Source: Diadema antillarum
Lineage: Eukaryota
Direction: 5' to 3'
Assembly (NCBI RefSeq): GCF_040938485.1
Contig: NW_027271416.1
Coordinates: 1-64,000 of the forward strand
DNA: 64,000 nucleotides
Under the pieces are notes generated by a model. That model was not told the DNA's origin. It searched no databases and worked only from the letters and a program-made list of their open reading frames with translations. Numbering within the stretch: position 1 is the stretch's first letter; the number at the start of each line of letters is the position of its first letter. A program made the translations under genes and the position numbers. Below, piece by piece: positions 1 to 64,000 of the stretch.

Positions 1-779
1 AAGTCAGATATTTTATCCTGCACGGGGCCCCGTACAGTAGCTCCACGGCCTCCAAAGTGTTTTGCTTTATTCTCTTTATTGTTTGCATCTCTTCTTCTTC
101 TTAAATATGCGCTCCTTCGTCTTCATTTTCGTGACAACGACAACGCGTCCTCCTCCTCATCATCAGTTTTGCTGTTCTGGCAAACATTTTCCAGCGTATC
201 GGCTACGTTCGATTTTAGAGCGGCGAGAGCGGAAGGCATGCATAATTGAGTCTGGAAAAGCGTAGGAACAGCGTAGCTAAAGCGGCCAACAGCGTTATCG
301 AAGCAGGAATGAAGCGTCGTAGGAACAGGCCTTGATTTTATACGAGAGTAGAGAACTTAGTGAGAGCGGCGTTAAAGCGGGAAGGTCGTGCTTTGATCAA
401 GAAAGCGGCGCAACAGCGGGACCATGTCGTCGGTGTCTAGTTTATTCTATATTTCCCGTTCTTGTGCCGCTGTTACTACGGTCAGAAAAACCTGGAATTG
501 TTACGCTCATCCCGCGGTATTTACACTGTCACTGCTCTCTCCCCGTTTGAGCTACGATTCAAAATAGGTCAATCTTGATGGGGAGATGAGAAAGAAATTT
601 TGAACCAGTTCAAAATTTCTTCCCGATCTGTAAAATTGCCAGATCCAACCCCATCACCCAAACGCTGCTGCTACGATGCTCCCGGTCCCCGTACACTTTT
701 GCCGCTCTCTCCCGATCTGACAGATAGAATAGATCGGGATGCAGATCTTGATAGTGGAATTACATTTTTTTTTTTTGGG

Positions 780-2326
780 GGGGGGGGGGGGGGACACTTT
801 AGGAACACCCCGTGGGGCCCCGTACAGCTATATAACTGGTTTCGGTGTTTTTGATACATCGTTGAGTACTACTTCCATTGCAAAAGAAATTATAGCAGTG
901 ATTCTTTTCACTTAGAATAAAATAATACGGGAGCACTTTCCAGCTACTGGCTGGGGGCCCCTTAACTGGATGGGTTTGTGTTTTACGTATCTCAGCTGTT
1001 AATTCCACTGCCAAGGAAAGTAGGCATACATGACTCTTTTCACCTAAAAACACTTAATTCATATGGGGTGGGAATACCTTGGGGCTATACCTGTCAAGGG
1101 CCCTGCATCCGGGCCAATATCGCACCTCTTTTAATCGAATTCTTTAATGTTGAATTAAATTTAGCAAAATTTTCGCCTAGATGACATGGTAGTTCAATGT
1201 CATATTAATCTCTTCATTCAAATTTATTTTGAAACATTCACATTACCTCTAACCTTATTCTAAATAACACTTTTTCAACTGAAATCCATATATAAGACAA
1301 GTACCATTCCACTATCCGTTCATTCATAAATTCATAATGATATAGTCACGTGATTACATGCTGCGCTCGTTCATTCAAATTTATTTCTAGAAATATGATA
1401 CTTTTACTGCTTTATAACAGTAATTTATAGATGAAACGAAAACACACATAGAAAGACATGTTAAAATGATCTGAAACAAAGAAATAGCATGATTTGAATT
1501 TGAATGAACACGTTTGGAATTCGACTGTCTTTCGCGAAATCTAATGACTGAAATATACCTTTTTCGGCAAGTCAAGGCGAATTTGAATGAACGTAGGGTA
1601 CCAGCCAATTTGAATACCCATTTTACGAATTCGAACCTTCTATCATATGAACCAACAAAAGTGCGAAATTGGCTGGGAAAACCTAACTGGCTTTGATGTT
1701 TTGGGTATCTATGATGTAAACTAAGGCCTACTTCGATTGTAAAAGAAAAACAACTATGACTCTTTTCAGCTAAATGATGTCATAATAATTATGTGGGGGA
1801 GGGGCACTTTATGGCTACTGTAACCTGGGCCCAGTACAAGATGAAATGACTGGTTTTCGTAATATGGTCATCTTGGTTGTGCACTATACAGAAGTATGCT
1901 TCCTTTGCAAATTTCTTGAGTGTTTTGCAACTGTAACCTATGGGACCCCGTATACAGGATAAGATGACTTGCTTTAGTGTTTGTGATATCTCTGTTCAGT
2001 AGGCCCTGATATTAACGTTACAAAAGAATTTGTAAGACCATTTTCAGCTGATTCACAGTACATGACATTGTATAATGGATGGGACACTGTGGAGCTACTG
2101 TCTGGGGCTCTGTGAAGGATAAGAAAAAAAAACTAGCCTTGGTGTGTTGAATATCTCTGATAGGTACTTCTTCCAGTGCAAAAGAAATTACCCGTGTTTG
2201 GGGCTATACTGTGCGGGGCCCCGTATAGGATAAAATAAATGGGTTTGGTATGTTGGATATCTCTGATGGGTACTACTTCCATTGCAAAAGAAATTAGCTG
2301 TGACCCTTTTCAGCTGAATGAAACTA

Positions 2327-2367
<41 letters not shown>

Positions 2368-2513
2368 GAGAGGGGGAGGGGGCACTTTGGGGCTACTGTC
2401 TGGGGCCCCCGTACAGGATAAAATAACTGGCTTTGGTGCTTTGAATATCTCTGATGGGTATACTTCCATTGCAAAAGAAACTAGCGGTGACCCATTTTGG
2501 CTGAATGAAACTA

Positions 2514-2579
<66 letters not shown>

Positions 2580-3700
2580 GTGTTGGAGGGGGGTGCACTT
2601 CGGGGCTACTGTCTGGGACCCCGTACAGGATAAAATAACTGGCTTTAGTGTTTTGGATATCTCTGATGAGTATGCCTACTACTTTCAATTGCAAAAGAAA
2701 GTAGCCATGACCCTTTTCAGCTGAATAAAATCAATGTGTGTGTGTGGGGGGGGGGGGGGAGGAGGGAGCAATTTGGGGCTACTGACTGGGGCCCCGTGCA
2801 GGATAAAATAGCTGGCTTTGGTATTTTGGATATCTCTGATGGGTACTACTTCCATTGCAAAAGAAATTAGCCGTGACTCTTTTCAGCTAATGAATGAAAC
2901 TAATGTGTGTGTGTGTGGGGGGGGGGGGGGGGGGGCTCCTTTGGGGCTACTGTCCGGGGCCCCGTACTGGATAACATAGCTGACTTTGGTGTTTTTGATA
3001 TCTCTGATGGGTACTCCTTCCATTGCAAATGAATTTAGCCGTGACTCATCTCAGCTGCACGAATGAAATCAATGTTTGTGTGTGTTTGTACGTATGGCCT
3101 ATGGGGGTGGGGCACTTTGGGGCTACTGTCTGGGGCCCCGTACAGGATAAAGTAGCTGGTATTGGTGTTTTGGATATCTCTGATGGGAACTACTTCGATT
3201 GCAAAAGAAATTAGCCGTGACTCTTTTCAACTGAATAAAATCAATGTTTGTGTGTGTTTGTACGTAGGCCTATGGGGGTGGGGCCCTTTGGGGCTACTGT
3301 CTGGGGCCCCGTACAGGATAAAATAGCTGGCTTTGGTGTTTTGGATATCTCTGATGGGAACTACTTCCATTGCAAAAGAAATTAGCCGTGACCATTTTCA
3401 GCTGAATAATACCATATTTGTGGGGCCCTTTGGGGCTACTGTCTGGGGCCCCGTACAGGATAAAATAGCTGGCATTGCTGTTTTCATGATAAGTACACCC
3501 AAAGGGACAATATCCACCAACTTTTGTCCGTGACCCCCTTCGGCTGAATAAATCCATTTTTCGGGGTCCCTTTTTGTGGTCCCTAGGCTTACGGTACAGG
3601 ATGTGACTTGCCAGCAATTCATTTTATTGACCCTTGGACACATCCTTATATGATGAGACCATTAAAAAGTGTGACCCTTTTCAGCTGATTAAATCTTCTG
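780..3700. repeat. Complex minisatellite, about 14-15 units of roughly 140-210 bp, with variable (GT)n/poly-G spacers
   Basis: Conserved core ggggctactgtctggggccccgtacaggataaaatagctggctttggtgttttggatatctctgatgggtactacttccattgcaaaagaaattagccgtgac at about 2200, 2390, 2602, 2775, 2943, 3120, 3289 and 3432. Degenerate units at about 800, 942, 1081, 1812, 1932, 2090 and 3580. Confidence 0.9.
1109..1683. mobile_element. Non-autonomous TIR element inserted into a minisatellite unit
   Basis: Imperfect TIR (ccgggccaatatcgcac at 1109; gtgcgaaattggctgggaaaacc-TA ending 1683). About 1495-1683 is the reverse complement of 61987-62280. Confidence 0.6.
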
Positions 3701-6224
3701 GGCCCCCGGTCTAATAGAACTCTGCGTCAGCGGTGGGGGACAAGACATTAAAGCATGTTAACAAAAAGTACCGGTTGTATTGTGTGACCTATGTCAGTCA
3801 AAACCACAGACAACGATTATTCGCTATATGAAATAAACAAAGTTAATGGAGATTTTCTTTTTGTCAGCTCATTGCTCTGGTGTGCCCTTGGATTTTCTCT
3901 TAAATATCGGGGATTATATACAGTGCTATTCTTCATGGTGATGCGAGGCCAGAACAAACGCAAGGCTGACGAAGTCTAAATAAGGGGGGGGGGGGGGGTG
4001 TTGCCTTGCTCTTATTTATATGGTGGTCAATTCCATAGAAATACAATTTTGCCGAGTAAATTTAGGAATTAGAGCGACAGATTTTGGTGTAAACCACAGT
4101 GGCGGCAAGTTAACAGATCTGAGTGAGACCAGCTGTGGGGGCAAGACCTATTCCTTTTTGCTCTTTTAGCCAGGTCTGGCTTGTAAGACTAAAATAGATC
4201 ATAGGATCCTCATATCCTTTAATTATACACATGTCATGGTCTAGACAAGGTTTTCCATTGAAAAAGAATGTTATTGAAAATAAGAAGATACCCCCACAAA
4301 AAAAAGATACAAATAACAACAACCAGACTCTATTTATTCTTATATGAGTGATAACTTCATATGTAGGCAAAAATATCAAATGCAAGTTAGATAACAAGAA
4401 AAATGCATTATACAGAAAACCAAAACCTACACTGAAATTTCGAAGTATGAATCCAGGGAAAGAAAAAAGAAAAAACAAACAAACAACAACTCCAGAAAAA
4501 TAACACTTGGAAGGAAACAAATTTACATTTTAGAATAAGGGATTTTTTTCCCCCTGCAATGAAAACTCCTGTCATTTCCCCAGAAATAAAATGCAATGCA
4601 TTATCTATCAATCTTTGTCATCAGTATTTGTTTTTTTTTTCTTTCTTTTTTGCCCAAATGTTATTACTTCAAGTCAAGACCGAGTTGGAGGGCCAAGAAT
4701 ATTACATGCAACCACAATTTCTATTTTCTCCAGAGAGTATCATAAGGTATGAAGTTGACAGTAATCGGCATAACATTGATATGGGGGGGGGGGGGTGTCT
4801 TCAAACTTAACAAAAGGTTGAAAAGTACAATTTAACAGGTTGTTTTCAATGTCATAGAATCATTGCTTATAACATTCATGATGGAAGTTGGGGAAGTTTT
4901 AGCTAACAGAACTTACAAAGTGTCACCCTTCCTACAACTTAATTCCCTTATTAAAACATAAGCAATTTTGTTTTCAAACTCAAAAATGTAAAAACTAAAG
5001 TACACTGATTTTCATGTCTTCGTATTTCATACACTTTTTCAATTTCATCTTTTCATATGCAGCCCATTTACACTGCAATATTTTAATAACATCAAATATA
5101 CTTTAGTAAGTCAAAAACTGCTGTCCAAACTCAAACTCAAGGCATATAACCAAACTCAAAGTATAATCATTCTCACTAATCACAATAATACAGAATAATG
5201 AAATGACATGAATAGACATCTTATAATTACATCCAAATGAGTACTTGGTTAATTTTTTTTTTCATCTACAGCAAAAACAAAAACAAAAAACAAAGAATAT
5301 GCATATATGAAGGAAGTAATAAATTACAACTAATCAATTAAAAAGTACATGAGAACTCTGCTTCAAACCCTTGTTCATCACAAAGCATATTGTAGTAGAA
5401 GGCGTGCTTTTTTGGGGCAACTACATTCATGAGAAACACTGCCTGATTAGTAATCACTACACACATGAAGGAATATTGCAGCATAGTGAAGTTTGTTTTG
5501 AACAGGGCTCTATATCAACATCAAATGAGGTAGAATACATTTAAGAAATAAAAAAGAAGATTCACAAGAAAAAAAAAAACTTGTCCTTTAGAGCCCAGAA
5601 ATGTCTCAATGTTACTAGTAAGTCAATAACTTAAAAGTAACTATGCCTTAAAACCCCCCTGGATAACTAATTACACTGAACAGTTCTTCACTTTTTAAAG
5701 TCATTTTAACATAATAAACTTCCCCTGCAATGATGGACTGAACAGCATAGTTGATCTTTAAAATTTCACTTTAGAGGGCGTTGGGGTCCCTCCGAGACCA
5801 CCGTGGGGCCACATGTTCGACAAGAACAGCTTTGTATCCTTACTCCCACGAATGAGTCCCCAAGAGTTTGGTTAAAATGCGGCCATAGGTTGTTGTTGTT
5901 GTTGTTGTTTGAAAGAAGATAATCAAATAGAAACAAACAAACAACAACAAATACACAGAATTGTGGGTGATCAATTGATGACTCAAAAACAATGCACAAA
6001 ACAAGACAGATACCAAACAAAGGCCAATGAAAATAGCAAACTTGAGCCCTTACTCAAGGTGAATGAACAAAACTGTTACCTAAGCAAACACAGTCGTGGC
6101 AATATTACTAATGGGTCAATGCAGTAAGATGGTTGATATGATTTCTTTGATAAGCATATACAGGATGTAAGTTTTCATTCACAGTGTAATGTTGCCCCCA
6201 CATGTGAATTTAAACACAGAGCTC

Positions 6225-6399
6225 CAGGGGCGGATCCAGGAATTCTGTAAAGGGGGGGGGGGGGGGGGGCGTAAATAATATTTCTGGTGCCACTTCCGGG
6301 TTTCATTTCATTTTTTTTTCCTTTTCATTTCTTTTGTTTTTAACGATAAATAAGGGGGGGGGGGTGCGCCTCTTGCGCCCCCCTCTGGATCCGGCACTG
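6225..6399. mobile_element. Short TIR element with poly-G interior (CAGGGGCGGATCCAG...CTGGATCCGGCACTG)
   Basis: Terminal inverted repeats; GAGCTC is present on both flanks. Confidence 0.55.
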
Positions 6400-8149
6400 G
6401 AGCTCTATTAAGGCGATAATACAAAATATCAAAGCCTTGCAAACACAAGGGAGATATGTTGCAAATTCTTGGAAGAGACACAAGAGAGTGTATTTGGCTA
6501 CACAGAAGCAGAATTTTCCCGATTAATTTTGACTTGGTTAACGTTGCATTTTTTCCAAGTTTCATATGTGTGTTGCATGGCTACAACCCATCATCTTTGT
6601 GATGATGAATGCACACAATACATTGTTTACATGCTACAAATTTGTTCATTGCTTCATTCTTATCATGAATGCAAAATAACAAAAGATGTGGTGTTCCTTT
6701 GTTTTCAAAGGAATTCTACAGCATTCACAGAACAAAACTCACTCCAGTCATATCTTATTTTCCAGTTCCAGCTCTATGTTCTCAGTACAGATTCAAGTTA
6801 AAGTAATGCTGATAATCACATAACTTTCCTGACAATTCAAACAATGGAAAAGTTTTATAAAGTTAACTTTCTGTATTATGAACAAGGCAAGATTCATGAT
6901 GCTCACAATTCCCACAAATCCACACGTGATGGAGTGACTTCACCAATTCATAAAACTTATGCATGAAGAAAGACTCATATGACACTAAAAAATCAGTCAC
7001 ATATTTACATCATATACATTAATACAAACATTCTCAACCCACCATTGCACATTCGAAACAGGCCATCTTTCCATCGCTACTGATTTGACTTCACCAACGA
7101 TCAAAAATTGGATCAAAAGTGAAGCTTTAGGAAGTTTAGGATACAAACAATTGCAATTATGTACATGACTCCTAGTTGGGAGTAGAGAGGACAAGAACGT
7201 GGAATCGCAACATGCTCATGTGACAGATAATGAGGATTTAAAATACATCAACTTGGTAGATATAAATAGAGTGATGAAGATGGAAGTGATCATATCGTTG
7301 TTGATGCATGTTAGCAATTTCCCCACCAACTCTTTCAGTTTCATGCGACACTAGAACTGTCTTATTTGTTTAATATGCACTAGAGCAAGACATACAAAAT
7401 CTGTCTTCTAAATTCTATGAGAGGTATCACGACAATGGATCTCATCAAACTTCCTAGAAAATGTGGAATAAAATCAAACATCTACTTTGATGAACTTTTC
7501 CCTGATTAATCACATCTTTGTGGTATCTGGGTCCCATTTTATCTAGAGTTAAATTTGATTTGATCTTTCCCTACTGCAAAGACTGGCATAGACTCACAAA
7601 CAGAATCAACAGTATGATCAATTTTATCTCTTGATAAAATAGGCCCCTGTTCAAGTTAATACTTTACTAGACAGTTGTCCCACACTGTTTGTGTCTAATA
7701 ACAAATAAATCTTGATCTAGTTTCTCTTCTCTCACTCTGTCTATTATGTTTCTCACTTACAAAATGTGACTCAATTCTCTCAAAAGTCTGACAAGCTCAG
7801 GAATTCTATCTTGGCAAGCAAAAAAAAAAAAAAAAAATCATGTTTAGGGTGTAGAAATCTGCATATTTGTGAGACCTGCCATGACTTCGGTCAATTTGTT
7901 GCCTGCATATAAGCAGTTGAACGGCAACGTCATGACCAGGCATCATTTTGGTACAATTCTTCACTACAACAACCCATCAAACAAGAAGAAAATTTTGTGG
8001 AATGTCTCATGGAGGATGCATGAAAACCAGACGAGTACACGATGAATGACATATCAACGAAAATGCAAGATACTTGTGTAATTCCAAGACTATATGCTGA
8101 CATGGCACAAGGCATGCTTTCTACAGCAGTGTGAGACTTGTGCATTATA

Positions 8150-8978
8150 CGGCCGTGATCTGGCAATTCGTTTGAAGCGATTTCGAGATATTCACTTTTA
8201 AAGTTTAAACGCCTGCCGTTTAACATAGTGATTTACATAACTTAGATGTGTTCTATATAACAAAAAGGAAACTTTTATGTTTTATCTAACTCAAAATACA
8301 TGCTCATTGCCACATATTTAAATTTATTAAAAGATACGTAGTTCTGCTTGATCATGAGAATCCCATAGATTGTGTACAAATATGACACGCGCATACGGAT
8401 TGGAACTTGAGATACGTAGTTCTGCCAGCCGCTCAAGCTGCCTCAATGAAGGAGTACGATCAGGCAAAACTACGTAACTATAGCAGTTACGCAGTTCTGC
8501 CAGCTCAATGATGTCATTTTTACCCCAAAACTTTGATATTTGAGAATTTCATTTTAAAAATGACAAAGAGTTATAACATCATATTTTAACATATTAAGCC
8601 CGCTGCACACCACACGATTTTGTCCCGATTCACCAGTTAAGACCTTAAGACTAGAAGTGTGACGTCACAGTCTTGCCAGTTTCCAGTCGTAAGACTGGGT
8701 CTTAGAGATTTGACATGTTGAATTTCTACGACCGGTCGTAGGCTTTCAGCCATTCACAATGCAGTAAAATGTAAGCACACGCAGGCGCTTTACAGTCGTA
8801 AGCCTGCTCATTTAGGTTCGGTCGTATAGTGTGCGGTGTCCGGTCGTACGACTTTAAGACCAGTCTGATCGTGTAGCGTGCGGGGGCCTTTAAGCATGAT
8901 GTTATGAAAAACTCAATAAGCTAAAAAACAAAAAATGTCAAAAAAAACGAGATATATAGTTCTGCCAAATCATGGCCG
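8150..8978. mobile_element. TA-flanked MITE containing a nested insertion
   Basis: TIR CGGCCGTGATCTGGCA / TGCCAAATCATGGCCG with TA on both sides; internal repeats of tagttctgc. Confidence 0.6.
8597..8889. mobile_element. PIF/Harbinger-like MITE nested in 8150-8978
   Basis: Imperfect TIR agcccgctgcacaccacacga / tcgtgtagcgtgcgggggcct with TTA on both flanks. Confidence 0.55.
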
Positions 8979-9869
8979 TATACAAGTTATTGTTTAAGCA
9001 ACAGTCCAGCAATCTCGGTACAAACATTAACAATCAGGTGTAGCACCTGTCACAGGAATGCTCAACACAGAGAATGATTCAGTAAAAGAATGATGTGCCG
9101 GTTGAGCCACACCTTACAGTATCAGTCATTGGATCTACTTCAGTTTCAATTTAAAAAGATTAGATACAAGTCACCTGGCATCCAACATCTTGATACTTGA
9201 GTCTAACCCTGTAGAACAGATATGGTTGGTGATGGCTCTTACACAGACATAATGATTTAATGAACAACATCCCACAATGGTGGTATGAGTCAAACAATAA
9301 TCTTGCTTGTCTGAAGGCTCCTTAAAAAAAAGGGGGGGGGAATTATCAGAGGAATGTCATAGTGATCACATATCAATTTGAAATGCATTTTATTACTATT
9401 GTTCTTGGATAGACTTGATGAATTCATTCTATATTCATCTAAACTTTCCCATGAAATTGTACGCATTTCAATTACAATTCAAATCATGGCAATATCAGGT
9501 CTATTACGGGCAAGTGACAGATCTGTGCACTTTTCTGGCTGGTTTTACAGATCTGAAGGAATGGCTGAAAATACCTCACAATCTTGAGGTCTCATACAGC
9601 TTTTGAAGGAGTCATTTCATCTCTGTTTTCTTTCTATCCTTGTTTTTATGACTAAAAAAGAGAAAAGCTCTTCTTCAGCTGACTTACCACTGATATCCCA
9701 CAGAAGGGTGGAGTAGTTTTCCTGCCGCAATTCACTGTAACAATATGTCATCTCAAAGATGCACAAGGTGGGTACACTGACCATTGTATGTTCCCCTCAG
9801 GAGCTCCTTTAAATGGAGGAAGGGGAGAGGGGTTTCTCTATGAGGAAGAGATCCATGGGGCTGCAGGGG

Positions 9870-9965
9870 CTAAAATCCTGCCTGAACTGCTGTTTCCATT
9901 TGACTGTTGGCAAGCTGCTGAGTCTCTTGCTGCAGCTGTCTCTCGCTTGCTTCAGATGGAAGAAT
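9870..9965 (-). CDS. INPP5K: INPP5K-like putative terminal coding exon
   Basis: Pyrimidine tract plus cag, then ILPSEASERQLQQETQQLANSQMETAVQAGF-stop in phase 0. No conserved motif, so inferred from phase and position. Confidence 0.55.
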   Translation of the reverse strand: MLPSEASERQLQQETQQLANSQMETAVQAGF

Positions 9966-12900
9966 CTGTGCAATGCAAGTGTTTGAGAAATACAGTTATT
10001 GGAAGAACATCATTGCAATAAATACCGTAGATGTTCAAAATGCTGATGTTATTGGAAGATTAAATCTGCATCTTTCGGTTATTGCTTTTTATATCTGAAT
10101 TCTCACACTGAGCCATCTCTGATTAAATTCAGGCAAACCTTCCAGTGATATACATGAACAAAGACAGCTTCCCGGATTTATATGCAGTTTCATAACAAGT
10201 GCTACAGGTATTAAAAAAAGAAACATGATACCTCCTCATTGATCATTGACCCATGACCAGTTGTTGTTGTTGTTGTTTTTGTTGTTTTCTCTGGGACCAG
10301 TATTACCACACATAAGGACACAACGATACGAAAATGAATTCCCACTGGTTCCTCATGCACTAACTTCTGTCTGATAAATGGTACTCTGTTATGTTACTTG
10401 CTAACATTATACTAAACGGCCAAGAGACTACTCGAGTTGGAGACTTATTACTATATTGAAATGCTATCTTATGAGACTTGCACTGTTGCTTTTAATTAGC
10501 TACATTTATCTTTATAGGTCTAAAATCCACTGTGGAATCACTGTAATTTATCTCTCATTTTGTCAACAATTATGAAACCATCCATATAAAACAGAACTGT
10601 AGTAAAACCAACTGTCAGGCATTCTCCATTTGCAACCTATTGAAATTGTCAGTTCAAACCTTCTAGAGAAAGATATTATGGCTGGAAACCTCCATCTCAG
10701 CTGACACTAGAGGGCAGTCTTACAGTAACAACTTCAGTGCTGTACAAATAAAGAGATTCTGGCCAACTGCTAAATTGGATGCCACGTTGTTACTCAGTGT
10801 ATTAGGTGTTAGAGGGTTAGCGTGTATGCTCAGATGTCATAATCAAAGTAGCCAAAGTAGAACTTAGTAAACAATGGGCACTGCATATATGCACTCTATA
10901 ATAGGTAACAACATGGCTCCATGTATGCCAAAAGACCAGCTATTGACCAATTGCAGGCTTCACAACTCATAAGTCAAAACCCTGAGTTGGCCAGACTCTC
11001 TTTATATACAGCACTGAACAACTCCATGGTTCTGTAGTGTAAAACATGTTGATTTCCAACAAAAACAACAAAAAACAGTACATGCATCTCTGTTGTTATA
11101 ATCCAGTCAATATCCAATGCCGAGCTGAAAGAATCATACTGGATTCCTTTTAGTAGCAATTATTGAACCTGCACACATGCAACTCCCAGAAACTACACAA
11201 GCTATTCAAAGAAATGTTTCCTGAACCATTTTGGTGAATGTTAAAAAATACTGTATACGCTGTTATTTTCGCGTACAAATATTTTCGCAAATGAGGAGGT
11301 CATCTAGACATTTTCACGAGATGCTGTTTTCGGGAACTGACGCTGACGCTAATGTAAATGCGCGATTACCCTAGCGCAAGGAGACATTTTCGCGTGTTGT
11401 TAAATTCGCGATCCAACTGAGATTCGCAAAATTTGCAAAAATTAAACCCTCGCGAAAACAACAGCTAATACAGTAAGTGTAACGCACAAGGAAAGTTTAA
11501 AGAAAACTACACAATATGTTCAAAATTACAATGCTTTCAAAATTTGAGGTCAGTGTGTGTGCTGCCCTATCTAGTTGGGAACACTGCAATTCCTGACAAC
11601 ACATCTGTAGAATGAAGTAATGATATGATATAATACTTCTTTTAATATATTCGTTCTACATAGTTGCACTTCTGTGACATCACAATTTGTTGTAGAGTTC
11701 CTATCTACAGAGGGCAGCACATGGAATGCACCTAACCTGTAAAAATTCATAACCTTTAAATGGATTAACCAATATTCCTCAAACGTACAGCTGAGTGTTT
11801 CACTTGTCTTTCTGTATTCACTAAATCTCCGCAACTTCCCCTCTGAAATGCACGATCTGCCTACTCACCCGAAAGACATTGGAGACGCCCAGAACACAAT
11901 TCATGGTTCTGCTGATGTAGCACAAGACATATTTAGTGCAAGTGTCCTCTGGGAGATAGCCTGAGCCAAACTTGATCTTACACATCCCTGAGTTGCTCTC
12001 TCCGTTCGGAACTGCGTAGACGTAGGTGACATAGTGCTTCTGGGCTGTGTGGAACCCGACCTGGATATTGATGGATGAAAGAGGAGGTTTAAACTTCCCA
12101 GCTACCACATTCCTAGTACACTTGAATTTCAATTAAATCATTATGTTGTTGCTTTTTACTCTTATTATCATTTTAATGACTTGCAAGGATGATGTAAGTA
12201 TGTACTTGAGATGTGAATTGGGTATGTTACATGCACATGTATACAATCTTGCCAAGTATGGGACTTACCTTGAAAAGGCCTATCCAGTCCCAGCTACTCG
12301 TTTTTGTATCAGGCAAGACTGAATAGATGCACTCAGCATCTTCTCCTTTCGACCAGGACTCAATCGGGACAAAGGATACCAAAGGCTGGACATCATCTGT
12401 CGTAACCTGCATAAAAAATTGAAGGAGTAAGAACAGACATGAACATAATAGAAAAGTTATATGGATTATGTTGAAGCATGATACTGCAAAGGCAATTTCT
12501 AGACATTACACAAACGATTATGGCAATATTGCAAAATATGACAACAATTTTGTGTGTCAACAAAGTCATAAACTAGATAAGAACCTGGACACTCTGAATT
12601 ATCCATTTGCATGACTCAAATCACCTCCGCAGTAACTCAGCAATACGTGTTAGGGTAACAGACTCAGTAACATTGCCTTCTTGCCAGCCAGCAATCCCAT
12701 TTGGGCATCCTTGCATTTGCTTTGCCAGGAAATCAACTTGTCTGTTCTGTCAAAAGTGTGCATCCTTGATATTGCTTTGCCATTAACTCAACATTGTCTC
12801 TTCTGTCAGCACATTTTCGTTATTATTATTTCCTTCTTCTTCTTCTTTTTTTTTTTTTTTTGGGGGGGGGTCACTTTGGCACAAGTTTGGAATTAACTCA

Positions 12901-15900
12901 TTTATGGTCATACGCTGTTCCTGGACAATGTCAGTGACTGTATGATACTGTCAACAATCAGATCTGCAGATTTTAGTTTTCATATATTGCTGCAAATTCA
13001 TTTTTTTTTTTTTTTGTCGGCTTGATTTTGATTTATCGCCAGGCAAGACTTCAGCAGTAGTACATGAACTGCAAATCATAATAAGTATGGAAAGCCACAC
13101 CAGTCACTCATTACATTTATAACAGTTAACCCATTGAGGACAAGTCCTAAGTATACTCTGGCAAGTGTCTATGGGAAATACGTGTTATAGCTAAATCAGC
13201 CCATCCTAAACGGGCTAAACGCCCTTGATATGGTACTGATGTACATTCACATTTGTTTGCTTGTGTGCTTGTTTCTTTACATTATTTGGTAATGTATCGC
13301 ATCTTAATGACAAGTATGAAATACTTCTACCAATCAGACATGAGCATTCATAGTTTTATATTGCTGTAAACTCAAATAGGTTTGCTTGTTTGCATTTGTT
13401 TGTTTGTCTAGAATGTTCTTCCTCTTCCCCACCTTGGCAAGAAATTCGGCACTGACTGGCCGGTGGTCACTCCAGAGGATGTCCGAGTGGCAATGGTAGG
13501 ACAGCTGCTTGATGCTGAGATAGTTCTGGTCAATGCTGGCCCGCCGGTTGACCTTCCACAGGATCCTGTCCGTCCATGCAGGGGCCCGCTGCTTTGGACT
13601 GGGTACACAATGGCAAGCAAGTAAAAGCATAGATCACATATAGGCAAGATATGAGATAGATATTATCCTCTCTTCTGCTTTTGTGGCTACTCTTCACTGC
13701 ATATGAGGTATATTTCATTTCTTTACATGATACTAATATCATCTTTTGTACAGCTTATTGATATGAAAATTATCTTTAAATTTCAGTTGCAAATACTACG
13801 TGCATTTTTATCCTGAAGGATGAAATACCGATACATGCAAAACCAAGCGTACAGTAGCTTGACTAGTAACCGCTCACTTTGATACTTTATTGTGAATAAC
13901 TTTACCAAATTATCTTCTTCCCGATCCAATCCTGTGAAATGTGGTTGGCGATATTGCTCTTTCTTATGTGTATTACGATCATCTGCTCACGAAGTCCTAT
14001 AACGGAATAAACGCGCGATACCTTCGTCGTTACATCCTGTACTAGTAGCCGCTCACCCCTGACTAGTAGCCGCTCACTATAATACATGGCGCGCGCGCCG
14101 CACATTACAAGGCTCTGAAGGATGCTAAGTCCCTTTCTGAATGATGCTAACTGGAGGGCAAGTCTGCCAACACGTGTGCCGAGGCTGAGATAAACATAAA
14201 TTTTTGGCAGCATACGGTATGGTGGATATTCTATGTAATTGTATTCAATTTCCATGTCCGAATTCGAACAATCTAATATCACATTAATGTTCGGTTTGTT
14301 GTTGTTCACTTTCTTTATTGTGTAAGTATGCTGCATTGGACATGTGTCGTATTTATTATTATGTGGAAGACGGGTTTGCTTATTTATAGTTGCGAAAATA
14401 GAATTTTATAGATACATGGGAATCCCGTTATAACGAGATCGTCGGTTCCGGGTGATTTTGCTCGTCATATCCGGATTCTCGTTGTATCCGAACGCTTGTG
14501 GAATTTACACTTTATATACAAATGCTCTATTAAAATATGGCTACTTGCATTTTATTATGACGACGTCATATTGATGAACAGAAAAACAAGAAATGCGACT
14601 GGAAAATGAGAGAGCATTCTTGCGATAATTACAATTATTTTTGTTCTAGACACATGTTATCAAATATCTCAGATTTGACAAATCATATAATCACATCGTA
14701 TATGAGGCCTTCCTTTTGTTAGCCCTATGCCGATCAATCTGCACATCTGAGAAGAGAGAGAGGGAGAGATGAAGCAAAATTTATGCAACTACAGGTAAAG
14801 TATCGCGCTATCAACGCCGCGTTTAGCGTATATTAACTCGCGTGGATGAAAGCTGTGAGTAAAATCCGAATGTATCCTTCATTCTATGACAAATTATACT
14901 GATATAAACCACGTGTACTATGGTGAAAGTTTACACCACAATTTATACTCTCATCTTTTATTTCTTCCAGGGAAACAGCTTCCCGGTTGTGATGCATGAG
15001 GTTGAATGCGTGCTTTGCGTGAATGTGTGTTTTACCCGACGACTTTGATCGGTCAATGCCGTTTTATAAGAAAACGAAAACCACGTATAGATACCGGCTA
15101 ACTGTGGATTGCAAAATCGAGTGAAATAGTACTTGTATTTTGATAGGCTATAGTTGACTTAATTAGAATTTTAGCATACGATACCATCGTATTTTAATTT
15201 TGACATTTAATTCAATTCATCTTATCAAAGTTACGTAAATGGGTAACTGAGCGGCCAATGTTTGCGAAAGCAGTGAATAATGGCAGATTCTAACTTTCGT
15301 CAGGGCTCGGTAACGGTTGCGATCAAACTCAAGAACAGTTTTAATTTTAACAAGCAGTTCTTTCTTATCGCAAAGGATTTTTGAACATGTTCAAAGCTCC
15401 CAAAACATACAATTCGCTGTGTTCGCCGCTCACAGATATTCCCGTTACGTATCTTCGGAAACATTTGGAAGACGTAAACATACTGTACACCATTTTTTTT
15501 TCTTGTTTAAGCTATTAGATAACGTTAATTCGAATTGCAGCGTTTGTGATAACATTTCGGCATAAATAGCGAAGGCTATAGCTTCTAAATATTCCGATGC
15601 TGTTCCATCACGGCCCTCGGAAAGAGACTTTATGAACTTGTGGCGCCCTTATCACCTTGATTGCTTCTGTTTGGCACTGACATAATTATGTTAGTCTGTT
15701 TGCACGAAACGATAGTTCAAATAATTTACGGAGAATTAACCTTGTCTGGTTTTGAAATAAAGCGTGATTTTGCCAAATTATTAAGATCGGCTTAAAAGAG
15801 AATAAGTTGTCGTTGTATAAAAATCCGCACAAATTCATATTTGCTTTTCTCTGTTTTTAGGCCCGAAAATTATCTCGCAATAGCCGGCACTCCAAATCTC

Positions 15901-17412
15901 CATTTAGGCTAACATGCAAATTTATTTGGGACCGGACGATCATCTCGTTATAAGCGGATTCTCGTTGTATCCGATCTCGTTAGAACAGGATTCCCCTGTA
16001 TACAAGTTATGAAATAGCCATTATTCATAATGTACTGAAATGAATGATTCGTGCATGAGGTTTTTGATGTATAGCGATCAATTATTAAAACATCTAAAAC
16101 GCAGAATAGATCCAGTGCAAATAAATTCACGTGCATTATACCAGTGCCCTCCGCTGTTTTATTCTAATATTCCTTTTCTTTTTTCTTTTTCTTTTCTTGC
16201 TTTCTGTTTCTTCCATTTTTTTTCTAGGATCATTTCAAGTTGTACAAACGTGGCAAACAAGGAACTTTCTAAAAGAAATCCATTCAATTATATGTAATGT
16301 CAATGTCTCACAACTTTTTCAACAAAGCTTTCGTAAACATCATTATATCACCCATCCATTAAAAGCCTAGACGGCGTGCTCTGTCAATGTCTGTCAGTGT
16401 CTGTAGGCCTACAGTATAGATTTCAGAACTGGCATAAATTGGTTTTAGGCTCAAAACTTTCCATAAAACAAAAGGCTTTATCGGTATACATCATGCATTC
16501 TACGAAATACAGAAACATATAGCTTGAAAACAACAAATTTAACCTTTATACCAAAGTGTGGACTTAGATACGACCCGTTTCAAGGTCACATAACTTATAA
16601 ATTGGCAAAATCAGGGTGTTAAAATTCTTACACCAACATGGTGTAAACATAATTATCTTAACACCGTTGATAACGCCAGGATTCACTCAAATCGGCCACC
16701 ATAGATAAAACGTAATGTTTAAATTAACTTCTAAATACCAAAGTGTGATTGCCTGGATGTCATGGAGTCAAACCACGCCCGTAACCAGGCTTTTTTTTTC
16801 CTATGGAGGCGGGGGGGGGGGGGGGGGGGGGGGGGGTGCATAATTAAAAAAAGAAAACTGACTTTTCATGCATGCAAAAATTATTGTTTCGTTAGCGCCG
16901 ACAATCTCGCTCAGCGGGAGGAGGAGGAGGAGGTGGGGGGTTGCCTCATACCTTTGTGATCACACATTGATATAATCTCTTGTTGATCATTGCATCCCAA
17001 TTTCCATGGAATTAATTATAAGTATATGAAAAAGGACTATAGGAGTATACATATTTATACAGTTCACCACACAAGCTTTTAATTCTATATATATATTGAA
17101 TGGAAAGTCCCCCAGACATTCTGGTCAATTTAGGGAATGCTGAAAAAGAATAAAAACATACCAGTTATGAGCACTTCGAAAAATGTTATTATAAAAAAAA
17201 AAGTATCTGCAAACATTTCATAAACAGGCAAATCTACAGCAAGGCTGGCGATCTTTTCAAACATTGTATACCTTCAAACATGTAACACTTATATGATAAT
17301 AAATCTTACGAATGCAAGAGTATGTTTGTGCTTAAAATTTCGGTCATATTAGTCATTTTCGTTAAATATGTCTGAAATAAAGATGCATAAAAACAAACTT
17401 CAGTGGTATAAC

Positions 17413-17443
<31 letters not shown>

Positions 17444-20400
17444 TTTTTTTTTGTATATATACAGCAAAAATATTATATGGGATATAGTCATAACAGCAAT
17501 ATCACTTTTGAGTCCTGTAAATACCTGTATTTCTCAGCCGCTCGCTCATACGTATTATTTGTTTTATAATGTCGACGCACATATTTCTTCTGAGAAAAGA
17601 AAAAGTCAATGTAATCTACACACAACTCAACACTTTTGAATATACAGTTATTCAAAATATCATTTTGAAAATTCCATTTAAATACAATATGAACAAGATC
17701 ATTTTTTTTTCCCACTGGTACGCAAGGTTATCCAAAAGGAAGAAGGGAAGAGAGAGAGAGACTGCGATCATGCTCCCCTTTCAGTTCAGCAGAAAGGACA
17801 CCGATACATGTATTTTGATATGTCTTCTTCAACCTTATTGTATAAGTTCACTGCATTCCAAGTGCAACCATGTGTCGCAAAAATCACAAGAAACCCATTG
17901 ATCTTCACGGCTTCTTCTTTCCTGCATGCTGGACATACATATCTAACATCATCTGATTCAATTCCTTCCTTTTTGTTCCTCTTTTTTTTTTCTTCTACGC
18001 TATTCTTCTTCGTATGCATCTTCTTTGTTTTCTTCTCTCTAGTTTTACATTTCTTCTTCCAAGCTCACTTCTCTCTCTTTTTTTTTTTGCACTCAGATTC
18101 TTCCAACTTCATTTCTTCCTTCTGTTTTATTTCTTCTAATATATGGTTCATTTCTTCTATCCTCATCACAATCCCATCTCTGTGATCTTTCTTTTTCCTG
18201 TACCCAACTTCATCTCTTCTATCTTCTTCTTTAGATCTTCCCTCTTCTTTCTCAATGTCTTTGTGCCTTCTTCTTTTTTTTTCTTTGTTTCTCTCTCTTT
18301 CTCTTCCTTTCTTTTCTTCAACTCTCTCTTCTGTTTGGATTTCATGTGAGTTTTGAAATCATCTCCTCATATTGCTTCAGTAGCTGCAATTTCCTTTTTT
18401 GACTTCCTGGAACGTGTATTTCGGGAAACTCGATATAATGTTCCAGAAACGGGGACATTTTTATTTGAAACTTTATTTCATTTTGGGACTAACGAACCTT
18501 ATGAATAACGATCGAGGTGTAACCGTATATATACATGTATTATATATATAGTTATATGTATGTATATAATTATATATTTATTCATAACAATGTCACAATA
18601 GAGGAGTGCATTAAATGTCAATTGCTTTGATTATAATTCAAAATCTGAATTTTCGGGGGCCTCCCACTTCGTCGGAAATCCAAGAGGATAGTTAGCGGGG
18701 AGGAGGGGGGAGGTAATAAATCAGTGATCTGAAAGCGCACGCGCCACATACTGTACACACGTAATTATAGGGGGGGGGGGTGAGCGGTAACTAGTCAAGA
18801 GCCATCTCTGTACGAGTTTCGAACTTTTTTTGTTCACGTACGCAATTCCACGTAAATACGTACACTACTATCGTTCAGTTATTTGCCGACAGTTGTCAGG
18901 TCGACGACTAGCGCCTATTCGTACGACTTATCTCAACTTTGCGGGATTTTAACTAAAAAAATCACGGCCTACTCACTAATTCCACTAACTTCAGTAGACG
19001 ATACCTTTCCGGCCATCGGGAATCTCCAGATGTGGCTAATTGCATTTAAACATCATAAAATAGTCGTGAATACTTTGAATATTGCAATTGGTTTGAGCAT
19101 CGAATTCTTAGCATTGCGCACACGCGTACTGCAGTGCGTGCAGTGCGTATTCGAGAATGTAGGGCAGATATTCGCGGTCATCATCAACTACACTCGTGCG
19201 CTAAGGGGTGAGCGGTTACTAGTCAGGCTACTGTACTTGATAAAAAATATCAATTATAATTATAACTAACTGACACTAACCAACATATAAATAANNNNNN
19301 NNNNNNNNNNNNNNNNNNNNNNNNNNNNNNNNNNNNNNNNNNNNNNNNNNNNNNNNNNNNNNNNNNNNNNNNNNNNNNNNNNNNNNNNNNNNNNNNNNNN
19401 NNNNNNNNNNNNNNNNNNNNNNNNNNNNNNNNNNNNNNNNNNNNNNNNNNNNNNNTCAAGTTTCCAATCTGAATATCATTTATGCCAATACTACAATGGC
19501 CTTTAACCTTATTCTGCTTATTTGCCGTCTATGAGATGTATCTTGCATATTTCACATAAATCAAGATTATGCAACAATGTCAAGACCTATGAATTGCTTC
19601 TGCCTAAATGAAAGATCACTGCAGACCCACCTGGTGTCATACTCGTTGGACCTCAGGTCGTATTTATACGTAGGCATAAAGCTGAGGGCGCCCTCTTGGA
19701 AGCCAACAAACGCCTTCTTATGTCTCATGCTGTTCAGGAGCTGGTCCTTCTCCTGCAACACATGGAGCTTCTTGGGGGCAGCCAAGAACTTGATGGCTTC
19801 CGTCGACAGGTCCTCAATGCGATAGTTCAGGTCGCCAAACCACAACACATAGCTGCGACAGAGCATGGAAGGATCAAGTCAGTGTTACTGAAGGTTTGAG
19901 GGGATAAACAGGTCCTATTTCTTTCATTTGAATTGATTCTTTTTCTCATATCTCTCTTCATAGATATCTATCTGCACCATGATGGATATTGGTGCATTGC
20001 AAGATTTCACATTATTATCATTATCCATCTTGTTCACTTAAAAATGACCACAGGAGGAAAAATCCTGCAATAGGAATGTGTTAATCATTTATCTTTGTCT
20101 TCATACTTCACTGAATCACTTCAGCGAAAGTTGTTACAATTAAGAGTGTCTAACATGCTTGTCTTGTAATCATTAGCTTTTATGTAAAACAGTGTGCGGT
20201 GCTTACTCGTGGTCTAGTATTGTGGTAGCATTGCACTGTGGGAATTCCTGCGTAGCTATTATGGTGTGGAACTCTTTGTCCCTCTTCTCCCAGCCATCCT
20301 GGTGAGGTGAGAGGTGGACTGCAATCAGGCACACACTCCTCCCGTAGCAGTCAAATCGGACACTCACTGCACCCTTATTGCCCTAGGGTGTATGAGATAC

Positions 20401-23400
20401 ACATGGAGGAAATATTTAGCACCAAACATAGATTATGCACACATTTACCCTTGTATTCACCCTTGTATTCTTTTTTTTTTCTTTTCAAGTCAACAGCGTA
20501 ATTTGAACAGTGTGAGGGACATCTGCGAAACATGTTCAATTTTTTAATAATTTATCACGCAAACAATCATCAGCCCCTTAACAGTACAGAATATGCACAG
20601 AGGTAATATTTACAATAAAGAGATAATTACAACCTGTGGGCTCTTTTTCTAAAACAAAGCCAGAGTTATGTTAATGTTTGAACAGTATAAGATACACAGA
20701 GAGGTAAGAATTAGAACTCATCATGTTGTACAACACAAAAATACAAAGACACAGTAATACCAATTAAGGGTCATCACAATTGATTCTGATTTAATTTATA
20801 TCCCTTTATAGTTAACATTGATACAATGCAAGCATCACTGGACATGACTGTTGGCACAGTAAACCCAAGTGCATCAATGTCACAAAATGTAAAAGAAACA
20901 TCAAACAGATTATCTACAACAGTAAGTCATGTAGATAACTTACTTATCATATCTGAGACCTACTAAGTGCACATCAAGCACTCTCTCCAGCACATTTCAT
21001 GGAGTACTTGTTGGCACAATTGTTAATTAGATAGATACCAGATTATAGTGTACACCCTCTTAAAAAATGAATAATGTAGGTTGGACGTCGATCAAATTAA
21101 GTAATTCATTAATGGCAAAACATGCATCTAATGATAGTCCAGGATAGAGCACTGACTTTGAAAGTCATCAAAAATGCACTCATAAAATTGGAATGGAATA
21201 CTTTTGCTTTTGAAAATGAGAAGAATCTAAAATAAACATTGTTATACAACGTTTAAAGGGATTCAGTAAATGTAGCAATATTAGTAGAACAGTATCATCA
21301 GTGCAATTTGAGGAAAATCAACAAACCAGTTAAAAAAATATGAATTTTAACATTTTTGATCGGTGGATGAGAAGACTATAATAGTATGTGACATCACAGC
21401 AGAATAATGATATGAAGAAAATATACAGAAAACTGATAAGTTCTGCTAACATTGCTGCATTCATTCAACCCGTGTGCATGACTGAAAAAACTTCCCTTTT
21501 AATTCCATGCCCAATTTGTAAAAATGGTGGCAGTTAACAACTTTCAAGATGACCCTCCTTCTCAGGGCATTCATTGATTGATTCATATTTATAGCAACCA
21601 ACACACAACTCTACCGACCTGGAGAAGAGAGGATACTCACCCAAACCCCGCCTAACCCTGTTCTTGTGAGAGCCGTCTGAACATTGTGTATGAATGGGAG
21701 GTGCAGCATTCTCACGTAAAAGAGCAACACTATACCTTGGAGTCTTACAGAGTTGATCTGTTTGGGTTCAATCAGATGAGAACAAACAAAACAAACAATC
21801 AATGTAACACAATATGTTGCATGTATACGACATCTTTGTAAACACGCTTTACAAGGGTCTAATTAGTAATATTTAGAACCCAACATATGAATGCAAATAT
21901 TTGTCAAATGCAAGTTTACACAGATTTAAAAATGAAATAAGATATAGAAATATAAAAGGTAGTCCTACATGAATCTTTCCCCTCTTTCTACTTTCCATGA
22001 CCTAATTGTGTTTCATAATATCCTTGCTTTTAATGACTTCAGTTCATAATCATGATGGCAGATATGGATAATGTGAATAGTCAAATCGAAGACTTTCCTC
22101 AGCACACTAATAGCAACTGATAAATCAAGCAAGTCAAAGTCTAAATGTGACCCTGCATCACAAAGACGCCAGACATGGATTTTTAGTTAAGAGCAGATTC
22201 TGAAAGAGCAGACTTTAAGCTTCAAAATGATGTATAACTCGATTCAAATGGACTCTCCTAACCTATCCTAATATTGGAAAGAAAGCAAACACTGTGGAAA
22301 GTGTGAACTGAGGAAACAGGCTCTGAAGTACAGGGTCTATTCAAGCGCTCTTTACCAAGCGGAGCTAGCTGTGGTATGAATGGAACAAAAATCAGGATGT
22401 AAACCACTGGAGCAACAACAATGAAGAGATTATCAAATTAAGCTGAAATTAAGCATGCTGTATAAACACATTCTGTCCATGATTAATGCCAACTTTCAAA
22501 GCAGTAGCATTATCCTTTCAAAAGTTATTAGAGTTGAAAGTGAAGAGTGAGCAAAGGATATTAAAAAGGACCTCTAGAGGACATACCTGATCACACAACT
22601 CTACAAAAAGGGGTTGTAAAAAAACTGCTAAAAACACACTTCCCCATACATTCTATGATCCCAAACTTAAGGATAATGTAGAAGAAGAATAATATATACT
22701 CTTTAAGGTAATATGAAAAACTCAAGATTGAATTGGTTGACCATTTTTACCTTTTTGAGTCCTCACGTAAAATCAAGGGGTGCGACTTTTTGTTCGTTTT
22801 GTGATGCACGGTAACAAAGTCATTCTTTCATCTCCCATACCATGAACAGGGGGGGGGGGGGGGCTTTATTTTCTGGTAGAGACTATCATTATACTGATTA
22901 AGAGGGCTAACAATAATTTGATGCACAGACAAACTTATGAAAACATTCTGTCAGAGTTGACATCAACACTGAACTGACCATAACATATCCCTTTGGGCAC
23001 ACCACGTTTGAGATGGCCTCGGTCCATGGGTCATCTGAGAAGGCACTCTGGATGAACTCGTGGGGCTTGGAGCTGACCTCCTGCAGGCCCCAGATATACA
23101 GGTCTGGTCCATTCTGGGTCTGGATCCAAATCATGTCCTTGAAGGCCTCGATGGTGGGCGGGTCCTGGGTAGCCACATTCCATGTATTGATGCATACTCT
23201 GTGCGTAAAAACAAAATCACAGAAAAAATTATGACATAACACTCATAATCCACTACAACTGTACCTGCATCAACTAGGTGTGTTAAGAATTATTTCTACA
23301 GAGACTTAATCTAGCTACCAGCACATCACAGTCTTCTTTTAATCATAAACTTGTGTTGTCCTTGTATGTTCAAAAGTCTTCAAAATTGCTGTAAATTTTC

Positions 23401-25085
23401 GTAAATTTACACTCATCAATGTATTGGTTTGTTTGACGGTTTGTTTGTTCATTTCCATCTGAGAAGATGGCTGGATAGCCCATATTCAGCTACACTAAGC
23501 TGGTCTTCCATGGGGTCCAGTTGGATGTGAGGTGGGACCACTTCACTGGGTTAAACACCCTGCTCTTTGCAATGAATGAATGGAGTGGGATCTTTTATGT
23601 GTATGAGTTGTGACTCTCTCATACACGGTACCTCAATTTTATGTCTTATCAGAGGGACAGAGTGTTTTGCCTCTTGCTAGAAGGGGTGGTATGATTGTAC
23701 ACAACAATGCTCAGTCCAGACTTGGGTTCGAACCGGACCCGGGCCCTTAGAATTGTGAGGCAGACGCTCTACTGACTGAGCCAACTCACCGCCCAAATAA
23801 TGCAACATACCGGTAGATCAGTGTCCCAGCAACAGTGAAGAAAGATCATACTGATTAAAAAAAAAAAAAAAAAAAAAATTATGGTAGAAACTAGACAGTC
23901 TACTTCATGATAGACATCTGGTGATTAAATACAATACTTCAGTACCAATAGTAATCACCAGTTTAAACATGTGTCTTCAACTTCATGTTCAATGAAAATG
24001 ACGATGTAATGTTTATGTTACAAGGCTACATAACCAATCAGCATGATTAGTTATCTAGAACATCTACCTACTGTCATACTGAGTATTGCATAGCACTTCA
24101 CTTCAGGGATGGGACCTCCTCCATACTCGTAGACTCTGTGCACAAGCAAGCATGTTCTTCAAAATATACCACAACCTCGTAGACATTCCTCTCCCACCAA
24201 CCATTACCCCAGCCTTATTCATTGGTAGATGAGACCACTCCCTAAAACTCACCATTACGGATGCAAATGTAGATGCCTTTAAAGTATTCTTTTTATCCAC
24301 GCACCGTCAGAATCTGGAACAAACTATCTTACGTAGCTGTTACTACACCCTCCCCAGCTACTTTCCGGGAAGCTGCTGTCCCCATCATTAGAAGCATGCA
24401 GCCTCCCCCTGGATTCAGGCTCCTGTAAGCCCGGTCATGTTTTTACTTGCACTTCACACTTTTTATTGCAAATATACTTTCCTAATCACCGTCAGCCGTT
24501 GACTGCACACATGCACATCATCCCAGTATAGCTTCCAGAGTGAGCTGCAAAAGGGATTACCACTTCAAGCTTCAAGCAAGCTTCAAGCCTTACATTGACG
24601 ATTTGGTTATGGGGATACTTCCGGATAGATTATAAGATATGTCATATGGACTTCCTTGTGCAGTTTTTACCCAAAATTTGGGCGTTATCTACAAACCGTC
24701 ACAGACAAAGCAAAAGGCACATCTTTTCCAATCTTAGTTCTGGTTGATTATACACAGGCCAACCCTGTCGCCTGCGCATCGCTGTTCAGAAGTGACCGTG
24801 CTTCACACGGCGTCTGCTCGGGCTAAGTTCTGGTGTTTATTCAGTTCCGCACAATGCGTCATTGGGGGCTGTGGTGGGATTACTAGTATTAGTAATTAGT
24901 ATCGAAGACTACCAAACAAACGTGAGTGCAAACGTATGGGACTAATACTCTTAGCTTAGCTTAGTCATACCGGCGACTCTTCGCAATACGTACAGTCGGA
25001 GATGTAAATGCTTTATTCGCTCATACAAGTTAAATGAAACAATAAATTAAAATTACAATATCCTTTAATACCTTAGTTCTGCCAT
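9870..25085 (-). CDS. INPP5K: Inositol polyphosphate 5-phosphatase K-like (INPP5K/SKIP; 5-phosphatase domain + C-terminal SKICH domain), 9 coding exons, 446 aa
   Basis: Exons joined at GT-AG sites with consistent phase: 25085-25072, 23198-22979, 21757-21641, 20382-20207, 19852-19631, 13598-13433, 12406-12269, 12060-11869, 9965-9870 (1341 nt including stop). Diagnostic motifs: TWNV, GLQE, GNKG, WFGDLNYRI, PTYKY, PAWTDRILW, SDHRPV, and SKICH-type DWIGLFKVGF. The INPP5J/K family call is secure; the first and last exons are less certain. Confidence 0.92.
11251..11473. mobile_element. Tc1/mariner-type MITE, 223 bp
   Basis: TA|CTGTATACGCTGTTATTTTCGCG ... CGCGAAAACAACAGCTAATACAG|TA. Confidence 0.75.
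11869..12060 (-). CDS. INPP5K: INPP5K-like exon 8 (SKICH)
   Basis: VGFHTAQKHYVTYVYA...YVLCYIS...LGVSNVFR, cag acceptor and gtgagt donor. Confidence 0.9.
12269..12406 (-). CDS. INPP5K: INPP5K-like exon 7 (start of SKICH)
   Basis: VTTDDVQPLVSF...SSWDWIGLFK, cag acceptor and gtaagt donor. Confidence 0.9.
13433..13598 (-). CDS. INPP5K: INPP5K-like exon 6
   Basis: PKQRAPAWTDRILWK...SDHRPVSAEF, cag acceptor and gtgggg donor. Confidence 0.95.
14415..15998. mobile_element. Tigger/pogo-like non-autonomous element nested in 13852-19233
   Basis: TA|CATGGGAATCCCGTTATAACGAGATCG ... CGATCTCGTTAGAACAGGATTCCCCTG|TA, with subterminal ggattctcgttgtatccga repeats. Confidence 0.75.
17783..18460 (-). pseudogene. 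Degenerate transposon-type ORF: K/E-rich coil followed by a frameshifted PHD finger
   Basis: Switching frames gives CPAC...DQWVSCDFCDTWLHLEC...YMYRCPFC-stop (C4HC3 pattern). I recall this arrangement from C-termini of pogo/DDE_1 transposases. No DDE domain was seen. Confidence 0.6.
19295..19455. other. Assembly gap (161 N)
   Basis: Run of N. Confidence 1.
19631..19852 (-). CDS. INPP5K: INPP5K-like exon 5
   Basis: YVLWFGDLNYRIED...FQEG...FMPTYKYDLRSNEYDT, cag acceptor and gtgggt donor. Confidence 0.95.
20207..20382 (-). CDS. INPP5K: INPP5K-like exon 4 (not in the ORF track)
   Basis: Hand translation GNKGAVSVRFDCYGRSVCLIAVHLSPH...ILDH, tag acceptor and gtaagc donor. Confidence 0.92.
21641..21757 (-). 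CDS. INPP5K: INPP5K-like exon 3
   Basis: INSVRLQGIVLLFYVR...TRTGLGGVW, cag acceptor and gtgagt donor. Confidence 0.92.
22146..22816. mobile_element. 671 bp non-autonomous TIR element, superfamily unassigned
   Basis: TGTGACCCTGCATCACAAA (22146-22164) / TTTGTGATGCACGGTAACA (22798-22816). Confidence 0.65.
22979..23198 (-). CDS. INPP5K: INPP5K-like exon 2
   Basis: VCINTWNVATQDPP...YIWGLQEV...DDPW...GYVM, bounded by cag acceptor and gtcagt donor. Confidence 0.92.
23430..23794 (-). mobile_element. tRNA-derived SINE
   Basis: Minus-strand head with A box TGGCTCAGTCAG and B box GGTTCGAACCC, a ~300 nt body and an (AAAC)n tail. Confidence 0.75.
24101..24590 (+). mobile_element. 5'-truncated non-LTR retrotransposon (LINE) 3' end
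   Basis: LQGWDLLHTRRLCAQASMFFKIYHNLV...FK/YSFYPRTVRIWNKL...TFREAA with one stop and one +1 frameshift, a typical post-RT C-terminus. Ends in a ttcaagc repeat tail. Confidence 0.75.
25072..25085 (-). CDS. INPP5K: INPP5K-like exon 1 (MAEL + 2 nt of R)
   Basis: accATGGCAGAACTAAG followed by GT. The phase-2 end joins exon 2 to give MAELRVCINTWNV. Short exon, chosen on phase and context only. Confidence 0.6.
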
Positions 25086-27934
25086 GGTTCATTCCATCCA
25101 TGCAAAGTATCTCTGTGAAAATAGCTCCGCACCGCGATGTTTACATTTCATTCTCCGGTCTGAATAGCTATGCTCTCCGCGATCCGCTCGTCTGATTATC
25201 GAACAACATCGAAGCACACTGCACTATCGATGCGTACAGTAATCGGTCTCAGTCGTTCGGCAAATTATACTTTTATCGATGTGCCCGAGTAGAATGGGCT
25301 TTTATGGCCATAGGCCTATTTTTGATACATATATTCTTTTTGTGATAGTGTTCATATTAATTATAATGTTCCATTCATACAACAAGATATTGACCCAAAT
25401 GCGGGTGTTAAAAATATAAATAAATTCAACATTACATTACATCAGGGGGCGGGCGTCGATCCGTTTGTACACGATTGTATGTCATCACGGAAATTGACGG
25501 GGGGGGGGGGGGGGGGGACTGGCGGGAGGGGGTATACCCACACGACAGAGCTTTTTCATTAATTTTTTTACAATTGAAATAGAACAATCTCGTGCACAGG
25601 CCTACTTTATGTAGAGTATTCGGAAATGTATCAGAGAAGTGTAGTTAGTAAGTCTGTCATATGTGGAGGGAGGCCATCGAGCGGGGAAGGTGGGGGAGGA
25701 GGTTCCGGGAGATGGGAGCGGAGGTAAGGCCTATGGCCCCCTCTCACTTGATGGAGGCTTTGTTTTGTTTTGTTTCGTTTTTTGAATTGTTTTGTTTTGT
25801 TTTGATTTTTGTAATTGCAGTTCAACGACTGGGCAGGGCACACTTCCGGCGGTGAAATGATTGGACAATGCCAATCCCCAGAGTGCCATAATCAATGCAT
25901 TGAGTGGAGGCTAATACAGTATAGGGGCCTTTATAGCAGGGGAGAAGGTGGGAAGGGGGTTTCCCCTAATAACCCTAACCCCTCCTGTGAGGAAGGCTTT
26001 GTATTTTAAGGACTGTAATAAAAAACAAACAAACTCGTATTGCTTTTTGATCAAATATTCAGAAATTTGTCAATCTCAAAAGTGAAATTTTATGGAAGGG
26101 GAACCTAACGGGGAAGCCAATATCCCCTCCCACGAGAGGGGAGATTTTGCATTTTCAGAGTTGAAATTCAGCTATCTGGTGCACACTTTGGGGAAATATT
26201 AAGACAATTTCTATTACGTTTATGAAAAGCAAAAAAAAAAAAAGAGTTTTCTGCATCTCGGGATTTTTTTTTTGTTGTAGGGGGGGGGGGAACAAACTGA
26301 TACATCTCACTCCCATCACCCACACCCCCCCCCCCCCCGCTCATATTTTCATGGGAGGCGGGGCAACTGTTCCTTTTTCCCTCCAGGATCGACGCCCCTG
26401 CATACGAGGAAGCTTTCGCATCTAGTAGTATTTAAATGCAAATATCTTGTAAGCACATTTTTCGTGACTGACTTTGGGAAATTGTCAATCCCTCCGAAAG
26501 TGTATTAAATCTATAATGGAGGGGAACCTAGCGGAGAAAGAGTCAGTTGAAAGGAGATATCCCCTGAATTCCCTCCCACACGAGGAAACTTCTTCATTTT
26601 TGGAACTAAAGTAACAGCTATATGATTCACTCTTTTTATAAAAAACATTCGGAAATCTGTCAACATAAAAGTGTAATATTAGTCTATATAGGAAAGGACC
26701 GAGCGGGGCAGGTAATGGCAGGGGGTATCCCTCTCCCATCCCATGCTATATGGTGATTTTTTATAATTGAAATTCAACAATCTGGTCCACACTTTGGTGA
26801 AGTGTTATGATAGTTTTCTGTCAAAAAAGCAAGAAAATGTTCCGCATCTCTGGAGTTATTGGGGAAAATGATATGCCCCCACCCACCTGCGATCGACTTG
26901 TCTATCAGGCTGCATTACATTATTATACATTGCAGTCTGCAGCAATAGGTGGTATGCAGGTGCACTGTACTGATAGAACACCCTTCAAAGAATTCCATTT
27001 TTTAATGTTTGAATTTTCCAACGTTGGAGTTTCACGTTGATTCACATTTATTTACCGTATTTATAGATAACTAACACGATTTAGCATAATGAAGCACTTA
27101 AATCTGTTGTGGTTACACTAAATATCATCACTTTCGTTTTGATATAATACCATGTGTTACCCATGTACTATTCACAGTGTTCTCGGTTGCGTTCTTATTC
27201 ATTGTTATTGTTGCGTCATAGACTAATGGAATTAGTGCGTGTGTGTGTGTGTTGATGTGTCTGTATGTATGTATTTGTGCTTGTTACTCCGAGGTAAGTT
27301 AAGAACTACTTAAGTATAAGAATACAGATATTTTCACTCATATTGATTTGCGTTGAAATTATTCATTTGAAACTGGTCGATTTATTTATTTATTTATTTT
27401 TTGCTATTACATCTGTCTGATGTACAATGTACATCAGTGATTATCAGGCTGGCGACACTTCAAAATAATAGAGTGCATTCCAATTTCTTGCGACATTTTC
27501 AAGAAATGCACTGAACGCCAGTAGTGGTCTGATATTATTGCTATATAAAAAAAGTTGGGTATTTTCATCCCTGGATTGTACATGATTGCGCCCAATGTTA
27601 GATTCTTCGAAAGAATATCTGATCTGAGAAAGTAAACACATCGTGATCGTGATTAAGAAAGGGATGACATCCTGGTCTGCAAGAAGAAGACGTCGATTAT
27701 TTTCTACTTTGATAATGGTTCGCTTATACCTGTTACATCACGTGAAGCAATAGAATATGGTTTGAATGTTATTTCATAATTTATATGGAAAGATATTATC
27801 ACAGTCATTACCGTTACTAACATCTCATGTGCAGATATGGATCCATGGAAACTGATATACGATAAATACTGAGACGTACGTCATGGCAGTGAGAACATGT
27901 TAATCTAACAACGTTACTTTTTTTCGTTACCTGA

Positions 27935-28450
27935 GTATACTAAGTATCATTGTTCAGAATCTAAGCTATGCGACTCTTTAAATGAGGTAACGAAAGTTTT
28001 GTGTCTTTTGTCCCTTTGCGGCTCCCAACAAAATTCATGGAGAGCTTTCTTCCCTACCGCCTCTGACTTCTGAAAACCACTCTGATTGGTAGAGCTATTG
28101 TTCTAAATCGGAGCTCACGAAGGCGGGCGGCTTTACCCTTTCCTATTGTTCTCGCTTTCAAACGCCGGACGTTCATAAGGACGGATACTCAAATCCATAG
28201 TAGCGTCATCTTGGAGTAATCACCATCGCCTCTGTCTTTAGTGATTGGTTGTACAACTTCGACCAATGAAAATCAAGCATCAGTGGGAGGAGGAGTCCAT
28301 TACTCTTATTACTGATCTCTCTCATCGGGTAAAGATAAGAGGTCCAAAATTTTGCCCTTCACTTTTCGACACAAGCCCAGCAAGTCAAGACGCGTGATAC
28401 CGATCTTCGTAGAGCACTTTATTCGATTCACTCTTCTCTCATCATCGACC
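27935..28450 (+). promoter_or_regulatory. Proximal promoter of copy A (conserved with 39318-39853 upstream of C)
   Basis: High A/C conservation, CCAAT boxes at 28085, 28244 and 28263, and GC-box-like ggcgggcgg. Confidence 0.55.
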
Positions 28451-29525
28451 ATGGCTGATTCCCTCTGGTTGCTCGCCCACAAGTCGTCGTCCGTTTCAAC
28501 TGAACATTCACGTCGTCGACGTCCGACCAAGTTCACCAAACTGCAGCTAGAGAGACTCGAGGTCGAATTCAGCAGAGACCGATATCCTGACATCGTTTCT
28601 AGAGAGAAGCTGGCCGCAGCATTTGGTCTCAGCGAAGCCAGGATTCGAGTAAGCAATATTTTGTTTTATCCCAGTAAATAACGCTTTTGCATGTCTCATT
28701 ATTATTTTGTCAATTAGTAAATATTTTCTAACAGACTTCTTACTGAAAGTAAGTGTTAGCGTATCTGCGCTCAAGGATTATGAGCCAATTTGCTATTTAT
28801 CGTGATTTATCTAAGTACTAAAACTATTCATAATGTTACTTTCATCAATGAAGAGGATCTTAATGGCTCAAAAATGGTAGTCTATTATATTATACACAGT
28901 AAAAGAAACGTGTCATGGAGAATATTAAGTGTATTATCATTGTTATAACGACGACGACGATGGTGATGATGATATTAATGTGCTTTCATACATGAAATCT
29001 AAACAAAGAGTGATGTGTCCTTTTCTCCATGTGCAGGTCTGGTTCCAGAATCGTCGTGCACGTTATCGTCGAGCCGTCCGTACTTCCGATCCAGTTCAAT
29101 CAGTTACCGGGATGAGCCGCATCGACAACGTGTTCGCAGAACCTGAGGTGGAATACAGTAGGAAGCGAAAGCGATCTTCGACATTCGATGTCATCGAACG
29201 GGAGATCACACCGCCACCTAAGAAGTTCGCCATCAACGACTCACCGATGTCAGTCGATTTCCTGTCTCGTAGCAGCCGATCACCGAAATCCTGGTCGTCT
29301 TTCCGCATCAGCAAGGAGCGTGACATCATCAATTTGCAGCAGACAACATCTCATCGAAAGCAGCAGGGCGCCACCAATCCCTTGATGTCTGTAGACTTCC
29401 TCTCCCGAAGCAGCCGACAGATCTCTTCGCATCCATCGATAAAAGCGAGTCTCTACTACTGTACCACACCAGCTCCATTCTACACGTCTATTGGTCATCG
29501 TTTCGTCTACATCATACCATCCTGA
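28451..29525 (+). CDS. pmar1: pmar1/micro1-like paired-class (Q50) homeobox repressor, copy A, intact, 228 aa
   Basis: Exons 28451-28648 and 29037-29525. The intron falls between homeodomain residues 46 and 47, the typical PRD-class position. HD reads RRRRPTKF...[11 protein letters not shown]...RIR|[12 protein letters not shown]. Two [11 protein letters not shown] eh1-like motifs at 29247 and 29385. The pmar1/micro1 assignment rests on recalled family features (RRRRPT arm, double eh1-like motif, tandem clustering), not a search. Confidence 0.85.
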
Positions 29526-29849
29526 ACTTTTGAATGAACTCAAGAGAACATTCGAGAAAAGGATTGTACAACACGTGAACACTCTCCTTAATGGACGTTT
29601 ATTTTGATTTCTAGCATGATCTTGCCTTCATATGCTTCTAATGTCATGTCATTGTCTATATTAAAATGTACAAAAAAGAACACATCCCTCTGAATATTAT
29701 TTGCCATTCTCGTATTCGTCGATCCTTTTCAAGTGTCGTTTTCAAGTGTAGGTTGGTGTATAAAATGGTGTGTGTACGTCTTTGTGTGCGTGTGTGGGTG
29801 CGTGCGTGTGCGTGTGCGTGTGTCTGTATCTCCCCCTCTCTCTAAACAC

Positions 29850-30069
29850 NNNNNNNNNNNNNNNNNNNNNNNNNNNNNNNNNNNNNNNNNNNNNNNNNNN
29901 NNNNNNNNNNNNNNNNNNNNNNNNNNNNNNNNNNNNNNNNNNNNNNNNNNNNNNNNNNNNNNNNNNNNNNNNNNNNNNNNNNNNNNNNNNNNNNNNNNNN
30001 NNNNNNNNNNNNNNNNNNNNNNNNNNNNNNNNNNNNNNNNNNNNNNNNNNNNNNNNNNNNNNNNNNNNN
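29850..30069. other. Assembly gap (220 N), paralogous to the (TA)n-rich segment near 41430-41570
   Basis: Run of N; both flanks match the region downstream of copy C. Confidence 0.95.
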
Positions 30070-31719
30070 GGTCTATAACTCATGTACATTACACCATCGG
30101 ATCATATGTATGTACGTATGTATATGACTATAAATATATATACATATAATCATATACATACATACATACATATAATCCGATGGTGTGGACTTAGCGATGT
30201 TTAGTTTGAAACATGAAAAACAATTGACCAGAGTGTTATTAATCACTATTTTTAAGACATAAAGTATGAGTGTGAAAGCGAAGATGAAGATTATTTGCAA
30301 CGTAACTTAGAGAAGATCAAATACCAGTAGTGTGTTTATATAACATAAATATATTTACACATATTTACACGTAATAGCACATAACAAAGATGCAAATCAA
30401 AACACATATCAGAAAGGTTGTCTGAGGCTTGCTCGATACAGCAGCAACCGAAATTGCATGCAAACAAGATTTGATTACACTAGTCCTACACTATTTTCAA
30501 TTCAATTTTTATTTCCACTCATGGGGTGGAATACCATCGTCAGCCAAAGGCTGGTTTTCAGAGGGGTCCACACATACAGGTTAAAAATGCAAAATACTTT
30601 CATTAGGACCGAGTAAATCAAGACGTTAATTATTGGTCTCAAGGTTTGTAAATCAGTTGTTTTGAATAAAATTATTGGAAAAAGTGACCAATTGGTATCA
30701 CAAAATATGCATGATCACAGATTCCTAGAGGCGATATTCTGCTCAAAGTTGATTTCACTTTGCACAGACCCAACCTTTCCTTAAAACCAACCAAACAGAC
30801 AAACAAACAAGTAAAAAAAGAAAAATTCGCTCACGTGTAGTGAAAAAGATCTATTACATGTTTGTTTTCGATTGTCAGGCCGACTGAATATTGAATCATT
30901 ACATGGAGGCAAGGTACTTCACTTGAACAATAAAAATGATAATAGTGAAAAGCAGATGTTTTTTATACAAATTACAAATAATAAAAAAAAGAACTTGGAT
31001 GTATGCTACTGCTCAGCTCAGTTTCGTTCCGAATTATCATGTCGACAGTCGCCAATGCCTCAGAAATATAATCACGAAAAACAGAATGACAGCTATAAAG
31101 GAGGAACTAAATTCAAATCAGAGGTATACATAATTAATGTTTTAGATGGACTCTCAGGGAGATATGTATACAGAACACAATTTTTTTTTGAGCCCTTTTA
31201 GAAATTGTATGGAGTATAAAGAAATTATTATAAATGTAGCGATACTGTGTGCACAGGAGTTTAAATTGTCATGAGAACATTTTACTTGATTTGCTTACAT
31301 GACAAGTTACTGATACCCATTAAGTTCCTATGATCACCTATCTCTCCTATTTATATATAATGAATCCCAGTCATGCAACATCACGAAGTTGTATCTTCTC
31401 GAATCTGTGACTGACGCGTTTGGGTTGATTGACAGTCAGGGGTGGACACTTTGTGTCCAGGTTCATCAGCGGCAAGCTTCAATCAAATTGCTTCATCTCA
31501 TCGTCATTAGCCTTGAATGATCCTTTCAAGAGATGAAAAGAATCTTGGCAGAGTTTGATGATGCGGAAGACGCTCCGTTTCCATTGAACTCTGAGCGTTT
31601 GATTACACTCTTTAGATGCACAATTATATAATCGCATGGATCAAAAGCACGCTGAGCGTTGGTCAGCTTTTGTTGGCTTTAATCGCTTGGCGGCTGACCA
31701 TTAGGGAATGAAAGATAGT

Positions 31720-31869
31720 ATGGTTCTTTTTTAGCCGCTTGGTCTCGGTCATCTCGTTAACCTCACTGGTCAGGTGATTCGACCTATTCAACAAGCTTGG
31801 AACATCATTAGACATGACTGGAGAGAAACTGGCTGCTAAACACTCGGCCTCTATGTAGACAGAAGTATG
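31720..31869 (+). pseudogene. Highly decayed pmar1-like exon 1 relic (B/D type), unit 1
   Basis: 31819-31869 ggagagaaactggctgctaaacactcggcctctatgtagacagaagtatg aligns with the B exon-1 end gagagaaactggctgccgcactcggcctcgatgaagacagaatacaa|gtatg. Confidence 0.7.
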
Positions 31870-33378
31870 CTGAAATTCATAGTCCTTGCCGAATTGAAGA
31901 TGTATCTGATTTAATATGGAAAAAAAAATGGGTAAAGCAAAAGAGTTCAAGCTAATAAACCTCAGGTCTCGTAACTACGCCAGGTTTTATTGTGATGTGA
32001 AGATAGGTGAGTCAGTTACTCTGTATCGGGATTCAGTTCCTGACATTTGAGTTCAACTCAGCTCAGTTCACTTTCATATTTTCTCTGCATCTGGATGTTC
32101 TCTGGAAATAACACATGAAAATGGCGATATATATAATATCGACACAAAATAAAAACATTTACAGAGCATACATTCACAGTGTAATGACCACAATAATCTT
32201 TGAAGTAGTTGAACAAAATTCAATAAAATCTAAGAAGTCAATGACACATTTTTTTAGAGAAAAAATGTAGGGGTTTGTGTATTTAGAATGTTCGTTATAA
32301 GTGATGGCAGCCTCAGAAAGAGGAAACACACACAGAAATGGTGAAACTGCTACTGAAACTTTTCTTATGCTAACTTAATGGCATCTCCGGATGGAAACGA
32401 GTGAGGAAGGAAGAAAATAAGCAACGTAAGAAGTTACGTGTGCAGAGCAGTGAATTAGGTAATGAAATGTGCTTATAATTATTACTGCATGAAGAGCGGT
32501 TGTAAAATGTAATGCAAAAGTGATATACATGTGAATATGATAGACGTGTGTGTGTTGTGTATCATGTATGAGTGGTCTTGTGTAATGCCAAATACGTAGT
32601 GATAGAGAGTGTACGCGACGGTATTGGTGGTTTGCTTGCTCTCTTGTGAGCATGTATTATCGTGTATAGCTTGTTTATTGCTTTAAATTTCTGACGTCTA
32701 AGCCTATACCTCTACAATGTTAGTTTTAATGAAAGGAATTATTTCAGAGTTGCAAAAGGAAAACGCCTACTCTTACTCTCTACAGGTAAGCCATAATGAT
32801 GTAAATGGAACACATGTAATAATACTTTCGAACAAATATTCATTTATTTGTCTTTACCCCTGATCTCCTAATGTAATTTTGTATCTGCCGTTTGTAACTT
32901 TGTTTGGATCACTAGCAATCAAAGTAAGTACTTGACTTACTTGTTATGATTAGGGTATTTCAATGCCAGCGTTTACTTCCATTAAACCAATAAAAACAGA
33001 ACATTTATACATGTCCCTAATTTTGTGCATTTGCTTCTTCGTGTCATATTTTACAAAGTGTCTGTTTTGGGGGGTTTATATATGTATCTGATTATGAAGA
33101 CGATAATGATTATAATTATACCTCTTACTATGCATTTGTACTACTACTTCTGCTACTACCACTACTATAAAAAAAATGCTACTACTGCTACTGTGAAATA
33201 CAAGTAAAATTACGTAATACGACACAATGCTATAATAACAAGGGTTAAAGCAATAACATTTGTTATATTGATAAAGTGATGATAGTACGAAGAATCATAA
33301 TTTTGTCGTGGTAATCATCATTGTTGTTTTCATCGCTAATCATCATTATCGTCCAATAATGTACCCTGTCTTAAGGTA

Positions 33379-33818
33379 CAGTTGAACCTCTCTTATCCGG
33401 CCTCCCTTTATCCGGATCTCTCTATTATACGGACGCAGTCTCGCCGTGATTTTTTGTTAAATAATTACGGGAGGAAAGGGGGATTCCCAACTCCTTGAGA
33501 ACTCCTACACAGACACACATGAATTACATATACTTGATACATTTCTTAATAGTTATTTAGGTAAATAATCCCAAGAATTTATAAAAGAAAATGATTTAAT
33601 TCTTGCAAACACGAACCTCTATTTTGGGGTCTGTTACTGAGTGTAACAATGAAAAGGTTGCAGTATACACATTACTACACGTGGTACTACAATAGGCTAC
33701 TGTACATGTGTATGTATATTATGTACATGTATAAAGCATTGAGTCTCCCGTATCCGGCCAAATCCCTTATCCGGATGAGCCTCGGTCCCGACTTGTCCGG
33801 ATACGAGAGGTTCAACTG
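33379..33818. mobile_element. Tigger-like MITE, 440 bp, present only in duplication unit 1
   Basis: TA|CAGTTGAACCTCTCTTATCCGG ... CCGGATACGAGAGGTTCAACTG|TA. The paralogous empty site at ~44700 has a single TA. Confidence 0.85.
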
Positions 33819-36580
33819 TATATCCAATGACATTTTCACATAGTTTATGCTCGCTGTGATGTGATAATTATTGTCGACCCTTATCATGCTTATAGGTTGG
33901 CCTGAGACTCCTGATTGACATGTTGTTGTTATTAAGTTTTGGGGCGTACAATTCGTGTGCCGAATATTGACGCCATCTACGTGCGGGTCTCTGTATCTTT
34001 TTGGCTTTCGTTGTTGTTACAGTACTTTTCATGACGGGTCCCAGGTCCGGGCGTCAGTGAAACGTTCCTCCCTGATTGAAAGTACGCGGACTGACCGATA
34101 TAGAGGTGACTATAGTCGAGGCGACGTAGACTGAAATCCTCCATAGCACAATTTTCAAAAGGGATTCATTGAATGACCTAACGAGACGGTTTACTTTCAT
34201 CTCGTTAGAGACAGTGTAGCGGCAGAATGTCATTGTAGTTTAAAGACGAGACCGAATCAATAGCAGCTCTTTGAGGACAATCATTGAACGTGCTATTCAA
34301 GCGACAGGCTGAATAGACATGACACCACCCGACACATTCAATATTCATCGAGTTCTTTTGAAGCGGGGGAGTTCTAATGACGATTTAGTATCTGCAATAA
34401 ATGTTGTGCTTCATAAAGCCACTGCCCCTGATCTTGATCCCCTCAAAGGGATCGGCAATATTTTCATCGCCTTAGTTCACTAAACCTTCAACTCGTGCTT
34501 TTGTTCAGTTACTTTGTAGGCAGAGTAAAGAGTAGGGAAGCGAGCTTGCAAAATTGCATCTGAAGAAGATCCGGCTCTAATTGAGCGCGTGAATCACAAG
34601 GCGTACTGAATGGTAGCGTGAGAATGATCACAGTTTAGAAGCTACCCCATACTCTATCCTTTCTTGATCGAAAGAAAAGTTAGAAAATGGATAAAGCCCT
34701 ACATCACTGAATTCGTTAAAATGACATCTCAAATGATATATGTTTCCAAATCTTGTGTGGAAGTTACCAAAACAATTTACTCACATTCAATCTATTTGCC
34801 ATAATTATTTCATCAGTCTTGAACGCTGATTTTTTTTTTCTTTTTATCACAGCCTATCCACCACGGAGAGATCTGCATAGGTTTCCAAAATTCCAACAAA
34901 CATCATTAACATTAAGGTCTTGCTCCCTTATCGGTGATTACAGATCTTATACAACTCAAATCGTAATAACTATATTACTGACTAATTACGTAATAACTAA
35001 AACAGGACTCGATGATGATGTCGTGACCTGTTTCAAGAACTTGCGTCTTTCACATCAAGTTGTTTCAGGAATGTCATGACTGTAACAATGAGGACGCTCT
35101 TGTTATAATCTTTACAAGGTAGTATATAGGAGAAATCGTAAAGTGGAAAGTCGTGTCCCAGATACATTCTTATTTTCTATTGGGGAACTTATCATACCCC
35201 TGTTTCGTGAAAACATTTTCGTTTTTACTTTCTGATTTATTCTGTCTTAATGTAATGGTTTGTTTGGTCCGGAATCTAGTGTCCTTTTGTTATAAGTTAA
35301 AAAGAGAACATACATGATTATCTTTAGCTTCTCTGTTTCACAGTGGTTGATATTCAAGCAAACTTGTTTAGTTCTTCACGAGTTCACTGAACTTTCATAT
35401 GCAAGTACGCCGACTAACATTAATCCAAGTTAGAATACAATGTTAATAATGCATCCCATCCTGTATGACTTGAATGCTGATATTCAATATTATATTTTTA
35501 TCATTTGAACTTTTATTCAATTCTTCGAATTCTTAAAATGTTAATCATCCTACATTTGAATTGAATTTAATCTAAGCTCTGCTGGGCAATGAAAACTAGA
35601 AGTACAAAACTGAGGAGCTTGATACAATGCAATGTGACAATAAAAATGTAGATAAATTATGTGATTTGAAGTACCACTGTCGGACTGTGTGTGCTCATAT
35701 GTCTATTGTATTTTTTAGAGTATTGCTTGATTTTATATTTGTTCAAGACTGTTTTTTTTTGTTGTATGTTTGAGTGTCTTTGCGTGCGTCTGTGTGTGTG
35801 TGTGTGTGTGTGTGTTCGGTGTGTATGTGTTGTGCACGTGTTCATCAATATCGTATCATAATAGGCAGCTGTGTCTTCTTAGTATCAAATTTTTCAATAT
35901 TTACCATCTGTACATTTTATCAATTCTCCCTTGTATTTCTCATTCCAGATTCCGTTTGCATCACTTCATTGTTGATCCAAAGTTAACTAAAAATTCTAGT
36001 CCCTCTCTAAAATTCATTAAGTTATTTATGAAGTTAAGACCTAATTTTAATCAAGCATGAATACCGGCGAGCATTTACCCTTATCTCAAAGTCTAGCCCA
36101 CTGTAACAACAAAAGAACGACACATACATAACTATACATACACGCAAGCACACACGCATATAAGTAATCATTGTGTTACTTGGGTTACACCAAACACACA
36201 CACACACACACAGACTCAAACAAACAAACAAACAAACAAACACACAAACAAACAAACAAACAAACAAACAAACAACCATGAACAAATATAAAATTGAGCA
36301 ATACTCAAAAATACCACAGGAACAAGATAAGATGAAATGAATGAAATCTCAATGTCAAACCGTAATGTTTATTATCAAACATTGAAGATAAAGAAACAAA
36401 ACAATGTTGCTGAATTCATCGCGAGTGTCTCAGAACAGAGGAATAGTGTTCTGAAGTCGGAAGCATTCTTGTTTACAAAATTGTTTGCAGGAAAGTGTCA
36501 AACAAACTTCTCAATATGAGAAATGATATACAGTATCACATTTCAGTCACTCCTATGAAAGTGCGGCAGCTTCACAGCAG

Positions 36581-37612
36581 TCAGTGTGGAACGACGAAGA
36601 CGTAAGGATGACTAAACATGCAGAATGGCGACTGGATGTGTTGGAGACTCCCTTCACGGTATGGCGATGGATACGAAGAAGTCGGTCGGCTGCTTCGGGA
36701 GAGGAAGTCTACAGACATCAAGGGATTGGTGGCGCCCTGCTGCTTTCGATGAGATGTCGTCTGCGGCAAATTGATGACGTCATGTTCCTCGCTGATGCGG
36801 AAAGTCGACCAGGAATCCGGTGATCGGCTGCTACGAGACAGGAAATCGACTGACATCGGTGAATCGTTGATGGCGGACTTCTTGGGCGGCGTGGTGTTCT
36901 CCTGGTCGATGACGTCGCATTCCGTTGATCGCTTACGCTTTCTTGTGGATGAAGACTCTGTTCCCTTGATGTCGGTTGACCTGTTGATCTGGTTGTAGCT
37001 GATGTCTGGTCGAGCAGAGAGGGAGTTGAGTGAAGCTCGACGAAGGCGTGAACGACGATTCTGGAACCAGACCTGAAGTTAAACAAATCACAGATCTGAC
37101 GTTAGCATTTTGCTTCATGCACAAACATTTTTTTAAACATAAAACGTAACATGCTACTGCCAGAAAGAAGTCACCAAATGTCGAGGAAAACATAAAGGAC
37201 GTGCTTCTTAACCTCGGCCATTTATATTCTCGCTTTGCTAGAAATGTTTGAGTCCCAAATTTTCATCTATCTCAGGTATTGCATTGTAATAACAGCCTAT
37301 GAGAATATAGCTGTAATTTGAAACCATTAATTTACATTCAGTAATATCAAAACAGTATTAAAAGAGAAAATCAACTTTACTTCATCATTTATACATCTTT
37401 GCTTTACATACTTGTATTCTGTCTTCATCGAGGCCGAGTGCGGCAGCCAGTTTCTCTCTGGAAACGATGTCGGGATATCGGTCGATGTCGAATTCAGCCT
37501 TCAGCCTCTCGAGCTGCCATTCGGTGAACACGGTCGGACGTCGACGACGAAGACCCTTGGTAGGAACGGACGTCGAGACTTGAGGGAGAAGGGAGAGCAG
37601 TGAATCAGCCAT
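36581..37612 (-). CDS. pmar1: pmar1/micro1-like homeobox, copy B, intact, 230 aa
   Basis: Exons 37612-37412 and 37072-36581, open throughout on hand translation. HD reads RRRRPTVFTEWQLERLKAEFDIDRYPD...LGLDEDRIQ|VWFQNRRSRLRR. Two MSVDFLS motifs. Confidence 0.85.
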
Positions 37613-39853
37613 ACCGGATTGGGATTAGGTTTGTAAAAATAATCGGTTTGTGGAAAAACGTGAAAGAAACGACTTAACTTCGAGACAGTCTGAACGAATG
37701 TAGTGACTGTATTAAAGTAGCGTGTGACACCAGCTTGTGATTCACTTAGGAAAAGATAAGTAAGAATTAGCAAAGCCGCGAATAATCACTCTTACACACG
37801 ACTGACAATTAAACAAAGACACGTTGATGATTGGTCCGGTAAACCGGCCAATCGCTGATCTTAACAGGAGTGCGGATCTTCCGGATACCTGTCGGCCTGC
37901 AAATTACAAGAGAACCATTGCCTTTTGTTCATTAACCTGTTGACGGCCTGATTGTCGATCCGCTGCCGACAAACGAAACAATAGCCTGGCATAACGTTAC
38001 TGCGTACACGAAAGTTTTACCGCTGATCCACATTTTGAAACTAAGGAACAATGAACTGTTCTTTTCATTTGTTGAAGGTCGTTTAATTTTTTTTTTTTTT
38101 TTGGAATGATCATCCTGTCAATGCAAAAGTTGAGTGAAATTCGCCGCCGATATATGCTTTAAACGCCAATGATACCTAAGCACAAACCTCATCCATACTA
38201 GCCATGTATGATACTCTTTGCTGGTAACGGCTTTTAGTTGATAATGTATCTGCCAGTTAATACTGAATTTACCTTACCTGAGCTTTCGAAATTATTCATC
38301 TACATCGATTATAATATATATTATGTGCAACAACAGCGAAAGTGATTATGGTATACATCCAGTTTGACGCTAGTAAATACACTCAAAATCAAACATACAT
38401 ATATAGAAGTGAAAGTATCATTATAATCAGAATCCCACCCCCCCCCCTAAAAAAAAGGAGTAGAAGAAAACATAGAAAGTGGAGGGGGTAGAATGCAGAA
38501 ATTTCTGAATTAAATGCATAGAAAATTGTGATAGTAGTCGTAATATTTATCATTATAAAAATTTAGGTGAAGTACACAGTGTAACTTTCATTTAAATCAT
38601 GTTAATGAATTGATTGATTATTGCAGCAAAAGAATGCTCTCATGTTCTTCAACTGAAATAGCTGTGTGATTACTGGCACAACTATAATTCTTTCTTTATT
38701 TGATGTTCTATAAAGTTTGTTTGTTTGTTTGTTTGTGTCTTACAACATTTCCTTCAGTAGTTCTATTGTTGTCTAGTCTCGTTTCATGTTTATTACCATC
38801 TATGTAAGTGTATTTGTCTGTTACTCTATTTTTCATCGGGCTTCCAGACTTCACCTTCTCCTTTTTTCTCCATTGATGTTTTCTACCAGAGGGGTCTTAT
38901 TCTACAAGCTCTACTTTTTAGAGGGTCCCACCATTTTTTGCACTTTACGCAAGGTTATACCTTATTTCGGCCACTTCTGATTTATTAATACAATGTCTAA
39001 TGACTTTATAGTTCCTCAATTATTATTTTTTTCATTCTACAATGTTCATTTTTACCCTATGTTTTGTCGGGAAATGAAATCAGCTTTTAGATTGAAATTG
39101 AAAAGTTAAATACTGACCAGACAAAATCCAGTATGTTTTCATGTATCAACTATAATAAGGGAAGATTTGTGATGTCGTGGCTACCTCACTCTAAAGTATT
39201 AGGATAGTTTTATGTCAAAAAAAGCAAGAAATGTTCCACTTCTCTAGATTATTGAGTATAATGATATGCCTCCACCCTCTCGCGAACGTCGCCCATCAGG
39301 TTGCATTACACATTCATTACCTGAATATACCAATATCATTGTTTAGAATCTAAGTTATGCGACTCTAGATGAGCTAAAGAAAGTTTTGTGTCTTTTGTCC
39401 CTTTGCGGCTCCCAACAAAATTCATGAAGAGCTTTCTTCCCTACCGCCTCTGACTTCTGAAAACCACCCTGATTGGTAGAGCTATTGTGTCTAAATCGGA
39501 GCTCGCGAAGGCGGGCGGGCGGGCGGTTTTAATACCCTTTCCTATTGTTCTCGCGTTCAAACGCTGGATGTTCGTAACGACGGATACTCAAATCCATAGT
39601 AGCGTCATCTTCGAGTAATCATCATCGCCTTTGTCTTTAGTGATTGGTTGTACAACTTCGACCAATGAAAATCAAGCATCAGTGGGGGAAGGAGTCCATT
39701 ACTCTTATTACTCATCTCTCTCATCGGGTAAAGATCAACAGTGGTCCCAAAATTGTGCACTTCACTTTTCGACACAAGCCCAGCAAGTCAAGACGCGTGA
39801 TACCGATCTTCGTAGAGCACTTTATTTGAAGCACTTTTCTCTCATCATCGACC

Positions 39854-41120
39854 ATGGCTGATTCCCTCTGGTTGCTCGCCCACAAGTCGTCGTCAGTTTC
39901 AACCAAACAGTCACGTCGTCGACGTCCGATCAAGTTCACCAAACTGCAGATGGAGAGACTCGAAGTCGAAATCAGCAGAGACCGATATCCTGACATCGTT
40001 TTTAGAAAGAAGCTGGCCGCAGAATTTGGGCTCACCGAAGCCAGGATTCGAGTAAGTAATATTTTGTTTTTTCCCATCAGTAAATAACGCTTATGTATGT
40101 CTCATTATTTTGTGAATTTAGTAAATACCTTGTAACAACGCTGTTACTGAAGTGTTAGTGTATTCTGCGCTAAAAGATATTCAATTTCAATTTCAATTTC
40201 GGTTTTATTAAAAAACACCAAATAAAAGTCCAAAGACTAACCATATTTGGTTTACATCAAAATTTACACCTTTACAACAGGGAGACATAAAGAAAAGAAA
40301 TAAAAAAAAACTGACGTTTTACTCAACTGATTCATATTGACAGCCCCCGGAAAAAAAGACAAACTATACTCACACTATCATAAAAATTGATAGCACTAAT
40401 ATGAGCCCATTTACTACTTATCGTGATTTTCATACAAGTACTGAAACTACTAATGATTCAACTTAATGGCTCAAATAATTGTAGTCCAACATCATTTTAA
40501 CGTGTTGTGGAAAATGCGCTGTATATTACGTATAGTATCATTATTATAACGACGATGATGATGATTATGATAATGTTAATTTACTCTTGTACGTGAAATC
40601 TAAACAAACTGTGATGTGTTCTTTTCTCCATGTGCAGGTCTGGTTCCAGAATCGTCGTGCACGGTATCGTCGAGCCGTCCGTACGTCCGAGCCAGTTCAA
40701 CCAGTTGCCGGGATGAACCACATCGACAAAGAGTTCACACAACCTGAGGTAGAATACAGTAGGAAGCGAAAGCGACTTTCGACATGCGATGTCATCGACC
40801 AGGAGAATACACCGCCGCCCAAGAAGTCCGCCATCAACGATTCACCGATGTCAGTCAATTTCCTGTCTCGTAGCAGCCGATCACCGGATTCCTGGTCGAC
40901 TTTCTGCATCAGCAAGGAGCATGACGTCATCAATTTGCCGCAGACGACATCTCATCAAAAGCAGCAGGGCGCCACCAATCCCTTGATGTCTGTAGACTTT
41001 CTCTCCCGAAGCAGCCGACCGACTTCTTCGTATCCATCGACTAAAGCGAGTCTCTACTACACACCAGCTCCATTCTACACGTCTTTTGGTCATCGTTTCG
41101 TCTACATCATACCATCCTGA
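39854..41120 (+). CDS. pmar1: pmar1/micro1-like homeobox, copy C, intact, 226 aa (paralogue of A)
   Basis: Exons 39854-40051 and 40638-41120 with GT-AG sites. First eh1-like motif is MSVNFLS, second is MSVDFLS. Confidence 0.85.
40180..40398. mobile_element. ~220 bp insertion in the copy C intron, absent from copy A; probable retroelement 3' end
   Basis: Starts with (ttcaat)n and ggttttatt (AATAAA on the minus strand). The flanks join directly in the A intron (~28770). Confidence 0.5.
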
Positions 41121-41526
41121 ACTTTTGAATGAACTCAAGAGAACATTCGAGAAAAGGATTGTACAACACATGAACGCTCTCCATAATGGACGTATTGTTG
41201 ATATATATCATGATCTTGCCTTCAGCTATGATTCTATGTCGTGTCGTCAAAATAATGTAACAAAAGAATACATCCCTCTGAATATTATTTGCCATTCTAG
41301 TATTTGTCCTTTTATCCCGTCTCTTTCAATTCGTGGCGTGTGTCGTTTTCAAGTGTAGGTTGGTGTATAAATGATGTGTGTATATGCCTTTGTGTGTGTG
41401 TGTGTGTGCGCGCGCTCGTGCGTGTGTGTATCTCCCCCTCTCTATACATATACATATACATACTGTATACACACAAACACACATACAAAGAATTAGGAAA
41501 CCAGTTTTGCTGTTACAAAAATGTAA

Positions 41527-41573
<47 letters not shown>

Positions 41574-42991
41574 AAGAACACAAAAATCAGAATATCGTTA
41601 TTGAAAGAAAAAACTGTATGGTCCGATGTTGTGGGTAATGATTTTACTTTGTAACATGAAAAGCAGTTGACCAGAGTGTTACACTTATCATTGACCTTAG
41701 ACCTCAAATATGAGTGTGAAACCAGAGATGAAGATAAGTAAGAGAATTAGATATCAAATAAGTAAGAGAATTAAATTGAATCTATATCGTGTTTATACAA
41801 CATACACACATATACAACATTTGTACAAGAAGTAAACAATAACAGAGACATAAATCAACAACACAAAGTAGAAAGGTTGTCTGAGGTTTGCTCGATACAG
41901 CAACAACCGAGCATGCATACAAGATTGAATTACAGCATTATATTCCTACATAATGTATAAGGACCCTTAAATCAATAAAAACTTTAATGTGGATTACAAT
42001 ATTCATGATATTATATCTATTGATTTGAACATTTCAGTACATCGGCATATTCTTAGAGGCGATAATCTGTTCAAAATTTATATCATTTACACAGACCCAC
42101 CCTTTCCTGCACAAACAAACAAAGAAAAGACTCGCTCACATGCAGCGAGAAAGATCAAATTGCATATTTGCTTTCGATTGTCAAGCCAATTTGATTTTTA
42201 TATGGACGTAAGATGTTTCATTTGAACAATAAGACATGGTTAAGTAATATTTGTACAATATGGTCGCTTTAGATAGAAACTAACTAGGATGCATGCTTCT
42301 GCCCATGCAGTTTAATTCCGAATTATCATGTCGACAGTCGCTAATGCCTCAGAAAATAAATGAAATCACCCAAAACAGAATGACAGCTATAAAAGGAGTA
42401 ACTAAATTCATATTAGAGGTATACATAATTAATGTTTTAGATGCACGCTCAGGGAGATATGAATATAGATCTTAGATTTTTGTTGTAACATGTATGAATT
42501 GTATGTAGTACAAAGGTATTTTTTAATTTATTATGTGCACAGGGGTTTAAATTGTCATAAGAATATTTTACTTGATTTGCTTACATGACACGTTTCTGAT
42601 ACCAAATGTCCTACATAACATATATCTATCACCTATCTCTCCTATGCATCATGAATCCCTTTCAAGCAACATCACGGAGCTGTGACTGACACGTTTGGGT
42701 TGATTGACAGACAAGGGTGAACACGTCGTGTGTAGGTTTATCAGCGGCAAACTTCAATCAAATTACTTCATCTCATCGTCATTAACCTTGAATGATCCTT
42801 TCAAGAGTTGAAAAGAATCTTGGCAAAGTTTGATGCAGCGGAAGACGCTCTGGTTCCATTGAACTCTGCACGTTCGATTACACTCTTTAGATGCACAATT
42901 ATCATATCCGGGATCAAAACACGCTGAGCGTTGGTCAGCTATTGTTGGCTTTAATCGCTCGGCGGCTGACCATTAGCGGATTAAAGGTAGT

Positions 42992-43150
42992 ATGGCTCTT
43001 TTCAGCCGCTTGGACTCGGTCATCTCGTTAACCTCACCGGTCAGGTAATTTGACCTATTCAGGCTTGGAACATTCGACATCGAGTAATATCCCGGCATCA
43101 CTGCTACCCAGAGAACTGGCTACTACACTCTGTCTATAGATAGAATTCAA
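42992..43150 (+). pseudogene. Highly decayed pmar1-like exon 1 relic (B/D type), unit 2
   Basis: ttcgacatcgagtaatatcccggcatc...gagaactggctactacactc...gatagaattcaa aligns with B ttcgacatcgaccgatatcccgacatc...gagaaactggctgccgcactc...gacagaatacaa. It starts with ATGGCT at 42992 and contains a stop and indels. Confidence 0.7.
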
Positions 43151-44487
43151 TTATATTGAAAATACAGTCGGTACCGAATTGATGTTAACACGATGTATCT
43201 GATCGAACATTAGAAAAAAAAATGGTAAAGCGAAATAGTTCAAGCTGATAAACCCCACGTCTCGTAGTTATGCCAGGTTTTATGTGATGTGAAGATAGGA
43301 GTCAGTTACTCGGGATTCATTTCCTGACATTTTTAGTTCAACTCAGTTTAGTTCACCTTCGTATTTTCTCTGCATTTCCGTAGAAATCACACATGAAATC
43401 TACGGAATACATTCACAAAATAATGGTCACAATAATCTTTGAAATATTTGAACAAAACTCAATGAAATCTAAGAAGTCAGTGACAATTTTTTTTTTCATT
43501 TTAAGAGAAAAATACAAGAGTCTGTGTATTTAGAATGTGTTTTAAAGTGATGGCAGTCTCTGAAAAAGAAACACACACAGAACTTATGCTAACTTAATGG
43601 CAACTCCGAATGGAAGCTATGGTGAGTAAGGAAGAAAAGAATCAACGTGAGTAGTTAAGTGTGCAGAGGAGTGAAATAAGCGATGAAATGTGCTTGATAA
43701 CGATGACTGCATGAAGAGCAGTTGTAGAATGCATTTCAAGAGTAATATATACAGTATATGTAAATAATTTATGATAGTCTACTAGACGTGTGTGTGTGAT
43801 GTGTATCATGAGTGAGTCGCCCTGTGTTATGCCAAATACGTAGTGATATATAGAGAGTGTGCACGACGGTATTGATGGTTTGCTTGCTTGCTTGCTTACC
43901 TGCTTGTGAGCATTAATGTGTGTGGCTAGTTTATTGTTTTAAATTTCTGACATCTAAGCCTATACCTCTACAATGTTCCAGTTTATGAAAGGAGCTATTT
44001 CAGAGTTGCAAAAGGAAAACGCAAACTTTAAACTCTTACACTCTAGGATCCCACACATAAAGCATATACCTTACGACTCTATTAATAAGCCATATAATGT
44101 ACAAGATGTAAGTGGAAGACGTATACTGATGCTTTCGAAGGCATATCCTTTGTCTGAACCCCTGATCTCCTAATGTAATTTTATATCTGCCGTTTGTAAC
44201 TTCGTTCGGATATCAAAATGATATAGCTATATCTGTTCACAATGGAAAAACAAGGAATTGACTATGCTGAGGGTATTTCAATACCGGCATTTGTTTCCAT
44301 TAAACCAATAAAGACAGAAAATACATGTCCCTAATTTTGTGCATTTGCTTCTTCATGTCATATTTTCCAAAGTGCTTATTATTTTTTTTTTTTTGCGTTT
44401 ATATATGTATCTGATTATGAAGACGATGATGACATTATACTTCTTACTATGCATTTGCACTACTACTATTACTATTACTATTACTAT

Positions 44488-44529
<42 letters not shown>

Positions 44530-47425
44530 ACTGTGAAATACAAGTAAAATTACGCTATACGACGCAATGCTATTATAGCAAGGGTTAAAGAAATAATAAT
44601 TGATAAAGTGATGATAGTATGAAGAATTTTGTCATGGTAATCATTTCTGTTGTTGTCATCGCTAATCATCATTATTATCCACTAATGTACGCTGTCTTAA
44701 TGGTATATCCAGTGACATTTTCATATGGTTTGTGCTGCTGTGATGTGATAATTATTGTCGACCCTTATCATGCTTATAGGTTGGCCTGAGACTCCTGATT
44801 GACATGTTGTTGTTCTTATTAAGTTTTGTGGCGTACAATTCGTGTGCCGAATATTGACGCCATCTACGTGCGGGTCTCTGTATCTTTTTGGCTTTCGTTG
44901 TTGTTACGGTACTTTTCATGAGGGGTCCCAGGTCCGGCGTCAGTGAAACGTTCCCCCCTGATTGACATTATGCGGACTGGCCGATATAGAGGTGACACAG
45001 TCGACGCGACATCCACTGAAATCCTCCATAGCACAATTTTCAAAAGGGATTCACTGAGTGACCTAACGAGGCAGTTTACTTTCATCTCGTTAGAGACAGT
45101 GTAGCGGCAGAGCGTCATTGTAGTTTAAAGGCGAGACCGAATCAATAGCAGCTCTTATATAGCAGGAATAGCAGGACAATCATTGAACGTGCTATTCAAG
45201 TGACAGGCTGAATAGACATGACACCACCCGACACATTCTATACGCATCGAGATCTTTTGAAGCGGTCAGAGCTCTAATGACGATTTAGTATTAACAATGA
45301 AAAGTCGTGCTTCTTAAAGTCACTGCCCCTGATCTTGATCCCCTCAAAGAATCGGTAATATGCCTATTCGCTAAACCTTCGACTTGTGCTCTTGTTCAGC
45401 TACTTTGTCGGCAGAGTAAAGAGTAGGGAAGCGAGCGTGCAAAAATTGCATCTGAAGAAGATCCGGCTCTAATTGAGCGCGTGAATCACAAGGCGTGCTG
45501 AATTTTAGCGTGAGAGTGATCACAGTATGGAAGCTACCCCAATACTCTATCCTTTCTTGATCGAAAGAAAAGTTAGAAAATGGATAAAGCCCTACATCAC
45601 TGAATTCGTTAAAATGGCATCTCAAATGATATGTGTTTCCAAATCTTGTTTGGAAGTTACCAAAACAATTTACTCACATTCAATCTATTTGCCATAATCA
45701 TTTCATCAGTCTTAAAAGCTGTTTTTTTTTAATGTTCCTTTTTACCACAGCCTATCAACCACGGAGAGATGTGCACAGGTTTCCAAAATTCCAACAAACA
45801 TCATTAACATTAAGGTCTTGCTCCTTTTTCGATGATTACAGATCTCATACAACTCAAATCGTAATAACTATATTACTGACTAATTACGTAATAACTAAAA
45901 CAGGACTCGATGATGATGTGGTGACCTGTTTCAAGAACTTGCGTCTTTCGCATCAAGTTGTTTCAGGACTGTCATGACTGTAACAATGAGGACGCTCTTG
46001 TCATAATTTCATACAATGTATCAGGAGAATCGTAAAATGATAAGTCATCTCCCATATACATTATTATTTCCTATTAGGAAATGTGATTATATCCATGTTT
46101 CGTGAAAACATTTTCGTTTTTACTTTTCTTCGACTTTCTGATTTATTCGATCTTAATATAACGGTTTGTTTGGTCCGGAATCTAGTGTCCTTTTGTCATA
46201 AGTCAAATAGAGAACAGACATGATTATCTTTAACTTCTCTGTTTCACAGTGGTTGATATTCAAGCAATCTTGTTTAGTTCTTCTCGAGACCCCTCACCTC
46301 ATGGAAGTAAGCTTACTAACATTGATCCAAGTTGAAATGCAATGTTCATAGTACATCCTATACTTTTGAATTGGATGCTGGTATTCAATATTTTGTCATT
46401 TGACCTTTTATTAAATTCTTAGAATTATTTACATTTTAATTTCCCTACGTTTGAACTGAATTTAATCTTAGGTCTGCTGGGCGATGTATACTAGAAGTAC
46501 AAAACTGAGAAGCCTGGTACAATGCGATGTGAGAATAATAATGTATATATGCCTTTGTGATTTGAATTACCACTGTGTGTGCGCACATGTCTATGGTATC
46601 TTTTTAGAGCATTGCTTGATTTTGTTTTTGTTCATGACTATTTTTGTTTGTTTGAGTGTGTGTTTGTGTGTGCGCGTGTGTCTGTGTTTGTTGTTGTGTG
46701 TGTATCTGCTGTGCACATGTTTATCAATATCGTTTATAGGAGGCAGCTACGTCTTCTTGCTATCAAACTGGTCAATTTTTACCATCTGTACATTGATTCT
46801 ATCAATTCTCCCTTGTATTTCTGTCATACCAGATTCCGCTTACATCACTTCATTGTTGACCCACAGTTTACTAAGAATTCTGGTCCCTCTCTCCCATTCA
46901 AGCTATTTGTGAAGTTAAGACCTAATTTCAATCAAGCACGAATACCGACAAGAGATACCTTTATCTCAAAAGCGAACCCACTGTAACAACAAAAGAACGA
47001 CACATACATAACTGCATATTCACGCAGGCACAAACGTATACAAGTTATCATTTTGTTACTTGGGTTAAACAAAACACAAACACAGACTCAAACAAACAAG
47101 CAAACAAACAACCATGAACAAACATAAGATTATATTTTACTCAAAAATACCGCAGGAATAAGGTAAGATGAACTGAATGAAATCTTAATGTCTAATGGTA
47201 ATGTTTATTATTAAACACTAAATATAAAGAAGCAAAACGATGTTGCTGAATTCAAGTCTGAATCATCGCGGGTGTCTCAGAAAAGAGGAACAGATTTCTG
47301 AAGTCGGAAGAATGCTGGTCTTCTATCATTGTTTGCTTGCACAGAATCTAATACACTTCTCAATAATATGAGAAATGAAATATCACATGTCAGTCACTCC
47401 TATGAATGTGGCGGCATCACAGCGT

Positions 47426-48537
47426 TCAGTGTGGAACGACGAAGGCATAAGGATGACCAAACATGTAGAATGGCGACGGGCTGTGGTAGAGACTCCCTTC
47501 ACGGTATGGCGATTGATACGAAGAAGTCGGTCGGCTGCTTCGGGAGAGAAAGTCTACAGACATCAAGGTATTGGTGGCGCCCTGCTGCTTTCGATGAGAT
47601 GTCGTCTGCGGCAAATTGATGACGTCATGCTCCTCGCTGATGCGGAAAGTCGACCAGGAATCCGGTGATCGGCTGCTACGAGACAGGAAATCGACCGACA
47701 TCGGTGAGTCGTTGATGGCGGACTTCTTGGGCGGCGGTGTGTTCTCCTGGTCGATGACATCGCATTCCGTTGATCGCTTACGCTTTCCTGTGGATGAAGA
47801 CTCCATTCCCTTGATGCCGATTGGCCTGTTGATCTGATTGTCTCTGGTGTCTGGTCGAGCAGAGAGGGATTTGAGTGAAGTTCGACGAAGGCGCGAATGG
47901 CGATTCTGGAACCAGACCTGAAGATAAACAAAGAATAAATCTGACGTTAGCATTTTGCTTCATGCATGAACAATTTTTAAACATAAAACGTAACATGCTA
48001 CTGCCACAATCAAGTCACCAAAAACATAAAGGACGTGGTTCTTAACATCGGCCATTCATATTCTCGCTGTGCTAGGAATGTTTGAGTCCCAAATTTTCAT
48101 CTATCTCAATTTCTCAATATGGGCTGTTTATTGAGATAGATGTTGAGATAGATAGAATCTCGATCGCAATCTATATCAATTTTCATCTATCTCAGGTATT
48201 GCATTGTAATAACAGCTAATGAAAAGATAGTTGCAATTTGAAACCAGTAATTTATATTCAGTAATATTATCATTTACAGTATTACAAGAAAAAATCAACT
48301 TTACTTCATCATTCATACATCTTTGCTTTTACATACTTGTATTCTATCTTCATCGAGGCCGAGTGAGGCAGCCAATTTCTCTCTAGAGACGATGTCGGGA
48401 TATCTGTCGATGTCGAATTCAGCCTTCAGCTTCTCGAGCTGCCATTCGGTGAACACTGTCGGACGTCGACGACGAGGGCCTTTGGTAGGAACGGACGTCG
48501 AGACTTGAGGGAGAAGGGAGAGCGGTGAATCGGCAAA
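47426..48537 (-). pseudogene. pmar1: pmar1/micro1-like copy D (paralogue of B): frame open but start codon lost and HD R53H
   Basis: Exons 48537-48337 and 47917-47426 with splice sites intact. B's ATG GCT GAT corresponds to TTT GCC GAT here. The upstream in-frame stop is at 48595-48597 with no ATG in between. The recognition helix reads VWFQNRH. Confidence 0.7.
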
Positions 48538-51500
48538 ACCGTATGGATTGGTTTTGTAAAGATATCGGTTTGTGGGGAAACGTTGAGATACGACTTAACT
48601 TCGAGAGAATCTTAGTGAATTGTGGTGGTAGTACCAAAGTAGCTAGTGACAGCGGGTAATTGATGCTAAACTAAAGTTGGTCATCAAAGGGTAATGCGTG
48701 ATAAGAAGATAAGTACGTTACGTATTAGCAAAGCCGCGTATCACTTTCACGCGCCATAAGCGTTTGATAGGAACGGACTTTTGATTGGTCCGATAAACCG
48801 ACCAATGAGATTACCCGAGTAGCGGCTTGTTTAAAGTTTCACGTCCGGCTATTCACAGGAGCGCGAATCCCCTGATCTACGTTGGCTGGGAAATTACAAT
48901 AGAACTTTAATTTGTTTTCCTTTTGTTCATTAGCGACCCGATTGTCGGTTCGCTGCCGACGAACCGGTCTTGTATCATCTTCCTGCATGGGTACAATAGC
49001 GTATTGCCGCTGTTCTACGACTTGGATTGTTTCTTCATTTTTCATCGGAAATCGGGCGCAGTGAACGGTCGATTATTGTGGAATTGACTAAAGCTTGTAA
49101 GACTGTTCAGAATGATCATCGCGTCAATGCAAAGAGTGAAGGAAATTGAGGCTGACGTATGCTTCAAAGAACGTTGATTTCTAAGCACATACGGTGAATT
49201 TTAAGAACACTTTTTTCTTCTTCTATATATTGCCTTTTCTGCTGATAACGGTTTGTAGTTTACATTGTAATTACCAGTCAGTGAAAACAATATCAGAATC
49301 AAGAAATTGTATTTGCACAATAATAACGCATGTAATTATTTTATCAGCAAACGTTGTCTTACTATGGGTAAATCAAACTTTTTTTCGTTCTCACGGGTCC
49401 CCTCCAAACATGGCAAGCATCGTCTTGCAAGCACACTTCATTATTTCATAATTACTTTTATTTCTTTATTCTAGTGACTTTCAATGTTTAATCCCCTATG
49501 TTAACTTTGATCAATGTTCTGCTATAAAAATATAGTTGAAGTATGATAGATTGAGGAGTTTGATACAATGTGAGAATGAAGCTTTTGATATGACTTTCTG
49601 TTAATATGATACTTGGAATGACCGACCAACCGCGGCCGCGTGCGTGGTGGTAGTGTTGGTGATGGCGGTGTGTGTATGTGTGCGTGTGTGCTCTGGACGT
49701 TTAAATATGTGTGTGCCCGTGTTCATCAATGTCGTATGATAGGTTATCTTCTTAAATTGCTTTCAAACTGGTCAATCTCTACCGTTTTCTCTATGTTTCA
49801 TTCCGTTCTCTTAGTATCTCTATGTTACATCAGATTCTGCTTATATCTGTATATAGCTTGGTGGCTGCAACGAGAGTACTCTAAAAAATTCAGTCCATCA
49901 TTGCCATAAAGTTTTCTATGAAGATTTAAACCCCTTCACAATTCAACTCAAGCACAAAGTAAACATACGTTCGAGCATTTACCTGTAGGTAATACGCGAG
50001 ACCAATCACACATAATAAACACACATACACACATACACACATAAGCACACGCACACACAAGCAAATATGCCATATAGAATTTCATAAGCAATGACTGAAA
50101 TTTTTGTCAGTAACGAAGATACACACATACACACACACGCACACACACACACACACACACACGGAGACATGGACACAAAGGTCTCAAAACGTGATAGTAA
50201 TTTAATGAACTTTTGCCAAGACACAAAACAATCAAACACAGGAAAGTAGCTAATTGTTTAATGATTGAAGCATACAACAAGAATCAGCATACAAATTATA
50301 CATCCAAAAGAACCAAAGAGTAGTATGAACAGACCAATATTACAAGTAATTTTTGTACACAGGCTTATCATTTGATTAAAGTTACATTGGATGAAATGCT
50401 GAACCCTCGACGGTTTCAGTTCTTGTATATAGAGAGCAGAGAGAGAGATAGAGAGAGAGGGGGGGGGGGAGATACCGAGAGTATATACAAAGAAGGAGAC
50501 TACAGACTCATGGTATGATAAACGCTTTAGATGGATGGTCAGATTTTCTAACGTTGCTATGCGGGGGAATTAATTACAACGAGCCACAGAAAGTTTGGTT
50601 ATGCAAAAACTATCAACAAAAGACTGGATAAAAATGTAAATCATGTCAGCATTCATTTTTCAATCGGAGAATTGGTATACAGAATTAATGCTTGTTTTCA
50701 CTTGTGTAATCATCTTACCATCACGTACGATCGTAAGGAAGTCGTGCTGTGCAGGACTGTACAAGGATGCCAATTATAAAGAATATGAAGGCTTTATACT
50801 ACAATGTATATTAACATTAACTAATTTGTTATATTGTAACGACTACATATTATTTTGTGTACAATAATAGTTTGATAACATGACCGAAACATCCTTAAAG
50901 ATAATACACTACATTTTTAGCTATATGACAGCTCATTAAAATTAATGTGTGAAATTGGTCTTGCAATCCTACCATGCCGACTTGGTTATACAAAGATTAT
51001 GTTGTGACATTAATCAAACATATGTTTTTATGGTATGCTACAAATAATTATGATAACCATCACGGCCTTTCAGTTAACTTCAAATCTCTCAAGTGTTGGT
51101 AACATACTGTTTTTCAATCATTCCATTTGGAGCTAAATACATCGCCGCAAACTCCTCCGTTACAAGTGACGTCAGTAATTCAATACGCCACTGTTTTACT
51201 TCACACTTACAAAAGGGGAATGGGCTAATGCACATTATATCGCAAGAAACATCATCAGATAGATCAAACAACAATGCGGATAAAGTAGAAAAAAAGGGAT
51301 TGATCGAAAAAAGGAAAAAGAAAGGTGGAGGACACATTCACTTTGTTTATATCACATCGCCTGTGCGATCATTTATCCAAAATCGGGTAGTATAACATTA
51401 TTCTCTCTATCAATCTCTTCCACATAATCAGTGGATTCTCCAGCAACATGTACACATTCCATTTGTGTAGCTTCATTCATTCAAGCATATAGCACAGTGT

Positions 51501-52102
51501 GCCTGGTTGATACCTTTTTGCTGACTATTGCTAGTCACCTGGGGCGAACCACAAGGGGTCGGCACTTACTCTTTGCCATATATGAATGAAGTGGGATCGC
51601 TAGCTGATCAAACAACAGGATATGCATATCAAAATAAAGAATAATTCATTCATTCATTCATTCATTCATGCTTTAATTTTCATTTCCAATCAATATACAT
51701 AGGTCACAGTTCCGTAGCTGGTTAACCGCAGCCTGTTTCAACGCATTAAATGTTCGGATACAACATGACTCTCCTAATTCTGAATTAGAAAATCACTGTT
51801 CATCCCGATAGCTTAGTCCTCTGAGATGTGAACTATAAAATGATATCTCAGTTATAATCTCATTCAATGCATTATTGATTAGACTACCAGTCTTACACAT
51901 GAACAGACCAAAATAATCGGATTCAAAAAAAAAAATTTTCTGTTTGTCTCCTTTTCGTTTTCGATCAAACCGAGGTCAAAAGCAGACTGAGCAACTACTA
52001 AGCAGATTATTTCAATTAGCCTACATGGCAATGTGAAAAAGTAATGAAATATTCCTATAACTTGTCTTGAGCAGAGTTAAATGCAAGCGTATTGGCTCAT
52101 GT

Positions 52103-52143
<41 letters not shown>

Positions 52144-52924
52144 CGATGTCATACTCATTTTAACGACCCAACCCTGTCAATTTTTTTTTTTCGGATTCAG
52201 TTTTGTAACCCCTTGAAGTTAATCGTTTCTCTTCGCTATCACATTTTTATCATAATTTATCTCAAGATCATATCAATTTTTGTAATGGTTGCAATGCATG
52301 TTTACGTGATACTATGAGGCCTTTGTAGCAGTTCGTCAAAGAAGTATTTTTTTTTTCTTTCACTGCATTGCATTTCAGTATAATGTCAGGTATAATCAAG
52401 TGGAGCTACAAAATATTTGTAACTTGTTTGTGACTTCTCCATGATGGTCAAACTAGCGATACTCAATCAGAGTTAATTGTGATCAGACTTACATCTATAT
52501 GCTGTTTGTTTAGAGCATACGGACGCTCATTATAATCAAATTTTAATGTCAGAATATTCTGAACCTCCACTGTTTGGTGCTTTATTGTCACTCTTAATAA
52601 CACATTCCGACGATATTGTGTCATTCGAAGGCATGAAAATCAGTACAGAATGGTTTAATTATCCAAGCATACACACACTCATTAAGCGTTAGATGGATGT
52701 ATGACTTGGAACAACCAGGGAGTATGGATGAACTGGAGGGCAATAGATTTAGCTAGATGGAAAGAGCCTATGCAGGATTACTACAGTCATGAGAAGTAAA
52801 TATTGGAGATTTACGTCTACGAGATTCACCATGTGCACACAGAGTCCTCAGCCCATAGTTCCAGTGCTGTATATACATACGGCACTGCATAGTTCAATCT
52901 AGTGGACGGCAGATGACCCTCTAA

Positions 52925-53479
52925 AGGGCTTTTTACACTTGTGTTTCTTAACCCCGGACTTTCTCTGACCCAGGACTATCGTTAGTCCCGTACCAATTTT
53001 TTCAGCTTTTTACACTCGCCAATTAGTCCCGTACTATCTCTTGTCCGGGGCTAAGGAGAAAACTGACCTTTTTACACTCGTATTTCTTAGCCCCGGACTT
53101 TCCAAACCACATGAATATTCATAATTACGCTGTGTGTACTGTACACGTACACCCACGCACCGGCAGCACTTGATGACCTCGTTTCTGATTGGTCAGTGAG
53201 GGTCGGACTTCGTCTCCGTCGCTTAGCCCAGGATTATTTTTTCGTTCTGTTTACACTCACTTCGTTGGCACCGCAATTGCGGTGCTAACCCCTGCTATTT
53301 TGCAGGGCCAGATAGTACCGTACTATCGGTGGGGCTAGCCCACTTTGGCAAAAACGAGTGTAAACAGAAAGTGGGCTAAGGATAGTCCCGTACCAACGGT
53401 GGGGCTAAGGCCCCCCCCCCCCCCTTAGCCCCACCGTTGGTCCGGGGCTAAGCAAAATTTTACAAGTGTAAAAAGCCCT
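52925..53479. mobile_element. PIF/Harbinger-like MITE, 555 bp
   Basis: Perfect 17-bp TIR AGGGCTTTTTACACTTG, TWA-type flanks (TAA/TTA, one mismatch), and many internal tagccc/agtcccgtac repeats. Confidence 0.75.
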
Positions 53480-54159
53480 TTAAGCAGGGAGGTGGAAAGA
53501 GAGGAAAGAGGATCTTCCACCTCCCTGCTCTAAGTCTTGTCGTGCGTCATCACGCTGCAAGTGCCCCATTTCGCATTTAAAACTCATCACGATGTAGTGA
53601 CGTATTTACCACTTTAGATTTAAAAAATAATACCGAATAGTGTAATACCTTTGATAGAAAAACAGCTTGCACCGACAAAATCCATGATTCATGGAACATA
53701 ACTATCGCCATTGTCAATCAATTTATGACATTTATAATCATGGAATATTATACATACGCTGAAAGTAGGCTGTAATACCCATTCAGAGACTTACGCCTCA
53801 GGGGTTTTGTACCCGCGTCATTACAATACTTCCAAAAAAATGTTGGTACTTGCAGTAGGTATTAGCATTTTACTAATTTTATATGAAGAGCATTTTCCTC
53901 CAAATAGTGTCGTATCATTTAGAGTACTAATATCACACAACAAAATGTTGTAACTGACCCTATTTTACTTTTGGAATGGTCAATCATCCAATAATAATCA
54001 TTACAAGTGTATGAATATTCCTGTGAGCAGGCACGGCACATGCATGTTCAGTCTTATATGTAAATTTGATTTATTACAATATTCCACTCACTCACAGTAT
54101 CCCAGCAAAGAATCCACTTATCTTACATGCTATTGCATGAAAAAATCGTGTATCACATT

Positions 54160-56007
54160 TCACAATATATCAAATATGTAGAGTCTATCTTCAGTGCTGA
54201 AAGCTATCTCACCACTCTCAAACACCTGTAGATAGTACCAATTTCTTTTCTTTGGTTTCTGTATTTTGAAATCGGTGATGATATTGTGCAAGTACTCCAA
54301 ATCTCTCGTGTATCGATCGATACTGACGAGACCCTCCTCGTGCTTCACCCAGGCTACAATGACAGAATCATCTCTACAAACAGCTGGGTAGACAAACATA
54401 CCCTCCTTCTCCAAGACATTCTCCTTCTTCCCGTTACCATCAAGGCAGACGACAGTTGATAGATCTCTCAGTATCAGTTTCCCCATGGTGTGAAAGGAGA
54501 ATAATAGCAGAGGTGTATATCCACCACACATTATTACCCTGACTGCTTTACCACCATGTGGGGTAAATACTTGCATCATTCTAGGCTTCCTATAACTGAA
54601 ATGGATAGTGTCATCTCTATCCACAGTGAGACCACCTACCCCTCCTTCATCATAACGCATTGTTTCGAACATGACATCAAGTTTCTCCCACTGTCGAGTG
54701 TAGAGTGACATCTTTTCGTTTGTATCACGTACAACACTTCGACCATCAGACAGGAATCCAAGTTCACGGATACTGACATCCTTCAGCACGGTCTGCTGTA
54801 ACTCGCCATCAGTGGAGTAGAGATGGATTCCGCCAAAATGCGAACCCACCGCCATCTTACCGTCTGGTGTACTAGTCATACAGTTCATGCTATTTTCGGT
54901 CGGGAGCTCTACGTCTGCTTTGACATCCCACGTGCAACCTTCTAGTTCTCCAAGATAAAGTTCATTGACCTGCACGTATTTACTAAATGAAATCTTCTGA
55001 GCTCGTTTTGTCACACCTCTCGTTGATTGATCGTCAGGATCATCTCGTCCCAGAAAGGTCTTCAAGTTCTCACACAGCGTGTCGTGTGCAAACAAGGCGT
55101 CTTTCTCTAGTGGTACCTTCACACCGTTAGCTACCAGCTCTTCCATAGCGGTCATACAACGAATTGTTTGGTGACTCTCTTCCTCCATGACTTGTAATTC
55201 CTTCTCCAAATTTTCAGACAATCGTTTCACTTGACATTTCAGGGCCTCTCTTCTGGCTGACAATAGTTGCATGTATTCTTCGTACGTCTTGTCGATGTCA
55301 TCATTGAGTCTTCTCATCATGTTTGTTATTTCATTTCGTTGTGTCTCTATGAAATCAATATAATTTACAATGGTTGTTTTCTTTGATTTTGCCCTTTCTT
55401 GTAACTTCTTGATATTTTCTATCAATTTCTCCTCGTGGATAGCTGCCTCTTCAATCTGATGCCCTGCTTGTAAGTGTCTTAACATCCCGCACTTACAGCA
55501 GACGTACTCCCGACATCCGATACAGAAACACTCCTCATCATCGTTAGGATGTTTCTTACACTTCCGTCTCCTCTTAAGCGAAATTTTTCCGGAGAGCACC
55601 TCGCTAATGGGCACTACTTCGTGGTTGGAGACCGGTTTCCAGATAGAGTGTGTTTTCTCACACGATTTACACATATATTTCCCACAGTCCTGACAGAAGG
55701 ACACAGCTGGCAACTTTTCGTCCTTCTCACAAACTGTGCATATTGGGCTCTTTGCTTTAACTTCTTCCACTAGAGAATTCAGGGGTACGATTGTTTGTAA
55801 CTTACTCACATCTCCACTGGGTAGGGGCGTTTCTTTTCTGCATACAGGACATGTTATAGCTTGTTGGTTGGGCTGAGTTTGAGAGATGCATTCCAAACAG
55901 TCTTTGCAGAAGGTGTGAGAACATGCCAGTGATTTGGGTTGGTTGAATAGTGCCAGACAGATAGGACACTCCAGATTCTGGCTGCTGATTTGATGAAACG
56001 TTGCCAT
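54160..56007 (-). CDS. TRIM-family E3 ubiquitin ligase (RING, B-box1, B-box2, coiled coil, C-terminal beta-propeller-like region; TRIM56/TRIM71-like), 615 aa, single coding exon
   Basis: RING CPIC...CSHTFCKDC...CPVC, B-box CTVC...CQDC...CKSCEKTH...H, B-box CKKH...FCIGC...CCKC...H...H, and a charged coiled coil. The real start is probably MATFHQ at 56007, directly after a pyrimidine-rich cag acceptor (56017-56018). Confidence 0.9.
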   Translation of the reverse strand: MATFHQISSQNLECPICLALFNQPKSLACSHTFCKDCLECISQTQPNQQAITCPVCRKETPLPSGDVSKLQTIVPLNSLVEEVKAKSPICTVCEKDEKLPAVSFCQDCGKYMCKSCEKTHSIWKPVSNHEVVPISEVLSGKISLKRRRKCKKHPNDDEECFCIGCREYVCCKCGMLRHLQAGHQIEEAAIHEEKLIENIKKLQERAKSKKTTIVNYIDFIETQRNEITNMMRRLNDDIDKTYEEYMQLLSARREALKCQVKRLSENLEKELQVMEEESHQTIRCMTAMEELVANGVKVPLEKDALFAHDTLCENLKTFLGRDDPDDQSTRGVTKRAQKISFSKYVQVNELYLGELEGCTWDVKADVELPTENSMNCMTSTPDGKMAVGSHFGGIHLYSTDGELQQTVLKDVSIRELGFLSDGRSVVRDTNEKMSLYTRQWEKLDVMFETMRYDEGGVGGLTVDRDDTIHFSYRKPRMMQVFTPHGGKAVRVIMCGGYTPLLLFSFHTMGKLILRDLSTVVCLDGNGKKENVLEKEGMFVYPAVCRDDSVIVAWVKHEEGLVSIDRYTRDLEYLHNIITDFKIQKPKKRNWYYLQVFESGEIAFSTEDRLYIFDIL

Positions 56008-56295
56008 GGTGTCTTTCTGTGTGTTAGCAAAAGAATGAAACGCATTGACGAGTACGAGCAGAAATATGATATCATCATTTACCAAAATAAAGAAGGGAAA
56101 TTCAATGGACCGTGGTGTTGGAATGTTTGCATTCTTAAAATCGGACGAAGTAATGAAGCACAATTTAAGAGACGTGTGTGAATAATAGATTATTTGAGTG
56201 GAGGAGATCACATTAACTAATTGTCCGGTGAGCCTATCATGATACTGCAACTTACAATAAAATCAGTTGTATCTTGTTAGTTCCCTAAATGAGTA

Positions 56296-56842
56296 CTGCC
56301 AAACCTGCCTTAGCGGCCACCTGTCTATAGCGGTCACTGAAAAATCCCCCGAGAGAAAAGCCCTGTTAAAGTCCCTGTGTATAGCAGCCACCTGTCTAAC
56401 GCGGCCAGCGGCCACAAATTTTGTTCCCGCAGAAGATTTTAACCTGTCTATTATAGCGGCCCGCCACAGACCCGATGGAGCCGTAGCCGAGCCGATATAT
56501 TCAGCGTGTTTTTCTGCTTTTTAGCCGTGTCAGTCATTCATGGGTAACGTTCAGTGATCGCCTCCGCTGTTATTCATCACTCATTCAGTCATAATATCAC
56601 ACTAGCGTAAATCTTTTTCACGACTGTACGCATGCTATTTACTGTGCAACAATTTTTTCATAAACACCGGCATTGTTCAACACGTCGTTCAACAGGTACA
56701 TGTAAGTACTTACAGATATATTCAACAACGATACATGTACATGTCGGCAAACGAAACGGATAACCTGTCTTTAGCGGCCACCTGTCTATAACGGCCACTC
56801 TTGTCGTTTCCCTTGGGTGGCCGCTATAAATAGGTTTGACTG
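56296..56842. mobile_element. Tigger-like MITE just upstream of the TRIM coding exon
   Basis: TA|ctgccaaacctgccttagcggccacc ... ggtggccgctataaataggtttgactg|TA, with repeated gcggccacctgtcta. Confidence 0.7.
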
Positions 56843-58885
56843 TATTAGAAAAATATATGATGGGTTGAATCAAGCAGCTAATGGAGGGGTGACTCTCTTA
56901 ATCAAGGGACTGCTTTTCAGCAGTCCCCTTCATTTCCAACAATTCTTTCATAAAATAAAACCGCATTATATGACTACATATTTTCTTACGCTATATTTCT
57001 CTTATTACAAGAAATGAGACTCAATGATTTCGCATAGCTGTATATATGCAAAAGGAGTGAAGAGGAGGCTTACATCGCCATAAAGTTTATAAAATATGAA
57101 CATTCTGAGGTGTTGTAACTCAATCAACATCTTTATTTACCCTTTGCAAGCATATTTACATAACTGCTGTGGCCATGTAGTCTACAACCTTACCAGCTCT
57201 GCTGATGTTCCTAAAATTTTGTTATCATGTTAGCAACTTTTGGGGACACAGAAATGCATTTTAGGGAAGGGAATATGTCTATTATTATTATTATTTGATG
57301 AAGCAGTTAGCTGCACAGTCACAACAAACGCTCTTTGCGTATTCAATGTCCCTTACCTGCAGACCCTAAAACCGAGTTCAAAAGATTATAATTACAAGCA
57401 CGACTAGCCACCTCTCTCTTTTGTTTCTAACTTTTGAAGTCATGAAAATTAATGAGTGATTGCGCAGACCATTGTTAATACATCGAACAGGAAAGTCCTA
57501 AAGACGTCTGACATGTATCTTATTCTAGTCATGTCTAGTGTCTAGTAATTGACAAACTAATCTATTTATATTTATTTGTGATAAAGTTCTCAGATGTTGA
57601 TTTATTTCCAACAGATATAACGATTGATATCTCTATTCAAAAAGCATTATACTATATCAGGCTATATATGCCAGTTGTTCTGTTTGGAGTGCTATCATTA
57701 ATATCACAAAATTGCTCAACACCTGACCACCCCTCCCCTCCCCCATATAGGTTTTCTGGGCTGCCATGTGTTCAAGCATCCACTTATATACTGGCAGTCA
57801 TTCTTCTGCATAATTTCTCTAGCTATTCGCAAATTGGTAATACAATGTATAGGACCCTACTTCGTATTAAGAATTAATGTAAGCATATGTTTTCTTTCTT
57901 CGAATCATGTCAATCTGTATAATAACGCTTTCTGTGATATCACAGATAAGAAATTTGATTTCTATTTTGTATTTTGGTGAAGAAAATAAAACCAATCAAA
58001 AAAGAAAACAAAATCTAATATTGACACAGGTTATGGGGTAAAACATGTTGAACAAAAGCAGCAAAGTCATAACAGACATGTTGACTGAACAAACAAGGCA
58101 GAATCTGTTTCAAGCTTATAGTTATTTTGTTAGACATACATTGTTTGTAAACTACGTGTCGCGGGCACAAATATAACATGCATGATTGTGTTAGTATCTT
58201 TTCGTATGCACGCTTACCAAGTTTGCTGTATTTCCGGGTTCAATATTTCTAAATTATGTCTGGCTCCGAAGTACATGTAGGCATGTATCGAATTACAACC
58301 TGTTGTCTGTTCAGCACGAGGAAAGGTGTGATCACGAAATAGATTGAATGTTACTTTTAAGACCCAAAACAAAATGCAAAGAACTAGTTTTTTGGAAATA
58401 TTGCGAAGCACTGACAAAATGGTCGGGCGGTTCAGTGTAATGACTATCAACGGTTGACTATATTTACCCTGACCTTTATACTGCGAACATCTATTTATAG
58501 AAACAGGTTTTCCCCACACCTCAATTCTCAAACACTATGCACCTATCTGAAAATCACAGCTCACAACTGAATTTCGCCTTGTCCAGGGACCTGTTCACGC
58601 GACATTGAGCTGAGATGAGGTGTTTTTTTTTTATGAGTAAGATGTTAACAAATGTTGTCATGTTAAAGTATCACTTCGAAGAGAATCTGAGTAAAGTAAG
58701 ACATTTGATTATTTAGAAAATTCTGTCATTTATCCTTCTGTTGTGATATTTTGAAATCTGAGGAAAAAAAAACCTCGATCAAAGAGCCAAGATGTTCTGC
58801 TGATGTAGAAAGATTTTGATATTCAGATCCTGTGGAGGGTTTTTTTTTTCTCCTTTTTTTTTCTCTTTTTTTTTGATATTACATT

Positions 58886-59090
58886 TTGTAACCTGTCTTC
58901 ATCGAGGACCAGAGCAGCAGCCAGTTTCTCTCTGGAAACGATGTCGGGATATCGGTCGATGTCGAATTCAGCCTTCAGCCTCTCGAGCTGCTCTTCGGTT
59001 AACACGGTCGGACGTCGACGATGAAGGCCTTTGGTAGGAACGGACGTCGAGACTTGGGGGAAAAGCGAAAGTGCATGAAGAATCAGCCAT
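58886..59090 (-). pseudogene. pmar1: pmar1/micro1-like copy E, exon 1 only, frameshifted
   Basis: ATG GCT GAT at 59090 is out of frame with the HD (25 nt versus 21 nt in B between GAT and CAA). HD helices 1-2 are recognisable, the normal GT donor is absent, and I saw no VWFQN exon downstream. Confidence 0.85.
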
Positions 59091-61960
59091 GCCGGAGTTG
59101 GATTGGTTTCGCAAAGATTCCGGTTTGTGCAAGGATATGATTTAACTTCGGAACAATGGATTGTTCCTCTCTGAAAGGTCGACAATTGCAGAGTTGACTA
59201 AAACCTAGGGAAACTATATTTCGGAATGATCATCGCGTCAATGCAAAATGTGAATGAACTAAGCTCTAACGGTTATACAATATGTAATATTTCAAAACTT
59301 TGATGACGTAATGATATGAGGCATATAAACCTCCACTGACTTTCCTTTGGATATTATACGTGAATTGATTGGTTTTTGCAACAAAAGAATGGTCTAATGT
59401 CAGCCGGCTAAACATATTGTAGAGGTGCAATCAAGCTTACTTTACTATTTCTTTTTTGCTACTTGACGTGTTGTACGGCAAAAAACAAAACAAAACAAAA
59501 CAAAGCAAAAATCCACAATATTAATGTACCAACTAGTGGAAAATTTGTAACATCACCATGACATCATCTCATCTAATTTGCATTCAACGTGTCTTTGTGA
59601 TCCAAATCTAGGTTTCGAAAAAACAAAGAGAACGTTTTAATGACGCAGTTTATTTAATTCTTGCTTGGTTGCATTGAATATGTAGTATTTGTTCGTTTAA
59701 GTTGACTACTTAAGGAGGTAAAAGGATTTTTTTTTTTGGTCAGAGTAAGAGACACTTGTTGTAAAATATGTCAAACAGGGGGTTTTTCACTATCGATTTA
59801 GTGTGAAGGAAGATGAAAACGTCTTTCTTCTTTATGCAAATGGATTGTGTGTCTCAATATCGTTTGACAGTTTTGTCTTTTTGATAGAATAACGTATTTC
59901 CGCCATGTGTATAAATGTATCCTAATTTATCTTTATCTTTCTTTGTTATATTTTCATTTTCTCCTTACAACATTCCATTGTTGCCTCGCAAGTTCACACC
60001 AAAAATTCCAGCGCATCTCTCTCAAGAATTTTTTTTTCTGTGAAGATTACTAAATCCACTCATAATTTCACTCAAGCAGCAAGCACAAACACACCTACCA
60101 TGCCTACGAACATTAACCCTTAAGAATACACGGGAACTCGGTTTTACACATAAATACACACACATACACACACAAACACACACACACGCACGGATACATG
60201 GAAACAAAGTTCTCAAAACGTTTTAGTGATTTAATGAACTTTTGCCACGACACATCAAAGACAAACACCGGAAAGTAGAACATTGTCAAAATCGGATTGA
60301 AGCATACAACAAGAATAAACATACAAATTGTATATCCAGAAGAGCCACAGAGTATAGTATGAACAGACGATTATAACAAGTTATTTGGGTGCAGATTAAT
60401 GCTTATTATCGTTTGATTAAAGTTACAGCGGGTGAAATGCTGAACCCTCGACTGTTTCACTTCATGTAGAGATGGGAGGGGGATACATTGTACCGAGAGT
60501 ACAGAGGAGATTACAAAATGGTATATAATGTAACGCGGTAGATGGATGGTCAGATTTCACAATGTTACAATGAGGGGAATCAATTATAAAGAAACACTGA
60601 AATTTCGGTTATACAAAAATTTTCAAAAGAAGAATGTAAATTATTTCAGCATTCATTTTCAATCGGAGTACTGGTGTACAGACGTCTAACAATAGCGTAA
60701 TGATCTTGTTATGCATTGTTATGCACGAGCGTAAAGAGTGTTGTACAGGACTGTACAAGAATGACAATTATGATGTAGAATTTGAATGCTTTACTATGCC
60801 AAAGTAAACTAACGTGATATATTCTAATGACAAGATGATATTTTGTGTAATAATAGTTGGTTAACATGACCTGAACATCCTCAAAGATACATATTTTTGA
60901 AGAAAATTACATTTTCTTAGCTATGACAGCTTAATGACTGGGCGAAATATTGCAGTCTCACAGTTCTACCATGCCGACTTTCATTCATTCATTCATTTTT
61001 CCATCTTCAACAAAACTTGTAAATACGATTTTTTCACAGAAGATAAGTACATACAGTATATGTCAACATTACAAAACGTGATAAATGAAATTTATGGATA
61101 TACAACCAAAATTGTGAAAAAGAAAAAGCACAAAAGCATTCTGAAGTTTAGAAAATGCAGAAGATAGGGACGAGGAATGCTGAAGAAGCAATGGTTGTAG
61201 GGTTCATGCACCCCAAACATAGTAAAACAATTATACATACATCTTGGTTATACAATGATTATTAATCAAACTTGGTTATATAATGATTATCAATCAAATA
61301 CATATCTAATACATTTTAATGCTACGTTATGAATAACTATCAAGGCATTTCAGTTAACTTCAGATTTCTAAGTATGCATGGGTTATATTATACTACTTCT
61401 CGATCATTCCATTTTGAACTATAAATGCATCACCTCAGACTCCTCCGTTACAACAAAAGTGACGTCAGTAATTCAATACGTCACAAAAGGGAAATGATCT
61501 AATGCAGACATCGGACAGCAAGAAACATCATCAGATAGAAAATAATGTGGATGAAATAGAAAATGAAGATGAGAGAGAGGGAACGATTAAAAAGGGGAAA
61601 AATGTGAGACACAAAGTTATTTTGTTTGGAGCGTCACCAGTTTGATCATATCCCAAATCTTATAAAATTCTCTAAACTACTCTCTTCTACCCAAGCATAA
61701 TGGCTCCTGCACAAAACAACAATTATACATCTCACATCTCTAGCTAATCAAAACAATAGCAACTTCGTATTGGAAAATAATGATCTTCCGTAATGCATTA
61801 TTAAACAGACTAACACATGAATACAGTCATAACAAAATAATCTGATTCAACAAGAAAACGAATTATTGTTCAGTTTGTCTCCTCTTCGGTCAAATCAAGG
61901 AAATTATTACCAAAGGTAAACTGATTAGTAACTTGATTATTTTAGTTAGCCTGCATGCCA
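58886..61960. repeat. Partial duplication of D exon 1 and its upstream region (paralogous to ~48340-52030)
   Basis: Shared blocks 49110-49133/59224-59247, ~50110-50400/60150-60430, ~51050-51320/61340-61580 and ~51900-52030/61820-61960. Confidence 0.8.
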
Positions 61961-61986
61961 ACGTGTACCAGACTTGAAATAATATA

Positions 61987-62285
61987 GGTTTTCCCTGCCA
62001 ATTTCGCACTTTTGTCAGTCCATTTGATAAAAGGTTCATTCAATTTAGCAAAAATCCTCGTCACTACTCATTCTGTCATTCAAAATTTCAACTTGTTCGT
62101 GCAATTTAGCATTTCGATCAATGAAATTCGCACATGTGCCTTCCGAATTCGTAAAACGGGCATTCAAATTGGCACGTGCTCTTCAGTCATTCAAATTCGC
62201 CAGCACTGGCGGAAAATGCATTTCAGTCATTCAATTTCGCGTATGGGCATTCAAATTCCAAACATGTTCATTCAAATTACCGTGA
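61987..62285. mobile_element. Partial copy of the same TIR element family as 1109-1683
   Basis: Begins TA|ggttttccctgccaatttcgcactttt and matches the end of the 1109-1683 copy in inverted orientation. Confidence 0.6.
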
Positions 62286-63009
62286 TGTTATTTCTATTTT
62301 GAAAAGGTGAGAACCGTGATTTATAAATATTTAAATGTGAATTTTTGTTTCATGCACACACTGATAAGTATACATGTATAGTAAAGGTATCTTTGACTCT
62401 AAATAACTCAAGTTTGTTGTTCTATAACGCCCAGCTTCTTTCATACATGTTATCAGAACTATGCATGCACCAGTACCATAGATTCACTTCACTTTCTTAT
62501 GTCCAGTCATGGCAGCACGAATGAGATACAGGCGTATCTTTCAGGAAGACAGGGAAACAATCACAGAAGCATTTGAGGGTAATAACCTTGACAAATAGAT
62601 GGCTAGAGCTGATCCAAGAACTTTATTCCTACTGATGATTAACGCAATATAGCATCCACCAAATGAAAATAATGAAACATGCAGACGAAAGAAATAATCA
62701 CGATGTAAATTGAAACCTCATTCTCCCAATGTCAAAAGAAATTGAAGATTAATATATATATTACAACTTGCTTTGTATCAGAGTGAACTGCAGGAAGGAT
62801 TTGCACAAACAGTAATATGCGGGTTTTTGCCTAAATTTATTTATACTAATTTTTATGGCCCAGTCCTGTCAAGTTTTTCGGTTTCCGTATTTACTCACTT
62901 CTCTTCTTTATCACAGTTTCAGCTTGTAATCATATGTCAATTTGTTTACGGGTTAATTTTAGGTATACATGAAACTGACACTTATGTAGCAATTCATCAA
63001 ACAAACATA

Positions 63010-63046
<37 letters not shown>

Positions 63047-63119
63047 CCGCGTTTTCTCACCGCATTGCATTTCGGTAATGTCTTGTATAAGTAAAGCAGT
63101 GTACACGTCACAAGACCAA

Positions 63120-63960
63120 CACCCACGAGTCATACAGCCCACGAGTTATACAGCTCACAAGTCATACTACCTACTAATTATAAGCCCACGAGTTCAACAG
63201 TAAGTAAATAAAGCCAATGAGTTCGACATCAAGTTAAGTAAGCCCATCACGAGTTATACAGTCCATAAGTTCGACACTACGCACGAAAGGCCCACGAAAC
63301 CAACACAACGCTATTAAATGCCCACGAGACTGACACTAAGGATCACGAGACCGACACCATACACTGAAAAGGATCACGAGACCGACACTAAGGGTGGGAT
63401 TTCACGGGGCACGCGAACGATTTGCGAAGGACGCGAATGGCAAAATCCAGCGTTCGCATTTTGGTCTGCAAAAGATCGCCAAACGAACGTGAGGGTTCGG
63501 AAGCGTCGTCAATTGTTCGCGAATGTCGTTTTTACTTCGGCGAGAATTTCAAAAAAGTTTGAAATTTTCTGCGAACCTTTTCCGCACACTTGGTCGTGAT
63601 TTGCTCGTGAATTGTTCTCGAAAGTGTCTTTAAAGCCTCGTCATATATGCGCAAGACCTTCGCAAGACACGCGAGATGTTCGCAAAATGTTCGTTAAACC
63701 CCAAACAGACTCCGAAACTTTGGGTGGGATTTCACGAAGCACGCGAACGATTTGCGAAGGATGCGAATGACAAAATCCAACATTCGGAAAAGTTTTTCTC
63801 CGAATGTGTTCCGACAATGAAGCCGAAAACTATTCTTGCGCAATTTGTGCGAAGTTCCCACGACGTATGTGCGATTGTCGTGTGTATCATTGCCTAAAGT
63901 ACAGCATGTTACGTACACGAAGAACACGCGACGGAAATGCGAACAACGAAACATTTTCAA
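63120..63960. repeat. Transposon-end-like repeats: cccacgag motif array, then two copies of gggtgggatttcacg..gcacgcgaacgatttgcgaagg (63392, 63722)
   Basis: Direct internal repeats seen in the sequence. The element probably continues beyond the window. Confidence 0.45.
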
Positions 63961-64000
63961 TAATCATGGGAGAAAATGTAGCAAGGAGAGGTGGAAGCAT

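What the first reader, a model, noticed from the sequence alone, without database searches (positions are those of the whole stretch)
26760..61960. pmar1/micro1-like homeobox cluster with birth-and-death structure: 7 loci, only 3 intact
Seen: layout is A(+), relic(+), B(-) | C(+), relic(+), D(-) | TRIM | E(-). A ~10-11 kb unit was duplicated, then D's 5' part was duplicated again, and all stages of decay coexist. Established: pmar1/micro1 is a PRD-class repressor at the top of the echinoid micromere double-negative gate and occurs in species-specific tandem clusters. Inference: this is a lineage-specific cluster with two old subfamilies. I see no short tandem peptide repeat in exon 2, which I recall in camarodont Pmar1, so the host may be a non-camarodont urchin.
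Basis: partly seen in the sequence, partly recalled or inferred. Interest (0 to 1): 0.7.

Follow-up and report, generated by a model that had tools for sequence, protein, structure and literature searches.

The report
Diadema pmar1 homeobox gene cluster
This stretch of the sea urchin Diadema antillarum holds the start of a large cluster of pmar1/micro1 genes (in other urchins, the repressor that launches skeleton-cell specification), with working copies, decaying copies and fossils side by side: a known kind of gene family in a species where it had not been described.

Summary

- A, B and C have intact two-exon reading frames that equal public protein models.
- D has lost its ATG and carries R53H in the homeodomain.
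- E is an orphan first exon with a 4-nt frameshift and a dead splice donor.

The genes are true Pmar1/Micro1/Hbox12 family members:
- end-to-end alignment with S. purpuratus Pmar1 (45-50% identity);
- the same intron position;
- two eh1-like motifs;
- reciprocal best hits;
- a homeodomain tree with 94/91 support.

Two subfamilies predate the D. antillarum/D. setosum split.

The ~10-11 kb duplication is a real tandem. The other haplotype contig (C85) carries both units in the same order. The units differ by 10-23%, against 2-5% between the haplotype flanks.

The N gap lies 325 nt past A's stop codon, in simple sequence, and touches no coding sequence.

One inference fails: E is not a re-copy of D's 5' part. 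It is the first of at least seven "orphan exon 1 + TRIM" units that continue beyond the window.

Expression and function are untested, because no RNA run was listed. Earlier notes of this scan on neighbouring windows reached the same family assignment.

The parts
26800..37729 (.). Repeat unit 1: A-type gene (+), relic (+), B-type gene (-). It includes a ~1 kb indel at 26920-27922 relative to unit 2.
   Evidence: Self-blastn: 77-90% identical to 39194-48651.
28451..28648 (+). Gene A exon 1: start codon plus homeodomain residues 1-46.
   Evidence: It is the prefix of public protein P0001.
29037..29525 (+). Gene A exon 2: homeodomain residues 47-60, two eh1-like motifs, TGA stop.
   Evidence: AG acceptor, open frame, suffix of P0001.
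29850..30069 (.). Assembly gap, downstream of gene A and not in any coding sequence.
   Evidence: Flanks are collinear with unit 2 and with the other haplotype contig.
31821..31864 (+). Relic 1: 44-nt remnant of the 3' end of a B-type exon 1.
   Evidence: 86% identity, E 1e-8; alignment.
36581..37072 (-). Gene B exon 2, with stop codon.
   Evidence: Suffix of P0014.
37412..37612 (-). Gene B exon 1.
   Evidence: Prefix of P0014.
39194..48651 (.). Repeat unit 2: C (+), relic (+), D (-).
39854..40051 (+). Gene C exon 1. The frame is intact, but the homeodomain carries T6I, L13M, F20I, S30F, E32K and A37E relative to the D. setosum A-type member.
   Evidence: (weakest Pfam score, 26 bits).
40638..41120 (+). 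Gene C exon 2, with stop codon. It contains a B/D-like conversion tract at 40784-41039.
   Evidence: (96% identity to B at 36665-36920).
43072..43150 (+). Relic 2: about 80-nt remnant of a B-type exon 1, at the position homologous to relic 1.
   Evidence: 72% identity, E 7e-5.
47426..47917 (-). Locus D exon 2. The frame is open and carries homeodomain R53H.
48337..48537 (-). Locus D exon 1. The ATG is replaced by TTT; the rest of the frame is open.
51570..51579 (-). 10-nt mini-exon (ATG plus 7 nt, followed by GTAAGT) that the public model P0013 uses to give D a start codon.
   Evidence: There is no transcript evidence.
54160..56007 (-). Intronless TRIM gene (RING, B-box, weak propeller-like C-terminus), counted from the first Met of the 696-codon open frame.
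58886..59090 (-). Locus E: orphan B-type exon 1 with a 4-nt insertion after codon 4, homeodomain F8L, splice donor GT changed to AA, and no exon 2.

Best explanation
This is the proximal end of the pmar1/micro1/hbox12 multigene cluster of Diadema antillarum.

**What the genes encode.** Each complete gene has two exons and encodes a protein of about 228 aa. The protein has a paired-like Q50 homeodomain, split by a phase-0 intron between residues 46 and 47. It also has a basic stretch resembling a nuclear localisation signal (my reading of the sequence, not tested), two eh1-like motifs and a conserved C-terminal tail.

**How it would work, by homology (inferred, not shown here).** The proteins would act as sequence-specific repressors. 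In early vegetal blastomeres they would switch off a second repressor, which in other euechinoids is HesC. That releases the skeletogenic and endomesoderm programme.

**How the cluster evolves (shown).** It evolves by birth and death.
- An ~10-11 kb unit, already holding an A-type gene, a dead fragment and a B-type gene, was duplicated in tandem.
- A and B stay conserved.
- C keeps an open frame but collects homeodomain replacements.
- D has lost its start codon.
- E and the relics are fossils.
- Gene conversion keeps the eh1 part of exon 2 nearly identical across otherwise old subfamilies.
- The two haplotypes of the sequenced animal differ in copy content.
For: **Family membership**
- Exon 2 of A finds only Diadema paralogues and then Pmar1/Micro1 proteins of other urchins. 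Scaphechinus 'Micro1/Pmar1 related' scores E 8.5e-26. The S. purpuratus and H. pulcherrimus 90% clusters contain AAL38537 (Pmar1) and BAB85850 (Micro1).
- A homeodomain-only search gives the same nearest relatives.
- S. purpuratus Pmar1, searched back against this genome, hits only this cluster with its exon 2. Its best exon-1 hits are also in the cluster.
- The alignment with S. purpuratus Pmar1 runs end to end: 50% identity for B and 45% for A.
- In the homeodomain tree the cluster and Pmar1/Micro1 form one side of a branch with 94/91 support. A single-copy related gene (L005) falls outside.
- The intron position is shared. Two camarodont models (P0027, P0043) carry read-through insertions at exactly residues 46/47.

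**Cluster dynamics**
- Self-similarity of the window.
- dN/dS by exon.
- Subfamily tree including D. setosum.
- Sliding-window identity.
- Comparison with the other haplotype contig.
- Map of the whole contig.
Against: - There is no expression evidence. No RNA run was listed, so no copy is shown to be transcribed and the splice junctions rest on sequence and on public gene models.
- TCF and Otx motif counts upstream of the genes are at background level.
- No named Phb1/Phb sequence could be brought in, so the split between pmar1 and phb rests on an unnamed candidate (L005).
- The target of repression in Diadema is unknown. According to PMC8505446, citing Yamazaki 2020, cidaroid Pmar1 does not act through HesC.
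- The A-type homeodomain is 25% different from B-type and may not do the same job.
Confidence: 0.85

Rival explanations
1. The two ~10-11 kb units are uncollapsed haplotypes, or a false duplication next to the assembly gap, and not tandem copies.
For: The assembly is diploid-sized: 1.75 Gb, with most homeobox hits appearing as contig pairs. A gap sits inside unit 1.
Against: - The second haplotype contig, C85, carries both units in the same order and orientation: A', B', C', D'.
- The units differ by 10-23%. The two contigs differ by 2-5% in the flanks and 5-10% in the cluster.
- A and C differ at 14 of 198 exon-1 positions. Each has its own closer allele on C85.
Confidence: 0.03
2. The genes belong to another paired-like family (phb1/phb or similar) and not to pmar1/micro1.
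For: The first homeodomain-only tree was weak, at 66/90 support. No named Phb reference was available.
Against: - Exon 2 aligns over its whole length only with Pmar1/Micro1 proteins.
- The genome has a separate single-copy related gene (L005, on C73 and C105). It has the canonical Arg5 and only one eh1-like motif, and it falls outside the clade.
- The shared RRRRPT homeodomain start, with Pro at position 5, is seen in all Pmar1/Micro1 rows and in none of the outgroups.
Confidence: 0.03
3. E arose by a second duplication of D's 5' part.
For: D and E share exon 1 (83-88% identity) and patches of upstream sequence: 50121-50983 with 60148-60980, and 51048-51292 with 61327-61563.
Against: - E's exon 1 is closer to B (91%) than to D (88%).
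- E's flanks match seven or more other orphan-exon/TRIM units on the contig over 2.4-3.9 kb at 73-85% identity.
- The same 'broken exon 1 followed by TRIM' layout recurs at about 71.7, 82.6, 108.6, 149.2, 158.7 and 173.0 kb.
Confidence: 0.1
4. The A-type genes (A and C) are a neofunctionalised Diadema subfamily whose role differs from the micromere repressor. This would parallel the expression subfamilies of P. lividus hbox12/pmar1/micro1.
For: - The A-type clade has a long stem of 0.35 substitutions per site.
- It differs from B-type at 15 of 60 homeodomain positions, including N-terminal arm position 7 and helix-3 position 54.
- There are only two copies per haplotype, both in this window.
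- A is conserved with D. setosum P0003 at 58 of 60 homeodomain residues.
- P. lividus subfamilies differ in expression (PMC5370098).
Against: Both eh1-like motifs and the overall architecture are kept. No expression or binding data exist.
Confidence: 0.25

Closest known systems
S. purpuratus Pmar1 (AAL38537 / NP_999673) and H. pulcherrimus Micro1 (BAB85850)
   Same: - Length of about 230 aa.
- MAD N-terminus.
- Paired-like Q50 homeodomain that starts RRRRPT.
- Intron at homeodomain residues 46/47.
- Basic stretch plus a TPPxKK motif.
- Two eh1-like [10 protein letters not shown] motifs.
- HPYVF tail.
- Multicopy cluster.

   Different: - Overall identity is 45-50%, and 65-68% in the homeodomain (B-type).
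- Diadema has three old subfamilies (exon-1 dS of about 1 between the A and B types). The camarodont rows retrieved here vary much less among themselves.
- Function in Diadema is untested.
P. lividus hbox12/pmar1/micro1 multigene family (Cavalieri et al. 2017, PMC5370098)
   Same: - Two-exon genes.
- Divergent and head-to-tail arrangements.
- Segmental duplication.
- Copies with disrupted frames.
- Copy-number differences between individuals; here, between the two haplotypes.
   Different: - That paper reports intact-unit duplication and no chimeric copies.
- Here there are orphan first exons, short relics, a conversion tract and interleaved TRIM genes.
Phb1/Phb/Pplx, the pmar1-related genes of other echinoderms (Dylus 2016, PMC4709884; Yamazaki 2020, not held)
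   Same: Same wider paired-like group. An eh1-like motif is present.
   Different: - The cluster genes are reciprocal best hits of Pmar1.
- A separate single-copy gene (L005: C73:2013631-2015490) has Arg5 and one eh1-like motif. It is the better phb1 candidate.

Membership tests
Pmar1/Micro1/Hbox12 | Paired-like homeodomain with Gln50 | tested here: met
   Pfam Homeodomain hits on all five first exons. WFQNRR lies at the start of exon 2.
Pmar1/Micro1/Hbox12 | Two exons with a single intron inside the homeobox | tested here: met
   GT..AG phase-0 intron between homeodomain residues 46 and 47 in A-D. PMC5370098 states the two-exon structure. Camarodont models P0027 and P0043 show read-through at the same point.
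Pmar1/Micro1/Hbox12 | eh1-type repression motifs C-terminal to the homeodomain | tested here: met
   Two [10 protein letters not shown] motifs about 46 residues apart, aligned with those of S. purpuratus Pmar1. PMC4709884 names eh1 domains in Pmar1/Micro1. Groucho binding was not tested.
Pmar1/Micro1/Hbox12 | Closest relatives are Pmar1/Micro1 in both directions, and the genes group with them in a tree | tested here: met
   Tree support 94/91. Rows left out of that tree: L006, P0059, P0037.
Pmar1/Micro1/Hbox12 | Multicopy clustered organisation | tested here: met
   17 exon-1 loci on C528 and 13 on C85.
Pmar1/Micro1/Hbox12 | Transient zygotic expression in micromeres under beta-catenin/TCF and Otx | tested here: inconclusive
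   No RNA run was listed. TCF and Otx motif counts are at background.
Pmar1/Micro1/Hbox12 | Represses hesC (the euechinoid double-negative gate) | not testable with these tools
   Needs mRNA injection or knock-down in embryos.
Phb1/Phb | Groups with the single-copy pmar1-related gene and not with Pmar1 | tested here: not met
   L005 falls outside the Pmar1 + Diadema-cluster clade. S. purpuratus Pmar1 scores 38 bits or less on it, against up to 110 bits in the cluster. No named Phb sequence was available.
Birth-and-death multigene evolution | Paralogues of different ages, pseudogenes at several stages, trans-species subfamilies, and copy differences between haplotypes | tested here: met
   It is combined with local gene conversion.

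The most novel reading that the evidence does not exclude
The A-type pair (A and C), found only in this window's region and conserved between D. antillarum and D. setosum, may be a Diadema-lineage paralogue with changed DNA-binding or expression. It would divide the early-embryo repressor role with the B-type genes. If so, it would show, in an early-branching euechinoid, how the pmar1 node of the double-negative gate diversified.
Probability: 0.25. Interest if true: 0.55.

Novelty: new member of a known kind. Interest (0 to 1): 0.4.

Why it matters
Pmar1 sits at the top of the best-studied developmental gene network, the sea-urchin micromere double-negative gate. When Pmar1 came to control hesC is still an open question. 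According to PMC8505446, citing Yamazaki 2020, cidaroid Pmar1 does not use HesC, whereas the euechinoids studied so far do.

Diadema branches early among euechinoids (my background knowledge; one search gives only the NCBI lineage), so it lies between those two groups.

The public records list these genes as 'uncharacterized protein'. Naming them gives workers the reagents to test the gate in this lineage. That means identifying:
- which copies are intact;
- which subfamily is closest to canonical Pmar1 (B-type);
- which copies are decaying.

The locus is also a clear case of birth-and-death evolution combined with local gene conversion and structural variation between haplotypes.

Tried and rejected
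- **Search for phb relatives.** The third word-index protein search, using exon 2 of the candidate phb1 gene (L005), returned nothing. No named Phb sequence entered the trees.
- **Yamazaki 2020 (Development).** The paper is not held.
- **RNA evidence.** The search for RNA runs over B and C listed none. Read laying was therefore not used, and read depth could not be examined.
- **Promoter motifs.** A scan for TCF and Otx sites within 1 kb upstream of A-E gave background frequencies.
- **First homeodomain tree.** With a partial Pitx-like row (L006) it was unstable, at 66/90 support. It was rebuilt without L006, P0059 and P0037.
- **Rfam.** No hits in the window.
- **Joined exons.** Exons were searched one by one by reference. 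Full-length comparisons used public proteins, which I verified to equal the exon translations.
- **The big representative-protein search.** Not run, because the family was not left open.
- **The N gaps.** No letters were looked up.
Full report
**Source and the assembly gap**

The window is G000:C528:1-64000 of a 1.75-Gb, 2963-contig assembly. Exon 2 of the first gene is 100% identical to a 228-aa 'uncharacterized protein' of Diadema antillarum, encoded on a 513,450-bp contig. D. antillarum belongs to the order Diadematoida, so the host is not a camarodont.

There are two N runs, at 19295-19455 and 29850-30069. I tested the second first, as asked.
- It begins 325 nt after gene A's TGA stop (29523-25) and lies beyond A's nearest AATAAA, which is 135 nt past the stop.
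- It sits between GT-rich and AT-rich simple sequence.
- The paralogous unit is collinear across it: 29841 matches 41443, and 30332 matches 41789.
- The second haplotype contig is also collinear across it.

**What is in the window**

Six-frame motif scans, tblastn and blastn find five homeobox first exons and four second exons. All five first exons hit Pfam Homeodomain. A canonical GT..AG phase-0 intron splits the homeodomain between residues 46 and 47.

| Locus | Strand | Exon 1 | Exon 2 | State |
|---|---|---|---|---|
| A | + | 28451-28648 | 29037-29525 | intact; equals P0001 |
| B | - | 37612-37412 | 37072-36581 | intact; equals P0014 |
| C | + | 39854-40051 | 40638-41120 | open frame; equals P0002 |
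| D | - | 48537-48337 | 47917-47426 | start codon lost (TTT), homeodomain R53H |
| E | - | 59090-58886 | none | orphan exon, broken |

- A, B and C have ATG, splice sites, an open frame and a stop. Their exon translations are exactly the prefix and suffix of the public proteins.
- The public model for D (P0013) rescues it with a 10-nt mini-exon at 51579, spliced into an internal AG of exon 1. There is no transcript evidence for this.
- E has a 4-nt insertion after codon 4, homeodomain F8L, and a splice donor changed from GT to AA.
- Two short + strand remnants of the 3' end of a B-type exon 1 lie at 31821-31864 (E 1e-8) and 43072-43150 (E 7e-5). They occupy homologous positions in the two units, so a single relic predates the unit duplication.
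- Between D and E lies an intronless TRIM gene (56007-54160, -) with RING and B-box domains.

**The duplication is real**

Unit 1 (26800-37729) and unit 2 (39194-48651) are 77-90% identical. A ~1 kb indel lies at 26920-27922.

The assembly is diploid: nearly every non-family homeobox hit comes as a pair on two contigs. Contig C85, read in reverse from 330000 to 297300, is collinear with window 4900-43400. Identity is 96-98% in the flanks and 90-95% in the cluster. C85 carries A', B', C' and D' in the same order and orientation.

So both haplotypes have the tandem pair. The units are also far more diverged from each other than the haplotypes are. This rejects the uncollapsed-haplotype explanation.

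Beyond C the haplotypes differ.
- D and D' are only about 84% identical.
- D' (P0005) has a start codon and keeps R53.
- C85 has a third-type homeobox gene where this contig has TRIM and E.
- C' lacks three of C's homeodomain changes: T6I, F20I and E32K.

**Family assignment**

- Exon 2 of A retrieves about 20 Diadema paralogues. After those come Scaphechinus 'Micro1/Pmar1 related' (47% identity, E 8.5e-26), then H. pulcherrimus, S. purpuratus, Lytechinus and Heliocidaris proteins.
- The S. purpuratus and H. pulcherrimus 90% clusters contain AAL38537 (Pmar1) and BAB85850 (Micro1).
- A homeodomain-only search with B gives the same nearest relatives at 77-81 bits. The next family scores 63 bits or less.
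- In the reverse direction, S. purpuratus Pmar1 against this genome hits exon 2 only in the C528 and C85 clusters (67-110 bits). Its best exon-1 hits are there too: 53-62 bits for B-type and 38-46 for A-type. The next locus scores 38 bits or less.
- B aligns with S. purpuratus Pmar1 from the first Met to the C-terminal tail at 50% identity, and A at 45%.
- Shared features are the RRRRPT homeodomain start (Pro at position 5), the basic and TPPxKK stretch, both [10 protein letters not shown] eh1-like motifs and the tail.
- A homeodomain tree puts the Diadema cluster together with Pmar1/Micro1 on one side of a branch, with 94/91 support. I left out L006, P0059 and P0037. The earlier tree that included L006 was weak.
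- A single-copy gene on C73 and C105 (L005) has the same intron position, a canonical Arg5 and one eh1-like motif. It falls outside the clade and is the likely phb1. No named Phb sequence could be obtained.

**Subfamilies and evolutionary mode**

A full-length tree gives three results.
- The Diadema proteins form one clade (100/100).
- Within it there is an A-type clade with a long stem (A, C and D. setosum P0003; 100/100).
- There is also a third type (100/99). The B-type sequences are the unresolved remainder.

Both minor types have D. setosum members, so the subfamilies predate that species split. A-type genes occur only here: two per haplotype.

| Comparison | Exon 1 | Exon 2 |
|---|---|---|
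| Between A and B types | dS 0.8-1.1, dN/dS 0.24-0.34 | dS about 0.3 |
| A vs C | dS 0.10, dN/dS 0.66 | dS 0.105, dN/dS 0.83 |
| B vs D | dS 0.20, dN/dS 0.20 | dS 0.098, dN/dS 0.61 |

(All values.)

Exon-2 dS between types is low because the eh1 segment (A coordinates 29168-29460) is 76-100% identical among all four genes. The flanking intron and UTR sequences are only 40-60% identical. C carries a B/D-like tract at 40784-41039, which is 96% identical to B.

The A-C ratios point to relaxed constraint, and the replacements sit mostly on C. The low B-D ratio in exon 1 suggests that D's decay is recent.

Across species, A keeps 58 of 60 homeodomain residues with P0003, and B keeps 59 of 60 with P0007/P0008.

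Together this is birth-and-death evolution with local concerted evolution.

E is not a re-copy of D's 5' part.
- The contig carries 17 exon-1 loci out to about 198 kb.
- The layout 'broken B-type exon 1 followed by TRIM' recurs at least seven times.
- E's flanks (58008-61782) match those units over 2.4-3.9 kb at 73-85% identity.
- E's exon 1 is closer to B than to D.

The missing 'tandem peptide repeat' is also not a valid clue to the host. The camarodont proteins retrieved here have the same two spaced motifs.

**Mechanism**

Shown:
- gene structure;
- family membership;
- conservation of A and B;
- the decay series;
- the conversion tract;
- the haplotype differences.

Inferred from the family (PMC8505446, PMC4709884, PMC5370098):
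- The proteins are eh1-bearing homeodomain repressors.
- They are switched on early in vegetal blastomeres.
- They lift a second repressor to start the skeletogenic and endomesoderm programme.

Whether that second repressor is HesC in Diadema is unknown. No RNA run was listed, and promoter motif counts were uninformative.

**Literature and earlier notes**

Clustered, copy-variable hbox12/pmar1/micro1 genes that include possible pseudogenes are known in camarodonts (PMC5370098). A 2026 review counted pmar1-related candidates in D. setosum (PMC13701902). In the held library I found no description of the Diadema cluster's structure and no functional work on it.

Earlier notes of this scan on neighbouring windows reached the same family assignment and the same pmar1-TRIM array picture. 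I re-derived those points independently.

**Verdict**

This is a new member of a known kind and of moderate interest.

Noticed in passing
window 54160-56007 (-), and L007-L016: An intact, intronless TRIM gene (RING, B-box, weak WD40/propeller-like C-terminus). It is repeated at least nine times along C528, usually just downstream of a broken pmar1-type first exon. From memory, and unverified, a TRIM gene (strim1) was reported near hbox12 in P. lividus.
   Followed up: partly
window 51570-51579 (-): A mini-exon (ATG plus 7 nt, followed by GTAAGT) about 3 kb upstream of D. The public model P0013 uses it to supply a start codon. There is no transcript evidence.
   Followed up: partly
L005 (G000:C73:2013631-2015490, + strand), with an allelic copy on C105: A single-copy pmar1-related homeobox gene. 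It has the same intron position, a canonical Arg5 and one eh1-like motif (FMSVEFLAKSSR). It is the likely Diadema phb1.
   Followed up: partly
window 2197-3573: A tandem array with a 171-187 bp period (about 7 copies, 76-88% matches), G-rich, with strong GC skew.
   Followed up: no
window 63390-63998 versus L007:499-1575: An inverted repeat pair, 93-96% identical, straddling the window's end. It may be the ends of a transposon.
   Followed up: no
window 26920-27922: A ~1 kb insertion in unit 1 (or deletion in unit 2) between the matched segments 26800-26919 / 39194-39310 and 27923 / 39313.
   Followed up: no
window 47899-47901 (D), and protein P0016 on C85: Homeodomain Arg53 is replaced independently in two copies: His in D and Cys in P0016. 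This suggests repeated loss of DNA-binding competence in the cluster.
   Followed up: no
window 19295-19455: A second assembly gap (161 N), outside the finding.
   Followed up: no

What the first reader, a model, noticed from the sequence alone, without database searches (positions are those of the whole stretch)
40785..41039. Apparent gene-conversion tract: copy C carries a B/D-type eh1 region inside an A-type gene
Seen: C's promoter, exon 1, intron, exon-2 start ([12 protein letters not shown]...[10 protein letters not shown]) and C-terminus (KASLYY...FVYIIPS) are A-type. Over this ~255 bp tract C matches B and D at about a dozen residues where A differs (CDVIDQEN, KKS, SPDSWST, EHDVINLP, RPTSSY) and at synonymous ccgccc. 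By eye there are roughly 10 nt differences C versus B and roughly twice that C versus A. Even A is far closer to B/D in this tract than in the flanks. Inference: recurrent conversion between inverted paralogues homogenises exactly the segment holding both corepressor-binding motifs while the homeodomains diverge.
Basis: partly seen in the sequence, partly recalled or inferred. Interest (0 to 1): 0.7.

Follow-up and report, generated by a model that had tools for sequence, protein, structure and literature searches.

The report
Gene-conversion patches in Diadema pmar1 genes
Four sea-urchin (Diadema antillarum) pmar1/micro1-type repressor homeobox genes share a sharply bounded 254-bp stretch that an old gene conversion spread across the whole gene family, and copy C carries a second, younger patch of about 104-125 bp copied from a neighbouring inverted paralogue; this is a clear but mechanistically ordinary case.

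Summary
In detail: in 40785-41039 C differs from B and D at 10 and 9 sites and from A at 24, while the flanks group A with C.

The reading is only partly right. The genes are pmar1/micro1/hbox12-family repressors of Diadema antillarum. The tract is a module shared by all 22 copies found, in three old subtypes. There are no fixed differences between subtypes in 40786-41039, against 26-34 just upstream. Cross-type dS is 0.11-0.19 in the tract and 0.46-1.36 in the homeodomain exon. Orthologues in D. setosum show normal synonymous rates in the tract, so the module was homogenised by conversion at or before the species split. I found no wholesale homogenisation since then.

Most sites where C matches B/D and A differs are changes private to the A lineage. 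C's allele C' on the other haplotype and D. setosum type I both keep C's states there.

A true C-specific conversion is confined to 40921-41024 (at most 40915-39). At five sites C'=A=A' but C=D, and B fits almost as well. This patch covers the spacer and the second eh1-like motif only.

Support is good but not overwhelming: simulation P about 8e-5, triplet test p about 1e-3, AU test not significant.

The scan already reported the family-wide patch on the allelic contig (s1-229803).

The parts
28451..28648 (+). Gene A (type I) exon 1, from ATG to homeodomain position 46
   Evidence: ORF, GT donor and 62-codon ungapped alignment. The annotated protein P0003 has 228 aa.
29037..29525 (+). Gene A exon 2. 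Its copy of the shared module is about 29184-29438.
   Evidence: A is 90.9% identical to C in the tract and has 13 lineage-unique changes against 5 in C'.
36581..37072 (-). Gene B (type II) exon 2. Module at 36665-36919. Intact possible donor.
   Evidence: B matches C at 4 of the 5 diagnostic sites.
37412..37612 (-). Gene B exon 1, head-to-head with C
   Evidence: (Pfam Homeodomain, E=2e-11).
39854..40051 (+). Gene C (type I) exon 1
   Evidence: Pfam Homeodomain. About 98% identical to allele C'. P0001 is 100% identical.
40638..41120 (+). Gene C exon 2, from homeodomain helix 3 to the stop codon
40786..41039 (+). Family-wide shared module, the older conversion tract. There are no fixed differences between the three subtypes in either species.
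   Evidence: fixed differences; dS; at least 90% identity in 22 copies.
40848..40877 (+). First eh1-like motif (MSVNFLSRSS). It lies outside the C-specific patch.
   Evidence: Translation. It aligns with [10 protein letters not shown] of S. purpuratus Pmar1.
40921..41024 (+). Nested, younger conversion patch in C (minimum extent; the maximum is 40915-41039). It encodes HDVINLP, the spacer and the second motif.
   Evidence: At 40921, 40926, 40939, 41000 and 41024, C'=A=A' but C=D. Triplet walk p about 1e-3. Simulation P(k>=5)=8e-5.
40986..41015 (+). Second eh1-like motif ([10 protein letters not shown]), inside the patch
   Evidence: Translation.
47426..47917 (-). Gene D (type II) exon 2. Module at 47510-47764. 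Best-fitting donor. It carries R-to-H at homeodomain position 53.
   Evidence: D matches C at 5 of 5 diagnostic sites.
48337..48537 (-). Gene D exon 1. The conserved ATG reads TTT (48535-48537).

Best explanation
The four genes are pmar1/micro1/hbox12-family paired-like repressor genes of Diadema antillarum. They belong to a cluster of at least 22 copies that fall into three anciently diverged subtypes. Two layers of non-reciprocal homologous exchange (interlocus gene conversion) explain the pattern. Layer 1 is old. A 254-bp segment (40786-41039 in C) encodes both eh1-like repression motifs and the spacer between them. It was homogenised across all three subtypes at about or before the D. antillarum / D. 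setosum split. Since then each copy has diverged at the ordinary neutral rate, and the A lineage has picked up the most changes, mostly nonsynonymous. Layer 2 is young. On the window's haplotype only, a 104-125-bp piece of that module in C (40921-41024) was overwritten from a neighbouring inverted type II copy. D fits best and B fits almost as well. This imported HDVINLP and reverted three type-I-specific states. What is shown: the borders, the dS contrast, the polarity of the changes, and the five-site patch. What is inferred: the repair mechanism (heteroduplex or synthesis-dependent repair templated by a paralogue), the identity of the donor, and the idea that the sharp common borders arise because exchange can only start and resolve inside the block that is still homologous.
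For: Identity: P0001 (D. antillarum) is 100% identical to C, and distant hits are named Micro1/Pmar1 or paired class homeodomain repressor. The motifs align with S. purpuratus Pmar1. Layer 1: 22 copies are at least 90% identical in the tract. There are no fixed inter-type differences in 40786-41039, against 26-34 in the roughly 146 bp upstream and 13-15 in the type I tail. Cross-type dS is 0.46-1.36 in exon 1 and 0.11-0.19 in the tract. Same-type orthologues between species have tract dS 0.11-0.15, equal to exon 1 dS of 0.11-0.16, so there is no special synonymous constraint. The tract tree is a star with the types interleaved, and AU tests reject type I monophyly (p=0.038) and type III monophyly (p=0.025). 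PHI on the whole of exon 2 gives p<5e-4. Layer 2: C and C' are sisters in the flanks (100/98) and differ by about 1.8% upstream. C85 is the only other copy of the unique flanking DNA, at 98% identity, so it is the other haplotype. At five sites C'=A=A' and C=D, while C keeps the type I state at 40914 and from 41040 onward. The same statistic is zero for C', A and A' with seven donors (Fisher p=0.004). The parametric null gives P(k>=5)=8e-5. The triplet walk gives p about 1e-3. C groups with D/B/B' in the tract at 88/91. Independent reads: run X2 has an exact 75-bp piece across 41039/41040 with T at 41024, and it has C's private A at 40957 with only C at 40939. Run X1 has the C'-like form.
Against: The AU test does not reject C+C' as sisters over the whole tract (p=0.166). 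PHI within the tract alone is not significant (p=0.31-0.39). Two of the five diagnostic sites (40921, 40926) are transitions in CpG context, and the family shows CpG homoplasy: T at 40905 recurs in D. setosum s5858. At 40926, 41000 and 41024, C also equals D. setosum type I, so retention of ancestral states in C combined with an A'-to-C' conversion is a less parsimonious alternative. The Logan contigs are short unitigs, so none spans the whole patch together with both flanks. The date of layer 1 rests on about 59 synonymous sites per pair.
Confidence: 0.8

Rival explanations
1. One reading: the whole 255-bp tract of C was recently converted from B or D, and A keeps an older 'A-type' tract.
For: In the four-gene comparison 18 sites are private to A and C is 96% identical to B and D. 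The triplet walk with A as major parent picks 40786-41031 with p<5e-6.
Against: C' and D. setosum type I share C's states across 40786-40914 and at 41020-41031. The A or A+A' states there are derived, 11 nonsynonymous and 2 synonymous. C keeps the type-I-specific A at 40914. C-A distance is the same in the tract and the 5' flank, at 9.4% and 9.5%.
Confidence: 0.06
2. Reverse polarity: C keeps the ancestral states and its allele C' was converted by A' over about 40926-41024. The two remaining B/D-like sites in C (40921, 40939) come from a separate very short patch or from parallel mutation.
For: At 40926, 41000 and 41024, C equals D. setosum type I. C' and A' differ at only 1 of 150 sites in 40846-40995.
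Against: It needs two events where one is enough. C' and A' are both close to the family consensus there, so their near-identity says little. The A at 40921 is found only in C, B, B' and D, and the C at 40939 only in those four and in p129/p192.
Confidence: 0.08
3. No conversion into C: the five matches to B/D are parallel mutations at hypermutable (CpG) sites.
For: 40921 and 40926 lie in CpG context, and homoplasy is seen at 40905, 40957, 40817 and 40841.
Against: A null with strong rate heterogeneity (alpha 0.6) and deliberately long branches gives P(k>=5)=8e-5. None of 14 private changes in A, A' and C' match any donor. 40939 is an A-to-C transversion. All five sites fall within 104 bp.
Confidence: 0.04
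4. Assembly or polishing artefact: reads from B or D mis-mapped onto C and overwrote a few bases.
For: The module is nearly identical in many copies, so short reads multi-map. Logan unitigs break inside it.
Against: C's private A at 40957 lies between patch sites and was not overwritten. Raw-read unitigs of run X2 contain A at 40957 with only C at 40939, and an exact piece 41010-41084 joins T at 41024 to the type I tail.
Confidence: 0.03
5. The module's family-wide similarity comes from purifying selection on the protein or on the nucleotides, not from conversion.
For: The two motif cores are conserved as far as S. purpuratus and Hemicentrotus.
Against: Tract dN/dS is about 0.5, so the protein is not strongly constrained. 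Orthologous tract dS equals exon 1 dS. The RKRKR codons immediately upstream are conserved as protein yet carry fixed synonymous differences at 40763 and 40769.
Confidence: 0.02

Closest known systems
Echinoid pmar1 / micro1 / hbox12 multigene family (S. purpuratus Pmar1, H. pulcherrimus Micro1, P. lividus Hbox12)
   Same: A paired-like homeodomain, two exons split by one intron inside the homeobox, two C-terminal eh1-type repression motifs, and clustered multicopy genes in mixed orientation. Sequence homology is E=1e-21 to 1e-24 (PMC5370098; PMC4709884).
   Different: Diadema has three deeply diverged subtypes (exon 1 dS 0.5-1.4). [quoted passage not shown] Here every gene is a mosaic with respect to the module, and C is a mosaic twice over. 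No paper in the searched library links pmar1 with gene conversion.
Earlier finding of this scan, s1-229803 (allelic contig of the same genome)
   Same: The same family, three subtypes and a younger patch of about 250 bp encoding the two repression motifs, read as patch-wise gene conversion.
   Different: This report adds the nested haplotype-specific patch in C, the exact borders from fixed differences, the D. setosum calibration that dates the main event to about the species split and excludes synonymous constraint, and the A-lineage explanation for most of the 'C=B/D' sites.
Interlocus gene conversion between closely linked inverted paralogues, for example human RHD/RHCE (my own knowledge, not tested here)
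   Same: Tail-to-tail or head-to-head inverted neighbours a few kb apart exchange short internal segments non-reciprocally, giving hybrid alleles that are polymorphic in the population.
   Different: Here the exchange crosses anciently diverged subtypes and is confined to a block made homologous by an earlier conversion. Orientation is not decisive, because direct-repeat copies share the module too.
Pseudogene-templated conversion, for example CYP21A1P to CYP21A2 (my own knowledge)
   Same: The best-fitting donor, D, lacks its start codon and has a substitution at the invariant homeodomain Arg53.
   Different: B is intact, carries the same motif and fits almost as well, so a pseudogene donor is not established.

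Membership tests
pmar1/micro1/hbox12 paired-class repressor family | Paired-like homeodomain with Q50 (WFQNRR) | tested here: met
   Pfam PF00046 matches exon 1 (E=7e-6 for C, 2e-11 for B), and exon 2 continues the profile at positions 46-57. WFQNRR is present.
pmar1/micro1/hbox12 paired-class repressor family | Two exons with a single intron inside the homeobox | tested here: met
   GT donor after homeodomain position 46 and AG acceptor before VWFQ in all copies. The structure is described in PMC5370098.
pmar1/micro1/hbox12 paired-class repressor family | Sequence homology to named Pmar1/Micro1 proteins | tested here: met
   P0021 Micro1/Pmar1-related (Scaphechinus) E=3.5e-24. P0023 (H. pulcherrimus) E=6.7e-22. 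P0024, paired class homeodomain repressor (S. purpuratus), E=1.7e-21.
pmar1/micro1/hbox12 paired-class repressor family | Two C-terminal eh1 (Groucho-interaction) motifs | tested here: inconclusive
   Two [10 protein letters not shown] motifs align with those of S. purpuratus Pmar1, and the literature calls them eh1 and necessary for repression (PMC4709884). In Diadema both start with M instead of the canonical F, and binding was not testable.
pmar1/micro1/hbox12 paired-class repressor family | Early vegetal or micromere expression and repression of hesC (double-negative gate) | not testable with these tools
   No RNA run holds the stretch.
Interlocus (ectopic) gene conversion tract | A high-identity segment bounded on both sides by old divergence within the same genes | tested here: met
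   No fixed differences in 254 bp, against 29 upstream and 13 downstream for type I versus II.
Interlocus (ectopic) gene conversion tract | Synonymous divergence is lowered in the tract and this is not explained by constraint | tested here: met
   Cross-type dS is 0.11-0.19 in the tract and 0.46-1.36 in exon 1. Orthologous dS is equal in both partitions.
Interlocus (ectopic) gene conversion tract | Phylogenetic incongruence between tract and flanks | tested here: met
   In the flanks the types are supported at 100/100. In the tract, AU tests reject type I (p=0.038) and type III (p=0.025) monophyly. For C+C' alone the AU p is 0.166, which is not significant.
Interlocus (ectopic) gene conversion tract | Non-reciprocity (the donor is unchanged) | tested here: inconclusive
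   B, B' and D all keep the donor state and show no type I states in the patch. The pre-event donor allele is not available.
Ongoing concerted evolution (continuous homogenisation within a species) | Paralogues within a species are more alike than the same classes compared between species | tested here: not met
   Mean cross-type tract dS is 0.144 within species and 0.146 between species, and the tract tree does not cluster by species.

The most novel reading that the evidence does not exclude
The borders of the shared module are held in place by selection and not only by loss of homology. On this reading the repression cassette (two eh1-like motifs and their spacer) behaves as an interchangeable unit that conversion moves among functionally distinct pmar1 subtypes. 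Decaying copies such as D would then act as a reservoir of spacer variants for intact genes. That would make spacer variation (for example ERDIINLQ versus EHDVINLP) a selected, exchangeable modifier of repressor strength in the micromere gene network.
Probability: 0.1. Interest if true: 0.65.

Novelty: new member of a known kind. Interest (0 to 1): 0.35.

Why it matters
pmar1 sits at the top of the sea-urchin micromere double-negative gate, a textbook gene regulatory network. Diadema carries three deeply diverged homeodomain subtypes that nevertheless share one recently unified repression module. This bears on how the family is counted, named and placed in trees: trees built from the C-terminal half will mislead, and species-specific clades in this family need not mean recent duplication. 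It also gives a clean, datable example of domain-restricted conversion with base-pair-sharp borders, plus a heterozygous nested patch that could be followed in populations. The mechanism itself is ordinary.

Tried and rejected
- **PHI test inside the tract alone:** not significant (p=0.31-0.39). Incompatibility there is uniformly high, so the test has no power within 254 bp.
- **AU test on the four-gene-cluster tract tree:** type I monophyly was not rejected with D. antillarum only (p=0.215). It became marginal once D. setosum was added (p=0.038). C+C' sisterhood was never rejected (p=0.166).
- **Triplet walk with A as major parent:** rejected as evidence, because A's private changes inflate it.
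- **Logan contigs:** unitigs of 75-316 bp break inside the repeated module. They confirm the 3' junction and some linked states but do not span the patch with both flanks.
- **RNA evidence:** no RNA holder was found, so expression is untested.
- **Pfam PGAP1_2nd hit on exon 2** (E=0.01, below the curated cut-off): treated as noise.
- **Failed or repeated calls:** the first Pfam call failed on a frame error. The regular-expression search missed type III exon 1, which tblastn then recovered.
- **Nucleotide-level constraint as the cause of the module:** considered and rejected on orthologous dS.
- **What was sent to tools:** Exons were searched separately, by reference. In local scripts, exon 1 and exon 2 alignment columns were combined only as partitions for site counts and for the flank tree.
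- **Masked stretches:** the N runs at 19295-19455 and 29850-30069 were left untouched and were excluded from all counts.

Full report
**What is there**

The window is contig C528:1-64000 of a 1.75-Gb assembly. It holds four two-exon homeobox genes in the order A(+), B(-), C(+), D(-). B and C lie head-to-head. A/B and C/D lie tail-to-tail. Exon 1 runs from the ATG to homeodomain position 46, and a phase-0 intron precedes VWFQNRR. Pfam finds the two halves of the homeodomain on the two exons.

C's exon 2, searched by reference, is 100% identical to an annotated Diadema antillarum protein on a 513,450-bp contig. It has homologues in D. setosum. More distantly, at E=1e-21 to 1e-24, it matches proteins named Micro1/Pmar1 or 'paired class homeodomain repressor' in Scaphechinus, Hemicentrotus, S. 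purpuratus and Heliocidaris. The two [10 protein letters not shown] motifs and the RKRKR...TPP.KK segment align with S. purpuratus Pmar1. The literature calls these motifs eh1 and says they are needed for repression (PMC4709884). The two-exon, clustered, mixed-orientation layout matches the hbox12/pmar1/micro1 family (PMC5370098).

In 40785-41039 the pairwise differences are C-B 10, C-D 9, B-D 9 and C-A 24. A/C differ from B/D by about 44% in the 5' flank and about 30% in the tail. The tract has 18 sites private to A, 3-4 private to each other copy, and one AC|BD site. The 5' flank has 47 AC|BD sites. C's promoter, exon 1, intron and downstream DNA align only to A.

**The tract is a family-wide module**

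The genome holds at least 22 copies of the tract, all at least 90% identical to C. By their flanks the genes fall into three subtypes:
- Type I: A, C and their alleles.
- Type II: B, D and eight others.
- Type III: six genes.

Each type has 100/100 support in the flank tree.

Fixed differences between types are 26-34 in the roughly 146 bp upstream of 40785 and zero across 40786-41039. For type I against II/III they resume exactly at 41040. These borders hold with D. setosum included.

Nei-Gojobori dS between types is 0.46-1.36 in exon 1 but 0.11-0.19 in the tract. Constraint does not explain this, for three reasons:
- Same-type orthologues in the two species have tract dS 0.11-0.15, equal to exon 1 dS of 0.11-0.16.
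- Tract dN/dS is about 0.5.
- The RKRKR codons just upstream are conserved as protein yet carry fixed synonymous differences.

The module therefore has a younger common ancestor than the rest of the genes. For type I it is an internal patch with old divergence on both sides, which is what a conversion tract looks like.

Cross-type tract dS is the same within species (mean 0.144) and between species (0.146), and the two-species tract tree is a star with the types interleaved. So the homogenisation dates to about or before the species split and has not continued wholesale since then.

**Most 'C = B/D, A differs' sites are changes in A**

Contig C85 carries a mirror-image A'-B'-C'-D' cluster. It is the only other copy of unique flanking DNA, at 98% identity, so I read it as the other haplotype. 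C and C' differ by about 1.8% upstream and are sisters in the flanks.

With C', A' and D. setosum type I as references, the 18 'A-private' sites fall into four groups:
- Seven changed in A alone: 40801, 40887, 40889, 40899, 40946, 41023, 41031.
- Five changed in A plus A': 40786, 40799, 40807, 40820, 41020.
- One (40828, giving KKS) is a derived state shared by C, C', B, B', D and D'. This hints at an older local exchange.
- The rest form a clustered set specific to C.

CDVIDQEN, SPDSWST, RPTSSY and CCG CCC are therefore ancestral states that C merely keeps. A's acceleration is modest: 13 unique changes against 5 in C' (p=0.10), with 11 nonsynonymous and 2 synonymous. Both motif cores remain intact.

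**A genuine, smaller conversion in C**

C differs from C' at 40921, 40926, 40939, 41000 and 41024. At each of these sites C'=A=A' while C=D. B differs from C at 40919 and 41000. C keeps the type-I-specific A at 40914 and type I states from 41040 onward. The patch is therefore 104 bp at minimum and 125 bp at maximum. One C-private change (40957) and one D-private change (40980) lie inside it. It encodes HDVINLP, the spacer and the second motif (40986-41015), but not the first motif (40848-40877).

Evidence for the patch:
- Triplet walk: p about 1e-3.
- Simulation with strong rate heterogeneity and deliberately long branches: P(k>=5)=8e-5.
- The same statistic is zero for C', A and A' with seven donors (Fisher p=0.004).
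- C groups with D/B/B' in the tract at 88/91.

Cautions:
- The AU test does not reject C+C' as sisters (p=0.166).
- Two of the five sites lie in CpG context, and the family shows CpG homoplasy.
- At three of the five sites C also equals D. setosum type I, so a two-event alternative (A' converted C', plus a short patch in C) is possible but less parsimonious.

**Assembly check**

Only Logan unitigs were available. Run X2 has an exact piece 41010-41084 joining T at 41024 to the type I tail. It also has C's private A at 40957, and only C at 40939. Run X1 has C's exact 5' flank but a C'-like tail piece (41021A, 41024C, 41042A). Both forms therefore exist in sequenced animals. A polishing artefact is unlikely, because A at 40957 survives between patch sites.

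**Mechanism and novelty**

The pattern fits ordinary homology-directed repair templated by a paralogue. The sharp common borders are most simply explained by exchange being able to start and resolve only within the block that is still homologous. That part is inference.

The phenomenon is a known kind. The searched library has no paper linking pmar1 with gene conversion, and the P. lividus survey reported no chimeric copies. This scan had already described the family-wide patch on the allelic contig (s1-229803).

Noticed in passing
window 48535-48537 (-) and 47897-47899 (-): Gene D reads TTT where all other copies have the start ATG, and there is no in-frame Met in exon 1. It also has His at the normally invariant homeodomain Arg53 (WFQNRH). 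D looks like a decaying copy, although its exon 2 frame is open.
   Followed up: partly
window 58886-59071 (-); also C528:71495-71680 (-): Orphan type II exon 1 copies (90% and 87% identical to B's exon 1 peptide). No module or exon 2 copy lies nearby, and the second copy has an internal stop. The second matches an earlier scan note about an orphan homeobox exon next to TRIM genes.
   Followed up: partly
window about 40181-40401 (C intron): C's intron is 586 bp, against 388-389 bp in A and C'. The extra roughly 220 bp has about ten-fold higher unitig depth and contig break points at both ends, so it is a repeat insertion specific to this allele.
   Followed up: partly
window 40696-40784 (linker between homeodomain and RKRKR in C): Alleles C and C' differ at 17 of 150 nucleotides and 10 of 34 residues here, against about 1.8% upstream. 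With D. setosum as outgroup, C has 22 unique flank changes against 8 in A (p=0.016). The linker is a hot spot of nonsynonymous change.
   Followed up: partly
window about 33372-33832: A repeat of about 450 bp has at least 40 copies at 95-98% identity on many contigs, which suggests a young high-copy mobile element. It lies in the A-B intergenic stretch that has no counterpart on the other haplotype.
   Followed up: no
C528:129358-137454 versus C528:192029-197966: Two gene pairs (p129/p134 and p192/p197) about 62.7 kb apart are nearly identical, and their tracts are identical. This is either a very recent segmental duplication or a duplicated assembly stretch.
   Followed up: no
C85:197054-198016 (+): One family member (q198) has frameshifts in both exon 1 and exon 2 and is a pseudogene.
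   Followed up: no
window 44959-48647 versus C85:290899-294569: D and D', the copy at the matching position on the other haplotype, are only about 84% identical. D is no closer to D' than to B', while A/A' and B/B' are about 95% identical. The haplotypes probably differ structurally beyond C.
   Followed up: partly
window 40828 (TCC, KKS): A derived state is shared by the physical neighbours B, C and D and their C85 counterparts across subtypes. It is absent from A, D. setosum type I and the rest of the family. This may be a trace of an older local exchange, but it rests on one site.
   Followed up: partly
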